DNA from: an uncultured Verrucomicrobiae bacterium
Lineage (GTDB): Bacteria > Verrucomicrobiota > Verrucomicrobiia > Chthoniobacterales > UBA10450
Length of the DNA stretch: 64,000 nt
Reading direction: 5' to 3'
NCBI GenBank assembly: GCA_963726745.1
Contig: CAVSDR010000002.1
Span: 224,001-288,000 of the forward strand
The stretch's first letter is position 1. Each line of letters starts with the position of its first letter. The notes under the pieces are model-generated. The model searched no databases and had not been told where the DNA came from. It saw only the letters and a list, made by a program, of their open reading frames with translations. The position numbers were made by a program, and so were the translations under genes. Positions 1 through 64,000 of this stretch are shown one piece after another.

Positions 1-1161
1 TTGCGCGGCGCTCGCTTCTCGATTAACGCTTGCGGCTTCGGGATAAGCGACGCACGTCGGGTGATGTTTGCTTCGGCGGTTGAATGGTCAATCTGACCTT
101 TCTCGACGTTCGCACGGGCTCTCCCTTCACGCGCTGACTCAGTTATTAGGGCTTGGCTTGCCTGGCGAAGCTTGTCGAGAAAGCTTTGTGAAGGTTGAAT
201 CGTCATCTTCTTCACGTCTGTGTGGAAATGTGCGTCTAGGGAACCGTCGAACGAAAGCTCCGCACGAAAGTGTGAAAAGTCCGGGTGCTTCTTGTAAAAG
301 TCGAACGTGTGCGCATCCATGATCTCGCGATTGTTGCGCACGATGTAGAAGCCGGAATTCTGAGCGATGATTCCGGCGGCCTTATTTCCAGCGCCTCCGA
401 AATCCGGTAGATCTACAACGCGTAGCGTAGCGCTTCCCTTCCCATCGATCGGAATTTCCGTATCAAGCACAAGTCGCGTTTTCGGGTCGCTCAGCATGAG
501 CGGATCGATAGGTTCAACTACCTTGCCGTTGACGGTAATGGTAACGCCGCTCTTCAGGAACTTGCGAAAGACTTGTCCGAACCGGGATCGTAGCGTGTTT
601 GCGAAGGTGCTCACATTTCGGTTACTGATCCGGTCGGTCTTGGAGAGCCGCACGCGCGTACCCTTTGTACAGACCAAAGCTTGCTTGCTGGCTTGCGGTA
701 GCTTCGCCAATCCATTTAACGAAGCGGTTTTGCGCGGCTATCTCCTCAAGATCAAAGCCGCCGAAGAACAGCGCCCCGTCAATCTCCGTCGTTAAGACCT
801 CAACGCGCTGTGACAACCCGATGGATGCCGTCACAAGTCCCATTCCAAACTTACCCAGATCTGCCGCGTCCCGTTCAGTGTCCGAACCAAGACGCAGAGC
901 TTCGCTCAGCGTTTCTTCGTCCATGCCGGTCCCGTTATCATCGATAGTGATGATAATGTCGCCGTTCTCCTCCTTAATCGTGATGTCGATCTTCGTTGCA
1001 TGCGCATCGATAGGATTATCGGTGATGTCGAGTATCGACGAGTAGCTGTCGTATCCGAGTTCGCGCAACGCCTCCATTGTTCGGCGTGCATTTGGCTGGT
1101 TTTCCAGCAGACGGCTGGAAACTGCAGAGCGAGGCTCTGCACTTACATTAGTAGTGCTCAT
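1..1161 (-). CDS. GHKL (MORC/HSP90-like) ATPase; frameshift near 660; runs off the left edge
   Basis: GHKL motifs DITDNPIDA, DDNGTGM, LGKFGMG; after a shift the frame continues GTRVRLSKTDRIS...QNSGFYIVRNNREI...FRAELSF, resembling the MORC S5-fold half. Confidence 0.8.
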
Positions 1162-1515
1162 ATATTCTCCTGCCTTCGATGGCCTAAGCGACCAAAGGAC
1201 TTGGTTTACTGTTTCTGATCATCCGATCATCACGATCGAATGAACGAGACGAAGAACGCACGCTGGCGTCGACTCGTCAAGCCCGCTCGAAATGTGACTC
1301 TCTCACACGCGAAATCGAATCGTCGTTTAATACACGCCAGCTCGTCGTGAACCGCAGTGATACGCGCTGCCTGTCTCATCGTGGGTAAAGCACTGTGCGG
1401 CTCCGGGTTTTACTAAATGAATCGGACCCTGGTCGTGGCGCTGCCCATCCGCGCGATCGCCGCTCTCAAAAAGCAGTGCGCTTGACCGGCGCGCAGCGGG
1501 CACTATCGAGGGCGG

Positions 1516-1839
1516 ATGAACGAGACGAGGCGGACGCATCTCGAGGCCATCCCGCCGGTTCCGGCGATCCTCGGCGCCATCGTCAGCGTCCAAGCCGGCG
1601 CGGCGCTGGCCAAGGGCCTCTTTCCCGCGCTCGGGCCGATCGGAACGGTGGGGCTGCGGGTCGTCCTCTCCGCGATCATGCTCATGGCGGCGTTCCGTCC
1701 CGGGCTGCGCGCGTTGTCGCCGGCGCAGTGGCGGGCGGTGATTCCGTATGGCCTGATCCTCGGCACGATGAATATCGTTTTTTACCTTCCTCTCGCTCTC
1801 GCGGATCCCGCTCGGAGTCGCGGTCACGGTCGAGTTCAT
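1516..1839 (+). pseudogene. Truncated 5' duplicate of the EamA transporter gene
   Basis: Near-identical to 3394-3713; 4-nt insertion near 1788; homology ends at 1839. Confidence 0.85.
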
Positions 1840-1969
1840 ATCTTTCCGCTGCGACTCGGCGCAGCCGATTCGTTTCGACAGCAATGCTGGTCCGTTTGTC
1901 TTTGAACGCATCTAAAAGGCAAAAGTGGATCAGCCGTTCTTCATAGAACGCTTCGAGATAGCAGCGAGG

Positions 1970-2052
1970 TGGTCGACTCTCGCCGAAAGCAGGTCGGCTC
2001 TCGTCAAAAGCGGGCCGACTCTCATCAAAGGCGGGCGGCGTCATTCGAAAGC
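1970..2052. repeat. Degenerate 21-bp tandem repeat, about 4 units
   Basis: tggtcgactctcgccgaaagc / aggtcggctctcgtcaaaagc / gggccgactctcatcaaaggc / gggcggcgtcattcgaaagc. Confidence 0.8.
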
Positions 2053-2264
2053 AATCGAGATCGGACAAGGCGGATCATCCCGCTGGCCGGAATCTTGGCG
2101 TTTTTGTGCGGTGTAGTTTGTCGCGCTTTCTTCCAGCCGTGACTCCCAGCCCACCCGTGTGACGCACGAGCGATGGGAAGACAGCTTGTCGACAGGGGGA
2201 GTGGTTCCGCGTCGAAGCGATCTCGGGTACCGAAACCTCCCGGATGGTCTCAGTCCGCCGCGCT

Positions 2265-3014
2265 CTACGCGCGCCGTGCGCGCCGCCAACCGGCGAGACT
2301 CAGCAGCGAGATTCCTAAGAGAAGCATGCTGCTGCCGGTTTCAGGCGCGGCCGAGACCGTGTTGGTCACATTGAAGTTCAATTCACCCGTGGTGGTGCCG
2401 GGACCGTGCCGAGTAATTGCGACGCCGATGGTCAAGCCAAACGGGTTTGTGCTGGGAGAAAAGGATCCGCCCACCGAGTTTGCAAAAGGAGAGCTGAAAT
2501 TGGTAAAGGAGGCGAGAGGATTGGACAAATCAAGATTACCATTGGAGTTACCGCCCCAAGCCCCGGCGGTGACAGAGGAGCCCGTTCCGAGCGGCGGTTG
2601 AGTGCCTCCGAGAGTTAGCAAAAACGTGTTACCGGCGATGAAGCCGGTGTTACTCGCATACATGTAGAGAGTGTGCGTGCCGTTGTCGCTGGTGACGGCG
2701 CTGAAAGACAAATTAAGCTGCGGCTGTGAGGATGACCCGATCAACGGACTGCTTTGGGCTACGTTGGTCGCGATCGTAAAACCGCCTATGTTCAACCCAC
2801 CGGCGTTGATCTGACCGACTATGGCGGAGCCTGGAAAATTATCGCCCACTCCCTGGTCGACGACGATGACGTCGCCACCGCCGCTGCAGAGCGCGTCGTC
2901 GCAGATATAAACGATGAAGGCCGCACGGGCGTTCCCGCACACTCCGGCGAGACAGAACAAGGCGAAAAGCGCCCCGAGAGAGCGCGAAACGTTTGCGTTA
3001 TTTTTCTTATGCAT
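2265..3014 (-). CDS. Exosortase-target surface protein (PEP-CTERM/VPDSG-CTERM type)
   Basis: Signal peptide ending NARA; C-terminal APETGSS + hydrophobic helix + RRARRA; start uncertain (3014 or 3047). Confidence 0.8.
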   Translation of the reverse strand: MHKKNNANVSRSLGALFALFCLAGVCGNARAAFIVYICDDALCSGGGDVIVVDQGVGDNFPGSAIVGQINAGGLNIGGFTIATNVAQSSPLIGSSSQPQLNLSFSAVTSDNGTHTLYMYASNTGFIAGNTFLLTLGGTQPPLGTGSSVTAGAWGGNSNGNLDLSNPLASFTNFSSPFANSVGGSFSPSTNPFGLTIGVAITRHGPGTTTGELNFNVTNTVSAAPETGSSMLLLGISLLSLAGWRRARRA

Positions 3015-3393
3015 ATGGGGGTATGCCTCAGATGATGGCCTCGACACGGAGCGTCAGGACCAATTGTTGGAATTTCCGATACAGTGACTGAATCTTGAAG
3101 GTCGAGCCAAGCATAAAATTCGCGAAGCAAAGCACCATGATGGCAGCCGAGTGCTCCAAGCGCCGGCGCCTTTGACGTTGCGGGCACGGACACGCACCCA
3201 CACGTCTTTGCCGCGGGTCAGTGCGTTTTGCATGCTGCGCGGATTCGGGACGATGAAGGTCTCGCTCCAGTTCTCGCCGCTCGGGTCGAGGGTCCACTGG
3301 GCCTCATAGACGCGGGCGTTGTTGGCGGCCGGGGTGCGGCTCTCGAAAAGCAGCTGCGCTTGACCGGCGCGCAGCGGGCACTATCGGGGGCGG

Positions 3394-4300
3394 ATGAACG
3401 AGACGAGGCGGACGCATCTCGAGGCCATCCCGCCGGTGCCGGCGATCTTGGGCGCCATCGTCAGCGTCCAGGCCGGCGCGGCGCTGGCCAAGGGCCTCTT
3501 TCCCGCGCTCGGGCCGATCGGAACGGTGGGGCTGCGGGTCGTCCTCTCCGCGATCATGCTCATGGCGGCGTTCCGTCCCGGGCTGCGCGCGTTGTCGCCG
3601 GCGCAGTGGCGGGCGGTGATTCCGTATGGCCTGGTCCTGGGCACGATGAACATCCTGTTTTACCTCTCGCTCTCGCGGATCCCGCTCGGGGTCGCGGTCA
3701 CGGTCGAGTTCATCGGGCCGCTGGCGGTGGCGGTGTTCGGCTCGCGGCGCGCGGTGGATATCGCGTGGGTCGTTTTGGCTGCGGCAGGGATCGCGCTGAT
3801 CACGCCGTGGTCGGGCGGCGGGACGGACGCTTTCGGCGTCGCGCTCGCACTTCGCTGCGGGCGGGTGCTGGGCTGCTTACATTCTGCTCGGCGGCCGGGT
3901 CTCACGCATCATGCCCGGCGGCGCTTCGGTGGCGACGGGAATGCTGATCGCTTCCTTCGTGGCGCTGCCGGCCGCGATGGCGACGGATGGGTTCGCAGGG
4001 CTGACGCTGCCGCTTTTCGTGGCGGGAATCGGAGTGGCGCTGCTCTCGAGCGCGATCCCTTACACGCTGGAGATCATCGCCCTGCGGGGACTTCCGGCAC
4101 GCACCTTCGGCATCCTCATGAGCCTGGAGCCGGCGGTCGCTGCGCTCCTCGGCCTCGTCATCCTGCACGAACTGCTTTCCTCCCGGCAATGGGTGGCGGT
4201 GGCGCTGATCATCGCCGCGAGCACGGGATCAACCCTGACCTCGCGCCGCCCCGCGCCCGTGGTTGCGGGCGAGGCCGGAGAAGGCTGGCAGGGAGGATGA
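3394..4300 (+). CDS. EamA/DMT transporter (RhtA-like); frameshift near 3853
   Basis: SVQAGAALAKGLF, IPLGVAVTVEFIGPL, FGILMSLEPAVAAL in two joined frames. Confidence 0.9.
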
Positions 4301-4707
4301 GGAAAAGGATGAAGGAGCCGCGGCGTGGGCGGAGCGCAGCTAAGGTTGCTGGCGCAAACGCGGGCGCGAGCGTGCGAGTGATGTCGGCCACGCGCGAGAT
4401 GGCTCGCAGTCATTCGCATTGATTGGAGGTGCCAGAGCCGCAAACGCAGCTCAAAGAGTTTTATGGCGGAGCGATCTGAAAGGCGCATCGCGCAGCGGCC
4501 ATACCATAATTGACTCGGACAATGTTTTCCTGCTCCGACCAGCGACTTCAGGGTCAGGTTTCGCGCTTTCTAGTTCAGGCAAAAAAACGACCGAAGCTAA
4601 CGAAAGCAGCGGTGGAATCGTCGTGCAACGAGCTATCACCTCCGCGGTGAGCCGACGCGGTGACCGCTTTCTCGCAGAAGAGCTTAGGCCAAGCCTGGCA
4701 GCTGAAG

Positions 4708-5460
4708 CTATTCCACGTCGAGGCGCGCGAGAGCACGTCGGCGGAGCCAGCGATGTGTCGGAGTGATCACGGCGAGGGAGTAATAGACCCAGCCGCTCCA
4801 TCCGATCAGCGCCGGTGGCAGGGTCAAGGCAAAGACCAGCGAGACCAAGCCCACGCACGTGGGCAGCGCCCAGCCGCGTGCTTCCTGCCAGGCCATGAGT
4901 TGTTCGCGGTGATTCAAGCGCAGGGCCATGCGCAAACGCCATGCGTGGAGATTCAACAGGGCGATCTCGAGCGCGATCGCGGTGAAGCCGAGCGCAAACG
5001 CAGCGAAAAGCTCCCGTGCCTGCCCGATCGACTCGATGAGGAGCGGTTGCCCGACGCGCCCGCCGGAGAGCGGAAAAAACATCGCACCGAAGACGACCTT
5101 CAGCGGGTAAACATAGATCAGCATGGTGAAGATCATCGCCCAGCTGATCATGACCGAGGGTCCGTCCTCGAGGCCGAAACGCCGGCTCCAGAGCCAGTGG
5201 CCGCGCCAGAAAAGCGCGAGGACAAAAACGCTCGCCGCGAAAGCCGGCACATTGTTAAAGGCGGCAAGGAGCGACTTCACGTTCGTGGGCGGGTCGCCGG
5301 CGGCGATCACGAGCGTGGTAATAGCGAAGGCAAAGGTCGCATCGACGAAGGTCTCGAGCCGCGTCATCTCCATCCCGCGCAGGCGGAAGCCGCGCAGCCG
5401 TGGCAGCGCATCCAGGTCTGCCGGCAGCGCGGAGGCGATTTCTTCCTCACGGGAGTTCAC
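4708..5460 (-). CDS. TMEM175/DUF1211-family membrane protein
   Basis: TRLETFVDATFAFAITTLVI motif and multiple TM helices. Confidence 0.75.
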   Translation of the reverse strand: MNSREEEIASALPADLDALPRLRGFRLRGMEMTRLETFVDATFAFAITTLVIAAGDPPTNVKSLLAAFNNVPAFAASVFVLALFWRGHWLWSRRFGLEDGPSVMISWAMIFTMLIYVYPLKVVFGAMFFPLSGGRVGQPLLIESIGQARELFAAFALGFTAIALEIALLNLHAWRLRMALRLNHREQLMAWQEARGWALPTCVGLVSLVFALTLPPALIGWSGWVYYSLAVITPTHRWLRRRALARLDVE

Positions 5461-5661
5461 GTGCGGGAGGATAGCGCGGTGCGATGCGGTGTCAGTCCCA
5501 GAATGTCGCGGGCCGCAGTGCTACCTTAGCCTTGGCTGCGGGCCGTTCGTCGGAGGGTTGGCGAGGGCGCCCGGGCGAGCTAACGAAAGGATCACTCCCT
5601 CGCTCGGCCATGCGCGCTGTCGGCCGCGTGACTTCCTGGAAGAAGCTGAATAGCTTCCGTC

Positions 5662-6093
5662 GTGGCTCCAATGGGTGCGGCGGCATTTGCAATCAAAGCG
5701 GAGCTACCGGAGGTGCGGGCGCGGACCTTCGTCTTCCGTCACCAAAAGACGATGTATGGCGGCAAACAGATCAAGCCGGGCGACACCATCTTCCTCTTCG
5801 CGAGCGAGAACGAAGGCGGGCAAGGTTTGATCGCCTGCGGGGTGGTTACTTCTGCCCAGGTGAGTGCCCTCCAACCAGGAGTCGCCCGGCAAACTCCGCG
5901 GGTCAGCCTTGCGGTGCGAAGAACGGGGCTGGCAAAACGGCCCCTTGGACGCCGCGAGCTCAAGCAGTTCACCGATTGGGCCGATGGACGACCTGAGACC
6001 GAGCTCAACTTCAAACTCTATCGTCAGGCCACCAACAAGATCGCGGGTATCTCGGAGCAGGCGACGCGGTTCTTGCGTGGATTTTTCAGCTGA
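5662..6093 (+). CDS. Conserved hypothetical protein, possibly EVE/PUA-like
   Basis: IKPGDTIFLF...GLIACGVV pattern; coding-like composition. Confidence 0.55.
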   Translation: MAPMGAAAFAIKAELPEVRARTFVFRHQKTMYGGKQIKPGDTIFLFASENEGGQGLIACGVVTSAQVSALQPGVARQTPRVSLAVRRTGLAKRPLGRRELKQFTDWADGRPETELNFKLYRQATNKIAGISEQATRFLRGFFS

Positions 6094-6150
6094 ACAATCA
6101 GAGAAACGAAACCTGACCGCGAGTGAGCTAGCCGAAGCGAAGCAGCGCCA

Positions 6151-6280
6151 GTGGTCGCAGCCGCGCCCGTGGCGGGGAAATTAGACATCAACTTGGCGAC
6201 GCCTTCCGAGCTCGTGCGGCTCCCGGGGATTGGGCCGGCGATGGTCGGCCGCATCGTCGCCGCGCGCCCTTCCGCGAGCC
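6151..6280 (+). pseudogene. ComEA-like helix-hairpin-helix fragment
   Basis: LDINLATPSELVRLPGIGPAMVGRIVAARP, cut off by the end of the convergent mtgA; second HhH absent. Confidence 0.6.
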
Positions 6281-6285
6281 GCTGT

Positions 6286-7026
6286 TCAGCGCAGCATCTT
6301 CTCCGGGAACGGCGCGCTTTGCTCGCGGAAGAGGATACGCTGCTGGCGCTGCCGCAGGGCCGGCCCGGGCTTTGCCGGATTCCAGCCTTTCGGGTTCGGC
6401 AGGACCGCGGCGAGGAGGGCGGATTGATCTCTCGTTAGGCCGCGCGCGTTTACCCCAAAGTAATGCTGCGCCCCTGCTTCCACTCCATAGATTCCGGGAC
6501 CCATCTCGATCACGTTCGCGTAAAGCTCGAGGATGCGCCGCTTCGGCAGGAGCAGTTCCATCCAGACGGTGTAGTAGGATTCGAGCCCTTTCCGGATCCA
6601 GGAGCGCCCTTGCCAAAGGAAAAGCGAGCGCGCGCACTGCATCGTGATCGTGGAGACGCCGCGCACGGGCTTGCCCGTCCGGTCCGATTTCTTCCGCGCG
6701 GCCTCGAGTTCCTTCCAGTCAAAGCCAGCGTGCTGGAAGAAGCGTTGATCTTCCGAGACCCAAAGATGTTTCAGGAACATCGTGGGCACCTGGGGCAGGT
6801 CGACCCAATGATAACGCAGCGGCGCAGTCGCGTGCACTTGCTCGAGCAACATCGGGAGCGTCCGCGGCGGGTCCAGAAACCGAACCAGCAAAACTTCCAG
6901 CACCGGAAGAGACAGCAAGATGGCCAGCGCGATCAGCAGCCAGCGCCCGCGATGGAGTTTAGCCGACTGCTTCTTCAAAGCGCGGGGCTTCCTCTTTTTC
7001 TCAACGGCGGGCATTCGGGTGGCCAC
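6286..7026 (-). CDS. mtgA: Monofunctional peptidoglycan transglycosylase
   Basis: GT51 motifs EDQRFFQH, GVSTITMQCAR, RKGLE, KRRILELYAN. Confidence 0.9.
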   Translation of the reverse strand: MATRMPAVEKKRKPRALKKQSAKLHRGRWLLIALAILLSLPVLEVLLVRFLDPPRTLPMLLEQVHATAPLRYHWVDLPQVPTMFLKHLWVSEDQRFFQHAGFDWKELEAARKKSDRTGKPVRGVSTITMQCARSLFLWQGRSWIRKGLESYYTVWMELLLPKRRILELYANVIEMGPGIYGVEAGAQHYFGVNARGLTRDQSALLAAVLPNPKGWNPAKPGPALRQRQQRILFREQSAPFPEKMLR

Positions 7027-7068
7027 CCTCGATGAGTTGGCTGGAAAAGGGAACGCGCTTTCGAAAAA

Positions 7069-7629
7069 TCAGCGCCCTCGCGGCGGCGTTTTCTTCCGCG
7101 CCGCCGGCGGGAGCGACTGCGGGTAAAGCTCGGCGAAACTCTTCGGGCCGCGCGGCACTTCCGGTGCCGCCGCGGGCGCCGGCGGCAGGACGGTATCCAG
7201 CTGGCCCAGCGCGGAAGGCGGAAGCGTCCCGAGCTTGCCGGCCGGTTCGGCGGTGGGCCCCGCTGCGAGATGGACGTTCATCGCCCGCCGAAGCGCGCTC
7301 TCGCTCTCCTCGGCCAGCAAGGACGCGAAAAGCCCAAGCGGAAGCTGCTGCATTTCCGCTCGCGCCGTGATCACGGTGTAGCCGGCGTGCGAATCAAATC
7401 CTTCCGAAGCCTGGAAAAGCAGCGCGCCCCGGCTTCTTTGGAATTCCAGCACGCGATGCAGCAGCGCCTTGATGATCCCGCCGTCGCCGGTCGAGCCGTA
7501 GCCATGGATGACGGCAAATTTCCGCAGGGCCGTCGGCAAGCGGACGATCTTCCGGTAGTCGGCCGCGAAGCGGACCATGGCCTCGGACGCGGTCAAGCCG
7601 TGATAATCGAGTTCGCGCAACCTCCGCAT
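7069..7629 (-). CDS. Smr-domain protein
   Basis: LDYHGLT and VIHGYGS motifs. Confidence 0.7.
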   Translation of the reverse strand: MRRLRELDYHGLTASEAMVRFAADYRKIVRLPTALRKFAVIHGYGSTGDGGIIKALLHRVLEFQRSRGALLFQASEGFDSHAGYTVITARAEMQQLPLGLFASLLAEESESALRRAMNVHLAAGPTAEPAGKLGTLPPSALGQLDTVLPPAPAAAPEVPRGPKSFAELYPQSLPPAARKKTPPRGR

Positions 7630-7732
7630 CCCCGGCGAATAAACAAAACCGCCGATGCCCTCAAGCGAAGAACTCCTCCCGGCGTTCCGTGAGCGACCGC
7701 GAGGGGCGCAGGTGCTAAGGTCTCCCGAGGTC

Positions 7733-9040
7733 ATGCAACGCCGCGTCCGCTTTTCGATCTTCGCCCTGCTGCTCGTGGCTGGAATAGCCGGCTACCTGTT
7801 CTGGCCGCCGGCGGCGCGCGCGCCCGTTTCTCTCGCGGTCGACGAATCTCTTGCGGCGTCGCCGATTCCGCCCGCGGCGGCAAGCGACCCCGATCCGGCG
7901 TCCTCGCCGCCGGCGACGAGCGCGGGTGCTTCGCGCGATGCTCTGCTCGATTCGCTGCGTGCGAAATTAGCCTCGGGAAACATGGCCCGCGGGGAAGCGA
8001 TCCTGACCTTTCGCGATGCAGAGGCGCGGGCGCGTTTCGCGCAGCGCGCGGCGAGCTTCGGGCTGGAAGTGATCGCGGAAATTCCGCAGCTCGATTCCTT
8101 GCGCGTGCGTTACCGCGAGCTGGAAGGCTTGCGCGATGCCATTGCCGCCGGCGGCGGCGAATTGGCAAACGTCGAGGGCAACCTCTGGTTAGGCATTCCG
8201 GGAACGACGCCTGTCGCCGACCCGAACAACCAAGGCGGCCGTGCGCCTTTTGGCCGAAGCACGCTCGAGGCGATCAACGCCGTGGGCGACCGAACTTCGT
8301 GGGGCGGCCGCGTGACCGTGGCGGTGCTCGACACCGGCATTCTCGCGCATCCGACGTTTGGTTCCGGGCAGATTACGCACTTGGATTTGGTGAATGACGG
8401 ACTCGGATTCAATAGCCACGGGACGAGCGTGGCCTCGATCATCGGCGGGCAAAATCCGCAGGCGCCCGGAGTGGCGCCGGGCGCGAGCATTCTCGATATC
8501 CGGGTGGCCGACGCCGAAGGTTACGCGGTTGGCTCCAGTCTCGCGCAGGGGATCGTGACTGCGGTCGATCGCGGCGCCCAGGTGATCAACGTGAGCCTGG
8601 GCGGCTACGGTGGCAGCGCCTTGCTGGAACAAGCGGTCGGCTATGCTTTGCAACGCGGCGTGGTCGTGGTGGCGGCCGCAGGGAACGACGCCTACGGGCA
8701 ACTCGCGATTCCCGCAGCCTATCCGGGCGTGCTCAGCGTCGGCAGCGTCGATGCCAACAACCGGCAGGCTTACTTTTCCAATAGCGGCGCCGGGCTCGCG
8801 CTGGCGGCGCCGGGAGTGGGGGTGATCTCCGCATGGGAGACGGACAAGATCGCGCTCGTAAGCGGCACGTCGCAATCCTCCGCGCTGGTCACAGGCGCGG
8901 TTGCCACTTACCTCTCCTGGGGCGTTTCGGCGAATCAGGTGGGCCGGCAATTGCAAATCGATGCGCGACCGGCATTCAACGATGCGGGCGCGGCCACCGG
9001 CGTGGGCATTCTCACGATCAAGCCGCCGACTGCTCGATGA
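7733..9040 (+). CDS. Membrane-anchored S8 (subtilisin-like) serine peptidase
   Basis: VAVLDTG, HGTSVA, AAAGN, SGTSQS. Confidence 0.9.
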   Translation: MQRRVRFSIFALLLVAGIAGYLFWPPAARAPVSLAVDESLAASPIPPAAASDPDPASSPPATSAGASRDALLDSLRAKLASGNMARGEAILTFRDAEARARFAQRAASFGLEVIAEIPQLDSLRVRYRELEGLRDAIAAGGGELANVEGNLWLGIPGTTPVADPNNQGGRAPFGRSTLEAINAVGDRTSWGGRVTVAVLDTGILAHPTFGSGQITHLDLVNDGLGFNSHGTSVASIIGGQNPQAPGVAPGASILDIRVADAEGYAVGSSLAQGIVTAVDRGAQVINVSLGGYGGSALLEQAVGYALQRGVVVVAAAGNDAYGQLAIPAAYPGVLSVGSVDANNRQAYFSNSGAGLALAAPGVGVISAWETDKIALVSGTSQSSALVTGAVATYLSWGVSANQVGRQLQIDARPAFNDAGAATGVGILTIKPPTAR

Positions 9041-9110
9041 TTTTATTTTAGGCTGCGTGCCCTGCAGCCTCGGCGGTCCTCGAGCGCCGCTACACCTATC
9101 AACCCGCCGG

Positions 9111-10166
9111 CTACTTCAGAAAATCGTTTAACGCCTCGCGCGTGATCCGCCAGCTGCTCCCGATCTTTTTTCCCTTCAAGTCGCCCGCGTCGAGGCTCTG
9201 CTGGACATCGGCCTCGCTCACGCCGAGCGCTTCGGCCGCCTGCGCCGGGCTCAGCAGCTCGGGCAAGCCGGTGGCGCCGGCGGGCGCCGCCGCGGCGGTA
9301 GACGGCGAGATGGATTGGGCGGAGCCTTGCTGTTGGATGATTTGCTGGGCCATGGCGATGCCGACCGCCATCTCGGTGGCCACGCCGCCAGCGCTGCCGC
9401 CTTTCTCCATGCCTTGGGCCATCTGGAACTTCACGTAATCGTTCAAGTTGCCGACTGCGGCCATGCTCGAGCGTTTGTCGATCGCTTGCTCGACTTCCGG
9501 CGGGACGCTCACGTTCTCGAGGATGAAGCTCGGCAGCTCGATCCCGTATTTCGCGCGGATGATCGGGTTGATGATCGGGAGCAACGCTTCGCCGACTTCC
9601 TGGTAACGCGAGGCGACGTCGAGCACCGGGACTTTCGCGGTCGCGAGCGCGTCGCTGAAGATGCTGACAATGCGCGAGCGCATGGTGTCGGCAAATTCTT
9701 CGAGCCGGAAATTCTGGTCGGAGCCGGCCACTTCCTTGAGCATCAATTTCGGATCGACCACGCGGAAATCGTAGGTCCCGAAAGCGCGCACGCGCACGAT
9801 CCCGAAGTCCTGGTCGCGGAGCATGATCGGGTTCGAGGTGCCCCACTTATTCCCGGTAAAGAGCCGCGTGGTGACGTAGTAGACGTCCGCTTTGAAAGGG
9901 GACTCGAAGCCATATTTCCACGACTTCAGATTCGTGAGGATCGGGATGTTATCGGTCGTGAGGGTGTGTTTTCCCGGGCCGAAAGTGTCGCCAAATTCCC
10001 CCAGGTAAACGAACTGCGCGACCTGCGACTCGCGCACGATGAGCTGGGCGCCGCGCTTGATCTCGGCGTCGTTATCCGGGAAGCGATAGGAGATGGTGTC
10101 GCGCGAGTCATCGGTCCACTCGATGATGTCGATCGTCTGTCCGCGGAGGTAATTCATCAGGCCCAT
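9111..10166 (-). CDS. SPFH (YdjI-like) protein with C-terminal excisionase-type HTH
   Basis: IDIIEW, LIVRESQVA, KWGTSNP, RAFGTY; C-terminal LLSPAQAAEALGVSE...LKGKKIGSSWRI. Confidence 0.85.
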   Translation of the reverse strand: MGLMNYLRGQTIDIIEWTDDSRDTISYRFPDNDAEIKRGAQLIVRESQVAQFVYLGEFGDTFGPGKHTLTTDNIPILTNLKSWKYGFESPFKADVYYVTTRLFTGNKWGTSNPIMLRDQDFGIVRVRAFGTYDFRVVDPKLMLKEVAGSDQNFRLEEFADTMRSRIVSIFSDALATAKVPVLDVASRYQEVGEALLPIINPIIRAKYGIELPSFILENVSVPPEVEQAIDKRSSMAAVGNLNDYVKFQMAQGMEKGGSAGGVATEMAVGIAMAQQIIQQQGSAQSISPSTAAAAPAGATGLPELLSPAQAAEALGVSEADVQQSLDAGDLKGKKIGSSWRITREALNDFLK

Positions 10167-10264
10167 GGTGGTTTTCCTTTCAGAGAAATGAGGGGTTTTG
10201 CTGGCGCACAGCTTAGCCTTTTCCGGCGGAGCGCAATGCCGATTTCGTGACGCGCCCGGAGCGC

Positions 10265-10780
10265 TCAGGCTGGTTCGTCTTCGTAATAATGCTCGCGCAC
10301 TTTGCCGGCCCAGCGTTGGAAGACCTGGCGCAGGGCCGCCTTGGCCGCGCCGGCGATTTCCCCTTCCGGGATCGGGTGCACGAAGACGTCGGAGACGCCG
10401 TGATCGAAGACTCCGCCGCTGATGCTTTCCTCCCGGAAGACGAGGATCGGCACGCGCAGCCCAAAGAGGATGCCGGACTCGAGATGATTCCACGGGGTGG
10501 GGAACGACATCGGAACGCTGAAGCTTTTCTCCGCGGGAGTGCCCGGTTTTACCAGCCCGCTGGCGGCGCGGAATTGCTCGAAGCCAAGGATGACGCCGCC
10601 GAAGCAATGCCGCGCGATCAAGAGCACTTCGCGCAGCGGGAGCTCGGTGGGATAATCGGAACGGCCAAGGGCGCGCGGTTCGAGGTCGTTGTCCTCGAGT
10701 TGCTGGATGATGACGCTGCGCGCAGCCTCTTGCCCCGGCGAAAGGCTCGTCGGCGACGAAACGAACACGGGAATTTTCAT
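10265..10780 (-). CDS. TIR/NDT-like fold hypothetical protein
   Basis: IPVFVSSP first strand, TPWNHLESG helix with Glu, PILVF strand. Confidence 0.6.
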   Translation of the reverse strand: MKIPVFVSSPTSLSPGQEAARSVIIQQLEDNDLEPRALGRSDYPTELPLREVLLIARHCFGGVILGFEQFRAASGLVKPGTPAEKSFSVPMSFPTPWNHLESGILFGLRVPILVFREESISGGVFDHGVSDVFVHPIPEGEIAGAAKAALRQVFQRWAGKVREHYYEDEPA

Positions 10781-10851
10781 GGGGGAAACTCCATGAAGGG
10801 CGATCCCTCCCGCGGCGGCAAGCCGATTTTAGACAGCGAGATGTACTCTCG

Positions 10852-12109
10852 CTAGCCCTGCACGAGCGCGCGCACGCCGGCGAGGAGGCGATCGACTTCC
10901 TCTTCGGTGGTGTAACAGGCGCAGCCGGCGCGAAGGACGCCGTGGGGCGCAAGGCCCAGGCGGTCGATCACCGTCATGGCGTAGAAGTGTCCATCGGAAG
11001 CGAAGACACCTTGCCGGACCAAGGCGCGGGCGACCTGGGCCGCCGTGTGACCCTGCACGGTGAACGCGATCGTCGGCGTGCGGGCCGCGCCCGGTGCCGG
11101 GCCGAAAGTGCGGACGCCGGGGATTTCCTGGAGCCCGGTCCACATCCGGGCGAACAACTCCGAGCCGCGGCGATGGAGTTCGCCGAAGGCCGACTCTAAT
11201 TTTGCGCGCCGCGTCGCGCCGTGGCCTAACGAGGCCAGGAAGTCGACTGCGGCGGCCGCGCCGGCCATGCTCTCGAAGCTTTGCGTCCCGGTCTCCACGC
11301 GGTCCGGCGCCTCGTCAGGGGCGGGGATGAGCTTCGGGAAATCAACTTTAGCCAGCAACTCGTGCCGGCCGAATAGAATCCCGGTGTGCGGCCCGTAGAA
11401 CTTGTAGGAAGAACAGGCGAGGAAGTCGCACTCAAGCGCGCGCACATCGACCAGGGTGTGCGGCGCGTAATGCACCGCATCAACGAAGGCGAGCGCGCCG
11501 ACGCTGTGTGCCAGGTCGGCCGCGCGGCGGACGTCGCTGATCGTGCCGATGGCGTTCGAGGCCGCGCCGACAGCGACCAATTTCGTGCGGGCGTTCACCT
11601 GCTGCTCGAAGTGTTCCCAATCGAGCTGCCCGGTCTCCGGGATCGAGGCGGACAACGCGGATGGTCACGCCGCGCTCTTTCTCGAGCGCGCGCCAGGGGG
11701 CGACGTTTGCGTGGTGATCGAGCTCCGTGATCACGATCTCGTCGCCTGCGCCCCAACCGCGCCCGAGCGCCCGGGCAAGATGAAAGGTGAGCGAGGTCAT
11801 GTTTTGCCCGAAGGCAATTTCATTCGCTTGGGCGTTGAGGAAATCCGCCAGCGTGGCGCGCGCGCGCAGGACGAGCGCGTCGGTCTCCGCGCTCGTGGGG
11901 AAGGACCAATGCGTGTTCGCATTGTGATGGAAAAGGTAATCGGTCATCGCTTCCGCGACCACACGCGGCACCTGGGTGCCGCCGGGCCCGTCGAAATAGG
12001 CGACCGGATGTCCGGCATGTTCGCGCTCGAGCGCCGGAAACGCGGCCCGGATTTGAGCGACGGAAACGGGGGCGGCCTGCGGTGCGGTGGCGGGAGCGAG
12101 CGTGGTCAT
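10852..12109 (-). CDS. Cysteine desulfurase-like class V aminotransferase; frameshift near 11650
   Basis: YFDGPGGTQVP, LDHHANVAPW, DAVHYAPH, SSYKFYGPH. Confidence 0.9.
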
Positions 12110-12216
12110 GGAGCAGATGCTCCGCGCGGGCCGGCGCGATCGCAAACGCCGCTTTGGCCGCCGGATAATGCGATGGCCAGTCGCGCCTCGCCTTGCTACG
12201 ATCGGCTTCCCCTCCC

Positions 12217-13707
12217 ATGAAAAAATTCCTCCTCCTGCTTTTCCTCTCGGCCTTCCTGGCCGGGGTGGGCGCCGCGCAGACGACGCCCTTCAACCAGGCC
12301 TTTGGTGAGCGCTTTCGCCCTGGGCCGGACAATCGGCCGCCTCTGCCGCATTTCGGACAGGAAATCACGCACCGCTGGAACTTGATCGCGATCAATGCCA
12401 CGGGGCTCGATCACACGCCGGTCGGTCCGGGCGAGGCGCGCGTCTTCGGCGAGCAACTCGGGCCGGGCCGCGCGAGCCGCGCGATGGCCATCGTGCACAT
12501 TGCGATCTTCGATGCGGTCAATGCCATCGTCGGCCAGTATCAAAGTTACACCGGGCTTTCGCGCTTCCGTCCCCGCTGCTCGATGGAGGCGGCAGTCGCG
12601 CAAGCGGCGCACGATACCCTGGTTGCGCTCTATCCTTCGCAGCAGGCGAGCTTCGATGCCCGGCTGGCGGAGGATCTTTCCGCGATCCGGAATTCCGCCT
12701 TGCGCGATGCCGGGATCGCACTCGGGCGGCGCGCGGCGGCAGCCATCCTCGCGCTCCGCTCGGGCGACGGCGCGGAAGTGCCGGAGCCGCTCATGGGCAC
12801 GGGATGGATCCCCAGTCTCGAGCCCGGTCATTGGCGGCAGGATCCGGTGAGCCAGGTGCCGATCGCGCTCGGGGCGCATTGGGGCGCGTGCCGGCCGTTT
12901 GTGGTCGAATCACCGAGCCAGTTTCGCGCGCCGCCGCCGCCAGCGCTCACCAGCGCCGAATACACGCGCGATTACAACGAGACCAAGCGCCTCGGCGGCG
13001 ACGGCATCACGACGCCGACCGAGCGGACCGCGGAGCAAACTTTTATCGGCACCTTCTGGGCCTATGACGGCACGCCCAGCCTTTGCGCTCCGCCGCGCTT
13101 GTATAATCAGCTCACGGTCCAACTGGCCGACCGCGCGCACTTGAGCGGGGTGGAGTTGGCTCACCTCCTGGCGTTGGTCAACGTCAGCCTGGCGGACGCC
13201 GCCATGAGCGTCTGGGACTCGAAATATCACTACGATTTCTGGCGCCCGGTCACGGGCATCCGCGAGTCCGATGTCGGCACGGGCCCGACCGGACGGGGCG
13301 ACGGGAATCCCTCCACCGTGGGCGATCCCGGCTTCATGCCTTTGGGCGCGCCCGCGAGCAATCTCACCGGGCCCAACTTCACTCCGCCCTTCCCGACTTA
13401 CCCTTCCGGCCACGCCGGTTTTGGCGGCGCGCTCTTCCAAGTGCTGCGCCGCTACTTCGGGACCGACCGCTTCCCGTTCATCTTCGTCTCCGATGAATTC
13501 AACGGCACGACCTACGACGCCAACGGCAACCTGCGACCCTACCTGCCGCGCTTTTTCCGCTCCTTTTCGGAAGCGGAAATGGAGAACGGCCGCAGCCGGG
13601 TCTACCTCGGGATTCACTGGAATTTCGACAGCACTGAGGGCATCGCCCTCGGGCGGCGGGTGGGGGATTACGTCTACGATCACGTCTACCCTCCGGCCCG
13701 TCGTTAG
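12217..13707 (+). CDS. Secreted vanadium-dependent haloperoxidase (PAP2 superfamily), copy 1
   Basis: Signal peptide; KYHYDFWRP, YPSGH, SRVYLGIH. Confidence 0.85.
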   Translation: MKKFLLLLFLSAFLAGVGAAQTTPFNQAFGERFRPGPDNRPPLPHFGQEITHRWNLIAINATGLDHTPVGPGEARVFGEQLGPGRASRAMAIVHIAIFDAVNAIVGQYQSYTGLSRFRPRCSMEAAVAQAAHDTLVALYPSQQASFDARLAEDLSAIRNSALRDAGIALGRRAAAAILALRSGDGAEVPEPLMGTGWIPSLEPGHWRQDPVSQVPIALGAHWGACRPFVVESPSQFRAPPPPALTSAEYTRDYNETKRLGGDGITTPTERTAEQTFIGTFWAYDGTPSLCAPPRLYNQLTVQLADRAHLSGVELAHLLALVNVSLADAAMSVWDSKYHYDFWRPVTGIRESDVGTGPTGRGDGNPSTVGDPGFMPLGAPASNLTGPNFTPPFPTYPSGHAGFGGALFQVLRRYFGTDRFPFIFVSDEFNGTTYDANGNLRPYLPRFFRSFSEAEMENGRSRVYLGIHWNFDSTEGIALGRRVGDYVYDHVYPPARR

Positions 13708-13823
13708 GCGCGAAGCTATTCCCTCCCGCAGCAAGAGACAGCGAGATGAACCCGGGACAAAAACGGTGTTCAGCGCCGAGGCATTGTGCTTAAGCTCGAC
13801 CTTCCCTCGAATTCCACTCCCGC

Positions 13824-15323
13824 ATGATGATCCCTAAGACCCTCCTCCTCGCCTTGGCTGCGCTGGTTTCCTCGAACCTCGGCGCGGCGCAAAACAATTC
13901 CCTCACCCAAGCTTACGGCCCGCGTTATTCGCCCGGGCACGACAATCGCCCCGACCGTCCGCGGAAGGGCACCGAGATCGTCCACCGCTGGAACACGATC
14001 GCGATCAATGCCACTGGGCTGGACCACACGCCGCCGCGCCCGGGAGAAGATCGCGCTTATTACGAGCAACTCGGCCCGGGCCGCGCCAGCCGCGCGATGG
14101 CGATGGCGCACATCGCGCTCTTCGATGCCTACAACGCGACCAGCGGCGGAAAGTATCGCGGCTACACTTCCGTCGCGCCGGCGCGCGGGAACGTCTCGCA
14201 GGAAGCGGCCGTGGCGCAGGCGGTGCATGATACCCTGGTGGTGCTTTTCCCGGCGCAACGGAATCTCCTCGATGCCTCCCTGGAAGAGGATCTCTCCGAG
14301 GTGAAGAACGCGAACGCGCGCGCCGCGGGCGTGGAACTCGGCCGCCGGATCGCGGCGGAGCTCGTGGCCTTGCGGCAGGACGATGGCTCGGAGAAACCGG
14401 AGGTCTTCCATGGCGCTGGCTATTCCACGAGCGACCAGCCCGGCCATTGGCGCCAGGACCCGGTGAGCCACGAGCCGCTCGTGCTCGGGGCGCATTGGGG
14501 CGCGTGCAAGACCTTCGTGGTCGAGTCCTCGGCGCAGTTCCTCGCGCCGCCGCCACCGCCGATGAACTCGCCGGAATACACCGCCGCCTTCAACGAAACC
14601 AAACGCCTCGGCGGCGATGGCGTGCAAACGCCGACCGAACGAACCGAGGAGCAAAGTTTCATCGGCACCTTCTGGGCCTACGACGCCACTCCCAGTCTCT
14701 GTGCGCCGCCGCGCCTTTATAATCAGTTGCTCGTGCAAGTAGCCGACAACACCAAGGTCAAGGGAATCGACCTCGCGCGCCTGCTGGCCATCGCCAACGT
14801 GGCCATGGCCGATACCGCGATGACCGCGTGGGAATCGAAGTTTCACTACGACCTTTGGCGACCGGTGACCGGCATTCGCGAAAGCGATCTCGGCACCGGC
14901 CCCACGGGCCGGGGCGACGGCAATCCGCACACGGCCGGCGATCCCGGCTGGATGCCGCTGGGCGCGCCCGCGAGCAACTTAAACGGCCCGAATTTTACCC
15001 CGCCATTCCCGACTTATCCGTCGGGTCACGCCAGCTTCGGCGGTGCGCTCTTCCAGGTGCTTCGGCGTTTCTACGGGACCGATCGCATGCCCTTCACTTT
15101 CGTTTCAGACGAATTCAACGGGACCACGCACGATAACCAGGGGAACCTGCGGCCCTATCGGCCGCGCTCCTTCCGCACCTTCAGCGAAGCCGAAGCCGAG
15201 AACGGCCGCAGCCGAATTTATCTCGGGATTCACTGGAGCTTCGACGCCTCCGCTGGCATCGGCCTGGGCCGCCAGGTAGGCGACTACGTTTTCGAGCACG
15301 TGTTCCGCGAGAACAAGCACTGA
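13824..15323 (+). CDS. Secreted vanadium-dependent haloperoxidase (PAP2 superfamily), copy 2
   Basis: Signal peptide; KFHYDLWRP, YPSGH, SRIYLGIH; collinear paralog of copy 1. Confidence 0.85.
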   Translation: MMIPKTLLLALAALVSSNLGAAQNNSLTQAYGPRYSPGHDNRPDRPRKGTEIVHRWNTIAINATGLDHTPPRPGEDRAYYEQLGPGRASRAMAMAHIALFDAYNATSGGKYRGYTSVAPARGNVSQEAAVAQAVHDTLVVLFPAQRNLLDASLEEDLSEVKNANARAAGVELGRRIAAELVALRQDDGSEKPEVFHGAGYSTSDQPGHWRQDPVSHEPLVLGAHWGACKTFVVESSAQFLAPPPPPMNSPEYTAAFNETKRLGGDGVQTPTERTEEQSFIGTFWAYDATPSLCAPPRLYNQLLVQVADNTKVKGIDLARLLAIANVAMADTAMTAWESKFHYDLWRPVTGIRESDLGTGPTGRGDGNPHTAGDPGWMPLGAPASNLNGPNFTPPFPTYPSGHASFGGALFQVLRRFYGTDRMPFTFVSDEFNGTTHDNQGNLRPYRPRSFRTFSEAEAENGRSRIYLGIHWSFDASAGIGLGRQVGDYVFEHVFRENKH

Positions 15324-15374
15324 GCCTTGGCCGCGTCTCGCTTGCCCCGCAGCGATTGACCGCGAAGCTCCGCG

Positions 15375-16574
15375 GTGCGCGCGAAAAAGGGGAGCGAGGA
15401 ACAGGCGACACTTTCTGCTGGGCTGGCCACGCTGATCGCCTTCGCCTGCGGGGCGATGGTGGCCAACATCTATTACGCGCAGACTTTAGTCAGCGAGATC
15501 GGGCCGGAGATTGGGCTCTCGAAAGCATTGGCGGGCGCCATCGTCACGCTGACGCAGCTCGGCTACGGGCTGGGCCTGTTCCTGGTCGTGCCGCTGGGCG
15601 ATCTCTTCGAGAATCGGCGTCTGGCTTTGCTCATGACCGGCGGAACGGTCCTGAGCACGCTGGCGATCGCGCTTTCGCAGGGGCCGTGGACTTTCCTCGC
15701 GGCCTCGCTCGTGACCGGCGTCTGCGCGAGCGGGGCGCAGGTGTTGTTGCCACTGGCCTCGCATCTCAGCCCGCCGGAGCGGCAGGGGCGCGTCATCGGC
15801 GGAATCATGAGCGGCTTGCTTGCCGGGATCATGCTCGCGCGGCCGCTGGCCAGTTTCATGGCGGAACTCGCCGGGTGGCGCTCGATCTTTTTCCTCTCGG
15901 CTGCGCTCATGCTCGCGCTCGGCCTCGCCCTCGCGCTCACCCTGCCCACGCGGGTGCCGCCCTCGCGGCGGAGCTATCGCGAGATCCTCGCCTCGATGTT
16001 TGCGCTCACGAAAGAGCATGCGTCGCTGCGCCTCCGGGCGCTTTACCAAGGCGCACTCTTCGCGGCCTTCAATCTCTTCTGGACCGCGGCGCCGCTCGTC
16101 TTGCTCCAGCGCTTTCATTTTACCCACAATCAAGTCGCGCTCTTTGCGCTCGCCGGGGCCGGCGGCGCCTTGGCGGCGCCTCTCGCCGGGGTGCTGGCCG
16201 ATCGCGGGAAGACTCGCCTAACGACCGCGCTCGCGCATGGGCTTCTGGTGGTTTCCTTCCTCGCGGCCGGCGGCGCGGTCGCAGCGGCGAGCGCGATCGC
16301 GTTTGCCGTGACCGCCTTCTTGATCGACGCCGCGGTCCAGCTGAACCAAATCACCGGGCAGAAGATTGTCTTCGATCTCTCGAGCGAGGCGCGCAGCCGG
16401 CTGAACTCAATTTATCTCACGGCCATGTTCGTCATCGGCGCGACCGGTTCGCTCATCGGCTCGGCCGCGTTTGCCGCCGGCGGCTGGATGCTCACCGCAG
16501 GAATCGGGGCCGCCATCGGGACGATCTCGCTGGTTATTTTCCTGCTCTGCGATCGTGGGCGCTCGGGCCAGTGA
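15375..16574 (+). CDS. MFS transporter
   Basis: About 12 TM helices; PLGDLFENRR motif A; ANIYYAQ. Confidence 0.9.
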   Translation: MRAKKGSEEQATLSAGLATLIAFACGAMVANIYYAQTLVSEIGPEIGLSKALAGAIVTLTQLGYGLGLFLVVPLGDLFENRRLALLMTGGTVLSTLAIALSQGPWTFLAASLVTGVCASGAQVLLPLASHLSPPERQGRVIGGIMSGLLAGIMLARPLASFMAELAGWRSIFFLSAALMLALGLALALTLPTRVPPSRRSYREILASMFALTKEHASLRLRALYQGALFAAFNLFWTAAPLVLLQRFHFTHNQVALFALAGAGGALAAPLAGVLADRGKTRLTTALAHGLLVVSFLAAGGAVAAASAIAFAVTAFLIDAAVQLNQITGQKIVFDLSSEARSRLNSIYLTAMFVIGATGSLIGSAAFAAGGWMLTAGIGAAIGTISLVIFLLCDRGRSGQ

Positions 16575-16617
16575 AAGCCGTTCCGCCGCGGTCCGTTCTC
16601 TGCTAAAGTCCCACGCG

Positions 16618-17655
16618 ATGGCCCGGGTGGTTCTCCTTTCCGCAACCCCAGACGACGACGGGACTGATTACAATCTCGCGCCGCTGCGCGCGCTCCAGAA
16701 AAGCGCCACGGTGGATCGCTTCCGCAAGCACACTTTGATCGAGGATGCCTCGGCGGCCGACGTCATTCTCTTCGCGGAGTATTACGGCGGCGGCTTCCAC
16801 TTCGAACGGCTGCGGCGGCATCCGCTGGTGCGGGCATACCGGGAGCGGTGCTTCCTGTTTTCTTCCAATGCCTATGCGGTGCCTTTCCTCCCCGGGATTT
16901 ACGCCTCGGTCGAGCAGCGCTGGTCCTCGCGTCGCACCTGCGGCGGCTTCTACCTCGGCCTGCCGCCTAACGAGTTCACCACCTACACGCCGCCGGACGA
17001 CGACCTGCCTTACCTCTTCAGCTTCATGGGCTCGACCGCGAACGCCCCGGTGCGCCGCGCGCTCGCGCAGCTCCGGCATCCGCGCGCTTTCTTCCAGGAT
17101 ACCGCGGAGGAATTTAGCCGGCTGCTTGAGCGCCAGATGTCGCCGCGCGAGCGGCGCGATTACCACCGCCGCTACGCGGAACTCACCAAGGCGAGCAAGT
17201 TTGTCCTTTGCCCGCGCGGACTCGGGGCGGGGACGATCCGGCTTTTCGAAACCCTGCGCATGGGGCGCGTGCCGGTGATTCTCTCCGATCAATGGGTGCC
17301 GCCGGACGGCCCGGCCTGGGACGAATTTAGCCTGCGCGTGCCCGAGCGGGAGCTGGCGCGGCTCCCACGCCTGCTCGAGGAACGCGAGCCGGAGGCGGTC
17401 GCGATGGGAGAGCGCGCGCGGCGCGTGTGGGAAGATTGGTTTTCCGAGGAAGTGGCCTTTCACCGCGTGGTCGAAAGCTGCCTGGCGCTGCGGGAACGCC
17501 GGCGCCTGCCCGAAGCGCTCGCGCGCTGGACGGCCTACGCGCACTATGCGCGGCCGTTCCATTTCCGTCGGCTGCTCCGGCGGAAATACGAGGCGCTGCG
17601 CGGCCGCCTGAGCACGCAGCCGGCGCCGCGTGCCTCTGTTTTCGAAAGCGCCTAA
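16618..17655 (+). CDS. Exostosin-family (GT47) glycosyltransferase
   Basis: SKFVLCPRG...RLFETLRMGRVPVILSD. Confidence 0.85.
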   Translation: MARVVLLSATPDDDGTDYNLAPLRALQKSATVDRFRKHTLIEDASAADVILFAEYYGGGFHFERLRRHPLVRAYRERCFLFSSNAYAVPFLPGIYASVEQRWSSRRTCGGFYLGLPPNEFTTYTPPDDDLPYLFSFMGSTANAPVRRALAQLRHPRAFFQDTAEEFSRLLERQMSPRERRDYHRRYAELTKASKFVLCPRGLGAGTIRLFETLRMGRVPVILSDQWVPPDGPAWDEFSLRVPERELARLPRLLEEREPEAVAMGERARRVWEDWFSEEVAFHRVVESCLALRERRRLPEALARWTAYAHYARPFHFRRLLRRKYEALRGRLSTQPAPRASVFESA

Positions 17656-18044
17656 CGACTGCTTTCGCGCGGCCCGAGGAGCTCTGCGACCGCGCGCTCG
17701 ATCTCGGCAATGGCCACCGGCTTGCGCAGGTAGGCTTCGCCGCAAAGCGCGACTGCGCGGGCATGTTCCGCTTCGTCGCCGTAGGCAGAATAGTAGAGCA
17801 CCGGCACCTCCGGGCGGAGCTCGCGAAGTTGCTGGCAAAGTTCCACCCCGGTGCCATCCGGGAGACGGATGTCGAGCAGGTAAAGATCGAATGGAATCTC
17901 TTTCGCCAAGGCCAATCCCTCTGCTACCGAACCGGCCGTCAGAACTCCGTAGCCGGCATCCTGCAGGAGCGCGGCCATGATCAAGCGCGTGTCCTGGTGA
18001 TCGTCCACGTGGAGAATGCGCGCCTTGGTTTCCGCGGGTTTCAT
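17652..18044 (-). CDS. Single-domain response regulator
   Basis: ILHVDD, LLDIRLPDGTG, YSA, YLRKP. Confidence 0.9.
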   Translation of the reverse strand: MKPAETKARILHVDDHQDTRLIMAALLQDAGYGVLTAGSVAEGLALAKEIPFDLYLLDIRLPDGTGVELCQQLRELRPEVPVLYYSAYGDEAEHARAVALCGEAYLRKPVAIAEIERAVAELLGPRESSR

Positions 18045-18080
18045 CGTTCGTTAGGCGTCGTTTTGGCGGGTGGTGGCGAG

Positions 18081-18542
18081 CTAGTCCCGGCGCATGGTGA
18101 CCACGCCGTCACCGACCTCGGCCACCTTGAAACCAAACCGCTCGTAAAGCCGGATCGCCGGATTGCCCGGGCCCACGTGCAGGCGCACGGCGGATTGCTC
18201 GGGATGGCTCCGGACCAGATGCGTAAGCAGCGCGGTGCCGAGGCCACGCTTGCGCGATCCGGGCTTCACCGAGAGCGCCAATTCCGGGAGGCCGCCGCTT
18301 GCTTCGCCCGCCATTTGCCGCACCCAGACCGCGCCTAGCAACTCGCCCGTGCCGTCGTCGTGCGCCACAAACCCGAGGTCGCCCGCGCGGCCCCAGCTTT
18401 CGAAATAGCGGGCATATTGCGGCTCTTGCACGATCTCGCGCGGTGGCCGTGGCTGACCTGCGAGCCCGCTCAAGCCTTCGTAGACCATCTCGGAAAGAAG
18501 GCCGACGTCGACGGCGGTGAGGGAGCGAATCGTGTAGGTCAT
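18081..18542 (-). CDS. GNAT acetyltransferase
   Basis: RKRGLGTALL and NPAIRLYERFGF. Confidence 0.85.
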   Translation of the reverse strand: MTYTIRSLTAVDVGLLSEMVYEGLSGLAGQPRPPREIVQEPQYARYFESWGRAGDLGFVAHDDGTGELLGAVWVRQMAGEASGGLPELALSVKPGSRKRGLGTALLTHLVRSHPEQSAVRLHVGPGNPAIRLYERFGFKVAEVGDGVVTMRRD

Positions 18543-19687
18543 CGGGAAGACGCGACGGAACTTGTTAAGCGAAGGAAGCTCCCCACGCGAGAGCCTTTTC
18601 GCGGCGCGCCTGGCGCGGCCGGCCACGGGCCCGGTCTTGCGCTCGTTAGGCAGCGGGCTTGGCGCCGGCGATGGCGCAGCCATTGGCCCAGGCTCACGAG
18701 GCCCAGGAAGCCGCCGCAAAGCGCCGCCGAAGGGGCCGGCTCCGGCACGACTGCAAAGGCGAGACCGTTCAAGCCCGCGAGGTCGATGCCGCCGCCGCCG
18801 GTGTTCCCGTCGGTGGTCGTCGGGTAGAAGGTGGCATTCGTCCAGTCGAGGAGCTGCGTGGAGTTGGTTGCGGTCACGTCGGCGGCCATGAGCGAATAGC
18901 CGTAGATCCGCGTCCCGTTGGTCAAGCCAAGGTCGGCGGGGGTGATCACGATCCCGCCGATTCCCTGTATCTGCGTCGTGCTGCTGTCGGTGTTGGCGGT
19001 GAGGTTGTCGCCATTGCTGTAGCGGAAGAGGCGAAAAGTAAAATCCGCGATGGGATTGCTCGCTCCACCCCAACCCGCGGCGACCTTCAGAAGGGTGCCG
19101 TAAGCGGTCGGATTACCCGAGGCATCGATGGCCGTCACAGCGGCAATGGCGAAGGAATCGTGCACTCCGACTGCGCCGCGATCGAAGACGGCAAAGGCGA
19201 GGGCATTGCTCACCGTCAGCCCGCTGTTCCAGGTAAAATCGAGCCGCTCGATGTTACCCGTGGGCGCGGTCGTGCCATTCGCAAAGGTGTTATCCGAGCC
19301 GACGTTGATATCGTTGCTCGCGAGCAAGGCGCCATAGGCGGTGGCGTGCGGCGCGCTGAGATTCGTCCCGGTGCCGCTGCCGGTATACCAGACGGAGGAC
19401 TGGTTGCTGTTGACCGCGTTGCGCCGGATGAAAACATTGTTGGCCGCGCCCGTGATGCCATAAGTCGAAGCACCGGCCACCAGGCCGGTCACGCTCTGTT
19501 TTTTGCCTTCAAACGTGTAGCCCTCCGTGGTCGACGCGGTGTTGGTGACCACGGTGGTGGTCATGCTGGTGACATCAAACGTGGCTCGCAGCGTCGTCGC
19601 CGTGGCAAACAAACAGAGACCAATGAAAAGCAAACCTTTGGCAAACACTCCGTCCCTGAAAGCAGTCAGCGTGCCTCCAACTTCCAA
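18539..19687 (-). CDS. PEP-CTERM surface protein
   Basis: Signal peptide, Thr/Gly/Asn-rich body, VPEP + TM + RHRRR. Confidence 0.8.
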   Translation of the reverse strand: MEVGGTLTAFRDGVFAKGLLFIGLCLFATATTLRATFDVTSMTTTVVTNTASTTEGYTFEGKKQSVTGLVAGASTYGITGAANNVFIRRNAVNSNQSSVWYTGSGTGTNLSAPHATAYGALLASNDINVGSDNTFANGTTAPTGNIERLDFTWNSGLTVSNALAFAVFDRGAVGVHDSFAIAAVTAIDASGNPTAYGTLLKVAAGWGGASNPIADFTFRLFRYSNGDNLTANTDSSTTQIQGIGGIVITPADLGLTNGTRIYGYSLMAADVTATNSTQLLDWTNATFYPTTTDGNTGGGGIDLAGLNGLAFAVVPEPAPSAALCGGFLGLVSLGQWLRHRRRQARCLTSARPGPWPAAPGAPRKGSRVGSFLRLTSSVASSR

Positions 19688-19750
19688 GCTTTGTCAGCTC
19701 GAGAGAGAAAAGGCGCATCCAGCAGCGTTCGTTCGGTCGTTTTTCGGGTT

Positions 19751-20245
19751 ATGGGAACAAATCGACGGGAGGAAGTGATCGAATGGTTAAACGATGCCTA
19801 CGCCATGGAGCGCGGGCTGGAAGTGACCTTGAAGAAGCAGGCGGAGAACCAGGACGTGCACCGTGCCGTAAGGGAACGCGCCCGAATTCATCTCGACGAA
19901 ACAATGGCGCACGCTGAGCGCTTGGAGCAGTGCTTGAAGCTGCTCGGGACCACACCGTCGACAGTGAAAAGCGCCACCGGCCAAATGCTCGAAATCGGCA
20001 AAGGCTTGCTGACCAAGTTTGCGCGCGACGAGCGCGTGAAAGACTTCCTCGCCGCCTATGGTGCGGAATATTTTGAAGTGGCTTGCTACAAATCGCTCAT
20101 TGCCGGCGCCCGCGCGGCCGGGGAAGAAGCGATCATTCCGCTGCTGGAGCAAAATTTGAAGCAAGACCAGGCCATGGCGGAGTGGCTCGACATGAACATC
20201 GACGCGGTCACGCGGGATTATTTGAATAACGCCGTCGCAGCTTGA
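19751..20245 (+). CDS. Ferritin-like DUF892 (YciE/YciF) protein
   Basis: WLNDAYAME, HLDET, EYFEVACY. Confidence 0.85.
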   Translation: MGTNRREEVIEWLNDAYAMERGLEVTLKKQAENQDVHRAVRERARIHLDETMAHAERLEQCLKLLGTTPSTVKSATGQMLEIGKGLLTKFARDERVKDFLAAYGAEYFEVACYKSLIAGARAAGEEAIIPLLEQNLKQDQAMAEWLDMNIDAVTRDYLNNAVAA

Positions 20246-20313
20246 ACCGGCGATGATCCGGCAAGGTTTGAGAGCTGAAGTAGCTAGCTAAAAATTACTC
20301 CCGCCCAGCCGAC

Positions 20314-20592
20314 CTAACGAGTCTTGGGCGGCTCGGGCGGGAGCACCTGACCATAGGACGAGCCAGGTTTCATTTCGACTGCGAATTGCGCCGACGGAAT
20401 CGGTGCGCCCGGACCGTAGATATAACGCACCACCCCGGTTTCGCGGTCGAGCGTCACAACCGCGTGCTCATTAGGAAGCACGGTCATTTCATAGCGCCCG
20501 TTGCTGCCGCCGAGGCCTTGCACGAAGTGGTAGGTAGATGAAGCACCCGCCGCCACTCCCAGCAGCGAGGTCAGCAGGAGAGTCTTGATCAT
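20314..20592 (-). CDS. Small secreted hypothetical protein
   Basis: Signal-peptide-like start MIKTLLLTSLLGVAAGA. Confidence 0.55.
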   Translation of the reverse strand: MIKTLLLTSLLGVAAGASSTYHFVQGLGGSNGRYEMTVLPNEHAVVTLDRETGVVRYIYGPGAPIPSAQFAVEMKPGSSYGQVLPPEPPKTR

Positions 20593-20714
20593 GCACGGGA
20601 TGATGCCGGAAGTGCGCCCAGCGAAGCAAGCGCGGCCTTGCCCGCTGCAGACAAAAGCCGCGGCTGTAGGGACACCAGCGACCAAAGCGTCGTCGTGTGA
20701 ACGTTAACCCCGCG

Positions 20715-21110
20715 CGGCTCAGGCTTAGAAAAGCCAGGGTCGAGCCCTCTCCGGCGCCGCGGCCACCCGGCCGACGATTGTGAGTTTGCGCGCCTGTCGG
20801 GCTCGTCGCCGTGGCCGCGCAGCTGTCATCAACGCGCTCCCGGTGTTCAGGCGGACACCGTAGGAATACGTATCATCGGTAGTCCCGATCAGCTCGTGGG
20901 CTTGCTGAAGCTATCTATCGGAGTTGAGCTAATATTTTTGACCGCTCGAATCGGTAAAGCAATCAATCGGCAACGTTTCTCCCACATCCAGACCGGTGAA
21001 GGTAAACGAGATGGTGACGGAGATGTAGGGCGGCGCGGGGATTTGTCCGGTGAAGTCGAGATCGATCATCAGGTCGCTCGCGGACGTTGAGCCCACCGGC
21101 ACGGTGTACT
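20715..21110 (-). pseudogene. Decayed PEP-CTERM-like gene remnant
   Basis: Minus strand reads YTVPVGS...IDLDFTGQIPAPPYISVTISFTFTG, then stops and shifts, and ends in an AAPE-GSTLAFLSL-like sorting motif. Confidence 0.45.
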
Positions 21111-21179
21111 ACGCGCGCGCTGGAGACGCTAGCCAGCCTGTTGTCAGACTGGGCTCGTCGAGCACAGGGCTTCCCCGGG

Positions 21180-21210
21180 AAAAAAAGAGCGGGACCATTT
21201 CTGGTCCCGC
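21180..21210 (-). terminator. Rho-independent terminator
   Basis: GCGGGACCA-TTTC-TGGTCCCGC stem with an A-run on the left (U-tract on minus), downstream of 21309-21992. Confidence 0.75.
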
Positions 21211-21308
21211 AGAAAGCTAACGGAGGTGAACGTTAAGTTTAGTTTGTTTTAAGTGGCCACCGAGCTTCGATTATGATTCAGCAGTCACTGTGCCAGCCGG
21301 GCGCGGAT

Positions 21309-21992
21309 TTAATCCGGATACTCGTCGGAGCCCTGCACCCAGAGGAAAGACTGGAGGTCGATCAGGTCGCGCGGACGCAGATCATGCAAGTCGCGCCGCA
21401 CCGTTCCGGCGAACGCCAGCAGCGCGGAGTAGGTCTCCCAATTCGGCTTCGAGCGATACGGCAGATCCAAGCCGTAAGCGGCCGCGGCGCGGCGCGTGAC
21501 CATCGGCTTAAGAAAGATGTGCTCGTTAGGTTGCGCGATGAAACCCCAGACGGTCACCAGCGGCCAGGTAAGGACGCGAGTTTGCCGGCGGGGCAGGGCG
21601 GCTACGACGGCGCACCAGCGCTCGAAGCGCTCCCGCATTTCGCCGCCCCCGTGGAGGAAATCATAGAGCCCCTCGGCAAACGCCTTGGCCCCCGCCGCGG
21701 GCTTGACCGCATCGCGCAGGGCCATCTTCTCGAAGGAGAAAATCATGCTGTGCCGCGATTGCTGTTCCACCCGCACGGCTTTCGCCGCGATCTCGGAAAA
21801 TTGGCGCGCGCGCAGGAGTCGGCGGAATTCCTCCTGGTTGAGCACCGCTTCCCAGCGCTCGTGCGTCTCCCACTTGTAGTCGCGTTCCCATTCCAGATAG
21901 GTCGGGTCGCGGAAGCCGCCCGGGAAATACCGGAGAAACTTCTTCCGCGCCCGGCCTGCCCCGGGGCTGGTCCCTGCCTCCCTCCGTCCCAT
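21309..21992 (-). CDS. Conserved hypothetical protein
   Basis: Coding-like ORF with FPGGF, ERDYKW, FLKP and C-terminal RDLIDLQSFLWV. Confidence 0.75.
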   Translation of the reverse strand: MGRREAGTSPGAGRARKKFLRYFPGGFRDPTYLEWERDYKWETHERWEAVLNQEEFRRLLRARQFSEIAAKAVRVEQQSRHSMIFSFEKMALRDAVKPAAGAKAFAEGLYDFLHGGGEMRERFERWCAVVAALPRRQTRVLTWPLVTVWGFIAQPNEHIFLKPMVTRRAAAAYGLDLPYRSKPNWETYSALLAFAGTVRRDLHDLRPRDLIDLQSFLWVQGSDEYPD

Positions 21993-22075
21993 GCCTTCTA
22001 TTCGCGCATGGACTGGCAGCCTGATGCCTCTTTTCCGAGGACGGGACCAGGACGGGTAGTCGTTAGCCGACCGGC

Positions 22076-22441
22076 TCAGTCCTGCGAAAGGACAAAGCGA
22101 TTCCCCTCGCTGTCCCGGAACATCGCATATGAGCCCCACGGTTCCTTCTTCGGCGGCCCGTCAAATTCGACTCCACGCCCTTGCAATTCGGCGTAGGTCC
22201 GGTCGAGATCGTCGCACGCATAGGAGAGGTTCATCATCGACCCGATCCGCTGCTCCTCGCCCTCGGCTGTGAAAAGCACCACCCGCGTCTCCGCCTTCGG
22301 CACCCGCAGCTCGATCCAGCGCTGCTTCTCGTCGAACGGTTGGTCGGTGATAATGGTGAACCCGAGCTTCTCCGTGTAAAAATCCAGTGCCCGATTCTGG
22401 TCGGCTACCGGGATGCTGATGAACTTGATTTGTTTGATCAT
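22076..22441 (-). CDS. VOC/glyoxalase family protein
   Basis: ALDFYTEKLGF and FRDSEGN. Confidence 0.9.
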   Translation of the reverse strand: MIKQIKFISIPVADQNRALDFYTEKLGFTIITDQPFDEKQRWIELRVPKAETRVVLFTAEGEEQRIGSMMNLSYACDDLDRTYAELQGRGVEFDGPPKKEPWGSYAMFRDSEGNRFVLSQD

Positions 22442-22496
22442 GGCAACCCAAGCGTAAGAGCCGCCTCGGACCCGCGTCCAGTGGCACCCGCTTAGC

Positions 22497-23365
22497 GTGC
22501 GCAGAAAGTGCTGTCCGTTTATCGGTATAGCATGCGAGGTCTGCGGGCACGCAACCGAGGTGCTGATGAACTAAATTTGATCAATTTGGCTGACCCTTGG
22601 GTCAGCGCTGTCTTTAGCGCATCACCTCGTGGGCAACCGCCCAAAGCGCGCAACGAAGGGGTCGCTTTATCGGGATGGCATACAAGGTCAACGATGCGGC
22701 CACGGGGCTTCTAGTGAATTGAGATTTTTCTTTGCGGATCGCGATCGACCGAAGAGTGCCTACACAGGGCCGGTGTTATGCGAGCGTCACATGTCCGAGC
22801 TAGGAGGGTAACGAGCCGCGGCGGCGGCCCAGAAGAACAGAGAGTTCGTCGGTCCTCGGATTAGACTGCTTCCTTTTCGCGGCCACTACGCGCTCTGAAA
22901 GCAATGTGCTTTGATCATGTCAATCTGCAGCAGCCTCCGCGAACTCGCGCTGCGGCACCCGCCTACGCGCGCACAAACTTCGCGAGAGTCGCCGATCGCC
23001 GTCGCCATCTATATCCTTCTTCGGGACGGGTTTTGAGCCGCCGGTCATGGCCACTCAGTCGCCAACAAAATTGATCCTTTGATCCGTAAGCCGTCGTTTA
23101 GCGGCTCCCGGAGAAGCTATCCTTTTAGCGGGATAGAGGTGAAGCCTCTGCTACAGCGACATCGAGGAGCTGCTGATCGAGCAAGGTACGAGCGGCTAGC
23201 ACCTCGGGTGCTGACGAACGAGATTCATCCGATCAGCGCAATCCGTGAGTCAGCTCATTGAAAAAGATCGAGGTATCCTCCGCCCTCGCACCTGCTGTCC
23301 GCGGCCAATCCTCACCTTGGGCGCGCACAAATGTGCTGTCCTTTTATCGGTATAGCATGCTAGGC
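22497..23365 (+). repeat. About 44-bp imperfect direct repeat pair (22497-22540 and 23321-23365)
   Basis: Shared core GTGCTGTCC(G/T)TTTATCGGTATAGCATGC. Confidence 0.85.
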
Positions 23366-23376
23366 CTTCGGTTGGT

Positions 23377-23721
23377 ATGTCGCGCTCTCGGGAAACGGTG
23401 CCGGTAGATGATTATGTGCTCGATGTGCTTATGCGCGATCTCGTAGGGCACGACCAGCAACCGGCGGCCTACCTCGTCTATCTTTACCTTTACGGGAAGG
23501 CGGCGCGCGATGGTTGGCGACCGTTTGGGATCAGCCTTCGGGCCCTGGCGGAGATGACCGGACTCTCGAAGAGCGCGGTGCAGAGCGCGCTGACTAATTT
23601 GCGCCGCCGCCAGCTGATCGAAACGACCAGCGCTCACGTGACCGCAGAGCAGCGCCACCGGGTCCTGCGGCACTGGCATAAGCCCGAGGCGCCGGCCCCG
23701 CGGGCCGTGCGGAAGCGTTGA
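23377..23721 (+). CDS. Winged-HTH protein
   Basis: SLRALAEMTGLSKSAVQSALTNLRRRQLI. Confidence 0.8.
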   Translation: MSRSRETVPVDDYVLDVLMRDLVGHDQQPAAYLVYLYLYGKAARDGWRPFGISLRALAEMTGLSKSAVQSALTNLRRRQLIETTSAHVTAEQRHRVLRHWHKPEAPAPRAVRKR

Positions 23722-23862
23722 CGCGGAGCCGGTCACCGGATCCTTAAAGACGGCGAGCGACGAGGCGAAGGTAACGACTGATCACGCGGACAGCTTCGAA
23801 GCGGTCGATGCTCTCGGTATCGCCTCCCGGTAAGGCGGCGGACTCGCACCGCGGACGACTCG

Positions 23863-25956
23863 TTAGCCGATCGCTGGCAGCCCGCCGGCCTGGAGCCGTT
23901 CGATCCGGCGCTCGAGGTCCGCGCGGCGAATCAAGTCCACCACCCGCACGCGTCCCGGCTCGAGGGCGAAGAGCAGGCGATATTTGTCGGCCACGCGCGC
24001 GCGCAGCACGCCAGGATAAGCCTTCAATTGTTTGACCCGCTCGAAGGCCTCCGGTTCGCCTGAGGCAATCCGGCCCATACGAGCCATCGCCGCACGACCG
24101 ACGTGGCGCGGGTAGCGGGACAGAGTTTCGGCAAAATCTTTCGGAAAATCGAGTAATCGCACGGGCTGGTTCCCCGCAACCGCAAAAGCTTCATCCCCCT
24201 CGTCGACAGCGAGGGGCACCTGGCTGCTGGCCTTGAGCGCTTCGTTCTCGCGGTGGCTCGCCTCCAGTGCGCGCCGCAGTTGCAGCCGCTCTTCGCCGCG
24301 CTCTTTTACCAGCGCGTCCAGCCGCTCGAGTTTCGCCTTGAGCTCGGCCCGTTCCTGGGTGGCGACTTGATGCGCGGAAGCGGTCACCTGCGCCCGCTCG
24401 CGCCGCTCGTGCCGGCGATGCAGCGCCAGCTCGCGCTCCAGGCGCGCCCGCTCTTCTTTCGCGCGGCGCAGCTCCGCGATCTTGCTGCTTAATTTATCCT
24501 GCGCGTCCTGCATCGCCGCGGTCTCCTGCTGGCGCGCCCGGCGCAAGGCGCGCTGGTCCATCCATTCGCTGAACGGCTCCTCCGGCGGAAGATTCAACTT
24601 CGCGCGCGCCTCCAGGATTCCCTCGAAAATCCCCGAGACATACTTCTCCTCCGCGATCGGGAGCAGACTGCGCGCAAAGACAATCGCGAGCGCGCGATAG
24701 GGCGAGTCGAGGACACACCACATGAGCCGCTGCAGTTCCTCATGGTCGCCGGACGCGAGCAGTCGGCGCGACTCGCTCTCCAGCGTTTCGAGGAACTGGG
24801 CCGGATCGTCGCCCACCAGGAGCAACCGGATGCCGGCATGCGCTTTTGTGCCCAGTGCTTCTTCGGCATTCGGGAAAACTTCAAGCAGCGCGCGGGCGAT
24901 GTCGGGCCGCCAGGCGGTGGAGACTTCTTCGAAAGTCTGGGACCAAACCCCATGCAGCCGCGGCGACACGCCGAAGTGCCGCAACGCCGCGATCGTCTTC
25001 TCGTATTGCTTCAGCACCAGCAGAACGGAGAGGAACTGCACCTGAAGCTCCGGCGGCACCCGGGCGGGATCGATCTGGGCCGCCGACAGCCCCATTGCCT
25101 CCAACTGCGCGGCGGTTAGCGGGGTGACGGCGTGGGGCGCAATCTCCTGCCGCGTGACTCCCGGCAACGCGGAGGAAAAGCGAAGGCGCTCGCGGTCCTG
25201 CGAGGCGCAACAATGCTTGTATTTCTTCCCGCTGCCGCACCGGCACACTTCGTTGCGGCCGATCCGCTCCACTGCGCGCCGCTGCGGCTGCCGGCCGCGG
25301 TATTCGCACGGCATCTTTTCATAAACGAATTTTTCGTAGGGCCCTTCCAGGAGCGCGAACATCCGGCGCAATCGCTCGCGAGACGCCGCCGGCGGCAACG
25401 GCGCCGCCACCTGCACCCGCGCGCGTCCGCACTCCGCCGCCAGCAAGCTCGCGAGATTCTGTAAGATGAGCTGCGTTGCCGCCTCGCGCGTTTTCTCTTT
25501 TGCGAGCTCGTTCGCAAGTTGCAGGATCTTCGTGGGCCACGCCTCCTCTGGGCGATGCTTTTGCCACCAGGCTGCAGCCACGAACAAGGCCAGCGCGCGC
25601 ATTTCCGCGCGGTTATAGACGACATTTTCCAGGCCGCGCAAAAGCTCCGCAGTGACGTCGCCCTCCATCCGCCACGCCACCCAGGCCAGATTCCAGGGCC
25701 CCTCCCGCAGGGCCATCGCCGCCGGAATGAGAGCCGCCGGCAGGATGCGCCCGCTCAGGGCCGCGGCGGAGAAAAGCATCCGGAACGCACCCTCCTCCAG
25801 CGCCTCGCCGGCCCACGCGAGCCAGCGGTGCAGCACCGCATCTTCGGCCGGGAGGAACGCAGCGAGCTGCCGCAGGCCGGGACGATCGTAATTCCCGGCA
25901 TCGATCAGCTCGCGCACTTCGTCTGGCAGGACGCGCTCTTGGAGGTCAGCGACCAT
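23863..25956 (-). CDS. SEC-C motif + coiled coil + C-terminal RelE/ParE-like domain protein
   Basis: GRNEVCRCGSGKKYKHCC; E/R/L-rich helical segment; LRARVADKYRLLF...VRVVDLIRR. Confidence 0.75.
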   Translation of the reverse strand: MVADLQERVLPDEVRELIDAGNYDRPGLRQLAAFLPAEDAVLHRWLAWAGEALEEGAFRMLFSAAALSGRILPAALIPAAMALREGPWNLAWVAWRMEGDVTAELLRGLENVVYNRAEMRALALFVAAAWWQKHRPEEAWPTKILQLANELAKEKTREAATQLILQNLASLLAAECGRARVQVAAPLPPAASRERLRRMFALLEGPYEKFVYEKMPCEYRGRQPQRRAVERIGRNEVCRCGSGKKYKHCCASQDRERLRFSSALPGVTRQEIAPHAVTPLTAAQLEAMGLSAAQIDPARVPPELQVQFLSVLLVLKQYEKTIAALRHFGVSPRLHGVWSQTFEEVSTAWRPDIARALLEVFPNAEEALGTKAHAGIRLLLVGDDPAQFLETLESESRRLLASGDHEELQRLMWCVLDSPYRALAIVFARSLLPIAEEKYVSGIFEGILEARAKLNLPPEEPFSEWMDQRALRRARQQETAAMQDAQDKLSSKIAELRRAKEERARLERELALHRRHERRERAQVTASAHQVATQERAELKAKLERLDALVKERGEERLQLRRALEASHRENEALKASSQVPLAVDEGDEAFAVAGNQPVRLLDFPKDFAETLSRYPRHVGRAAMARMGRIASGEPEAFERVKQLKAYPGVLRARVADKYRLLFALEPGRVRVVDLIRRADLERRIERLQAGGLPAIG

Positions 25957-26134
25957 GCTTACTTCTCAGCAAGACCGAGGCCACGGAGGAGGGGAGGGGT
26001 CGCGGACGGTAATTTTGTTTCGCCTTCGGACAGCGCGCAGATCGTCCGTTAGGCTGGCCCGTCCGCGCTGGCCCGCAGCTTAAGCGAAAGGCACATCTGC
26101 CTCCGGAACGGCGGACGATCTAACATAGAAGGTA

Positions 26135-26338
26135 ATGAAGACGACCACCCTGACCTTCCCGGAGTTAATCCTGATCGCCGCGACGCGTGGGATGCTCGGG
26201 GCGGGAATCGCGTTGCTCATCTCGAAACGCCTCAGTGAGGAGCAGCGCGTCACGGCCGGCATTCTCCTCACGGCGATCGGCGCCCTATCTACCGTGCCGC
26301 TGGTGCTGGAAGCGGTCGGCAAAAGCGAGAACACCTAG
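26135..26338 (+). CDS. Small two-TM membrane protein
   Basis: ATRGMLGAGIALL...GALSTVPL; AAGG upstream. Confidence 0.75.
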   Translation: MKTTTLTFPELILIAATRGMLGAGIALLISKRLSEEQRVTAGILLTAIGALSTVPLVLEAVGKSENT

Positions 26339-26457
26339 CGAGCGGCGGGCATTGGGCCGCGCGTGCCTCCTAGCTGGATCTTCGGGGTCCACTGCGCCTC
26401 CGCGGTCGAGCAAGGCAGCTTGACATCGCCCGCACCGAGCAGCGACAAAGGCGACCC

Positions 26458-27963
26458 ATGGCTCCACGCAAACGTCTTTTCTCCGCGGCGCCGGAGGGGA
26501 CGGCGGTGCTCTTCTTCATCCAGATCTTCGCGACCCTCGGGTTCGCGGTGCTTTACTCGACCCTGGTTCTTTACGCGACGAAGCATCTGCAATTCTCCGC
26601 GAAAGAAGCGACCACCTTGATGGGCGTCTTCGGTGCTTTTAACTACGGCCTGCATCTCTTTGGCGGCTACCTCGGCGGGCGCTTCCTTTCGAACCGGAAT
26701 CTTTTTGTCGGCGGGATGGCCGCGCAGGTCATCGGGTGCGGGCTGATCGCGCTCGGGACCACCGCGATGTTCTACCTCGGCCTGGCCTTCTTCCTCACCG
26801 GCAGCGGGCTCAATGTCACCTGCATCAACATGATGCTGACGCAGCGTTTCGCCCCGGAAGATCCGCGGCGCGAAGGAGCCTTCCTCTGGAACTACGCGGG
26901 GATGAACGTTGGCTTCTTCGTCGGCTTCAGCGGCGCCGGGTACTTCCAGGGCACCGAGAGTTACATCGCCTTGTTCCTTTTCGCCACCGTCGGGAACCTC
27001 ATCGCCATCGTGCTCGCCTGGTTTTCCTGGCAAACCCTGGCCGACCGGAACACGCCCTTACTCGAGAAAACCCCGAGCCAGTTCCAGCTTCGGCTGGTCG
27101 CCGGCATCGCCATTGTCATCGGGCTGGTGCCAGTCGTGTGGTTCCTGCTCCAGCGGCCGGACGGCACCGGCACGCTGGTTAAAGCCATCTGCGGCGCGGT
27201 CGCCTTGACCCTGGTCTACCTAACGATTCGTCACCCGGATCGGCGCGAGCGGCGGAATATGACCGCTTACCTCATCCTCGCCGTCGGCTCGCTCGTCTTT
27301 TGGTCGCTTTACCAGATGGCGCCAAGCGGCCTCATGCTCTTCGCGGTGCACAATGTCGACCTCATCATCGGCGGAGTGGAGATCCAGCCGCAGTGGATCC
27401 AGAACATCAACACCGTCTGCATCGTCGTCGGCGGTCCGCTCCTTGCCGCCTGGTTCACCCGGATGCGTGGACGCGGCTGGCGGATCGATATTCCGCAGCA
27501 GTTCGCCACCTCGCTCCTGCTCATGGCCCTCGGCTTTCTCCTCCTCCCGTTAGGCATCAAGCTCGCCGGGCTCGATGGCCGCAGCGCCTTCGTCTGGCTC
27601 TTCGGGAGCTATGTCCTGCAAAGCATCGCCGAGCTGCTCATCTCGCCGATTGGTTATGCCATGATCGGCAAGCTCGCCCCGCGCCAATACCAGGGCGTGA
27701 TGATGGGCAGCTGGATGCTCGTCACCGGCCTCGCTTCACTTTTTGCCGGCGACTTCTCCGGCATGATCCCCGAGCCCGCCGGCACCACCGCCGCCGCGAC
27801 CAACCCCGAGTATGTGAAACTCTTCGGCGCCCTCGGCCTGGGTGCGCTCGCCGTCGGGATCGCGCTTATCATCCTCATCCCATTCCTCCGCCGCCTCATC
27901 ACCGATAAAGCCCAGCTCCCGCCCGAAACGCTGGAGGCGACCACCGTCGTCCCGGTGACGTGA
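26458..27963 (+). CDS. POT/PTR-family peptide:H+ symporter
   Basis: F..NYAGMNVG, QNINT, AELLISPIG; many TM helices. Confidence 0.85.
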   Translation: MAPRKRLFSAAPEGTAVLFFIQIFATLGFAVLYSTLVLYATKHLQFSAKEATTLMGVFGAFNYGLHLFGGYLGGRFLSNRNLFVGGMAAQVIGCGLIALGTTAMFYLGLAFFLTGSGLNVTCINMMLTQRFAPEDPRREGAFLWNYAGMNVGFFVGFSGAGYFQGTESYIALFLFATVGNLIAIVLAWFSWQTLADRNTPLLEKTPSQFQLRLVAGIAIVIGLVPVVWFLLQRPDGTGTLVKAICGAVALTLVYLTIRHPDRRERRNMTAYLILAVGSLVFWSLYQMAPSGLMLFAVHNVDLIIGGVEIQPQWIQNINTVCIVVGGPLLAAWFTRMRGRGWRIDIPQQFATSLLLMALGFLLLPLGIKLAGLDGRSAFVWLFGSYVLQSIAELLISPIGYAMIGKLAPRQYQGVMMGSWMLVTGLASLFAGDFSGMIPEPAGTTAAATNPEYVKLFGALGLGALAVGIALIILIPFLRRLITDKAQLPPETLEATTVVPVT

Positions 27964-28011
27964 AGGCCGTTAACCTAACGACAAGTTCTTAGCCACGGAT
28001 GGGGAGAGGAC

Positions 28012-28244
28012 TGAATCAGGAAAGCAGGAAAAAAGGAAGGGCCGCATCCAGATCACCATTCCTGCTTTCCTCCTTTCCTGATTCAAATCTCCCTTTCTGG
28101 CTTCCTGGTTTCCAAATTCAATCTCCCCGGGCCAGCATCGCCGCGTATCCCACCTCGGTGAACCAAAGCCACAGCCTTTTCCTGCGTTCCTCCTTTCCTG
28201 ATTCAAATCTTCCCTTTCCGGCTTCCTGATTTCCAAATTTAATC
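28012..28244. repeat. Purine/pyrimidine-skewed inverted + direct repeat element between convergent genes
   Basis: TGAATCAGGAAAGCAGGAA arm pairs with TTCCT...TTTCCTGATTCA; ~65-bp direct repeat at 28059-28123 and 28179-28244. Confidence 0.85.
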
Positions 28245-28254
28245 CTTCGGAATC

Positions 28255-28735
28255 CTAGCCCGCAGCCGCCTGTTCCAGCCGGGCGAAGTCCAGCTTCTCC
28301 ATCTGCCAGACCTGCGCGGTCACGCGCTGCACCCGCGCCGGATCTTTCCCGTCCAACCAGTCCCAGATCGGCGCCGGCACGATCTGCCACGGCAGGCCAA
28401 ACTTATCCCGGAGCCAGCCGCATTGAATCTGCTCGCCGCCATCCGCACTGAGCTTCTCCCAGAAGTAATCGATCTCCTCCTGCCCAGTCGCAGTTCACCA
28501 CCAGCGAGACCGCGTTCGTAAACGGAAAGCCCGGCCCGCCATTCAAGGCCACGAACTGCTGGCCCTTTAACTCAAAGGCGATCGTCATCACGGTGCCCGG
28601 CTTATTGTCCCCGGGCGATCCCTCCGGGAAGCGCGCGGTGCTATGAATCTTCCCATCCCGAAAGACCGAGAGGTAAAACTCGACCGCTTCCTCCGCGTTC
28701 CCATCAAACCAAAGAAAAGGCGTGATCTTTTGCAT
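28255..28735 (-). CDS. VOC family (PhnB-like) protein; frameshift near 28485
   Basis: MQKITPFLWFDGNAEEAVEFY, ALNGGP, CGWLRDKFGLPWQ. Confidence 0.9.
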
Positions 28736-28843
28736 GGGGAAAGCATGACCGTCGCCCGCACTCCGAAGCAACCCGGTGAAGGGCGCCGTACGCGTTTGGG
28801 CGTATGGTCGATCTCTGGCCCGCCCGCCAGACTCCGCCGCATC

Positions 28844-29185
28844 ATGCGTCGGCAGAAATCGCGTCCTCCCGGCCAGCCGCCTGCGAAGACCCCTGCGTCT
28901 TCCGGCGTGCGCTACGATCCGGATGAGCCGGCGGCGTCGGCTCCTGCGCTCACCGTGCGTGAGGAAGAGATCTGCTTCTGGGTGGTGCGCGGAAAGGAGA
29001 ACGAGGAGATCGCCCGCATCCTCGATGGCAACGCGGAGACCGTCCGCAAGCATGTCGAAAATATCCGCGAAAAGTTCAAGGTAGAATCGCGGCTGGCGCT
29101 CCTCGCCGCCTATTGGCAGCGCGAGGTGGACCGGCGCGACCGGCGCATCGCCGAGCTCGAGCGGCGTTTGAAAGGGCAGGGGTAA
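28844..29185 (+). CDS. Stand-alone LuxR-type HTH protein with coiled-coil tail
   Basis: LTVREEEICFWVVRGKENEEIARIL...ETVRKHVENIREKFKVESR; start uncertain. Confidence 0.85.
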   Translation: MRRQKSRPPGQPPAKTPASSGVRYDPDEPAASAPALTVREEEICFWVVRGKENEEIARILDGNAETVRKHVENIREKFKVESRLALLAAYWQREVDRRDRRIAELERRLKGQG

Positions 29186-29196
29186 TGCCGACCACG

Positions 29197-29449
29197 CCGC
29201 GCGTCTCCAGCATCGCCGCGCGCGCCGGAATGTCCGCTGCGCGCGCCGCGAGCTTCCCCACGCACGCGCCGGACTTCCCCACGCGCGCTGCCGCTCTCGC
29301 CGCGCCGCGCGCCGAACATCCCGGCGCACGCGTCCAGCTTTCCCGCGCCCGCACCGAAGGTCGCGGCGCACGCCGCCAGCTTCCCCGCGCACGCGGCGAG
29401 CTTCCCCACGCGCGCGTCCGCCTTTGCGGCGTGCGCCGCGACGCCTCCG
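29197..29449. repeat. Degenerate 21-bp tandem array, 12 units
   Basis: Consensus about RCGCRCGC-N7-TTYSCS; one unit is 22 bp. Confidence 0.9.
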
Positions 29450-29503
29450 ATCCTCCGTTTTCGCAGTGAACCCTAGATAGAAACAGCAACACCCACCCAA
29501 ACC

Positions 29504-30202
29504 ATGGCAAAAACCACCTACCTCGTGGCGAGCGATGACGGCTTCGCCCATCAACTCCAAACCTTCAAGGGCGCCATCGGCGCCTACGCCACCACCCTCG
29601 GCCTCCCCGCCGCGCAAGTGACGGCGCAGGCGGCCGATGCCGATTACTTCAGCTACGTGCTCGCCTGCCAAAAGCTGATGCAGAACGGCGCCAAACAATG
29701 GACCGCCTGGAAAGACCTCGAGCGCGCCGGGGGCGACCCGCCCAGCACCGGCACCCCGGTCGCGCCCGTCTTCCCCGCCGCCGTCCCGCCGGTCGCGCCG
29801 GGCATCGAGCCGCGCTTCCGCGCGCTGGTCAAACAGATCAAGGCCAACGCCAACTACAACGACGCCATCGGCCAGGCCCTCGGCATCGAAGGCTCCGAGC
29901 AAACCGGGCCCGACTACGCCACCCTCGCGCCCAGCCTGCAGGCACGGCTCAGCGGCGGCCAGGTCACGATCGATTGGGGCTGGCAAGGCTACAGCCAGTT
30001 CCTCGACCAATGCGAACTGCAGGTCGACCGCGGCGACGACAAAGGCTTCGCCTTGCTCGCGATCGACACCACCCCCGGCTACACCGACACCCAGCCCGCC
30101 CCCGCCGCGCCCGCGAAGTGGACCTACAAAGCCATCTACCGCGTCGGCGACCAGCGCGTCGGCCAATGGAGCGCGCCGGTGAGTGTGACCGTCGGCGGCT
30201 GA
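29504..30202 (+). CDS. Uncharacterised protein: helical N-terminal part + Ig/FN3-like C-terminal domain
   Basis: Strong GC3 bias; C-terminal WTYKAIY...GQWSAPVSVTV. Confidence 0.8.
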   Translation: MAKTTYLVASDDGFAHQLQTFKGAIGAYATTLGLPAAQVTAQAADADYFSYVLACQKLMQNGAKQWTAWKDLERAGGDPPSTGTPVAPVFPAAVPPVAPGIEPRFRALVKQIKANANYNDAIGQALGIEGSEQTGPDYATLAPSLQARLSGGQVTIDWGWQGYSQFLDQCELQVDRGDDKGFALLAIDTTPGYTDTQPAPAAPAKWTYKAIYRVGDQRVGQWSAPVSVTVGG

Positions 30203-30230
30203 TCGGCTAACCGAGAATCAAACGAACCAG

Positions 30231-30261
30231 GCGGCCGGATGGGAAACGTCCGGCCGCTTTT
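30231..30261 (+). terminator. Rho-independent terminator
   Basis: GCGGCCGGAT...GTCCGGCCGC followed by TTTT. Confidence 0.75.
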
Positions 30262-30335
30262 GCACGGCGCGGACGTCGTGCCCCACGCGAAAGTTTCTAG
30301 TAAGCCGAGAACATCTCGCTAAATGACAAGCGAGG

Positions 30336-31175
30336 ATGAGCTTTCCCAAACAGAGCGAAGTCGAGTTGCCGCTACTGAAGGTGCTTCTCGAACTCGGTGG
30401 AAAAGCAGCGCCGAAGGAAATCTATCCGCGTATCACGAGTATGTTCCCGCAGCTGACTGACGAAGACAAAGCCGCGCGACTCCCAAGTAGTCCGTCAACA
30501 TTTCGCTGGCACAATCTTGTTCAGTGGGGTCGACAGCGACTGGTCGACAAAGGCGAAATCGACGCTTCACAGCGCGGTGTGTGGAAGCTGACGCCACGTG
30601 GTCGTGCCCGTGCTCAAGGGGCTGATGCACAATCGCCGACGGAACTCCTGCTGGCCCACCAAGCGACGTTGCAGGACCTCGTGAGTGACAACGAGTCCGA
30701 GGTTAAGCGGCGCATTGCTTCGGAGCTGCAAGCGCTACGGCCTATCGATTTCGAGCAGTTCTGCCTCTCGTTCCTTGGGCCACTCGGGTATGAGCAACTC
30801 GAAGTAACAAACAAAGGTGCCGACCGCGGAATCGATGGGCATGGCCTGTTCCGCCAAGGAGTCGTTTCGATCCGCTCCGCTTTTCAGGCCAAACGCTGGC
30901 GAGGCAATCCGGTAAGCCGACCCGAAATCGACAAATTCCGAGGCGCCATCCAAGGCGACTACGACCACGGCGTTTTTCTGACGACAGGCAGATTCACCGC
31001 TGACGCCGAGGCGGCTTCAATCAAGAAGGGCGCTATTTCGCTTCTACTCCTGGATGGAGCGGCGATTGCCGAAAATATGATCCGGAACAGCATCGGCGTC
31101 CGCACCAGGCCCGTTCAACTTTTTGATATCGATCCGGAGTTCTTTCGGTTCTCAGCTAGTGAGACCCTGCTATGA
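30336..31175 (+). CDS. mrr: Mrr-family (type IV) restriction endonuclease
   Basis: N-terminal wHTH (WGRQRL...RGVWKLT); FEQF, DRGIDG, QAKRW, FRGA, GVFLTT. Confidence 0.9.
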   Translation: MSFPKQSEVELPLLKVLLELGGKAAPKEIYPRITSMFPQLTDEDKAARLPSSPSTFRWHNLVQWGRQRLVDKGEIDASQRGVWKLTPRGRARAQGADAQSPTELLLAHQATLQDLVSDNESEVKRRIASELQALRPIDFEQFCLSFLGPLGYEQLEVTNKGADRGIDGHGLFRQGVVSIRSAFQAKRWRGNPVSRPEIDKFRGAIQGDYDHGVFLTTGRFTADAEAASIKKGAISLLLLDGAAIAENMIRNSIGVRTRPVQLFDIDPEFFRFSASETLL

Positions 31176-31241
31176 TGGGGCCCTTAGGTGCCATCGCTTG
31201 CGAGTTGACTCATTCTCAGACTTTGCGAAAGCCGGCCGGAA

Positions 31242-32231
31242 ATGAACGATTTCTTTAAACGACTGAAGCAGCGCAAGCTTGTACAATGGGCGATCGCGTA
31301 CACGGCCGCGGCGTTCGTGCTGCTGGGAGGGGTGGAAAATGTTGCGCATAGTTTCGCATGGCCGGGGGCCATCGAGCGCGGGTTTATCATCGCGGCCTCT
31401 GTCGGGTTCTTTTTTGTGTTAGTCCTCGCATGGTATCACGGCGAGCGCGGGGCGCAGCACGTGAGTGGAACAGAGCTTCTTATTCTGGCGCTGCTTCTTA
31501 CACTCGGTGGCGCCCTGCTTTGGGGCGTCGCTGGCAGAACCGGGGCTAGTGCCGATCAGCGGAAAGCCCGTTTTTTGAACGAGCCCAGCGTGGGAAAAGC
31601 AGACGCTTCGACGCCCAAGCCGATTCCTATCGTCAACACCTCGGCGCATCTCAACGATCGACCTTGGCTAAGCGTTGAAATAACCCCGTCCGGGGTAATC
31701 AAATACTATGATCAAGGAGGACTTAACTTTTCGCTCAGATTTCGCGTAACGAACCATGGCCATTCCCCGGCAACCGATGTCAGGATAAAATCCGAACTCG
31801 TTTTCAGTGCTTTCAGTGATGCTATAAAGGAGCAACAACGAGTTGCTCATCGAATCGCGGGAGGCCAAGCATTTGGTTCTGGGGTCGTGTTCCCCGGGGT
31901 TCCCGTAGAGGTGGAGCTAGTTCATCTTTCTAACATCAACGAAGCGATAGCATCCATCCCTGAACCGGAGCGGCGCGGGAAAACCATGCCTCGCTCGCTA
32001 AGCGAAGCCAGAGAGTGGAATGAGTTCGTCCGTCCGTCGATTGCAGGCTGCATCACCTACAAGTTTGGGCCACCGGAAGCACAACTCGTTGGTGAGACAG
32101 GTTTTGTTCGGATGATCATGCAAAGGCGCGAGAACACTCCCGGATTTTTTTTATTAAAATTGGGCGAAGACGTCCCGCAGGAACTCGTTTTGATCGAGAC
32201 GTATCCCCAAGGAGGGGATTACGCCCGATAA
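31242..32231 (+). CDS. Membrane protein with three N-terminal TM helices and an unknown soluble domain
   Basis: FFKRLKQRKLVQWAIAY...LAWYHGERG; lower-GC 3' half. Confidence 0.65.
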   Translation: MNDFFKRLKQRKLVQWAIAYTAAAFVLLGGVENVAHSFAWPGAIERGFIIAASVGFFFVLVLAWYHGERGAQHVSGTELLILALLLTLGGALLWGVAGRTGASADQRKARFLNEPSVGKADASTPKPIPIVNTSAHLNDRPWLSVEITPSGVIKYYDQGGLNFSLRFRVTNHGHSPATDVRIKSELVFSAFSDAIKEQQRVAHRIAGGQAFGSGVVFPGVPVEVELVHLSNINEAIASIPEPERRGKTMPRSLSEAREWNEFVRPSIAGCITYKFGPPEAQLVGETGFVRMIMQRRENTPGFFLLKLGEDVPQELVLIETYPQGGDYAR

Positions 32232-32249
32232 AATAGAGAGGACGGACAA

Positions 32250-32537
32250 GGAGTCAGTCCTAAAATCCTGGTAGCGTCCAGGCGTGCGAGACGCTGCCGT
32301 GGCAGGGTAGCCGAGGCAGCGCAGGAATTCATCGCAGTCCTGCTAGCGTAATCCCAATTCCGCGACATCGGCCAGCCCAAGGCGCCCGGTGATCTCGGAA
32401 AGGAGTTCGGCATCGGCAGGCTGGAACGCTGCTTCCATCATCGTCTGCTCAGCCCAGTGGACAAGTTCCGCTTCGCGGAGTTCGCCGTCCAGGTAGTCTG
32501 CGATTTTTCCGGCCGTGATGTGACGAGTGATCTTCAT
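32250..32537 (-). pseudogene. Small helical hypothetical gene interrupted by an in-frame TAG
   Basis: ...GRLGLADVAELGLR*QDCDEFLRCLGY: protein-like reading continues after the stop at 32343-32345; left limit approximate. Confidence 0.5.
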
Positions 32538-32899
32538 CTGGGAATCAGAATGACAGATCGACAGTTGAGACCCGGAACTCTGGCGAGGGCCTGATCGTTA
32601 GTCCAAAGCGCGGTCCCGAATTCCATTGAGGTCGCACAGACAACGGCGTCTGGCAGCTTCAAATGCTGCTCCTTCCGGAGCGTCACCGCTCGGGCGCGAA
32701 TGGGGGGAGTCAGTTCGCAAACAATGAGCTGCTTCAAGAACTTGCGAATCCGCTCCTCTTCCTCACGCGTGAGTGAGGGCCACGCGAGCAATTCCATCTC
32801 GGTGATGACTGAGATCCCGTAATCGCCCATTGGGAGAGGCGTAGCCAAACGGCCGCCGAGCAAGTAAAGGGCGACGTTGGTATCGAGCAGGCCAGTCAT
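32534..32899 (-). CDS. vapC: PIN-domain toxin
   Basis: LLDTN, SVITEMEL, LKLPDAVVCAT, TND. Confidence 0.9.
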   Translation of the reverse strand: MTGLLDTNVALYLLGGRLATPLPMGDYGISVITEMELLAWPSLTREEEERIRKFLKQLIVCELTPPIRARAVTLRKEQHLKLPDAVVCATSMEFGTALWTNDQALARVPGLNCRSVILIPR

Positions 32900-33100
32900 T
32901 TACCACTCGCCGCGGACGCGCTGCTGCCAGGTAAGGGGGTCTTCGGACAAGCGGATCGCTCCGGCGAATTCGCGCAGGTCACTCGGGTTATTTTCGACCG
33001 AGCCGCCGTTCACGCGCGACGCCAGAAATGCGATCAGTTGCTTTTTCTGATCGAGCGGCAGCGCATCGGCCGCGGCTTCAATCTCTTGGAGCGTGCTCAT
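32900..33100 (-). CDS. Putative antitoxin
   Basis: 66 aa, abuts vapC; ends DPLTWQQRVRGEW. Confidence 0.75.
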   Translation of the reverse strand: MSTLQEIEAAADALPLDQKKQLIAFLASRVNGGSVENNPSDLREFAGAIRLSEDPLTWQQRVRGEW

Positions 33101-33151
33101 GGGCAAACGATAGCATTCGACGTCTGCGCCTACGAGGATAACGATGGCGAG

Positions 33152-33212
33152 GAAAAGGTTCGTGCCTGCGGGGGCCGCAGGCACCAGCACGCCGGAGGCA
33201 TGCGCTACCCGC
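33152..33212. repeat. REP-like palindromic element
   Basis: GTGCCTGCGG-GGG-CCGCAGGCAC stem plus a second short stem GCACGCC/GGCATGC. Confidence 0.6.
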
Positions 33213-33237
33213 ACCGGATCACAACGCGTGGTGCGCC

Positions 33238-34181
33238 CTACTTCATCCGGTCGAAGGTTTTCTGGAGCAACGCGAGATCGGTGGGCTGGCCCAGCTTCTC
33301 GCGGGTTTGGTCGACCCACTTTTTCTCTAGGGCGTTTTTCGTCGGCCGGTCGTTTTGATAAAAAACGCCAAACACTCCCGGGAACGGTAACTTCGCCAGC
33401 TTGTAGGCGGCAATTTCGTCGGTGACTCGTGGCGGGCTTCGTCCTCGGGGGTGTTGTCGTATTTTTTCTCGTCGATCACCGGGAAGGCGCCGCCTTTCCG
33501 CGGGTTGGCCGGATCGAAGGCGCCGGGGAAGAATTCGACACACTCGCTGAGGCACTCGATGACGCTGAAGCCCTGGTGATCCATCGCGCGCTCGATCATC
33601 GAGATCATGTGGTTGACCTGGCTGGCGTGGGTGCGCGCGACGAAGGTGGCGCCGGCGGTGATGAGTTTGGTCATCGGGTTGACCGGGTGGTCGATCGCGC
33701 CTTGCGGGTCGGTTTTGCTCTTGAAGCCGATGGGGCTGGTGGGCGAGGTCTGCTTTTTGGTCAGGCCATAGACGAAGTTGTCCATGATGACGTAGGTCAG
33801 GTTGATGTTCTTGCGCGCGCCGTGCTCGAGGTGGTTGCCGCCGATGCTGAAGCCGTCGCCGTCGCCGCCGAAGAGGAAGACCTGGAGGTCGGGGCGCGAG
33901 AGGCTGACGCCGCTGGCCAGGGGGACGGCGCGGCCGTGGATGAAGTGGGCGCCGTAGCTATTGACGAAATAGGGGAAGCGCGAGGAGCAGCCGATGCCGG
34001 CGAGGGTGACGATCTTCTCGTGGTCGAGCTGGCGTTTCTCGAGGACTTTGTAGTAGCAGGCGAGGACGGCGAAGTCGCCGCAGCCGGGGCACCACGTGGG
34101 GTGATCGGCGGTGATGGCTTTCTTGGTGAGCTTCTCGCGTGCGGGAAGCTCGGCGGGTGCGGTCAGGGTGTCGGTGCTCAT
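33238..34181 (-). CDS. korB: 2-oxoacid:ferredoxin oxidoreductase beta subunit; frameshift near 33430
   Basis: WCPGCGD, GIGCSSR, HGR, GGDGD, YGLTKKQTSPT. Confidence 0.9.
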
Positions 34182-34210
34182 GATGAAGGATTCGTTAGGG
34201 GGCGCGGCGC

Positions 34211-36263
34211 TTATTTTTCCAATTCGGTCTCACGGGTTTCGTTTGTCCCGGAGGAAGCGCGGATGGCTTCGGTGCCGGGCTTCGTCGGCGTGTTGTCCTG
34301 GGCGCGGTCGCGCGCGGGGGAGACGGTGGCTTCGGCGCGTTCAGTGGTGGAGGCGACGCTGGCGGTGGCGCCCTGGCCGTTGCCATTTCCATTGCCCGTG
34401 AGGCGCGGGGCCGCGGCCGGCGGCGTGAAGCCGTCGCCTAATCCGGTCGAGGATTTCGCGGACGCGATAGGTCAGGCCGTCGGTCTTGCTCAGGCTGGTG
34501 ATCTTCGGGTCGCAATAGCGGGCGCGCAGGATGGTGGCGAGCTGGCCGTAGCCGTAGACGCCCTGGTCGTTCATCTCCACGACGACGATGCGGCTGAACT
34601 TGCTGAATATTTTCTCGAGACCGTTCGGGAGCGGATGGATGTGGCGCAGATGGATCGCGGCGATTCGGTGGCCGTGCTTGCGTCCGAGTTTCACGGCATC
34701 GTGGATCGGGCCGTAGGTGGAGCCCCAGCCGATGAGAAGCATCTCGCCCTCGGCTGTCGCCGTAGATGTCCGGCACGCGGCAATTCCTCGGCGAGCTTTT
34801 GCAATTTCACGCGCCGCTTTGCGGTCATGGCCATGTGCAGCTTCGGGCTGCCGGTCGGGTGGCCCATGCTCGTCGTGCTCCAGGCCGGTGACGAGCGGAT
34901 ATTTGCCGTCGAGGATGCGCGTGCCGGGCGGCGACGTGCTGGGTAATGGCGTCGAGCGGGTAGGGCTTGAAGGTCGCGCGCGGGGTGAGGTCGAGCTTAG
35001 GGTCAACCATCGATCTTCTCGAGCTTCGGCTCGTCGAAGGCCTCGATGCGCGTGGCGAGCGAGGTGTCGCTTAAGATGAAAACGGGCGTGCTGTATTTGC
35101 GCGCGATGCGCGCGGCTTCGAGCGCGATGTAGAAGCAATCCTCCACCGTCTGCGCGGCAAGGACGACGCGCGGACTGTCGCCGTGCCCGCCGAAGATCGC
35201 CTGGTGCAGGTCGCTTTGCTCCACGTTCGTCGGCAGACCGGTGCTCGGGCCGCCGCGTTGCACATTGATAATGATCAGCGGCATCTCCGCCATCGAGGCC
35301 CAGCCGATCGCTTCGGTCTTGAGCGAGATGCCGGGGCCGGCGCTGCCGGTGACCGCGAGATGGCCGGCTAACGAGAAGCCGAGCGCAGTCGAGACGGCCG
35401 CGAGTTCATCTTCCGACTGGACGAAGAGGCCGCCGTATTTCGGAAGCTCGCGCCGGAGGATTTCCATGACCGACGACCACGGGGTGATCGGGTAGCCGGC
35501 ACCGTAACGCACGCCCGCGGCGAGGAGGCCGTAGGCGAGCGCCTGGTTGCCGTCCATCGTGATCTGGTCGCGCGCGCCCGGCTTTTTCTCGACCTGCTCG
35601 AACTGGTAGAGCCGCTCGAGGACATTGCCGACCGGGTAATTGTAGCCGGCCTGGAATCCCATGAGCGCGGTGTTGACGATGCTCTCGTCTTTGCCGGCGA
35701 ACTTCTCGCCGATGAGCTTCTTCAGCTTGTCGACATCGAGGTGGAAAATCTTCGCGATCAACCCGAGGACAAACATGTTCTTGCCCTTGTCCTTCGCGGT
35801 CCCGCCGAGCGCCTCGACCGTGAGGCCGGTGATCGGCACGCCGACGTAAACGAAGCGGCGATCGTCGAGATCGGGCTCGACGTTGTCGGAGTCGTAAAGG
35901 AGAACGCCGCCCTCCTTCAGGAAGCTGATGTGGTCCTGGTAGCTGTGCTGATAGAAGGCGACCAGGAAGTCGGCTTCGTCGCCCGCGGAGAGGACTTCGC
36001 CCGTGCCGATGCGCACCTGGAAAATCGACGGCCCGCCGGAAATAGTCGACGGGATGGTCATGTAAGTCATGACGTCCTGGTCGCTCCGGCCGGCGAGCCG
36101 GGCGAGGAAGGCGCCGGCGGTCTGGATGCCGTCCTGCGAGTTGCCGGCGAGACGAATGACGGCGTCGTCGATGTGTTCCGCGCCGAAGATCGGCGCGGTC
36201 GTTAGGCGCAGGGGCGCCGGTGGAAGTTGCGGCAGGCTTGGCGACGGGATCGGTAGGGTTCAC
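34211..36263 (-). CDS. korA: 2-oxoacid:acceptor oxidoreductase alpha subunit; several frameshifts
   Basis: AGYPITP, EDE, QRGGPSTGLPT, IGWGST, VEMN spread over successive frames; start approximate. Confidence 0.88.
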
Positions 36264-36348
36264 GGCGTTTGGGTGGCCCTGAAAACTGCGGCAACCAGCG
36301 GGGTTTGGCCAGCGCAAATCCGGCGCGCGCGGCGGCGCATCTCCTCGG

Positions 36349-36828
36349 TCAGGCCGCGGTGGTGGCCATGACCACGTTGCTGTAGCGCGCGTCGTCCGAG
36401 ACATCCTCGCCGAACCAATCCGGCGGGACGAAGGCCTGGCAGCTCGCGAGATCGGGGAACTCCACCTCGACCACGACCACGCCCTCGTGCCGGCCGGAAT
36501 AGACATCGACTTCAGCCACGCGCTCGCCCAGCGGCATGTCGTAGCGCGTCTTGGTGAGGCGGCGGCCTTCCGTGCCCGGCCAAAGCGCGGCAAACTGCTC
36601 CGGCGAAAGGGCGATCTCGCGCTCCTCGCGTCCATCGGTCCGGTCGCGCTTGTAGGTCAGCGAACAGGCGTCGCCTTTCCGGCGCAATCGCACCTGCACC
36701 CCGCCGCGCTCGATCGCGAGATAGCCTTGCTCAATCGCGGCGTGCGGATGGCTCGCGAGGCCATCCGGCAGGCGACGCAGGAGAAACTTGCGCTCGATCT
36801 CGCGGGCTGGGGTGGCAGAGGCGGACAT
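36349..36828 (-). CDS. CYTH-domain protein
   Basis: EIERKFL, QGYL, EVEF. Confidence 0.9.
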   Translation of the reverse strand: MSASATPAREIERKFLLRRLPDGLASHPHAAIEQGYLAIERGGVQVRLRRKGDACSLTYKRDRTDGREEREIALSPEQFAALWPGTEGRRLTKTRYDMPLGERVAEVDVYSGRHEGVVVVEVEFPDLASCQAFVPPDWFGEDVSDDARYSNVVMATTAA

Positions 36829-36930
36829 GAAGCTTTGCTTAACGAATCCGGCGGCGATTGCACTCGCAATCTTGCGCCGGGAAGCTCACGTCGCACGACC
36901 GACGGCGCCGCGCGGCGCGATGCGGTTTGC

Positions 36931-37296
36931 ATGAACCAGATCATGCTCATCTCCGCCTACGTGCACGGCGGGCAATGGGTCTTTGATGACGCCGACCGCG
37001 ACCTGGTGAAAGAGCCGTTTGTTTGCGGTGCCGACCTGGTCATTGACCGGCTCTGCCTGAAGGCCGGCCTCCCGGAGCCGGTGCGGCGCGAGGGAAACCA
37101 GGCGACACTGCTCTTCTCCGCAGGCCCGTTTCCTGGCGCTTCGCGCTTGCGACTGCTGCGCCCGGAAGCGGGCGGGAATTGGTATAAGTCCGAGGAGTTC
37201 GGGATCGAGGGCTGGCTCTGTCCGGCGATGTTCCGGTTCTTCGCCGAAACACCGCCGGAGATCTACGCCATCGCAAAGCCACCCGGCGAGGCGTGA
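36931..37296 (+). CDS. Conserved hypothetical protein (DUF6717-like)
   Basis: WVFDD..LVKEPFV.G, GNWY, GWLCPA. Confidence 0.7.
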   Translation: MNQIMLISAYVHGGQWVFDDADRDLVKEPFVCGADLVIDRLCLKAGLPEPVRREGNQATLLFSAGPFPGASRLRLLRPEAGGNWYKSEEFGIEGWLCPAMFRFFAETPPEIYAIAKPPGEA

Positions 37297-37309
37297 AGAA
37301 TTTAGCCAG

Positions 37310-37834
37310 CTAGTTCAAGCGAAAACGCGGCTCGGGATTTTCCGCCGGCCGGGCCGGGTCCAGGTTCATCGCCTTCTCCGGCTTCATCCCGACGAAGAGG
37401 ACCGCGGCCAGCGCCGGGATCGCGGCATCGACCACCGTGTGGTGCGCGCCGAGCAGATGGCGCGAAGTTTCCGGCGGCAGTTCGCTGCCCGGCGCGAGAT
37501 GGTGGCTGGTGTGGAAGCGCAGCTCGCCGTCGTCGCAGTCGAAGTCGAACGAGCCGATGGGCAGGGCAAAGTTCAACCGCGCGACCAGCTCGGCGCAGGC
37601 GCGGCGCCGGCTCTTCGGGGCGGTCAAGGGGAGCAACGAGAGGCAGGAGAAGCGGCCGTCGTCGTCCTCCATCGCCACGCACCGCCAGCGGCCGTGGCGG
37701 CCCTGGATGTAGAAGTCGATCACGCCCGCGTCGGTGTCCGTCGACCACCGGCATTGTTCCTCAGCAAGGACCTGCTGGAACGATTCCAAGGATTTTTTAA
37801 TCACGCGCCGAGGATAGCGGAAGGGGGCAGACAT
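37310..37834 (-). CDS. YbjN/type III chaperone-fold protein
   Basis: ELVARLN...GSFDFDCDDGELRF. Confidence 0.75.
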   Translation of the reverse strand: MSAPFRYPRRVIKKSLESFQQVLAEEQCRWSTDTDAGVIDFYIQGRHGRWRCVAMEDDDGRFSCLSLLPLTAPKSRRRACAELVARLNFALPIGSFDFDCDDGELRFHTSHHLAPGSELPPETSRHLLGAHHTVVDAAIPALAAVLFVGMKPEKAMNLDPARPAENPEPRFRLN

Positions 37835-37916
37835 CTGCTGACCCAGGGCGGAATTTTCTCTTTTTGAGAATTAGTCGGCAAGATCACCGGCTGCGGCGTG
37901 CCGGCGCATCCAAGAG

Positions 37917-37991
37917 TGGCTCCTGAGGTAGGACTCGAACCTACGACCAATCGGTTAACAGCCGATCGCTCTACCACTGAGCTACTCAGGA
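37917..37991 (-). tRNA. tRNA-Asn (GTT)
   Basis: TCCTGAGTAGCTCAGTGGTAGAGCGATCGGCTGTTAACCGATTGGTCGTAGGTTCGAGTCCTACCTCAGGAGCCA. Confidence 0.97.
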
Positions 37992-38077
37992 TCGTTTCCG
38001 TCGATTGACGGGCGTATATCTTGACCACATGTCGGGCGGCGGCAAGTGCGTTTCTTTCGCTTGGTGCGCGGCGCGCT

Positions 38078-39335
38078 TTAGCGCATCTGGCCGGTGCCGC
38101 GGAGGAGGTATTTGTAGGTGGTTAATTCCTCCAAACCCATCGGGCCGCGGACGCCGATCTTGCCGGTGCTGATCCCCATCTCGGCGCCAAATCCGAACTC
38201 GCTCCCGTCGGTGAAACGCGTCGAGGCATTCCAGTAAACCGCGGCGGAATCGACCGCGCGCAGGAAGCTTTCGGCGGCGGCTTCATCGGCGGTAACGATG
38301 GCGTCGCTGTGGTGCGAGCCGTGCGTTTCGATGTGCTCGATCGCGGCCGCGAGGTCGTCCACCACGCGGACGGCGAGCTTCAACTCGAGGAACTCCGTGT
38401 CCCAATCGGCCGCGGTTGGCCCGGCGGAGCCGGGAATAGCCGGCAACTTCGAGCAGCCCGAAGGCGGTCTCGTCGCAGCGCAGTTCAAGCCCGGCCTGGG
38501 CGGCGCCGGGAGCGAAGCGCCGGAGGAAACTGCCGGCAATTTCACGATGCAGCAGGAGCGTCTCGGCAGCGTTGCAAACGCCCGGCCGCTGCGTCTTGGC
38601 GTTGAGCACGATCGCCTCGGCCATGGCCAGGTCGGCCGCGCGATCCACGAAGATCGCGCACAGGCCATGCGAGTGTTTGATCACCGGCATGCGCGCATGT
38701 TGCACCACGGTGTTGATCAAGGCCTCGCCGCCGCGCGGGACGATCACGTCAAGGTAGCGCTCCATCTCCGCGAGCAAACGGACCGCGGCCCGGTCCGTCC
38801 CCGCGACCAGCTGGATGCTGTCGTTAGGCGCGGCGGCCTGGAGCGCGGCGACAATCGCGGCGTTGGAAGCAGCGGCTTCGCTGCCGCCGCGGAGGATGAC
38901 CGCGTTACCCGTCTTGAGACAGAGCGCGGCCGCATCGCTGGTCACGTTCGGGCGCGACTCGTAGATCATGCCGACGACGCCGAGGGGGACGCGTTGTTTG
39001 CAAATGCGGAGGCCGTTTGGCCGGGTCCATTCGCGGATGATTTCGCCCACGGGATCGGGCAACGCCGCCGCGGTGCGGATGGCCTGCGCCATGGCCGCGA
39101 GGCGCGCGTCGTCGAGGCGGAGGCGGTCGATCAAAGCGCTGGCTAAATTCTGCGCCTCGGCGCGGGCGACATCCTCGGAATTAGCCGACAAGATGGCGGC
39201 GCGCTGCGCTTCCAAGGCATCGGCCATGGCCCGGAGCGCTTCGTTTTTTTCCGCAGTCGTTAGGCCGGCCAACGCCCGTGCGGCAGTGCGCGCCCGGCGT
39301 CCGAGATCGAGAATGTGCTCCGCGAGGTCCATCAA
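38078..39335 (-). CDS. proA: Gamma-glutamyl phosphate reductase; frameshift near 38420
   Basis: [32 protein letters not shown]. Confidence 0.95.
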
Positions 39336-40099
39336 CGGGGCAGGGGAAAGCGGGTGCCGACCGCCTGGCCGGCGACGGCCTGGGCGATCCGCTCGGGGTG
39401 CCGGCCATGGATGATCGTCGTGGGAATGCCGGCCGCGACCGCGAGCTGCACGGCCTGAAGTTTCGAGACCATGCCGCCGACGGAATGAGCGCCCTTGGCC
39501 GCGGAAGCAAAGCTCTTCACACGCTCGATGTCGCGCACCAGCGGGACCAAGCGGCCGGCGTCATCCATTAATCCATCGACCTGCGTGAGGATGAGCAGGA
39601 GGTCGGCGCGCGCGAGCATCGCGACCTCGGCGGAGAGCCGGTCGTTGTCGCCAAACTTCAATTCCTCGACCGCAATGGAGTCGTTCTCGTTGATGATCGG
39701 GATGATGTTGCCGGCTGCGAGCAGGCGTTCGAGCGTGCCTTTCGCGTTTGCGTGACGCATGCGGCTGTCGAGATCGCCGTGCGTCAGGAGCAGCTGCGCG
39801 ACATTGAGCCGATGCCGCGCGAAAGCGGTTTCGTAGGCGCGCATGAGCTTCGATTGTCCGACGGCGGCGGTGGCCTGGAGGGTGGCGAGTTCGCCGGGGC
39901 GCTCGGCGAGGTTCATCGCGCTCATCCCCGCGGCGACCGCGCCGCTGCTCACGAGCACGCATTGATGGCCCGCCCTAACGAGGGCTGCGACCGCGCCGCT
40001 CAGTTGCGCGAATTGCTTCAGGTCCAGGCCGCGGCCGGCGGGGCGCGTGAGAATGCCGGAGCCAAACTTCAGGACGATGCGTTTGCGGGTGCGCGCCAT
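39332..40099 (-). CDS. proB: Glutamate 5-kinase (no PUA domain)
   Basis: VLKFGS, VSSGAVAAG, INEND, FGDND, GGMVSK. Confidence 0.95.
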   Translation of the reverse strand: MARTRKRIVLKFGSGILTRPAGRGLDLKQFAQLSGAVAALVRAGHQCVLVSSGAVAAGMSAMNLAERPGELATLQATAAVGQSKLMRAYETAFARHRLNVAQLLLTHGDLDSRMRHANAKGTLERLLAAGNIIPIINENDSIAVEELKFGDNDRLSAEVAMLARADLLLILTQVDGLMDDAGRLVPLVRDIERVKSFASAAKGAHSVGGMVSKLQAVQLAVAAGIPTTIIHGRHPERIAQAVAGQAVGTRFPLPR

Positions 40100-40232
40100 G
40101 GGCGGCCTAGAAGACTGGAGAATGCCTGCGCGCACAAGCCTGCAACGGAAACTCGCCTTGTCCCCAAACCGCTTCACGAAAACGGCCAAACAACGCGGTC
40201 GTGCAAATCGCTGCTTAACGATAGGGTGCCGC

Positions 40233-41435
40233 GTGAACCGTCTCGAAACCCGCACGATCGCGCCGCAGAATGAAGCGCTCCGGCGTTTGCCGCCGTATGT
40301 CTTTGCTGAGCTCGACCGCCTGAAAGCGGCCGCGCGTGCGCGCGGGAAAACGCTGGTCGATCTCGGCATCGGCAGCCCGGATCTGCCGATCGCGCCGGCC
40401 GTGGTCGAGGCGCTCGCGGCCGCCGGACGCGATCCGCTGACGCATGGTTACCCAGCCTTCCGCGGCGCGCCGGCTTACTTCGAGGCGATCGCCGAGTTCA
40501 TGCAGGGGCGTTTCGGCGTGACGATTGACTCGACCGAGCAGGCGATGGCCCTGAGCGGGGCGAAGGAAGGGCTGGCGCAACTCACCCTGGCCATCTGCGC
40601 CCCCGGCGACCTGGTGCTCATCCCGGAAATCTACTATCCGGTTTACGCGCGCGCGGCCTGGCTCGCAGGTGCGGAAGTGCGCTGGGTGCCGATGCGGGCG
40701 GAGGATGGTTTTGTCGTCGACCTGGAGGCGATCGCGCCGGAAGACGCGCTTCGGGCGCGCTCGTTAGTCGTCAATTACCCGAACAATCCCACCGGCGCTC
40801 GCGTGGAGCGCGCTTTCTTCGAGCAAGCGGTCGAGTTTGCGCGGCAGCATCAGGTTTTGCTCGTGAGCGACCTGGCTTACAGCGAGCTGACTTTCGGCGG
40901 CACGCCCGCGCCGAGCGCGCTCGAATGCGATCCGGAGCACGAGGTCACGATCGAGTTTCATTCCTGCTCGAAGACGTTCGGGATGGCCGGGCTGCGGGTG
41001 GGCTTCGCCGTGGGCAACCGCGCCGCGATCGAGGCCCTGGCGGCTTACCGCACCAACGTCGGCTACGGCACGCCCACCGGCGCGCAACACGCCGCGGCTT
41101 ATGCCTTGAATCACCGCGAGACGCTCGTCCCGCCGACGGTCGCCGAATACCGCCAGCGCCGGGACAAAATGTCGGCTGTTTTTGCCGCGGCCGGCTGGCC
41201 GATCACGGTGCCCGACGCGGCGATGTATCTCTGGCTTCAGGTTCCGGAAGGGGTGGACGATTGGACCTGGGTGAAAACGCTGATCGATCTCGACGGCGTG
41301 GTCGTTACGCCTGGGGTCGCCTTTGGCCATGGCGGCCAGGGGTTCTTCCGCATCTCGCTCGTGCGCGATGCCGCCACGCTCGAACGCGCCGCTGCGCTGA
41401 TCACCGCCCGCGCCCGCAGCCTAACGAAAGCCTGA
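40233..41435 (+). CDS. Class I/II PLP aminotransferase
   Basis: [26 protein letters not shown]. Confidence 0.9.
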
Positions 41436-41439
41436 AATC

Positions 41440-43458
41440 ATGACCGACAAACTCCAGTCCGCCCGCAGCCGGCTCGACGAACTCGATGAACGCGTGGTCC
41501 ACGCGCTCGCCGAACGCCAGCGTTTGGTCGAGGAAGTGGCCGCGCTCAAAAGCGATCCGACCCTCCCCTTGCAGGATGCGACGCGCGAACACGACCTGCT
41601 CGCGCGCGTCGCCAAATTGGCCGAAGCGGAAAAGCTCGACGGCTATTTCGTGCAATCGCTCTACCGCCGCATCCTCGAGCATTCGGTTCGCTTCCAGGCC
41701 GCGCGCCAGGGCGAACCGGCGAGTGATTCCGCGCTCGTCGTCGCCTACCAGGGCATCGAGGGTTCCTACAGTCATGCGGCTTCGCGTGCGCATCTCGGCG
41801 CTTCGCCGCGCGAGGTGCGCTATCACGGCTACCGCTCGTTTGGCTCGGCCATGGATGCCGTCCGGCGCGGCGATGCCGAGCTCGCGATTCTGCCGATCGA
41901 GAACACGGTCGTCGGTTCGATCACCGAGACCTACGACTTGCTCAGCCGCGCCGATCTCCATCTCGTGGGCGAGGAGATTCACCGCGTGGAGCATTGCCTG
42001 CTCGCGCTCGAGAATGTGCCGCTCGGATTAATCCGCCGCATCGGTTCGCATCCGCAGGCGCTCGCGCAATGCAGCACCTTTCTGGAAGCGCTCGAAGATT
42101 GCCGGGTCGAGTTTGAAGAAGACACCGCCAGCGCCGCGATGCTCGTGGCCGAGAGCGGCGATCTCTCGCGCGGCGCGATCGCGAGCGAAGAAGCGGCCAC
42201 GCGCTACGGCTTGCAGGTTTTGAAGCGGAGCGTGGCCAACCAGAAGGAAGTCTTCACCCGCTTCGTCGTCATCGCGCGCCAGCCGCGCACGGCCGACCCG
42301 CGTTTGCCGCACAAGACCTCGCTCCTGGTGACGATCAAGCACGCGGAAGGTTCGCTCGCGCGCGGTCTCGATGTCCTCGCGCAACACGGAGTCAACCTGA
42401 CCAAGCTCGAGTCGCGCCCCAGCCCGGAGCGCAGCTGGCAATATCTCTTCTACATGGATTTCGAAGGTGGCTTGCACGAGCCGCAGGTCGCGCAGGCCAT
42501 GACCGAACTGGCGAAACATGCCGAAGCCGTGCGCGTTCTCGGATCGTATCCGCGCGCCGTCGCGGGCCAGCGCCACGAAGTGCAATACGTCGCGGCCGCG
42601 CGGAACAACGCCGCCGCGCCGAACTCCAAAACCGCCGCGCCGGCCGCGAAGGAAAACAAATCCTACCGGCTCGCGTCGCGCGCCAGCCAGAAGGGCGACA
42701 GCGTGGTCGAGATCAAGAACGCGCGCATCGGCGGCGACGCACCGTTCGTTCTCATCGCCGGTCCGTGCTCCGTGGAATCGCGCGAGCAAATCACCGCCTG
42801 CGCGCGCGCCTTGCACGAGGCCGGCGGACATCTGCTTCGCGGCGGCTGTTTCAAACCGCGCACTTCGCCCTACGATTTCCAAGGTCTCGGCTTCGAAGGC
42901 CTGACGATCATGCGCGAAGCCGCCGATGCCTACGGCCTCGCGATCATCACCGAAGTGGTTCACCCGGGCGATGTCGATGCGGTCGCGCGCGAAGCCGATG
43001 CGCTCCAGCTCGGCGCGCGCAACATGCAGAACTTTGCGCTGCTGAAAGCGGTCGGCCGGACGCGCCTGCCGGTCGTCCTGAAGCGCGGCCTGATGTCGTC
43101 GGTTGATGAATGGCTCGCGGCCGCGGAGTACATCATGAGCGAAGGCAACTCGCGCGTGATCCTCTGCGAACGCGGCATCCGCACCTTCGAAACCGCGACG
43201 CGCAACACGCTCGACCTTTCGGCTGTGCCCGTGCTTCAGGAGCGCACGCATCTCCCGATCATCGTCGACCCGAGCCATGCCGCCGGGCGGCGGGAATGGG
43301 TCGCGCCGTTGCTCCGGGCCGCGCGCGCCGTCGGCGCCAGCGGCGCAATGATTGAGTTCCATCCGGACCCGGAGACCGCCCTCTCCGATGGCCGGCAGTC
43401 GCTCGACTTCGAGCAGTTCGCCGCGCTCGCGACGGAGATCGCGCAGGCGAGGACCTAA
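41440..43458 (+). CDS. pheA: Chorismate mutase-prephenate dehydratase-ACT-DAHP synthase fusion
   Basis: AroQ-type N-terminus; [24 protein letters not shown]; then [33 protein letters not shown]. Confidence 0.92.
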
Positions 43459-44069
43459 CGAGGGGTTTTCTCGCGCAGGAGCGCCGCCACCCGCGACGGC
43501 GGCGGCACGAGCACGGAGAGCATCCCGGCGGCCTGCGCCGCTTCCTGACCGATCAGCGTGTCCTCGAAGACGAGGCATTTCTCCGGGGGAACGCCGAGCT
43601 TCTGCGCCGCGACCAGGAAGGGATCAGGCGCGGGTTTTCCTTGGGGATAATCTTCCGCGCAGACGACCGCGGCGAACTTCTCGAGCAGGCCTAACGAGCG
43701 GAGGGTGCGCGTGACCACATGGCGATTCCCCCCGGAAGCGACCGCCATCGGCAAGCGCCCGCTGACCTCGTGGACGATGGCGACGACCGGCTCGATCGGT
43801 TTGATTCCTTCCAGGAGATCGAGGAAGACGATCTCTTTTTTGTGCGCCGTTTCCGCCGGCGGCATCGCGTGGCCATGACGCGCATTGAGCAACTCGACGA
43901 TCTGCACCGTAGGCATGCCGCCGAGTTCATAGAAGAGCGCCTCGGGGAACTCCGCCGCGTGTTCCCGCAGCACTTCGCGCCAGGCCCGGTAATGCAGCGG
44001 CATGGTGTCGGCCAGGGTGCCATCGCAATCGAAGATATAGGCGGCAAAATCACCCTGGGGGATTTCCAT
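43455..44069 (-). CDS. HAD-family phosphatase
   Basis: [18 protein letters not shown]. Confidence 0.9.
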
Positions 44070-44175
44070 CGCGCGCAGGATCATGCAAAACCGCGGGCGC
44101 GTCGCTCGCAATTTACGCGCAAGCCCGCCGCGGGAGCCGTTTCTTTGGAAACTCAACCAACAAGGAGACCAGGGA

Positions 44176-45345
44176 ATGAAAGCAGTCGTGTGGCATGGCA
44201 AAGGGGATGTGCGGGTGGACAATGTGCCGGACCCGAAAATCGAGGAGCAGGGAGACGTGATCGTGAAGATCACCGCGACCGCGATCTGCGGCTCGGACTT
44301 GCATCTCTTCGATGGGTATCAACCGACGATGGAGTCGGGCGACATCCTCGGGCACGAACCGATGGGCGAAGTGGTCGAGGTCGGCCGCGAGGTGAAGAAT
44401 CTTCGGAAAGGCGACCGCGTGGTGGTGCCCTTCGTGATTGCCTGCGGCAAGTGTTGGTTCTGCGAACACACCTATTTTTCCTGCTGCGATACGACGAACC
44501 CAAACAAAAAGATCGCGGCCGAAGCGATGGGGCAATCGCCCGCGGGCTTGCTCGGCTTTTCGCACATGCTCGGCGGATTCTCCGGCGGCCAGGCGGAATA
44601 TCTGCGCGTGCCGCATGCGGATGTCGGGCCGGTGAAGATCGAGTCCGGTTTGCCCGATGAGAAAGTGCTGTTTCTTTCCGACATTTTTCCGACCGGCTAC
44701 ATGGCGGCGGAGAATGCCGAGATCGAGAAAGGAGACACGGTCGCGATCTGGGGCTGCGGCCCGGTCTCGCAGTTTGCCATCCGCAGCGCGTGGATGCTGG
44801 GCGCGGGGCGGGTGATTGCGATCGATCGCGTGCCGGAACGGCTGGCCCTGGCGCGTGAAGCGAATGCCGAGACGATCAACTTCGACGAGGAGGACGTTTA
44901 CGAGCGCCTGATGGAGATGACCAAGGGCCGCGGACCGGATCGCTGCATTGATGGCGTCGGCTGCGAAGCGCACGGGTCGGGCTCGTTCGATGCGGTGGTC
45001 GATAAAGCGAAGGCCGCAGTCATGCTCGGGACGGATCGCGCGCACGTCTTGCGGCAGGCGATCATGTGTTGCCGCAAACAGGGCACGATCTCCGTGCCTG
45101 GAGTCTACGTCGGGATGTTGGACAAGATTCCCTTCGGTGCCGCGATGAACAAAGGCCTGACCTTCAAGATGGGCCAGACGCACGTGCAGCGGTATCTGCG
45201 TCCGCTCCTGCAAAAGATCGAGGAGGGCGAGATCGACCCGTCGTTTGTGATCACGCACCGGCGGCCGATCGAGGAAGCGCCCGAGCTCTACAAGACCTTC
45301 CGGGACAAAAAAGACGGCTGCATCAAAGTGGTGCTGAAACCGTAA
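44176..45345 (+). CDS. Zn-dependent alcohol dehydrogenase (formaldehyde dehydrogenase-like)
   Basis: [25 protein letters not shown]. Confidence 0.92.
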
Positions 45346-45378
45346 AGCGAAGCGCCTCGCCACTTCGGAGAAATGAAG

Positions 45379-45455
45379 TGGTTGCGGGGGCGGGATTTGA
45401 ACCCGCGGCCTTCAGGTTATGAGCCTGACGAGCTACCAGACTGCTCCACCCCGCG
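45379..45455 (-). tRNA. Initiator tRNA-fMet (CAT)
   Basis: CGCGGGGTGGAGCAGTCTGGTAGCTCGTCAGGCTCATAACCTGAAGGCCGCGGGTTCAAATCCCGCCCCCGCAACCA; C1:A72 mismatch. Confidence 0.95.
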
Positions 45456-45556
45456 TCCTTGAAGGCCCTAGTATGGGACGCGTCGGATTGATTGCAAATT
45501 GAAAGTCGGGCTCGCCTGCCGGTTGCGTGCGCGCACCGGCGGGCGCATCTCTCTGC

Positions 45557-46495
45557 GTGGCCGCACCGGCAGCAAAACATCGCCTTCTCGTGGGCACGGC
45601 GAGCTGGACCGATCCCGGCTTTGTCGAGTGCTGGTATCCGAAAGGGATGCCAGCGGCGGACCGGCTGGGCTGGTATGCGGAGCAATTCGAGATGGTGGAG
45701 GTGAACTCCTCTTTCTACGCGATCCCGGAGCCGCGGATGGTCGAGCGCTGGGCCGCGATCACGCCTAACGAGTTCATTTTTGACGTCAAGCTGCACCAGT
45801 TGCTCTCGCGCCATTCCGTGGCCGCGAAGTTTCTCCCGCGCGCGCTGCAAAAGCGGGCGGAGACGGATGGGAAGGGGAAGGTGCTGCTCGAGCCGGAGAT
45901 CGAGGCCGCGGTGGCCGCGGAATTCCTCCGTGCGCTCGAGCCATTGCGGGCGAGCGGGAAATTGGGCGCACTCCTCCTGCAGCTTTCGCCTGCGTTTTCT
46001 CCGCGGCAGCACTCGTTAGGGGAATTGCGTCCGCTCTTCGCCCAACTTGCCGGCTATCGGCTGGCGGTCGAGGTGCGGAACCGCGGCTGGGCCGAAGGGG
46101 AACGGCTGGCGGAGTTGCTCGAGTTCCTGCGCGAGCACGGCGCGGCCTTCGTCGCGGTGGATACACCGAAGGAAAAGCATTTCACGATCCTCCCGCCGGC
46201 GCTGAACGCGGTGACCACGCCCGACCTGGCTTACCTGCGCCTGCACGGGCGCGATCTGAAGGCGTACACCACCGGCAAAACCGTGGCCGCCCGTTTCCAC
46301 TACGACTATCGCGACGAAGAAATCGAGGAAGTCGCGGAGCGCGCGGGGAAGCTGGCGCACGAAGCGAAGGAGGTGCACGTGGTTTTCAATAATAACGCGC
46401 AGGATTTCGCGCCGCATGCGGCGTTGCGATTGCGTGCGGCGCTCGGCCAGATCGCGCGCGGGCCCGCGCGGCAGGCGGAGCTGTTCTCGAAATGA
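45557..46495 (+). CDS. DUF72 family protein
   Basis: VGTASW, VEVNSSFY, YLRLHGR, FNN. Confidence 0.88.
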   Translation: MAAPAAKHRLLVGTASWTDPGFVECWYPKGMPAADRLGWYAEQFEMVEVNSSFYAIPEPRMVERWAAITPNEFIFDVKLHQLLSRHSVAAKFLPRALQKRAETDGKGKVLLEPEIEAAVAAEFLRALEPLRASGKLGALLLQLSPAFSPRQHSLGELRPLFAQLAGYRLAVEVRNRGWAEGERLAELLEFLREHGAAFVAVDTPKEKHFTILPPALNAVTTPDLAYLRLHGRDLKAYTTGKTVAARFHYDYRDEEIEEVAERAGKLAHEAKEVHVVFNNNAQDFAPHAALRLRAALGQIARGPARQAELFSK

Positions 46496-46998
46496 GCGAC
46501 CCGCGCCCAGGCCGCTGGTGGCCGCGATTCAAAGCCTGGTGGCGGGCGCATCATCATCGCCTGATGTCGATCGAGGCCTCGCCGCATGCGATCGCGCTCG
46601 GCCTGGCGATCGGGATTTACTTTGGCTTTACGCCGCTTTGGAGCTTGAAGACTTTGCTCTCGATCGGGATCGCCTGGCTCTTCAACAGCAACAAAATCGC
46701 GGCCGCCCTCGGCGTGACCCTGCACGATGTGATCCTGCCGTTTATGCCCGCGATTTTCCTGTGGGAATACAAGTGCGGCTACTACGTGCTCCATGGAACG
46801 ATGCCCGCGCGGATGCACCTGGGACAGATCACGCTCCAGCAGTATTTGCATTGGAATGTCTTCGTGAACTTGATCTGGCCGACGCTCGTGGGCTCGCTCC
46901 TCCTGGCGCTGCCGCCGACGGTCGTCTCTTACTTCCTGGTGCGCGCGCTCATTCGCCGGCGGCGGGCGCACCGCCCGCTGGAGAGCGTGGCGGAGTAA
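46492..46998 (+). CDS. DUF2062 membrane protein
   Basis: SPHAIALGLAIGIYFGFTP. Confidence 0.8.
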   Translation: MSDPRPGRWWPRFKAWWRAHHHRLMSIEASPHAIALGLAIGIYFGFTPLWSLKTLLSIGIAWLFNSNKIAAALGVTLHDVILPFMPAIFLWEYKCGYYVLHGTMPARMHLGQITLQQYLHWNVFVNLIWPTLVGSLLLALPPTVVSYFLVRALIRRRRAHRPLESVAE

Positions 46999-47100
46999 TT
47001 AGCCGCGCGGGCGGCACGGGAGTTGCATCACAGGCTGCAACGAATATGCCGGCTGTGTCCTTGCGACCAGCGGGTCGCCGAATCCAGCCCATCACCTAAT

Positions 47101-47778
47101 ATGAAATCCTTCCTCGCCCTCCTCTCCAGCAGCATGCTCCTGTGCTCCTGCGCCGACATGTACGTCTCGAACGCGCAGGTTAATGGCACCGCCCGCACCG
47201 GCGCGATCGACGCCAAGGACTACGCCTCCGCCGGCATTCACATGACCAGCTGCGGCGTCGGCGCGCATCACCCGCGCGCGATTTACATCCGCCCGTTCTG
47301 CGTGGACAACGCCACCTTCACCGGCGACGTGGCCCACAGCGACGGGGAAATGCCGATCCGCAAGGCGCTCACGCCGGTGGCCTTCTCCGCGATCCTGAAA
47401 GAGCAGCTCGAGAAAATCGCGCCCGCCCGCGTCCTCGAAGAAGACGAAAGCCCGCGCGTCGGCTGGCTGGTCGAGGGCGACTTTCGCACCGTCGATGGCG
47501 GCAGCCCTCTGGCCCGGTTCTTCTTCGGACAATTCGGCGCCGGCCGGTCCTTCATGGTCCTCCACGTGCGCGTGACCGATGTCAGCAGCGGCGCAGTCGC
47601 GTATGAATTCGATGTCTCCGGTGGCAGCCGCCTCCAGGGCAAGCTCGGCACGCTCCGCGCCAGTGGCCTCGGCCGCGCGGTCTCCTTCGACCTGCATAAT
47701 GCCGCCGAGCGCATCTACCTCGCGCTCGAACCGGACGCCTTCCGCTTCGGCGCCCGCAGCGGCCTCGCCCTGCGCTAG
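47101..47778 (+). CDS. Lipoprotein (DUF4410-like)
   Basis: Lipobox-like LLCSC; DGGSPLARFFFG.FGAG. Confidence 0.7.
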   Translation: MKSFLALLSSSMLLCSCADMYVSNAQVNGTARTGAIDAKDYASAGIHMTSCGVGAHHPRAIYIRPFCVDNATFTGDVAHSDGEMPIRKALTPVAFSAILKEQLEKIAPARVLEEDESPRVGWLVEGDFRTVDGGSPLARFFFGQFGAGRSFMVLHVRVTDVSSGAVAYEFDVSGGSRLQGKLGTLRASGLGRAVSFDLHNAAERIYLALEPDAFRFGARSGLALR

Positions 47779-47875
47779 TCCTTTCCCTTGAAGGGCGTCC
47801 CGGGCGACCGGGCGCTCTTCGTCCGGGGGGAATCGGCGGTTGCGATTGGAACCGCACCGAATAAGGTGCGCCGCC

Positions 47876-48826
47876 GTGCATCCTCTTCGCCAAAGTTCGC
47901 TCCGTTTCCTCACTCTCTGCTTCCTTCTGCTGGGCGCAGGCAGCGCTTTCGCCGCCCCGTCGTTCCTGATCGTCGATGGCAAAAGCGGCTACGTTTTGCA
48001 GGAGCGCGACTCGCGCCAGAAGCGGCAGGTCGGCAGTTTGACGAAAATAGCCACCGCGATGGTGGCGCTCGATTGGATGGAGCATCACGCGGGCGATCCA
48101 AACCAGCTCGCGACCATTCCGCCGGAAGCCTTCGGCAGCGGCGGCGAAAACCTCATCGGCTTCCAGCCGGGTGACCAGGTGGCCGTGCGCGACCTGCTTT
48201 ACGCGGCGCTGGTGCAATCCGACAACATCGCCGCCTACACCCTCGGCCATCATTTGGGCCAGGCGATCCAATCCGTGGTGCCGGCGGCGCCGGGCGGCAA
48301 TCCCGTGGCCACCTTCGTCGTGCAAATGAATGCGCTGGCTAAATCCTTGAAGATGGAGCGCACGCTTTTCGTGAATCCCAGCGGCGCGGATGCGAACACC
48401 AAGCCGCTTCCATATTCCACCGCGGCCGACATCGCCCGGCTCACGCGCTACGCGCTCAACAAGGCGGGCTTTCGCTTCTACGTTTCGCAGAAGCAACGGC
48501 AGATTTCCTTCACTAGCGGTGGCAAGAAAAAGGAATACCTCCTGAAGAACACCAACGAGCTCCTCGGCCAGAACGGCGTCGATGGTGTGAAGACCGGCCG
48601 GACGGCGCGCGCCGGCGATTGCCTCGTCCTTTCCGCGCAGCGCGAAGCCGAAGTGGTGAAGACGGGCGAGAATAGCGCCCAGGTCACGCCGCGCACCCTG
48701 GTCATCGTCCTGCTCGGGAGCACGAACCGCTTCGAGGAAGGCCGCCAGCTTCTGAACCTCGGCTGGCAGCTCTACGATCAATGGGCCGCCGGCGGGCGGA
48801 AGATCGAGCCGCAGAAAGTGCTCTAG
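47876..48826 (+). CDS. D-Ala-D-Ala carboxypeptidase (S11)
   Basis: SLTK, SDN and KTG motifs. Confidence 0.9.
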   Translation: MHPLRQSSLRFLTLCFLLLGAGSAFAAPSFLIVDGKSGYVLQERDSRQKRQVGSLTKIATAMVALDWMEHHAGDPNQLATIPPEAFGSGGENLIGFQPGDQVAVRDLLYAALVQSDNIAAYTLGHHLGQAIQSVVPAAPGGNPVATFVVQMNALAKSLKMERTLFVNPSGADANTKPLPYSTAADIARLTRYALNKAGFRFYVSQKQRQISFTSGGKKKEYLLKNTNELLGQNGVDGVKTGRTARAGDCLVLSAQREAEVVKTGENSAQVTPRTLVIVLLGSTNRFEEGRQLLNLGWQLYDQWAAGGRKIEPQKVL

Positions 48827-48848
48827 CGAACGCCCCGGGCGCGCTGCC

Positions 48849-49925
48849 ATGAAACGACGCATCGGGGTCCTGACCAGCGGCGGCGATTGCCCTGGATTGA
48901 ACGCCGTCCTGCGGGGCGTGGCCATGGCCGCGGAGAAGCTCAACCTCGAGGTCCTCGGCTTCCTCGACGGCTTCGAGGGCCTGCTGCCGCCGGGTAATTT
49001 CGTCATCCTCGACCGCCGGACGACCAGCGGGATCATGCCGCGCGGCGGGACCATTCTCGGCACGACCAATCGCGGCCATTTCGTCGCCAAAGTCGGCGCG
49101 GGCAATCGCGCGGTGGTGGCCTCGGACGTGATCGCGGATGCGCGCCGCGTGCTCGAGCGCGAGCGGGTGGAAGCATTGATCATCGTCGGCGGCGACGGTT
49201 CGATGACGACCGCGCTGCAATTGCAGGAAGCGGGGATCAATTGCATCGGCGTGCCGAAGACGATCGATAACGACCTCGAAGCCACCGCCATGACCTTCGG
49301 CTTCGACTCCGCGGTGGCCTCGGTGGTCGATGCGCTCGATCGCCTGCACACCACCGCCACCAGTCACAAGCGGGTCATGGTCCTCGAAGTCATGGGTCGG
49401 CACGCGGGCTGGATCGCGCTCCACGGTGGCCTCGCCGGCGGGGCGCACGTCATCCTCATCCCCGAGATTCCGTTCCACTACGAGAGCATCATGGAAGCCC
49501 TGCGCGTGCGCGCAGGGAAGGGGAGCATCTACTCGTTAGTCGTGGTCGCGGAGGGGGCCTGCCCGGCCGACGGCCAGACCATCCGGCGGAAGATGCAGGG
49601 AGCGGAGGATCGCTTTGGCGGGATCGGCGATGTGGTCGCGGCGGAGATCGCTGCGCGCACCGACCAGGAAACGCGCTGCACCGTTCTCGGGCATCTGCAG
49701 CGCGGCGGCGCGCCGACCACGCTCGACCGCATCCTCGGCACCCGCTTCGGGGTGATGGCGGCGAAGCTGGCCGCGGAAGGAATTTTCGGCTCGATGGTCA
49801 GCTACCAGAACTACCAGGTGCGCCACGTCCCCATCGCCGATGCGGTCAATCGCCTGCGCCTGGTCGCGCCCGACAGTCAGATGGTGCAGACCGCGCGCGA
49901 CGTGGAGATTTCCTTCGGCGATTAG
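48849..49925 (+). CDS. pfkA: 6-phosphofructokinase
   Basis: GGDCPGLN, GGDGS, PKTIDND, MGR, GHLQRGG. Confidence 0.95.
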   Translation: MKRRIGVLTSGGDCPGLNAVLRGVAMAAEKLNLEVLGFLDGFEGLLPPGNFVILDRRTTSGIMPRGGTILGTTNRGHFVAKVGAGNRAVVASDVIADARRVLERERVEALIIVGGDGSMTTALQLQEAGINCIGVPKTIDNDLEATAMTFGFDSAVASVVDALDRLHTTATSHKRVMVLEVMGRHAGWIALHGGLAGGAHVILIPEIPFHYESIMEALRVRAGKGSIYSLVVVAEGACPADGQTIRRKMQGAEDRFGGIGDVVAAEIAARTDQETRCTVLGHLQRGGAPTTLDRILGTRFGVMAAKLAAEGIFGSMVSYQNYQVRHVPIADAVNRLRLVAPDSQMVQTARDVEISFGD

Positions 49926-49950
49926 CCAGCATCCTCTTAAGCTCGCGGGC

Positions 49951-50796
49951 ATGGACTACCGCGATGCCTTCCGTGTGAAACCCGGCAGCCGCCTGCGCCT
50001 GGCGAAGCGCGACCCGCGGGCCGATGGCGGCACCGACAAGAAAGCCGCGGCGCGCCGGCTCGAAAAACTCCAGCGCCGGATCGACGAGCTGCAGTTTCTC
50101 CTCTACGCGGAGAACCAGCGCGCGCTCCTCATTTGCCTGCAGGCGCCCGATGCCGGCGGCAAAGATGGCGTCATCCGCCATGTCTTCGCGGCGATGAATC
50201 CGCAGGGCTGCCGCGTGGTCCCGTTCAAGCAGCCCTCGACGGAAGAGCGGGCGCACGACTTCCTCTGGCGCATCGAGCGGCAGACGCCGCGCGCGGGTGA
50301 AGTGGTCGTCTTCAATCGCTCGCACTACGAAGACGTGCTCGTGGTGCGGGTGCATGGCCTGGTGCCGGAGAGCGTCTGGTCGCAGCGCTACGCGCAGATC
50401 AACGATTGGGAACGCCGCCTCGCTGCCAGCGGCACCACCATCCTGAAGTTCTTCCTGCACCTCAGCCCGGAGGAGCAGCTCGAGCGCTTCAAGGCGCGGC
50501 TCGATGACCCGACGCGCCACTGGAAGATTAGCGAGGCCGATTACTCCGAGCGGGAGCACTGGGACGCTTACCAAAAGGCTTACGAAGATGCGCTCAACCG
50601 CTGCAGCACCGCGGCCGCATCCTGGTTCGTCATTCCGTCGGACCGGAAATGGTTCCGCAATCTCGCGATCTCGGAAATTCTCGTGCAGACGCTGGAAGGC
50701 ATGGGCATGAAGACGCCGGAGCCGACGGTCGATCTCGAGGAGATCCGGGCGAAGTATCACGCCGCGAAAACGGCGGCTGCAGCCAACGGCGAATGA
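49951..50796 (+). CDS. ppk2: Polyphosphate kinase 2
   Basis: DAGGKDG, FNRSHYE, KFFLH. Confidence 0.92.
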
Positions 50797-51785
50797 AGCT
50801 TGCTGTCTTCAGCACCAAGGCCTACGACCGCACCTTTCTCGAGGCAGCGAATCACGCCCGGCACGAGCTGCATTTCTTCGAACCGCGCCTCGGCCTGGAG
50901 ACGGTGGTGCTCGCGCAAGGTTTCGGCGCGGTCTGCGTCTTCGTGAACGATGTGCTCGACGCCGCGGTCCTCGAGCGACTCGCGGCCGGAGGCACGCGGA
51001 TGATCGCGCTGCGTTGCGCCGGCTACAATAACGTCGACCTCGCCGCGGCCGCGCGCCTCGGCCTCCAGGTCGCACGCGTCCCGGGCTACTCGCCGCATGC
51101 GGTCGCGGAGCACACCCTTGCGCTCATCCTCGCGCTCAATCGCAAGCTGCACCGCGCTTTTAATCGCGTGCGCGAAGGGAATTTCTCCCTCGCCGGGCTC
51201 CTCGGATTTGACCTCTACGGCAAAACCGCCGGGATCGTCGGCACTGGCCGCATCGGCCTCAATGTCGCCCGGATCCTGCGCGGGATCGGCTGCCGGGTGC
51301 TCGCAGCCGACCCGCTGCCTAACGAGGAAGTGCGCGGGCTTCGGGGTGGAGTATGTCGAGCTCGCGGAACTTTTCGCGCAGGCCGACATCGTGACCCTGC
51401 ATTGCCCGCTTTTGCCGACGAATCGGCACCTGATCGATGCTGCGGCGCTCGCGCAGATGAAGCGCGGGGCGATGTTGATCAACACCAGCCGCGGCGGTCT
51501 GGTCGATACCCGCGCAGTCATCGCGGCACTCAAGAGCGGTCAGCTCGGCTATCTCGGCCTCGACGTTTACGAGGAGGAAGAGGCGATCTTTTTTGAGGAC
51601 CGCTCGGGCTCGATCCTGGACGACGACGTCTTCAGCCGGCTGCTGACTTTTCCGAACGTGCTGATCACTGGGCACCAGGCCTTCTTCACCCGCGAAGCGC
51701 TGGCCAACATCGCCGCGACCACGCTGGAAAACATCGACCGCTGCGCCGCGGGCGAGCCGTGCACCAACCTCGTGCCCGCTCCGGC

Positions 51786-51789
<4 letters not shown>
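50793..51789 (+). CDS. ldhA: D-lactate/2-hydroxyacid dehydrogenase; frameshift near 51335
   Basis: [36 protein letters not shown]. Confidence 0.9.
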
Positions 51790-53440
<1,651 letters not shown>

Positions 53441-53444
<4 letters not shown>

Positions 53445-54727
53445 TGGCCACCACCGGCCGGGAGATTCGCGGCCTTCCAATCCATCGCCATGCGGATGCG
53501 GGCGCGGCCGCTGGGATGATCGAAAAAGATCCATTCCTCGAGCGGCGATGGATCGAGCTTGCGGTAAGTCCCGAGCTTGAGCGAGACCGTCGCCATTGCG
53601 TCCGGCTCGCGGGCGGTATTGATCCCGAAGGCGTCGGCTTCGACTTCGGCCACGCGAGTGATCGTGTTGCTGATCGGCGTGAGCAGGAAAGAGAGCGTGC
53701 CGAAGATGAGCGCGAGTAAGGGCAGTCCGGCCGGGTCGGCGATGCCGCGCACGCCCCAACGCGGCCCCCAGCGATCGACCGCCCAGCCAAAAGCGACCCG
53801 CGCGATGGCAAAAAGAAGCAGCAAGATGACGGCAAAATTAACCAGCATCTTGGCCACGTGGTTGAGCACGTAGTGCCCCATCTCATGCGCCATCACGTGC
53901 CGGATTTCGGGGAGCGAACATTGCTTGAGCAGGTTGTCGTTCAGCGCGATCCGGGTGGTGCCGAGGAAACCGGCCACGTTCGCGCTCACGCGGTTCGACT
54001 GGCGGGAGGCGTCGACTTCGAAGACCTGTTTCACTGGAATCTGGTTGGCTCGCGCCATCGTCAGGATCGGCTCCGAAATGCGCGCATCCTCGAGCGGCCG
54101 GTATTTATTGAAAAGCGGTTCGATGAAGACCGGCGCCAGAAGCACGCCGACGAGGAGAAAGCACACGCCCACGGCGGTGCCCCAAACCCACCACGTGCGC
54201 GGCGCGCGCCGGAAGACCGCGTAGAGCGCCACCAGGAGCAGTGTCACGACGACCAGCGTGACCGTGAGCGCGGTCGCTTGTTCGGCCAACCAGGCGCCGA
54301 ACTTTTGCGTCGCCAGCCCGTAGGCATGTTCGCGGAAGAAGTGCTCGTAGACGTTTAACGGGAAGCCGACCGCGGTCGTGAGCAACAGATAAGCGAGGGC
54401 GTAGAGCGCGACTTGCAATGAGCGAGAGCGCGTCCGGCGTTCGGCAAAATCGCGCATCCGCGCGGAGAGCCCGGTGCTGAGAAGCGCGAGGGAGATTGCG
54501 GCGCCGAGCAGGTAATTCCAGAGGATGAGCCAGTAGCCGCCCTCGAAGTAGGCATCGGACGCGGCGCGCTTTTCCGGCGGGACGGTGTCGAGCCAGGCGC
54601 GGGTCGCCGCGGCTGGATCGGCGTGCGCCGGGATCGCCGGAGTCGCGGCCGGCGAGAGCTCCTGCGCAGGGGCGCCGACGGGCAGGACCAGGGAAATAAG
54701 CAGCAGGAGGAAGAACCAGCGTTTCAT
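53441..54727 (-). CDS. M48 (Ste24-like) membrane metallopeptidase
   Basis: HEMGH, EVEAD, DHPS. Confidence 0.9.
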
Positions 54728-54775
54728 CCGCCGGAGCGTAGGGGTTGCGCGCGAAAAGGGAAGCGCGCGCGTGCG

Positions 54776-55750
54776 CTAGACCAGCGCACCGCCGCAGCTC
54801 GAGCCAGCGCCGGCAGTGCAGCCGAAACAATGATCGCCGGTGAGAATCTCGCGGTGCTCGACCTCCGCGGGATCGAGGTCCCAGAGCGAAAGCGCGCGAT
54901 CGCCGTCGCGCCAGTGCAGCTTCAGCATCTGGTTGAAGTCGCAGTCAAAAACTTCGCCGGTCCAGCTGACGTTGATCGTGTTCCGGCACATCAAGCCGGC
55001 GACGGTCGCGGGATTGAAGGCGTCGTTCAAGAGCAGCATGTAATCGCCGAGCTTGTTGTTGTTCCGCAACCAGGAGGCGAAGCGCGCGACCGGCAGGTTC
55101 GTGATCGTAAATAGCTGGTTGAAGACGATCCCAAAGTGCTCGCGGAGCTCGCGCTTGTAGTCCGCTTCCAGTTCGGCTTGGGGCCCGGGGAGGACGGCGC
55201 CGTTGGGATTGAAGACGAGATGGAGTGGCAAGGCCGGATCGATCCCGTAGCCTAACGAGTTCAAGAGTTGCAGGCCCTTGATGCTGCCGTCAAAAACGCC
55301 GTCGCCGCGCTGCGCGTTCACGTTCTCCGGCGAGTAGCAGGGCATCGAGGCGATGATCTCGATCTGGTGTTGCGCGAGGAAGGCGGCGTAATCCTCAAAG
55401 CCGGGCTCGAGCAGGATGGTAAGATTGCAGCGGTCGATAATGTGCCGCGGCGGCGTAAGCGCTTTCAGCCGCTCGACGAAATACTTGAAGTCGGGAATCA
55501 TTTCCGGTGCGCCGCCGGTCAGGTCGACCGTGGGAATGTCGGTCTTCGCCAGCCAATCGATCACGCGATCGATCGTTGCGCGCGACATGATTTCCTTCCG
55601 CTTCGGCCCGGCGTTCACGTGGCAGTGAATGCAGGTGAGGTTGCACAGCTTGCCCACGTTGACCTGCAGGATCTCGGTGCGCGTGTGCCGCAGCGGCAGG
55701 CGATGCTCCGCGAGTTTGCGGGCGAAGGAATTTTCGGCGGTCAAGTTCAT
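54776..55750 (-). CDS. arsS: Arsenosugar-biosynthesis-type radical SAM protein
   Basis: LQVNVGKLCNLTCIHCHV, LTGGAPE, DCDFNQ, HCFGCTAGAGSSCGG. Confidence 0.85.
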   Translation of the reverse strand: MNLTAENSFARKLAEHRLPLRHTRTEILQVNVGKLCNLTCIHCHVNAGPKRKEIMSRATIDRVIDWLAKTDIPTVDLTGGAPEMIPDFKYFVERLKALTPPRHIIDRCNLTILLEPGFEDYAAFLAQHQIEIIASMPCYSPENVNAQRGDGVFDGSIKGLQLLNSLGYGIDPALPLHLVFNPNGAVLPGPQAELEADYKRELREHFGIVFNQLFTITNLPVARFASWLRNNNKLGDYMLLLNDAFNPATVAGLMCRNTINVSWTGEVFDCDFNQMLKLHWRDGDRALSLWDLDPAEVEHREILTGDHCFGCTAGAGSSCGGALV

Positions 55751-56865
55751 GCGAGGCGCAGGAGAGTATACGCGAGCGCGGCCAAAAGCGCAGCGCAGGG
55801 AAGGGTCACGATCCAGGAGAGGGCGATGTTGCGCATCACCCGCGGGTTACTCTGCGCGGTCGTGAGGCCGATGCCGAAAAGCGCGCCCACGGAGACATGC
55901 GTGGTCGAGACGGGAAGGCCGAAGAGGCTGGCTAAAATGACGAGCAAGCCGGTGGCCAGATTGGCCGCGAAGCCCTGGCCGTGATTCATCGCGGTGATTC
56001 GATGGCTCATGGTTTCGGCGATGCGGCGAGCATTAAGCAACCCGCCCAAGGCGATGGCGAGCGCGACCGCGAGGAAGCCCCAGCGCAGGTCGAGCGCCTG
56101 CAGGACGAGGAGCATGGCAACCATCTTCGGGGTGTCATTCAAGCCGCGCGCAAAACTGACCACGCCCGCGCTGAGGAAATGCGCCCCGTCCATCGCCGGC
56201 TGACCGCGGAGGCCGAGGAAATTGCCGGCATAACGTTCGCGGCAATCATCGAACTCGCCCACGCTCAGATTGACTGGGAACGGGCGCGAGCGCAGCGCCA
56301 GGATCGAGCCCGCCGGCTGGGCCACCACGCGTTCTTCGCGGCCAACGCAGACGCACCACTCCTTGCCCACGCCGAGGAGGACGCGCCCGGCATGCAAAAG
56401 GAAATAAAGCGCCGCGCCCAGTGCGATCGCCAGCACCGGGCCAAGCACGAGCGGAAGGAAGAAGCCTTTCCCGAGCGCGCTGAAATTGACCTGCCCGCCG
56501 ACCGCTACCAGCCCGCTGCCAACCAACGCGCCCGTGAGCGCATGCGTGGTGGAAATGGGAAACCCGAGCCGCGTCGCGAGGAGGACCGTGACCGCGGCCG
56601 CCAGGACCACCGCGAGCAAAAAAGCGGGCGAGGCCACAACGACGTCGGGCACGAGGCCTTTGCCGGAAAACTTCTTCAGCAATCCCTGCGCGAGAAAGAT
56701 GGACGCGAGCGAACCGGCAAAGGTGGTGACCGTGGCCCAGGCAATCGCGCTGCGGTAGCTGCAAGTGCGCGAGCCATAAAGGGAGGCCACGCCTTTGAAG
56801 TTATCGTTCGCCCCGTTGGACCAAGCGAGGAAGACGGTAGCGAGGAAGAGAGCGAGAGCGATCAT
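55747..56865 (-). CDS. PiT-family anion transporter
   Basis: GANDNFKG, PISTTH, GLNDTPK, PVSTTH. Confidence 0.85.
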   Translation of the reverse strand: MIALALFLATVFLAWSNGANDNFKGVASLYGSRTCSYRSAIAWATVTTFAGSLASIFLAQGLLKKFSGKGLVPDVVVASPAFLLAVVLAAAVTVLLATRLGFPISTTHALTGALVGSGLVAVGGQVNFSALGKGFFLPLVLGPVLAIALGAALYFLLHAGRVLLGVGKEWCVCVGREERVVAQPAGSILALRSRPFPVNLSVGEFDDCRERYAGNFLGLRGQPAMDGAHFLSAGVVSFARGLNDTPKMVAMLLVLQALDLRWGFLAVALAIALGGLLNARRIAETMSHRITAMNHGQGFAANLATGLLVILASLFGLPVSTTHVSVGALFGIGLTTAQSNPRVMRNIALSWIVTLPCAALLAALAYTLLRLA

Positions 56866-57740
56866 ACGCGATAGCCGGTGCGAAAGAAGAGCCGATAGAT
56901 CGCGCCGCCGCAGAGGCCGCCGACGATCGGCGCGACAAGGTAAACCGTGAGCCAGCCGAGCCCATTGGCGGTGAAGGGCACGCCGCGCCAGCCAGCAAGC
57001 GAAGAGAAGAGGCGCGGCGCGAGGTCGCGCGCGGGATTGAGGCAGGCCATGGTCATCGGGCCGAGAAGCGAGATCAGGATCGTGACCGTGAGGCCGATGG
57101 TCGCGGCCGTGAGGAGTTGCGGGCGATTGGCGTTGCGCTCGTCGGTGACGCAAAAGATCACCAGCAGGAGAATGGCGGTGCCGACGACCTCGGCGGCGAA
57201 GGCGGCGCCGGGCGAGAGAATCGCGCGTGTCTCCGGCGTGAGTGCCTTGCCGCCGGGATTCGGGAAAAATTCGCCGAAGATCATGGCAGTGGCTTCGCTC
57301 CCGGCCTCGCCGCGGATGATGTTGTGCTTCGTTTCGTAGCTACGAATGGCGCCGCCGTAGAGCGCGAAGACCATGGCCGCAGCGGCGAAAGCGCCGACTA
57401 ATTGCACGCCGATATAAGGCAGGACGAGCCGCGCGGGGAAACGCGCGAAGGCGGCCGCAGCGATCGTAACCGCGGGGTTGAGATGCGCGCTGCTGAGCGA
57501 GCCGGTGAGATAAATCGCAGTCGCCACGCCCAACCCCCAGACGATCGCGACCTGAAAGACGCCCACCTGCGCGCCGGTCGTGACCGCGGCCGCGCCGCAA
57601 CCAAGACCGAAGAAGACGAGCAGGAAGGTGCCGAAGAACTCGCCGATGACCCATTTTGGAATGGGCGTCGCAGCGAGCTCGATCTCGGCCTCGGCGTGCG
57701 GCGGCGGCTCCGGTCGCGTCGCGCGAATGAACTCGGCCAT
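56862..57740 (-). CDS. MIP channel, aquaglyceroporin type
   Basis: HLNPAVT and LNPARD. Confidence 0.9.
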   Translation of the reverse strand: MAEFIRATRPEPPPHAEAEIELAATPIPKWVIGEFFGTFLLVFFGLGCGAAAVTTGAQVGVFQVAIVWGLGVATAIYLTGSLSSAHLNPAVTIAAAAFARFPARLVLPYIGVQLVGAFAAAAMVFALYGGAIRSYETKHNIIRGEAGSEATAMIFGEFFPNPGGKALTPETRAILSPGAAFAAEVVGTAILLLVIFCVTDERNANRPQLLTAATIGLTVTILISLLGPMTMACLNPARDLAPRLFSSLAGWRGVPFTANGLGWLTVYLVAPIVGGLCGGAIYRLFFRTGYRV

Positions 57741-57753
57741 GTTGCCGGCTAAA

Positions 57754-58914
57754 TTAGCAGCAGCCGCCGGCGTCGCAGCACGAGCTCGCGTCCGTGGTGA
57801 CGGAATAATCCTGGCCCTTGGTCTCGCGCGGATGCCGGAGCGCGGTGCGGGTGCAGTCAAAGGGCTGGGCCTCCGCGAGCGGGATTTCGGTCATCGGCTC
57901 GATGAACTCGAACGACTGCGCGTAAGGCGCCTTGCGGTAGAGATTGAAGGTCTTGTCGCACACCGCGTAGCGCACGCCGCGCTCCATCCGGTGATTGTCG
58001 TCATCGAGCACTTCTCGGAAGGGACCACGATAAACGACCGCCTGGTTGCGCTCGAAACAGGGGCCCTGCTTGCCCTTGAAGGCTTCGATCGTGACCGAGC
58101 GAAACTCGATGCCTTCGACCGTTTGCCACGGCTGCGCGTCGCGCTTGAGAATCTGGATGCCGTAGAAGCCGGCCTCGCTGAACGCCTGGAGGAAGCCTTC
58201 CTCGGTGAGCGCGCCGGAGATGCAGCCGCTCCAAAGTTCTGCATCCTCCTGCAGACGCTCGGGCACTTCTTCGTCGGAAACGATATCGGAGATGACCGCG
58301 CGGCCGCCGCGGCGGAGGACGCGGAAGATTTCCTCGAAGAGCTGCCGCTTGGCCTTGGCCTCGACAAGATTGAGCACGCAGTTCGAGACGACCACATCGA
58401 CCGACTCCGTCGCGACCAGCGGAAATTTCACGCGCAATTCCTGCGCGAGTTCATCGGCGCGCAGAAAAGAAGCCGCGTCGGTGATGGGCGAGTTCTTGAG
58501 CTCGTCGTCTAATTTATCGAGATCGAGCGCGAGGTCCTGGATGCGGCCTTTGCGAAACTCGACATTGGCGTAGCCGAGGCGCTCGGCCACGATCGGCGCG
58601 TTCCGCCGCGCGACGCTGAGCATCTCATCGGTCATGTCGACCCCAATCACTTTGCCGGAAGAGCCGACCACTTGCGCGGCGATGAAGCAGATTTTCCCGG
58701 TGCCGCTGCCGAGATCGAGCACGGTTTCGCCGGCCTGCAGATACTTGCTCGGGTCGCCGCAGCCGTAATCGCGCTCGATCACTTCGGCGGGAATGATCTT
58801 GAGGAACTGCGGGTCGTAGTCGACCGGGCAGCAAAGCTTCGCTTCTGCGGCTTGCGCGCCGGCGGCGTAACGTTCGCGGACGGCGCTTTCGGGATTCAAT
58901 TTGGGGGTGCTCAT
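57754..58914 (-). CDS. arsM: ArsM-like SAM-dependent methyltransferase
   Basis: LCCP, YGCGDP, LDLGSGTG, GVDMTDEML, SNCVLNL, WSGCISGAL, terminal CC. Confidence 0.8.
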   Translation of the reverse strand: MSTPKLNPESAVRERYAAGAQAAEAKLCCPVDYDPQFLKIIPAEVIERDYGCGDPSKYLQAGETVLDLGSGTGKICFIAAQVVGSSGKVIGVDMTDEMLSVARRNAPIVAERLGYANVEFRKGRIQDLALDLDKLDDELKNSPITDAASFLRADELAQELRVKFPLVATESVDVVVSNCVLNLVEAKAKRQLFEEIFRVLRRGGRAVISDIVSDEEVPERLQEDAELWSGCISGALTEEGFLQAFSEAGFYGIQILKRDAQPWQTVEGIEFRSVTIEAFKGKQGPCFERNQAVVYRGPFREVLDDDNHRMERGVRYAVCDKTFNLYRKAPYAQSFEFIEPMTEIPLAEAQPFDCTRTALRHPRETKGQDYSVTTDASSCCDAGGCC

Positions 58915-59061
58915 AACTTTTTCGGCGCAGGCGCTCGCCTGTCCTAGCGGCTATCCGTCGTTGATACAAAAACGGATGCAACCGGGCGATAAGAGTTTTC
59001 ATCGCGCCGGGCGGCGCTGGAGGATTGCGCACCGCAGTTCGAGCGCTACTCTGCCGGGCAT

Positions 59062-59295
59062 ATGAACGCTCCTGACCCCGCTCCCACCACGCGCGCCCGC
59101 TCGATTTCGCCCGAAGCCTTGATCGGGACCGGGATCACGATCGCGATGGTTGGATTGCTTTTCCTCCTGCTCGGCTGGGCGCAATACATGCGCCTGGTGC
59201 ACGACGCGGCCATGATCCTCGGCGCGTTGGGCGCGGCGCTCGCGCTCCTCGGCGTGATCATCTGGATCAGCGGCGCAGCGAAGCAGCGGAATTAG
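59062..59295 (+). CDS. Small two-TM protein
   Basis: Two hydrophobic helices. Confidence 0.6.
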   Translation: MNAPDPAPTTRARSISPEALIGTGITIAMVGLLFLLLGWAQYMRLVHDAAMILGALGAALALLGVIIWISGAAKQRN

Positions 59296-59299
59296 CCAG

Positions 59300-60895
59300 C
59301 TAGCTGGGGGCGCCAAGTTTGTCGGTGCGCGCTTTCACGATTGCGCGGACGAGCTCGGCTGGATCGACTGGCTTGGTCAGGTATTGATCGAAGCCGCACT
59401 CGAGGGCGCGGGCGCGATCCTGCGCGCTGGCATAAGCGGTCAGGGCAATGATGGGCAGCAGCTGGCCGTTGTGTTGCTCGTGCGTGCGGAGCGTGCGCAC
59501 AAAGGCGTAGCCATCCACGCCCGGCATGGCGACATCGCTCACGATCACATCGGGATGCACCTCGGGCATGAGCGCGAGGGCATCGGCCACGGACTCGGCC
59601 ACGGTCACGGAGGCGCCGCATTTCGTCAGCGTGAGGGCGACGATCTCCCGCACACTCGCTTCGTCGTCCACCACCATCACGTGCACGCCGCGCAGGCAAT
59701 TTTCCGGGAAGTTCCGCTCCGTTGCCGCGAGCTCGCGGAGCGGTTTTGCCTGCCGGGTGTCGAGCGCCACGATCGGCAACAGGACGGTGAAAGTGCTGCC
59801 TCTTCCTTCGCCTTCGCTTGCGACTTCGATTTGCCCGCCATGCATCATGACGAGCTGATGCGCGATCGTGAGCCCAAGTCCGAGTCCGCCGTGATGGCGC
59901 GTGGAACTGCTGTCGCCCTGGCGGAAACGCTCGAAAATATGCGGCAATAAATCCGGGCCGATCCCTTTGCCGGTATCGGTCACCTGAATGACGGCGTGGG
60001 CGCGTTCGCGCACTGCGCGCAAGCGCACATGGCCGCCGCGCGGGGTGAACTTGACCGCGTTCGTGAGAAGATTCAGCACGACCTGCTGGAGGCGCATGGC
60101 GTCGGCCTCGACCAGGAGGTGATCCTCGTCGCCGAGCGCGATCTCGAGGCTCACGCCTTTCAAATCGGCCGAAGGACGAACCGCTTCGAGCGCCTCGCGG
60201 ACGACACTGATGAGGTCGAGCACGGTGCGGTCGAGGGTGAGCTTGTGATTGATGATGCGGGTAATATCGAGCACGTCCTCGATCAACCGCGCCTGGGACT
60301 CGGCGTTGCGCATGATCGAGTTGACCGCCTCCACTCGCTCCTCTTCGCTGAGGACGTTTTCCTGCATCAGGCGCGTCCAGCCGAAGACGGCATTCAAAGG
60401 CGTGCGCAGCTCGTGTGAGATCATGCCGAGGAACTGATCCTTGTGGCGGTTCTCGCGGCGCATGTCGTCGCGCGCCTGGCGGAGCGCTTCCGCGGCCAGC
60501 TTTTGCTCGTGGATATCGGTGCAGGTGCCGAACCAGTTCACGATCTCGCCCGCGTCATTCCGGAAAGGAAGCGAGCGTCCGAGGAACCAGCGATACTCGC
60601 CATCGCTCGCGCGCCGGAGGCGGAACTCGATTTCGTAGGGCAGGTCGGTGCGCATGGCTTCGTCCCAGGCGCTGTTGGCGCGCTCGCGATCTTCCGGATG
60701 GAGGAGATGATTCCACGCATCTTTCCCCGAGGTTTCCAGGGTGAGCCCGGTGTATTCGGTCCAGCGGCGATTATAAAACTCGTGCGAGCCATCGGGCCGC
60801 GCGACCCAGACGATTTGCGGCAGGTTGTCCGCCAGGGTGCGCAGGATCTCGAGTTCGCGCGGGAAGAGTTCAGCCTCGGTGGGCAGGTCGTTCAT
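59300..60895 (-). CDS. PAS hybrid histidine kinase/receiver
   Basis: HPEDR PAS/PAC, SHELRTPL, NAVKFT, GLGLGL, receiver domain. Confidence 0.92.
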   Translation of the reverse strand: MNDLPTEAELFPRELEILRTLADNLPQIVWVARPDGSHEFYNRRWTEYTGLTLETSGKDAWNHLLHPEDRERANSAWDEAMRTDLPYEIEFRLRRASDGEYRWFLGRSLPFRNDAGEIVNWFGTCTDIHEQKLAAEALRQARDDMRRENRHKDQFLGMISHELRTPLNAVFGWTRLMQENVLSEEERVEAVNSIMRNAESQARLIEDVLDITRIINHKLTLDRTVLDLISVVREALEAVRPSADLKGVSLEIALGDEDHLLVEADAMRLQQVVLNLLTNAVKFTPRGGHVRLRAVRERAHAVIQVTDTGKGIGPDLLPHIFERFRQGDSSSTRHHGGLGLGLTIAHQLVMMHGGQIEVASEGEGRGSTFTVLLPIVALDTRQAKPLRELAATERNFPENCLRGVHVMVVDDEASVREIVALTLTKCGASVTVAESVADALALMPEVHPDVIVSDVAMPGVDGYAFVRTLRTHEQHNGQLLPIIALTAYASAQDRARALECGFDQYLTKPVDPAELVRAIVKARTDKLGAPS

Positions 60896-60981
60896 GGAGG
60901 GCGCGAGGGACACTTCGTCTTTTTGGGAGCACGAATTGTTCTTAAAAACCGCTCCGCCTGTCCACCGGGAAAGTGCGCCAA

Positions 60982-61548
60982 TCAATCCGCGCCGGAGACC
61001 TCGAGGGCATAACGGCGCCGGATGCTGGAGCCAAGTGCCCGAATATCGGCGCCGTAGACATGCACCGAGACGGCCGTCTCCTGGCCGGCATTGGCTACCC
61101 GATGAATGTCGCCCGGCGGGATCAGCGCGGCGACCGATCCGCCAGGATTTACCTGGTGGCCTCCGGGAAGCAGATGGAGGGTGCCATTTTCCCCAGCGAG
61201 AGTGTAAACCGTCTCGGACTCCTCGCCGCGATGCACTCCGACGACACACCAGGAAACGTGATCGTGGATCGGCGTTGACTGTCCCGGCAGCCAGACCAGG
61301 GCGACGACCGAAAAACTGCCGTCCTCTTCCACGTGGAGAACGTGCTGGCAATAATCGCAGGTCGTGGGCGCAAGTTCCGCCAGCGCGAGAAAATCCTCGC
61401 GACCCAGCAGCGGTCGAAGCAGGTCGGCCACCATTGTTCCGACCGCGTGGTCATCCAGCCCGCCCTGCACGGCGGACCGCACGTCTTCCACAAATTTGCG
61501 GAAGGCCGGCGTTTTTTCGCTGCGCGTTGCTTCGATCGTGACAGCCAT
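60982..61548 (-). CDS. Cysteine dioxygenase-family cupin
   Basis: TPIHDH, DIHRV, SVHVY. Confidence 0.85.
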   Translation of the reverse strand: MAVTIEATRSEKTPAFRKFVEDVRSAVQGGLDDHAVGTMVADLLRPLLGREDFLALAELAPTTCDYCQHVLHVEEDGSFSVVALVWLPGQSTPIHDHVSWCVVGVHRGEESETVYTLAGENGTLHLLPGGHQVNPGGSVAALIPPGDIHRVANAGQETAVSVHVYGADIRALGSSIRRRYALEVSGAD

Positions 61549-61571
61549 TTGCTTTCTTCGACTCCCGAAAG

Positions 61572-61617
61572 TTCACTACCTCCGCCGCCGACGTTTGTCG
61601 ACGGCGGAGAAGTGAAA
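61572..61617. terminator. Long intergenic hairpin, probable terminator
   Basis: TTCACT..CTCCGCCGCCGAC-GTTT-GTCGACGGCGGAG.AGTGAA. Confidence 0.55.
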
Positions 61618-61640
61618 GGCCGCGCGCGTGAAAGGGCTGG

Positions 61641-63740
61641 CTATTTTGTCTTCACGATGGTGGCCGAGGCCGTGCGGGTCAGCGCAGGCGAGCCGCCGGT
61701 GCCGGTGACGGTGAAGTTGTAAGTGCCTTTCGCGGTCGAGCTGGCCACGTTCACGCTCAAGGTTGAAGACGTGGTCGCCGGGTTCGGGCTGAACGAAGCA
61801 GTCACGCCCGGAGGCAGCGCCGAAACGCTCAAAGTAACCGGCGAATTGAAGCCATTACTCTGCGTAATCTGCACCGTGTAGGTGACCGTGCCGCCGCTGC
61901 GATTCACGCTGCGCGAGGAGGGGCTGATGGTGAGCGTGTAATTAGGTGCCGGCGTTGGTGTCGGCGTCGCACTTGGCGTTGCCGTCGGAGTCGGCGTGGC
62001 GCTTGGCGTTGCGGTCGGAGTGGGAGTCGGAGTCGGACTGCCGCTCGCGATCTTGAAACTGCCGATGCGGGTGCGCCAGTTGTACGTCCCCGTGGTCGCG
62101 TAGTATTCGCTCGTGAACCAGAAGGTGCTGTCGTCTACCGGATCGACCGTGAGCGAGGCATAGTCGCCCCAGCGGTTGCCGGTGCCGCTCTGGCTGCCGG
62201 TGCCGTCGTAAAGGTGCGTCTCGCCCTGCGTGAGGGTGTTCAAGGGATCATTGGCAAGACGTGCGTTGTAGCGCAGCTGCGGGTTGATCGATGAACTCGA
62301 AGCGCTGTAGGCGAGGGCAATGTTTCCCTGGCCATCCATGGCCGTGCTCGGGATCCAACGCCAGGTCGTGTCCGGTTGGTAGGTGCTCTCCTGGTAGACC
62401 TGCACCGGGCCCGCGGTCACGCCGCGAAGCTCGAACCAGCGAATGCCGGCCACGCCGTTCGCGCTCACCGTGTAGGCGCCCACGACCGCTTCATGATCGC
62501 CGAAGTTGCGATAGGCCAGGCGGAACATGAGACGATCGCCGCTGGCATCGAGATTATTCGCCGAGGTCACGCCAGCTTGCGGCACGCAGGCACGCGTGCT
62601 CGGGCAGAGCATGGTGAAGCCAGCGGCCGGCGGATTGGCAAAGGTGGTGAAGGTGGAGTTCGCCGGCGTGGTGAAGTCGGCGTGGAAATGATACGTCGTG
62701 TAGTTCGGGCTGGTCGATTGGCCTGGGAAACCGACGAACGTCGCGGGCGCACCGCTCGGCGGCAGCGTGGGACCATCGAGATCGGCCGGCAGGAACGGAT
62801 CGACCGTCCCGCCGAGCGGGGCCTTCGGACTAACGAAGGTAGCCGGCTGGTTAACCAGCATCTTGGCACGATCGAAAGCAAACGCCTGCGGCCCGAGATA
62901 GGAAGTGCCGGCGGCGTTGAAGACGTTCATGCTCATATAATAGCCGTCCGGCCACACGCTCAGGTGCGGGTAATCGTAGAAGTTTGAGCCGAGATGGAAG
63001 CCGTAGCGCGCGTAGGTCCCGGTTGCGTCCGCCGTCGTCGAGATGGCCACGCACTCGTCGGTGATCGCACCGTTTGAGGTTGCCTTGGCAAATTGGCTGA
63101 TCAGCCAGCGATCGGCCAGCCGGTCATACAGCACCACCGGATCCCCCGAGCCGCCGGTCTCGCAAGCGCCGCCAAAGCCGGTCCAAATCGAGGAGATGCT
63201 CTTCGGCCCGAGCACGGAAGCGCCCGTCACTTTATCGAAGACTTGATAGCCTTCGTTGACGATCTGGACGTACTGCGTTTTGCCCACGGCGCCGTTCGTA
63301 TCCGGCGGCGCGCAGCTGCAACCAACGCCAGGGAAGGGGATGCCATCGAAATTTTGAATTGGCGCGCTCAAGCTCGGCGCGAGGGCGTTGAGCACTGAGG
63401 CGCGCCCGACCTGCTCGTGCTGAATCACCGGGTCGGCCACGTCTTCGTGGCGCCGCGGGATTTGCGGGTTCTCATTCGCTTCGTGCTCCTCTTTATAAGA
63501 GCGGCGATTTGGATTCTCCGGGATGTCCCGCGCTGCCGGCGAGATGTCATTCTTGTAGGAAACCCCCACGTCCATCGGCGGACTCTCTCGTCGCTGGCTG
63601 GCCTCCTGGGCCAGGGCGTGGCTGGGGCCGAAGACGCCGAGACCGAGAAGCGCAAGCAGGCAGGCGCAACCCGCGAGCAACAAGGCGGCGAGCACGCGAA
63701 GATGGAAGAAGGCAGAACGCGACGAGGTTTTCTTTTTCAT
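61641..63740 (-). CDS. Large secreted protein with Pro/Thr linker and C-terminal Ig-like domain
   Basis: Signal peptide; PPDTNGAVG, RWGDY; (PT)n linker at about 61950-62040. Confidence 0.85.
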   Translation of the reverse strand: MKKKTSSRSAFFHLRVLAALLLAGCACLLALLGLGVFGPSHALAQEASQRRESPPMDVGVSYKNDISPAARDIPENPNRRSYKEEHEANENPQIPRRHEDVADPVIQHEQVGRASVLNALAPSLSAPIQNFDGIPFPGVGCSCAPPDTNGAVGKTQYVQIVNEGYQVFDKVTGASVLGPKSISSIWTGFGGACETGGSGDPVVLYDRLADRWLISQFAKATSNGAITDECVAISTTADATGTYARYGFHLGSNFYDYPHLSVWPDGYYMSMNVFNAAGTSYLGPQAFAFDRAKMLVNQPATFVSPKAPLGGTVDPFLPADLDGPTLPPSGAPATFVGFPGQSTSPNYTTYHFHADFTTPANSTFTTFANPPAAGFTMLCPSTRACVPQAGVTSANNLDASGDRLMFRLAYRNFGDHEAVVGAYTVSANGVAGIRWFELRGVTAGPVQVYQESTYQPDTTWRWIPSTAMDGQGNIALAYSASSSSINPQLRYNARLANDPLNTLTQGETHLYDGTGSQSGTGNRWGDYASLTVDPVDDSTFWFTSEYYATTGTYNWRTRIGSFKIASGSPTPTPTPTATPSATPTPTATPSATPTPTPAPNYTLTISPSSRSVNRSGGTVTYTVQITQSNGFNSPVTLSVSALPPGVTASFSPNPATTSSTLSVNVASSTAKGTYNFTVTGTGGSPALTRTASATIVKTK

Positions 63741-63844
63741 AATAGAGAGAGAACTGGCTCCCGTTTCTACGCCCGTTTCTTACGTGAGTTGAGTTATTTT
63801 TCCGTAATCCTCTCCGCCCTCCGGCCGCGCGCGTAGAGTAGTGC

Positions 63845-64000
63845 ATGAATCCCGCTCTCCTCTGGCGTGCCACCCGCGCTTACTCGCTCCCGGCGAGTGT
63901 CGTTCCAGTCTCGTTAGGCACGGTGCTGGCCGCGCGCGGCTACGGGGCGCTCGGCGGCGGGGCCTTCCACGCCGGCACTTTTGCGCTCACTCTTCTGGGC
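63845..64000 (+). CDS. menA: UbiA-family prenyltransferase (MenA-like), truncated by the window edge
   Basis: MNPALLWRATRAYSLPASVVPVSLG. Confidence 0.6.
   Translation, partial: MNPALLWRATRAYSLPASVVPVSLGTVLAARGYGALGGGAFHAGTFALTLLG

What the first reader, a model, noticed from the sequence alone, without database searches (positions are those of the whole stretch)
4596..63918. Highly iterated non-palindromic octamer CCTAACGA on both strands
Seen, counted by eye: CCTAACGA at 11225, 16217, 16966, 17651, 20313, 27219, 27974, 39974, 41420, 43454, 43690, 45764, 51318, 51785, 55251; TCGTTAGG at 6432, 13701, 18048, 18643, 21523, 34192, 36199, 38821, 39257, 46013, 63911 (26 exact). About 10 more carry the CTAACGA core (4596, 5579, 22060, 23860, 32595, 35367, 40761, 49533, 53419, 62829). 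A rough independent-base estimate at ~65% GC gives only 1-2 expected. Copies sit inside genes in different frames and force rare CTA/TTA/CCT codons. I saw none in the lower-GC islets at 1-4.5 kb and 28.0-32.5 kb. Established: DUS/USS, HIP1, Chi and KOPS are comparable signals, but Chi and KOPS are strand-polarised and HIP1 is palindromic. Inference: an undescribed lineage-specific self-DNA signal (uptake sequence, recombination or nucleoid-protein site, or modification target).
Basis: partly seen in the sequence, partly recalled or inferred. Interest (0 to 1): 0.8.

Follow-up and report, generated by a model that had tools for sequence, protein, structure and literature searches.

The report
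Integron-core word written genome-wide
This soil bacterium, most of its family and an unrelated cultured soil species carry one short DNA word, spelled like the crossover point of integron gene cassettes, hundreds to thousands of times inside ordinary genes, most likely because a still unknown protein favours incoming DNA that carries it.

Summary
Confirmed. All 26 octamers and 10 cores are present. The word is GCCTAACGA(G): 1,514 octamers genome-wide; 1,114 in genes against 85-133 in codon shuffles. The host is a soil Chthoniobacterales. Its family carries 4-1,355 copies/Mb; 119 Verrucomicrobiota genomes outside it carry at most 48 GCCTAACG each. Sites are substitutions, often change amino acids, show no replication polarity, and avoid each other within about 300 bp (109 pairs vs 255 expected; weak in two relatives). 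The word is the crossover end of the family's attC sites and of 9 of 12 attI sites read. Cultured Gemmatirosa (another phylum) iterates GCCTAACG likewise. A second, independent word (SAWNKYGYYGGCTAWTTY, about 4,500 sites) marks this lineage. Best reading (0.5): an uptake-signal-like word spread by molecular drive; no reader was found and uptake is untested. The scan noted this word before, in this genome and others; the attC and Gemmatimonadota leads came from those notes. No paper found.

The parts
4597..4603 (+). word 1 core CTAACGA, intergenic
5580..5586 (+). word 1 core, intergenic
6432..6439 (-). word 1 octamer in the monofunctional transglycosylase gene
11225..11232 (+). word 1 octamer, in a gene
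13701..13708 (-). word 1 octamer supplying the TAG stop of gene 12217-13707
16217..16224 (+). word 1 octamer, in an MFS transporter gene
16966..16973 (+). word 1 octamer, in a gene
17651..17658 (+). word 1 octamer whose CTAA gives the overlapping stops (TAA and TAG) of two convergent genes
18048..18055 (-). word 1 octamer, intergenic
18643..18650 (-). word 1 octamer, in a gene
20313..20320 (+). word 1 octamer at a stop codon
21523..21530 (-). word 1 octamer, in a gene
22060..22066 (-). word 1 core, intergenic
23860..23866 (-). word 1 core supplying the TAA stop of gene 23863-25956
27219..27226 (+). word 1 octamer, in a peptide transporter gene
27974..27981 (+). word 1 octamer, intergenic
32595..32601 (-). 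word 1 core, in a gene
34192..34199 (-). word 1 octamer, intergenic by my gene calls
35368..35374 (+). word 1 core, in the 2-oxoacid oxidoreductase alpha gene
36199..36206 (-). word 1 octamer, intergenic by my gene calls
38821..38828 (-). word 1 octamer in proA
39257..39264 (-). word 1 octamer in proA
39974..39981 (+). word 1 octamer in proB
40761..40767 (-). word 1 core in an aminotransferase gene
41420..41427 (+). word 1 octamer near the end of the aminotransferase gene
43454..43461 (+). word 1 octamer giving the overlapping stops of two convergent genes (DAHP synthase, phosphatase)
43690..43697 (+). word 1 octamer, in a gene
45764..45771 (+). word 1 octamer, in a gene
46013..46020 (-). word 1 octamer, in a gene
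49533..49539 (-). word 1 core in the phosphofructokinase gene; the same place carries it in 11 of 81 ortholog alignments
51318..51325 (+). word 1 octamer, intergenic by my gene calls
51785..51792 (+). word 1 octamer giving the overlapping stops of two convergent genes
53420..53426 (+). word 1 core overlapping a gene end
55251..55258 (+). word 1 octamer in a radical SAM gene
62830..62836 (+). word 1 core, in a gene
63911..63918 (-). word 1 octamer, in a gene
6170..61850 (.). word 2 (SAWNKYGYYGGCTAWTTY): 43 sites with posterior over 0.9, both strands, cores near 6181, 9692, 9992, 10829, 13734, 14739, 15486, 16534, 17114, 17836, 21129, 23594, 24489, 29479, 30510, 34607, 36042, 37302, 37871, 38436, 38529, 39143, 39181, 41176, 44037, 47053, 48047, 48339, 49922, 51838, 53384, 53814, 53838, 54946, 55291, 55932, 57398, 57749, 58509, 59292, 61349, 61641, 61834
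6127..6290 (+). remnant of the helix-hairpin-helix end of a comEA-like (nuclease plus HhH) gene; the nuclease half lies on contig C4 at 17230-17874; relatives carry it whole
1..4500 (.). stretch free of both words, part of an accessory-looking region reaching upstream of the window

Best explanation
GCCTAACGA(G) is the binding site of a sequence-specific, orientation-independent protein that favours incoming DNA fragments carrying at least one copy, most likely at uptake in natural transformation. Homologous fragments with the word then replace chromosomal alleles more often than those without, so the word is written into genes base by base (molecular drive, as for DUS/USS). One copy per fragment of a few hundred bases is enough, so copies avoid each other at that range. 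A second reader does the same for word 2. SHOWN: enrichment, substitution origin, protein cost, strand symmetry, spacing in this genome, identity with attC and attI ends, the same core in a second phylum, independence of word 2. INFERRED: that a protein reads it, that the step is uptake, the fragment length, and the direction of the link with integrons.
For: Enrichment: 1,514 vs 38-54 (Markov 2-3); 1,114 in genes vs 85-133 with protein and codon pools fixed. Proteome reshaped as reported for USS/DUS (passages of PMC2817400): PNE and SLG rank 3rd and 4th of all tripeptides, and 63-64% of PN[ED] and SLG use the word; 313 of 1,396 CTA and 665 of 2,906 TTA codons sit in it. Substitution origin: 263 of 265 site alignments to relatives are ungapped, 193 of 263 differ in peptide, 43 are identical (110 distinct sites, 22 shared). 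No replication polarity. One-off variants depleted, 586 vs 951 (the null is partly inflated by the word's own codons). Self-avoidance at 10-200 bp: 109 vs 255 here, 28 vs 46 in G028, 13 vs 27 in pooled loci, 18 vs 34 in Gemmatirosa; 39 of 40 control 7-mers are at 0.99 or above. A toy saturating model with 400-bp fragments gives a similar curve and an additive one gives none; a second USS within 100 bp adds no uptake (passages of PMC7811141). Lower in low-GC windows and in the most conserved genes (0.39 vs 0.49-0.58/kb). ComEC, DprA, 18 pilin-type N-termini and 3 secretin matches are present. Density varies 300-fold in the family and other words come and go, which suits a dispensable exchange function.
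Against: No reader was found and uptake was not measured. ComEC is in 58 of 61 genomes of the order, with or without the word, so it does not discriminate. The comEA-like gene is split in this genome. The same core in Gemmatirosa is not what a kin tag predicts. Close inverted pairs, common for DUS, are scarce (4 and 4 within 50 bp for the two inverted orientations). Self-avoidance is weak in G033 (66 vs 83) and G102 (209 vs 233, with an excess at 10-50 bp). Genes with orthologs in my samples are no richer than all genes (0.53 vs 0.54/kb). Any saturable function with a range near 400 bp would give the same spacing curve.
Confidence: 0.5

Rival explanations
1. The word is the site of an intracellular architectural or nucleoid protein; weak selection for evenly spread sites acts in very large soil populations.
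For: Strand symmetry, self-avoidance, presence on 1-Mb plasmids of Gemmatirosa, and a small excess of pairs one helical turn apart (5 at 11 bp here, 7 in G033). A small basic winged-helix-like protein has two copies in most family genomes and one in most others.
Against: Density spans 4-1,355/Mb and some family members lack the word. Gaps reach 25 kb. It does not explain the match to the integron crossover or the lineage-private extra words. The winged-helix protein occurs in 61 of 61 genomes and its copy number does not follow density.
Confidence: 0.17
2. The integron integrase or an integron accessory factor acts at these sites directly; the word is a dispersed attI-like core kept by integron recombination itself.
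For: The word is the attC R' end (16 of 16 attC ends found in this genome read RYCTAACGAG, with a pattern that required CTAAC[GA]A) and the attI crossover in 9 of 12 family attI sites read. attI is recombined as double-stranded DNA (passages of PMC8946536). Two phyla converge on this core.
Against: This genome has no intI match, only XerC/D-like genes (95% complete), yet shows no decay halo. intI occurs in both high- and low-density relatives (17 of 36). Family f5 has the same attC ends without the genome-wide word. Sites form no attC-like inverted pairs, arise without indels and would put insertion targets inside core genes.
Confidence: 0.13
3. HIP1-like: a solitary methyltransferase marks the word, and methyl-directed repair or methylation-dependent transformation multiplies it.
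For: A solitary beta-class methyltransferase (C3:981251) is found in 33 of 36 family genomes and 2 of 24 others. HIP1 is read by two methylases and is proposed to aid uptake (abstract of PMC13756078).
Against: The enzyme is also in four family genomes with little or no word (G081, G093, G179, G089) and in G057, an outgroup without it. Its target is unknown. The word is a non-palindromic 9-10-mer with graded flanks, depletion of variants covers many substitution types, and the enzyme was not found on the Gemmatirosa plasmids (chromosome not searched).
Confidence: 0.08
4. Chi-like signal for the AddAB helicase-nuclease, protecting self and donor DNA.
For: AddAB-like genes are present (C3:775709-781854); the word is short and non-palindromic.
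Against: No leading-strand bias (495:563) where GGGNAGGG shows 174:52; the most strand-skewed 8-mers are other, G-rich words.
Confidence: 0.07
5. Artefact, codon bias or a repeat element.
For: The assembly has frameshifts; about 16 copies belong to real attC repeats.
Against: About ten-fold over a codon-aware null; flanks are unrelated; present in many independent assemblies and a cultured isolate.
Confidence: 0.01

Closest known systems
USS of Pasteurellaceae (core AAGTGCGGT) and DUS of Neisseriaceae (GCCGTCTGAA); cores as printed in PMC2817400 (passages)
   Same: 9-10-base non-palindromic word, 1,000-4,000 copies, both strands equally, mostly in genes, enriches the tripeptides it encodes, scarce in foreign-looking DNA and very conserved genes, arises in place, competence genes present.
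   Different: Unrelated sequence; uptake and receptor not shown; close inverted terminator pairs scarce; core shared with another phylum; identical to the integron crossover; a second independent word in the same genome.
HIP1 (GCGATCGC) of cyanobacteria (abstract of PMC13756078)
   Same: Highly iterated octamer-sized word, spread through genes, described as quasi-periodic, lineage-wide, with a conserved solitary methyltransferase in the lineage.
   Different: Not a palindrome; the family methyltransferase does not follow word density; methylation unknown.
Integron attC R' end and attI crossover (GTTRRRY core; PMC8946536 passages)
   Same: The reverse complement CTCGTTAGGC is the family's attC 3' end and the crossover of 9 of 12 attI read.
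   Different: The roughly 1,900 dispersed copies have no partner box, hairpin or cassette, lie inside core genes, and the genome has no intI match.
Chi and KOPS (properties recalled)
   Same: Short non-palindromic over-represented words; AddAB-like genes present.
   Different: No strand polarity, while GGGNAGGG in the same genome is polarised.
Highly repeated motif of Lactococcus lactis (recalled from Mrazek et al. 2002, not read)
   Same: Word 2 is likewise a long degenerate dispersed motif of unknown reader.
   Different: Different sequence and phylum; not compared with tools.

Membership tests
DUS/USS uptake sequences | Raises uptake of DNA that carries it | not testable with these tools
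   Needs an uptake assay; Gemmatirosa KBS708 is cultured.
DUS/USS uptake sequences | Hundreds to thousands of copies above a codon-aware null | tested here: met
   1,114 vs 85-133 in genes.
DUS/USS uptake sequences | [quoted passage not shown] | tested here: met
   495:563 by GC-skew-defined strand; control GGGNAGGG 174:52.
DUS/USS uptake sequences | Encoded tripeptides enriched; sites formed in place without indels | tested here: met
   PNE 249 vs 96, SLG 765 vs 468; 263 of 265 ungapped.
DUS/USS uptake sequences | Scarce in recently acquired DNA, rich in the core | tested here: inconclusive
   0.19 vs 0.77/kb by GC class, but orthologous genes 0.53 vs all genes 0.54/kb; no close strains were available.
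DUS/USS uptake sequences | Competence machinery present and intact | tested here: inconclusive
   ComEC, DprA, pilin-type genes and secretins present; comEA-like gene split here, whole in relatives.
DUS/USS uptake sequences | Known receptor (ComP-like pilin or PilQ specificity) | not tested
   No ComP family search was run; the pilin-type proteins listed were not strongly basic.
DUS/USS uptake sequences | Excess of close inverted pairs used as terminators | tested here: not met
   4 and 4 inverted neighbours within 50 bp among 2,018 gaps; close pairs depleted overall.
DUS/USS uptake sequences | Specific to one clade (kin tag) | tested here: not met
   Confined to one family among Verrucomicrobiota searched but GCCTAACG is 778 vs 20 on a Gemmatirosa plasmid. 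Word 2 is clade-limited.
HIP1-type iterated palindromes | Palindromic | tested here: not met
   Sequence.
HIP1-type iterated palindromes | Cognate methyltransferase whose presence follows the word | tested here: not met
   Family-wide enzyme also in 4 low-density family genomes and an outgroup; target unknown.
Chi | Leading-strand bias | tested here: not met
Chi | Attenuates AddAB/RecBCD | not testable with these tools
   AddAB-like genes present.
attC/attI sites | R box matching GTTRRRY | tested here: met
attC/attI sites | Partner boxes and hairpin (attC) or position beside intI (attI) | tested here: not met
   Only about 16 of some 1,900 sites are true attC ends; inverted pairs at 51-150 bp are depleted; no intI match.

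The most novel reading that the evidence does not exclude
Cassette fishing: a DNA-import or DNA-protecting protein evolved to bind the integron core GTTAGGC, a sequence that gene cassettes of many soil bacteria share, so the cell selectively takes cassettes out of the soil DNA pool. Lineage-private second words (word 2 here, AAGATCGACAW in other Chthoniobacterales) come from additional readers and act as kin dialects on top.
Probability: 0.2. Interest if true: 0.9.

Novelty: new variant of a known kind. Interest (0 to 1): 0.74.

Why it matters
Sequence-specific DNA uptake is established only for Neisseriaceae and Pasteurellaceae (PMC7811141 passages) and proposed for cyanobacterial HIP1. A comparable signal in abundant soil bacteria of two phyla would be a third system, and its identity with the integron crossover would tie natural transformation to cassette traffic at the level of sequence (transformation feeds chromosomal integrons: abstract of PMC12614218). 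The word has reshaped the proteome, so whatever reads it is a strong force. One carrier, Gemmatirosa kalamazoonensis KBS708, is cultured, so the question can be tested at the bench. Two independent words in one genome give an internal control that DUS/USS genomes lack.

Tried and rejected
Replication polarity: none. Repeat or transposon origin: flanks unrelated, no indels. Special link to stop codons: about 14% of octamers, like 12% of all CTAA, so a by-product. Cassette scars at gene ends: the R'' form CCTAACCA is not enriched (35 vs 30). attC older than the family: the f5 integrases nest inside the family's IntI clade (100/100, midpoint root, one tree search, no clade test), so f5 arrays are not independent evidence of age. 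Solitary methyltransferase: family marker, does not follow density; nearest solved relatives are distant; homolog names generic. Winged-helix paralog pair: order-wide. Top words of G002 and L017 are tandem heptamer arrays, not dispersed words. The third word is not in attC sites of the genomes that carry it (0 of 11 attC matches) and not enriched in the 60 sampled relatives. No dif match with recalled patterns. Viral scan for the attC end: 42 loci, the word-rich ones being cassette arrays. Metagenome scan: 121 stretches, 80 listed and examined, 14 word-rich; none closely matched this genome's proteins and I could not name their taxa. Sequencing runs: one small-share soil run, too patchy to compare sites with flanks. 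Maughan et al. 2010 was not held and is cited only through PMC7811141. The reversed-word control of the genome tool is a loose null for these TA-containing words. No fold or complex prediction was run, as no candidate reader justified one. No supplements were read.

Full report
Observation. The 26 octamers and 10 extra cores are in the window as listed, against 0.75-1.4 expected at Markov orders 0-3. The window is G000:C2:224001-288000 of a 3.41-Mb, 7-contig genome. The best relatives of its phosphofructokinase are named Chthoniobacterales or Verrucomicrobia soil assemblies at up to 85% identity. That the family (f1) is the one holding Ca. Udaeobacter is my inference; no call names it.

The word in the genome. 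CCTAACGA occurs 1,514 times, on all 7 contigs at 0.35-0.63/kb, against 38-54 (orders 2-3) and 150 (order 4). An EM fit gives about 1,900 sites with profile G.90 C.78 C T A A C G.92 A G.70. With my own gene calls (3,318 genes) about three quarters lie in coding DNA in the four frames without a stop, 14% form stop codons and 12% are intergenic. Keeping proteins and codon pools fixed gives 85-133 copies in five shuffles against 1,114 seen. The word accounts for 313 of 1,396 CTA and 665 of 2,906 TTA codons, for 489 of 765 SLG and 244 of 387 PN[ED] peptides, and PNE and SLG are the 3rd and 4th most enriched tripeptides. This is the proteome effect described for USS and DUS (passages of PMC2817400).

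How sites arise and are kept. In 779 ortholog alignments (347 genes), 263 of 265 site alignments have no gap nearby, 193 of 263 differ in peptide and 43 are identical in the relative; these cover 110 distinct sites, 22 shared. One-base variants at the invariant positions are fewer than expected (586 vs 951 in genes; ratio 0.33-0.93 in eight genomes or samples), the opposite of a decaying signal, though the null is partly inflated by the word's own codons. There is no polarity: 495 with and 563 against the GC-skew strand over 2.38 Mb, where GGGNAGGG gives 174 and 52. Density rises with GC from 0.19 to 0.77/kb and is lowest in the most conserved genes, but genes with orthologs are no richer than all genes.

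Spacing. Copies avoid each other within about 300 bp: 109 pairs at 10-200 bp against 255 expected, on all 7 contigs. Of 40 control 7-mers 39 score 0.99 or more; the one at 0.45 was not identified and probably overlaps the word. The hole is clear in G028 (28 vs 46) and pooled word-rich loci (13 vs 27), weak in G033 (66 vs 83) and G102 (209 vs 233, excess at 10-50 bp). A few pairs sit 10-13 bp apart in all orientations. A toy model in which one site per 400-bp fragment is enough gives a similar curve and an additive model gives none. This shows saturation, not uptake; for USS a second copy within 100 bp adds nothing (passages of PMC7811141).

Distribution. Among 60 relatives the octamer numbers 176-2,840 in 36 family genomes and 6-77 in 24 genomes of 15 other families. 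Across 150 family genomes GCCTAACGA runs from 13 (G081) to 4,336 (G102), 4-1,355/Mb, structured by genus; 6 of 150 are under 20/Mb by my reading of the table. None of 119 Verrucomicrobiota genomes outside the family exceeds 48 GCCTAACG, against 1,346 here. The tallies include unpublished genomes (G001, G008, G030, G035, G068, G167); no conclusion on word 1 rests on them alone. Kin are not independent, so I ran no test across them.

A second and a third word. The next enriched k-mers resolve into SAWNKYGYYGGCTAWTTY, about 4,500 sites (2,393 at posterior over 0.95); the strict form is 480 in genes against 15-23 in shuffles. It is strand-symmetric (206:216), ungapped in 229 of 235 alignments, self-avoiding (1,556 vs 2,274) and independent of word 1 (978 vs 952). 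It shares the GSCTAA core in register: 12% of word 1 sites here also fit its upstream part, against 1.2% in pooled relatives. The strict pattern is 622 here, 290, 169, 129, 92 and 72 in five genus mates, and near background in most others; outside the genus only unpublished G068 shows it (118), so the cross-genus claim rests on that genome. Other Chthoniobacterales loci carry a third dispersed word, AAGATCGACAW (46 ATCGACA in 19.9 kb of L057). I saw neither word in the earlier notes shown to me.

The integron link. attC sites in families f1 and f5 read RYCTAACCA...GCTGATCTTGTTCTCGTTAGRY, so the word is the R' end across the crossover. This genome has an array of 14 such sites (C6:736.5-745 kb) and two single ones, but no intI match. 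The attC type was found in 2 of 261 phylum genomes, both f1; that sample held no f5 genome. Of 32 intI loci, 20 were from f1; 12 had a readable attI-like core and 9 of these read CTC|GTTAGRY, in three integrase subclades; 0 of 2 f5 sites do, and the f5 integrases nest inside the f1 clade. A chance 8-base match to the conserved parts of attC is roughly 0.2% by my estimate, a few percent allowing for other elements one might have compared.

A second phylum. Other notes reported CGTTAGGC in Gemmatimonadaceae. On plasmid 1 of the cultured Gemmatirosa kalamazoonensis KBS708, GCCTAACG occurs 778 times in 1.1 Mb against 20 for the reversed word. In 400 kb from its two large plasmids it is the top 8-mer (269 vs 12), profile YGCCTAACG, with the same spacing hole (18 vs 34). 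Its chromosome could not be reached. So two distant soil lineages iterate the same integron-core word with different flanks.

ComEC, DprA, 18 pilin-type N-termini, 3 secretin matches and AddAB-like genes are present; ComEC is in 58 of 61 genomes of the order. The nuclease-plus-HhH comEA-like gene is whole in relatives and split here, its tail lying in the window at 6127-6290 and each half next to accessory-looking DNA; insertion, rearrangement or mis-assembly cannot be told apart. A solitary methyltransferase marks the family (33 of 36 vs 2 of 24) but is also in members with little or no word. A winged-helix-like pair is order-wide. No reader was identified, and the proteome was not annotated in full.

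Mechanism. I put 0.5 on a saturable, donor-favouring step in transformation, most likely uptake, with molecular drive (the drive model as summarised in PMC1939737, PMC2397512 and PMC7811141 passages). Convergence in two phyla favours the second or a shared, transferred reader; transformation is known to feed chromosomal integrons (abstract of PMC12614218). Rivals: nucleoid protein 0.17, integrase or accessory factor acting directly 0.13, methylation 0.08, Chi 0.07. It works like DUS/USS but is not filed as a member: uptake is untested and two features (terminator pairs, clade specificity) were not met.

Novelty. Whole-word searches for CCTAACGA, TCGTTAGG, GCCTAACG and CGTTAGGC found 0 papers; GTTAGGC or GCCTAAC together with two of the other terms, 0; topic searches gave nothing on such a word in these phyla (listings). 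The library lacks most subscription papers and I read no supplements. The scan itself has noted word 1 before, twice in this genome and in other genomes; those notes are leads, not support.

Noticed in passing
G000 genome-wide; window 6170-61850: Second iterated word SAWNKYGYYGGCTAWTTY, about 4,500 sites, self-avoiding, independent of word 1, patchy in the genus.
   Followed up: yes
L057:1-19858; also L008, L036, L039, L044, L045, L046: Third dispersed word AAGATCGACAW, up to about 2 per kb, in other Chthoniobacterales.
   Followed up: partly
window 6127-6290 and G000:C4:17230-17874: Nuclease-plus-HhH comEA-like gene split into two pieces on two contigs, each beside accessory-looking DNA; whole (about 310-350 aa open frames) in relatives.
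   Followed up: partly
G000:C6:736500-745000 (L442): Cassette array with 14 attC sites and no integrase match in the genome; single attC sites at C3:633 kb and C4:151 kb.
   Followed up: partly
L110, L112, L113, L292-L295: A clade of seven family integron integrases with no attI or cassette found upstream, some beside housekeeping genes: empty integrons or domesticated enzymes.
   Followed up: no
L194:752-1540 (G000:C3:981251-982042): Solitary beta-class DNA methyltransferase conserved across the family at 67-78% identity, rare in other families; target unknown. GTAC (0.16) and CTAG (0.28) are strongly avoided in this genome, GTAC also in outgroup samples.
   Followed up: partly
L440:148-450 and L441:295-597: Small basic protein with E2F/DP-like winged-helix features, in 61 of 61 genomes of the order and duplicated in most family genomes; one copy lies near a xer gene.
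   Followed up: partly
window 17651, 43454, 51785: The CTAA of the word supplies TAA and TAG stops of two convergent genes at once; 28 such octamers genome-wide.
   Followed up: yes
G000, G033, G102 samples: Small excess of word pairs 10-13 bp apart in all orientations inside the general exclusion zone.
   Followed up: partly
table: The long (750-1,200 aa open frame) HHH_3 protein seen in ten outgroup genomes, probably Tex, was not found in any family genome searched.
   Followed up: no
window 1-1077 and upstream: Lower-GC stretch with a broken MzaB/MutL-like ATPase gene, possibly a defence remnant.
   Followed up: no
window 53441-58914: Arsenic cluster: ArsM-like methyltransferase, aquaporin-like channel, phosphate transporter and ArsS radical SAM gene.
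   Followed up: no
window 33327-36070, 38283-39332; G000:C3:778693-781854: Several genes appear frameshifted (2-oxoacid oxidoreductase alpha, proA, addA), as expected of long-read assembly errors.
   Followed up: no
L090, L017: Tandem heptamer arrays (CTTCCTA, AAGCACC) in relatives mimic iterated words in k-mer counts.
   Followed up: yes
L272, L273, L262: Two viral-collection contigs carry attC sites of the family's type, one as an array of eight.
   Followed up: no

Follow-up and report, generated by a model that had tools for sequence, protein, structure and literature searches.

The locus examined here raises a question: why would a bacterium place two membrane transporters between the genes for an arsenic methyltransferase and a radical SAM enzyme of the ArsS family? 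The window, meaning the whole 64,000-nucleotide stretch that was analysed, comes from an uncultured member of the Chthoniobacterales (Verrucomicrobiota), and a sequence-only reading of it had taken both transporters for arsenic entry routes serving deliberate acquisition rather than detoxification. The answer we arrive at, largely from sequence comparison and at about even odds (a probability of roughly 0.5), is that the arsM-arsS operon would build organoarsenicals, with the PiT-type carrier importing arsenate and the channel releasing excess trivalent arsenic.

An operon of biosynthetic type

All four open reading frames lie on the minus strand. They encode an arsM-like As(III) SAM methyltransferase (57754..58914; 386 aa, of the long form, its C-terminal tail rich in Cys), a GlpF-like aquaglyceroporin (56862..57740; 292 aa), a PiT/SLC20-family carrier of an arsM/arsS-linked subfamily (55747..56865; 372 aa) and the ArsS radical SAM enzyme (54776..55750; 324 aa). 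A gap of 13 bases separates the arsM stop from the channel gene, and ATGA overlaps join the aqp/pit and pit/arsS pairs; these coordinates and junctions, as previously described, were confirmed. Horizontal acquisition of the block was considered and set aside, as the GC content of the four genes (0.62-0.67) is that of the window (0.64). One promoter-like and eight terminator-like sites were detected, no excess over shuffled sequences (0.8 and 7.1, respectively), and a short inverted repeat ahead of arsM is missing from the upstream regions of 16/16 relatives, so that it was dropped as a candidate operator. The nearest named homologues carry the labels Chthoniobacterales or Verrucomicrobiota.

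The locus is biosynthetic in type. Specifically, ArsS scores 430 bits on TIGR04167 (curated cut-off 300) and 183 bits on PF12345, also matches PF04055, and has both the CxxxCxxC motif (C36/C40/C43) and the DUF3641 C-terminal domain; for this family, the excerpted text of PMC13598754 gives the reaction as adenosylation of DMAs(III) to DDMAA. The best PDB matches of ArsM are arsenic methyltransferases (E 4e-35), and three of the four catalytic cysteines of CmArsM are kept (C72, C174 and C224 align with C52, C179 and C231 here), while the first, C44, aligns with A25, with C28/C29 three to four residues off. In the profile searches that the sequence-only reading had proposed, ArsS exceeds its curated cut-off and ArsM matches the named NCBIfam ArsM models below every curated cut-off (NF038099, 131.6/400; NF008823, 210.1/263; NF040538, 340.7/500), with an arsinothricin model as its best match.

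The window holds no arsR, arsC, arsB or acr3, as had been noted, and hence no canonical ars resistance operon combining arsR and arsC with arsB or acr3. Genome-wide searches agree: ArsR-family HTHs and an ArsC-like gene sit on other contigs, and no match was found to acr3, arsB, glutaredoxin-type arsC, arsH or aioA in a genome that is 94.7% complete, so that an arsenic island of the aio-plus-pst kind, judged by aioA, was likewise not detected. The ArsC-like protein is of the thioredoxin type (108 bits, under the 174 cut-off). Because this putative reductase is present and the searches turned up no further As(III) exit, the earlier phrase "rather than detoxification" is too strong. TIGR04282/TIGR04283 glycosyltransferase genes also occur elsewhere in the genome, as do an ordinary PiT, at C3:1104195-1105226, and an ordinary PstS, and routine phosphate supply is therefore covered.

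A modified carrier that travels with arsM

The carrier is assigned to its family by domain (PF01384 PHO4, 225 bits; cut-off 33.7), fold and neighbourhood, and falls below the cut-offs for PitA (NF033774, 73/800) and CysP (NF053884, 74/400). Its predicted model (pLDDT 96) has the fold of the Thermotoga maritima carrier TmPiT (6L85; TM-score 0.73-0.74). All eight phosphate ligands of TmPiT are kept, and D22, D258 and both S-T-T tips are conserved (compared with the TmPiT/SLC20 account in the excerpted part of PMC7413737), a site that would fit phosphate as well as arsenate. Against this background, the subtype differs from TmPiT in a consistent way. H254 is replaced by Arg in 111/111 aligned sequences (R240 here), D327 of the third sodium site by Asn in 102/111 (N302 here), and a Lys follows the first Asp motif in 109/111. 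Further, a soluble insert (residues 158-226; 56188..56394, minus strand), unaligned to 6L85 and with beta strands in the predicted model, stands where TmPiT has its TM4/TM5 scaffold hairpin; it probably lies on the cytoplasmic side, and its cysteines C171, C173 and C208 are all present in 94/111 sequences. The carrier thus lacks the H254, D327 and TM4/TM5 features of a TmPiT-type Na-coupled carrier. Mutation of D327 in TmPiT abolishes phosphate binding, and because this residue is Asn here, coupling and even direction of transport are uncertain. In two representatives, the subtype is fused to DUF547, a domain regularly encoded next to arsS.

The distribution of the carrier follows arsM. Among 151 genomes of the family, which are kin rather than independent samples, arsM occurs in 76 and arsS in 100, and the PiT subtype occurs in 46, of which 44 have arsM, 40 of them within 10 kb. 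It is found in 3/18 acr3 genomes and in 4/301 phylum-wide genomes; the carrier tracks arsM, not acr3. Across phyla, the subtype matched 589 GTDB loci, and among the 80 best of these, arsS lies within 8 kb in 40, arsM in 39 and either in 47, while 27 lack any neighbour from the arsenic module and another 6 have accessory genes only. Cyanobacterial loci with the order arsM-pit-arsS also occur (L088, L094, L102, L131, L133, L134, L138 and L146), among them L102 of the cultured Xenococcus PCC 7305, and the contiguous four-gene order recurs in six other genomes of the 151 (G018, G371, G372, G374, G429 and G466) and in GTDB loci L072 and L073; in G414, arsC/arsR is inserted after arsM. Because the order recurs in this way, the block represents more than a chance arrangement, and conservation of the transporters beside arsM/arsS, on which the sequence-only reading had staked its case, holds in both family genomes and GTDB loci. 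We found no literature description of the PiT-arsM-arsS link; Xue et al. 2019, Cheng et al. 2021 or their supplements might mention neighbouring transporters.

A second importer occupies the same position. In 13 genomes (3 of them unpublished), a PstS-type ABC cassette, accompanied in several loci by a phosphate-selective porin, fills the PiT slot; all 13 have arsM and none has the PiT subtype, an overlap of 0 observed against 7.5 expected among the 76 arsM genomes. At the positions of the Clostridium perfringens PBP-1 phosphate ligands R125 and S129, the variant PstS carries Lys and Arg in 9/9 copies examined, whereas housekeeping PstS keeps Arg and Ser in 2/2. That the two importers fill the same slot yet never occur together in these genomes favours real oxyanion import, and the alternation of two unrelated phosphate-type systems is as expected under selection for such import. 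Neither importer is essential, since 19/76 arsM genomes have neither variant, nor is the channel or Acr3, both missing from 55/76. A third kind of transporter, which resembles phosphonate-binding ABC proteins most closely but scores below cut-off, lies beside arsS in L049, L057 and L058.

The channel as a probable outlet

The aquaglyceroporin (TIGR00861 MIP, 178 bits; cut-off 171) is the only MIP found in the genome. It has the NPA and NPARD motifs, as do 120/120 close homologues, and GlpF is its closest solved structure; an ESM Atlas search returned generic MIP clusters only. By alignment to 1FX8, its aromatic/arginine filter is W-I-A-R (W68-I223-A232-R238), which differs from the W-G-F-R of GlpF. 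No glycerol kinase exceeds the cut-off in the genome, where the best TIGR01311 match, on another contig, scores 122 bits against 590. Among the 151 genomes, the channel occurs in 18, all with arsM (17 within 10 kb) and 13 with arsS. Both transporters are tied more tightly to arsM than to arsS. A Microcoleus channel near PiT locus L083 was rejected as a member of this clade, having an NPARS motif and a different filter.

The company the channel keeps suggests its direction. In G407, the order is arsM-acr3-pit-arsS, with Acr3 in the channel's place, and channel remnants lie beside acr3 in G034, G380 and G446. Among 80 metagenome loci, the channel clade forms arsR-arsC-channel operons, with ArsC adjoining in 16/80 and Acr3 in 0/80; the commonest setting is an operon with a CobW-like GTPase (47/80) rather than with an arsenic enzyme. 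In the arsR-arsC-channel arrangement, AqpS is an efflux route according to the excerpts of PMC6138428, and the genome studied here resembles that configuration, having a MIP and an ArsC-like protein (below cut-off) with no match to ArsB or Acr3. Because Acr3 replaces the channel in place and the clade forms arsR-arsC-channel operons, the channel is more likely an outlet than an entry route. Mutual exclusion of channel and Acr3 among arsM genomes was not significant (2 overlaps against 1.2 expected), and both are intact in G429. In a quick ArsM tree intended to count transporter swaps, in which 23/40 inner branches were left open, transporter states are intermingled, and the locus with acr3 in the slot groups with channel-plus-PiT loci at a weak support of 89.

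A proposed route and its rivals

One scheme would accommodate these observations. The PiT variant would import a tetrahedral oxyanion; the likeliest is As(V), which the thioredoxin-type ArsC-like enzyme, whose gene is present, would reduce to As(III). ArsM, going by its family, would methylate As(III) to DMAs(III), the presumptive substrate that ArsS would adenosylate to DDMAA, and the TIGR04282/TIGR04283 glycosyltransferases may finish an arsenosugar or arsenolipid. The passive channel would let As(III), or methylated As(III), follow its concentration gradient, which points outward if As(III) is made in the cell, as in AqpS. More speculatively, the three-cysteine insert might sense cytoplasmic As(III) and throttle uptake. 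Deliberate acquisition, as put forward by the sequence-only reading, thus retains its PiT half, conserved beside arsM/arsS and alternating with Pst, and loses the channel as an entry route.

The nearest rival, which we regard as somewhat unlikely, is detoxification with phosphate rescue: ArsM and ArsS would lower toxicity, the channel would export, and the PiT or Pst variant would import extra phosphate against arsenate competition. Phosphate transporters do adjoin arsenic genes in arsenic islands (excerpts of PMC7533571; reportedly also PMC3834237), and pitA adjoins the arsinothricin cluster (excerpts of PMC8552651); the eight retained ligands suit phosphate, and in G465 the neighbours of the PiT subtype are a NIP-like channel, arsC and a housekeeping pstS, while no arsM was found. 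The carriers, however, follow arsM rather than acr3, and both variants are changed at or near the anion site, unlike their housekeeping paralogues. Import through both transporters, with As(III) entering by the channel, As(V) by the carrier and the ArsM sink keeping the As(III) gradient inward, appears less probable. Aquaglyceroporins are bidirectional (excerpts of PMC6138428 and PMC4435449), in most loci the channel gene comes immediately after arsM, channel and PiT co-occur in 9 genomes, and the operon has no arsC; against these stand the exporter Acr3 in the channel slot of G407 and beside remnants in three more genomes, and a channel clade that is the sole transporter of arsR-arsC operons. 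The same evidence tells against the earlier claim that both are entry routes.

Two further explanations seem quite improbable. The channel might bring glycerol and the carrier phosphate for glycerol- or phosphate-arsenosugars or arsenosugar phospholipids, with neither moving arsenic physiologically. Arsenosugars bear glycerol and glycerophosphate aglycones, the genome has the glycosyltransferases, and GlpF is the structural neighbour of the channel; yet the filter is not that of GlpF, the clade is also found with arsR-arsC in settings that make no sugar, and with arsM in the absence of arsS (L150, L151 and L160), and a glycerol importer would not be replaceable by Acr3. Slimmer still are the prospects that the module handles selenium, antimony or pre-methylated arsenicals (for example, methylarsenate) and that its arsenic names are over-extended. 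TIGR04167 is named as a (seleno)protein family, the CobW-like GTPase is the main context of the channel clade, and phosphonate-binding-like proteins, below cut-off, adjoin arsS in three loci, but arsC, arsR and acr3 recur inside the loci (L042, L054, L055, L152 and L171), and a methylated anion suits the eight-ligand site less well than an XO4 anion.

Arsenate import for organoarsenical synthesis, our preferred reading, can be extended, tentatively and with more doubt than belief: the PiT subtype would serve specifically to import arsenate, its three cysteines would gate it as a cytoplasmic As(III) sensor, and it would belong to a set of two or more exchangeable systems that acquire arsenic for organoarsenic biosynthesis in bacteria of many phyla, with the channel here as overflow valve. 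Were this so, arsenic, which is commonly regarded as entering bacteria by accident, would be something that a substantial fraction of the Chthoniobacterales seek out. A carrier subfamily tied to arsM/arsS across phyla, with changed anion-site residues and swappable with PstS, offers a handle on purposeful arsenate uptake, and the PiT variant, the PstS variant and the W-I-A-R channel are three concrete proteins for studying phosphate-versus-arsenate selectivity. Non-photosynthetic bacteria, moreover, become possible makers of arsenosugars and methylarsenicals.

Comparison with known systems

The closest enzymatic counterpart is the ArsM/ArsS arsenosugar pathway of Synechocystis sp. PCC 6803, reportedly described by Xue et al. 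2019. Shared with it are an ArsS above the TIGR04167 cut-off, a co-encoded ArsM-type methyltransferase and TIGR04282/TIGR04283 partners in the genome; in contrast, the host here is non-photosynthetic, its ArsM is a long form below all named cut-offs, and two transporters are coupled between the enzymes. The likeness to the AqpS ars operon of Sinorhizobium meliloti (excerpts of PMC6138428 and PMC4435449) is one of gene context: each genome combines an arsenate reductase with a MIP as its sole As(III) route, and relatives of the channel form arsR-arsC-channel operons without Acr3. Unlike AqpS, the channel is GlpF-type with NPARD and belongs to a biosynthetic operon that encodes a further transporter; the 18 ars-operon MIPs in the excerpted part of PMC4435449 all stand alone.

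In gene content, the locus also resembles the arsinothricin cluster of Burkholderia gladioli, given in the excerpts of PMC8552651 as arsQML with divergent arsR-pitA-aioAB: both have ArsM, a radical SAM C-As enzyme and transporters, with a PiT gene next door. As far as those excerpts describe the cluster, the present locus differs in having ArsS rather than ArsL, with no ArsQ and no aioA found, and in a PiT gene that is translationally coupled inside the operon. Finally, Agrobacterium arsenic islands carry pst1 (PMC7533571) and a Streptomyces arseno-organic cluster has a phosphonate-type ABC transporter (PMC4943196), so that phosphate-like uptake again lies beside arsenic genes, and it has been proposed there that As(V) is taken up for biosynthesis. 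Those clusters, in the excerpts of these sources, are without arsM/arsS, whereas in the arsM operons described here a single position is taken by either PiT or Pst.

Results

All four minus-strand open reading frames that the sequence-only reading had described were present (arsM, 57754-58914; a channel, 56862-57740; a PiT carrier, 55747-56865; arsS, 54776-55750), with the 13-base gap and both ATGA overlaps, and near homologues of their products carry Chthoniobacterales or Verrucomicrobiota labels. The last gene, which carries CxxxCxxC and DUF3641, was confirmed as arsS by profile search (TIGR04167, 430 bits; cut-off, 300). The call of arsM held in part: the first gene encodes an ArsM-type methyltransferase whose top PDB matches are arsenic methyltransferases and whose C52, C179, and C231 align with C72, C174, and C224 of CmArsM, but the first catalytic Cys of CmArsM has no clean alignment partner, and the protein fell below the cut-off of every curated ArsM model. 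The two genes between them encode a channel of the MIP family and a PHO4/PiT carrier. Two further genes, for an M48 peptidase and for a metal-dependent hydrolase (53441-54727 (-), and an amidohydrolase-like frame, 51786-53759 (-)), lie downstream of arsS on the same strand; they also follow arsS in several genomes of the genus, did not turn up in other phyla, and are probably local synteny. For a cysteine dioxygenase-like cupin (PF05995; 60982-61548, -), 2 kb upstream of arsM, we found no link to the locus.

The four-gene arrangement is real and conserved. The same 151 family genomes were searched with each gene, yielding arsM in 76 and arsS in 100 (73 and 97 without the unpublished G001, G357, and G461). 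The PiT subtype occurred in 46 genomes, 44 of them with arsM and 40 with it within 10 kb, while in the other 6 arsM was on a separate contig or missing. All 18 genomes with the channel had arsM (within 10 kb in 17), and only 13 had arsS. Both transporters are thus conserved beside arsM/arsS, with Fisher values that are overstated because kin genomes are not independent. Several fetched loci (L numbers) differ in detail. The second arsM-arsS locus of relative G025 retains only the first 66 pit codons (L061:4262-4489), and its other locus has a Pst cassette. In L053:4821-6848, channel and PiT form a single 676-aa frame, which suggests sequencing error rather than true fusion, because frameshifts occur near the channel end and in arsS. 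In L150, L151, L160, and L178, arsM (with the channel in three) sits beside another radical SAM enzyme, a metallophosphoesterase, and DUF2064, in place of arsS.

Across phyla, the best 80 of 589 GTDB loci of the PiT subtype had, within 8 kb, arsS in 40, arsM in 39, and either in 47, with accessory genes only in 6 and no recognised arsenic neighbour in 27 (marker profiles were made from frames of these loci and of the relatives; NCBIfam served to check the seeds for ArsM, AhpD-like, Acr3, ArsR, and PstS). These 80 belong to Verrucomicrobiota, Cyanobacteria, Bacteroidota, Proteobacteria, Omnitrophota, and further groups; in eight cyanobacterial loci the order is arsM-pit-arsS. Two representatives fuse PiT to DUF547. 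The subtype is uncommon overall (4/301 genomes of the phylum).

In the source genome (3.4 Mb, 94.7% complete), the channel is the sole MIP found, and our search recovered no acr3, arsB, glutaredoxin-type arsC, aioA, or arsH, and no glycerol kinase over cut-off. Another contig encodes a further PiT and a PstS, both of the ordinary kind; there, pstS, a porin gene, and a thioredoxin-type ArsC-like gene (108 of 174 bits, under cut-off) are adjacent (C3:1095913-1098731; L177:7914-10732). The porin gene seems to be broken up over several frames. Elsewhere, TIGR04282 and TIGR04283, named arsenosugar glycosyltransferases in NCBIfam, pass cut-off, and a DUF547 gene with a radical SAM gene of no assigned family (C6:403766-406052; L176:7767-10053), a pair that adjoins arsM/arsS in relatives (L046, L070, L161, L183, and L184), is detached from both.

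Discussion

The interval from arsM to arsS has a modular make-up. In 26 relatives' loci with arsS, this slot holds the channel together with PiT, either of the two by itself, a PstS-type ABC cassette, arsC/arsR, acr3, or nothing. The cassette (L040:8946-9785; L046:1959-6865; L052; L060; L178; L179; L180) has ArsR and a phosphate-selective porin alongside in several loci. Its PstS variant occurred in 13 of the 151 genomes (10 if the unpublished ones are set aside). All 13 have arsM, 12 of them within 10 kb, yet none is among the 44 arsM genomes having PiT, where an overlap of 7.5 was expected. The best case for oxyanion import as a trait under selection is that two unrelated phosphate-type importers exclude each other in this slot. 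At the positions of R125 and S129, phosphate ligands of Clostridium perfringens PBP-1 (PMC5381212), the variant has Lys and Arg (9/9 copies examined), and housekeeping PstS keeps Arg and Ser (2/2). An ABC transporter adjoining arsS or arsM, with a binding protein nearest 2-aminoethylphosphonate binders (under cut-off; L049:10671-11666; L057:4037-5044; L058:4024-5079; L210), is a possible third importer.

The carrier's AlphaFold2 model (pLDDT 96) has a sole significant structural match, Thermotoga maritima TmPiT (6L85), and all eight phosphate ligands given in PMC7413737 are retained (D21, D244, S105/T106/T107, and S320/T321/T322). In our alignment of 111 sequences (the query plus 110 representatives out of 150 listed, most of them full-length), the subfamily departs from TmPiT in having Arg for H254 (R240, 111/111), Lys after the first motif (K24, 109/111), and Asn for D327 of the third sodium site (N302, 102/111); the housekeeping PiT of the source genome retains His and an acidic residue at the H254 and D327 sites. 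In place of the TM4/TM5 region there is a soluble insert in which C171, C173, and C208 are all kept in 94/111, and which, by analogy with TmPiT topology, would face the cytoplasm. As(III) is usually bound by three thiolates; alternatively to such a site, these cysteines may have a zinc or disulphide role.

The channel is nearest to GlpF, but its filter is W-I-A-R. Across 120 close sequences W68 and R238 never vary, I223 is kept in 111, and A232 is kept in 115. In relative G407, ordered arsM-acr3-pit-arsS, Acr3 (381 bits, over cut-off) stands exactly where the channel would be, and in G034, G380, and G446 acr3 lies next to channel remnants (G034 and G380 share one genus, G407 and G446 another). 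Of 428 metagenome loci that carry the channel clade, the best 80, many on short contigs, had ArsC in 16, arsM or arsS in 11, a CobW-like GTPase in 47, Acr3 in 0, and none of these in 7. The Sinorhizobium meliloti channel AqpS has the arrangement arsR-arsC-channel without Acr3 and is described as effluxing internally made As(III) (PMC6138428; PMC4435449). Import as the channel's selected role is therefore argued against by Acr3 taking its place or sitting beside its remnants, and by the clade's own AqpS-like loci without Acr3. Against an outlet role, flow through a passive channel could be inward with ArsM acting as a strong sink, genome-wide exclusion of channel and Acr3 was not significant among the arsM genomes, and the CobW-like context of the clade may be unrelated to arsenic. 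The CobW-like gene lies directly upstream of the channel in a recurrent operon (L206:344-2821; L215:152-2577; others among L186-L265), often headed by a regulator of the ArsR family that has a Cys-Cys pair at its C terminus; this operon is possibly a further metalloid system.

On the genes, linkage, replacements, and residues observed, we propose a scheme to which we give about even odds (roughly 0.5). The PiT variant would take in As(V), the ArsC-like enzyme would reduce it, ArsM would then methylate the reduced arsenic, and ArsS would adenosylate the product to DDMAA, the reaction of its family (PMC13598754); glycosyltransferases encoded elsewhere would finish the product, and the channel would relieve surplus trivalent arsenic. 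Detoxification with phosphate rescue seems unlikely. Doubt is greater for the sequence-only reading's proposal that both transporters bring arsenic in: linkage and the exclusion favor it for PiT, but Acr3 replacement and the AqpS-like loci speak against it for the channel. We regard a supply of glycerol and phosphate as co-substrates as improbable, and the handling of another metalloid as slightly more so.

Our full-text literature search, with most subscription papers outside its reach, found no description of transporters inside arsM-arsS operons. There are precedents: pitA adjoins the arsinothricin cluster (PMC8552651), a Streptomyces arseno-organic cluster includes a phosphonate-type ABC transporter (PMC4943196), and for Agrobacterium it has been proposed that Pst1 takes up As(V) for arsenolipids (PMC7533571; see also the reviews PMC12159101 and PMC8787705 and the preprint 10.1101/2024.02.01.577332).
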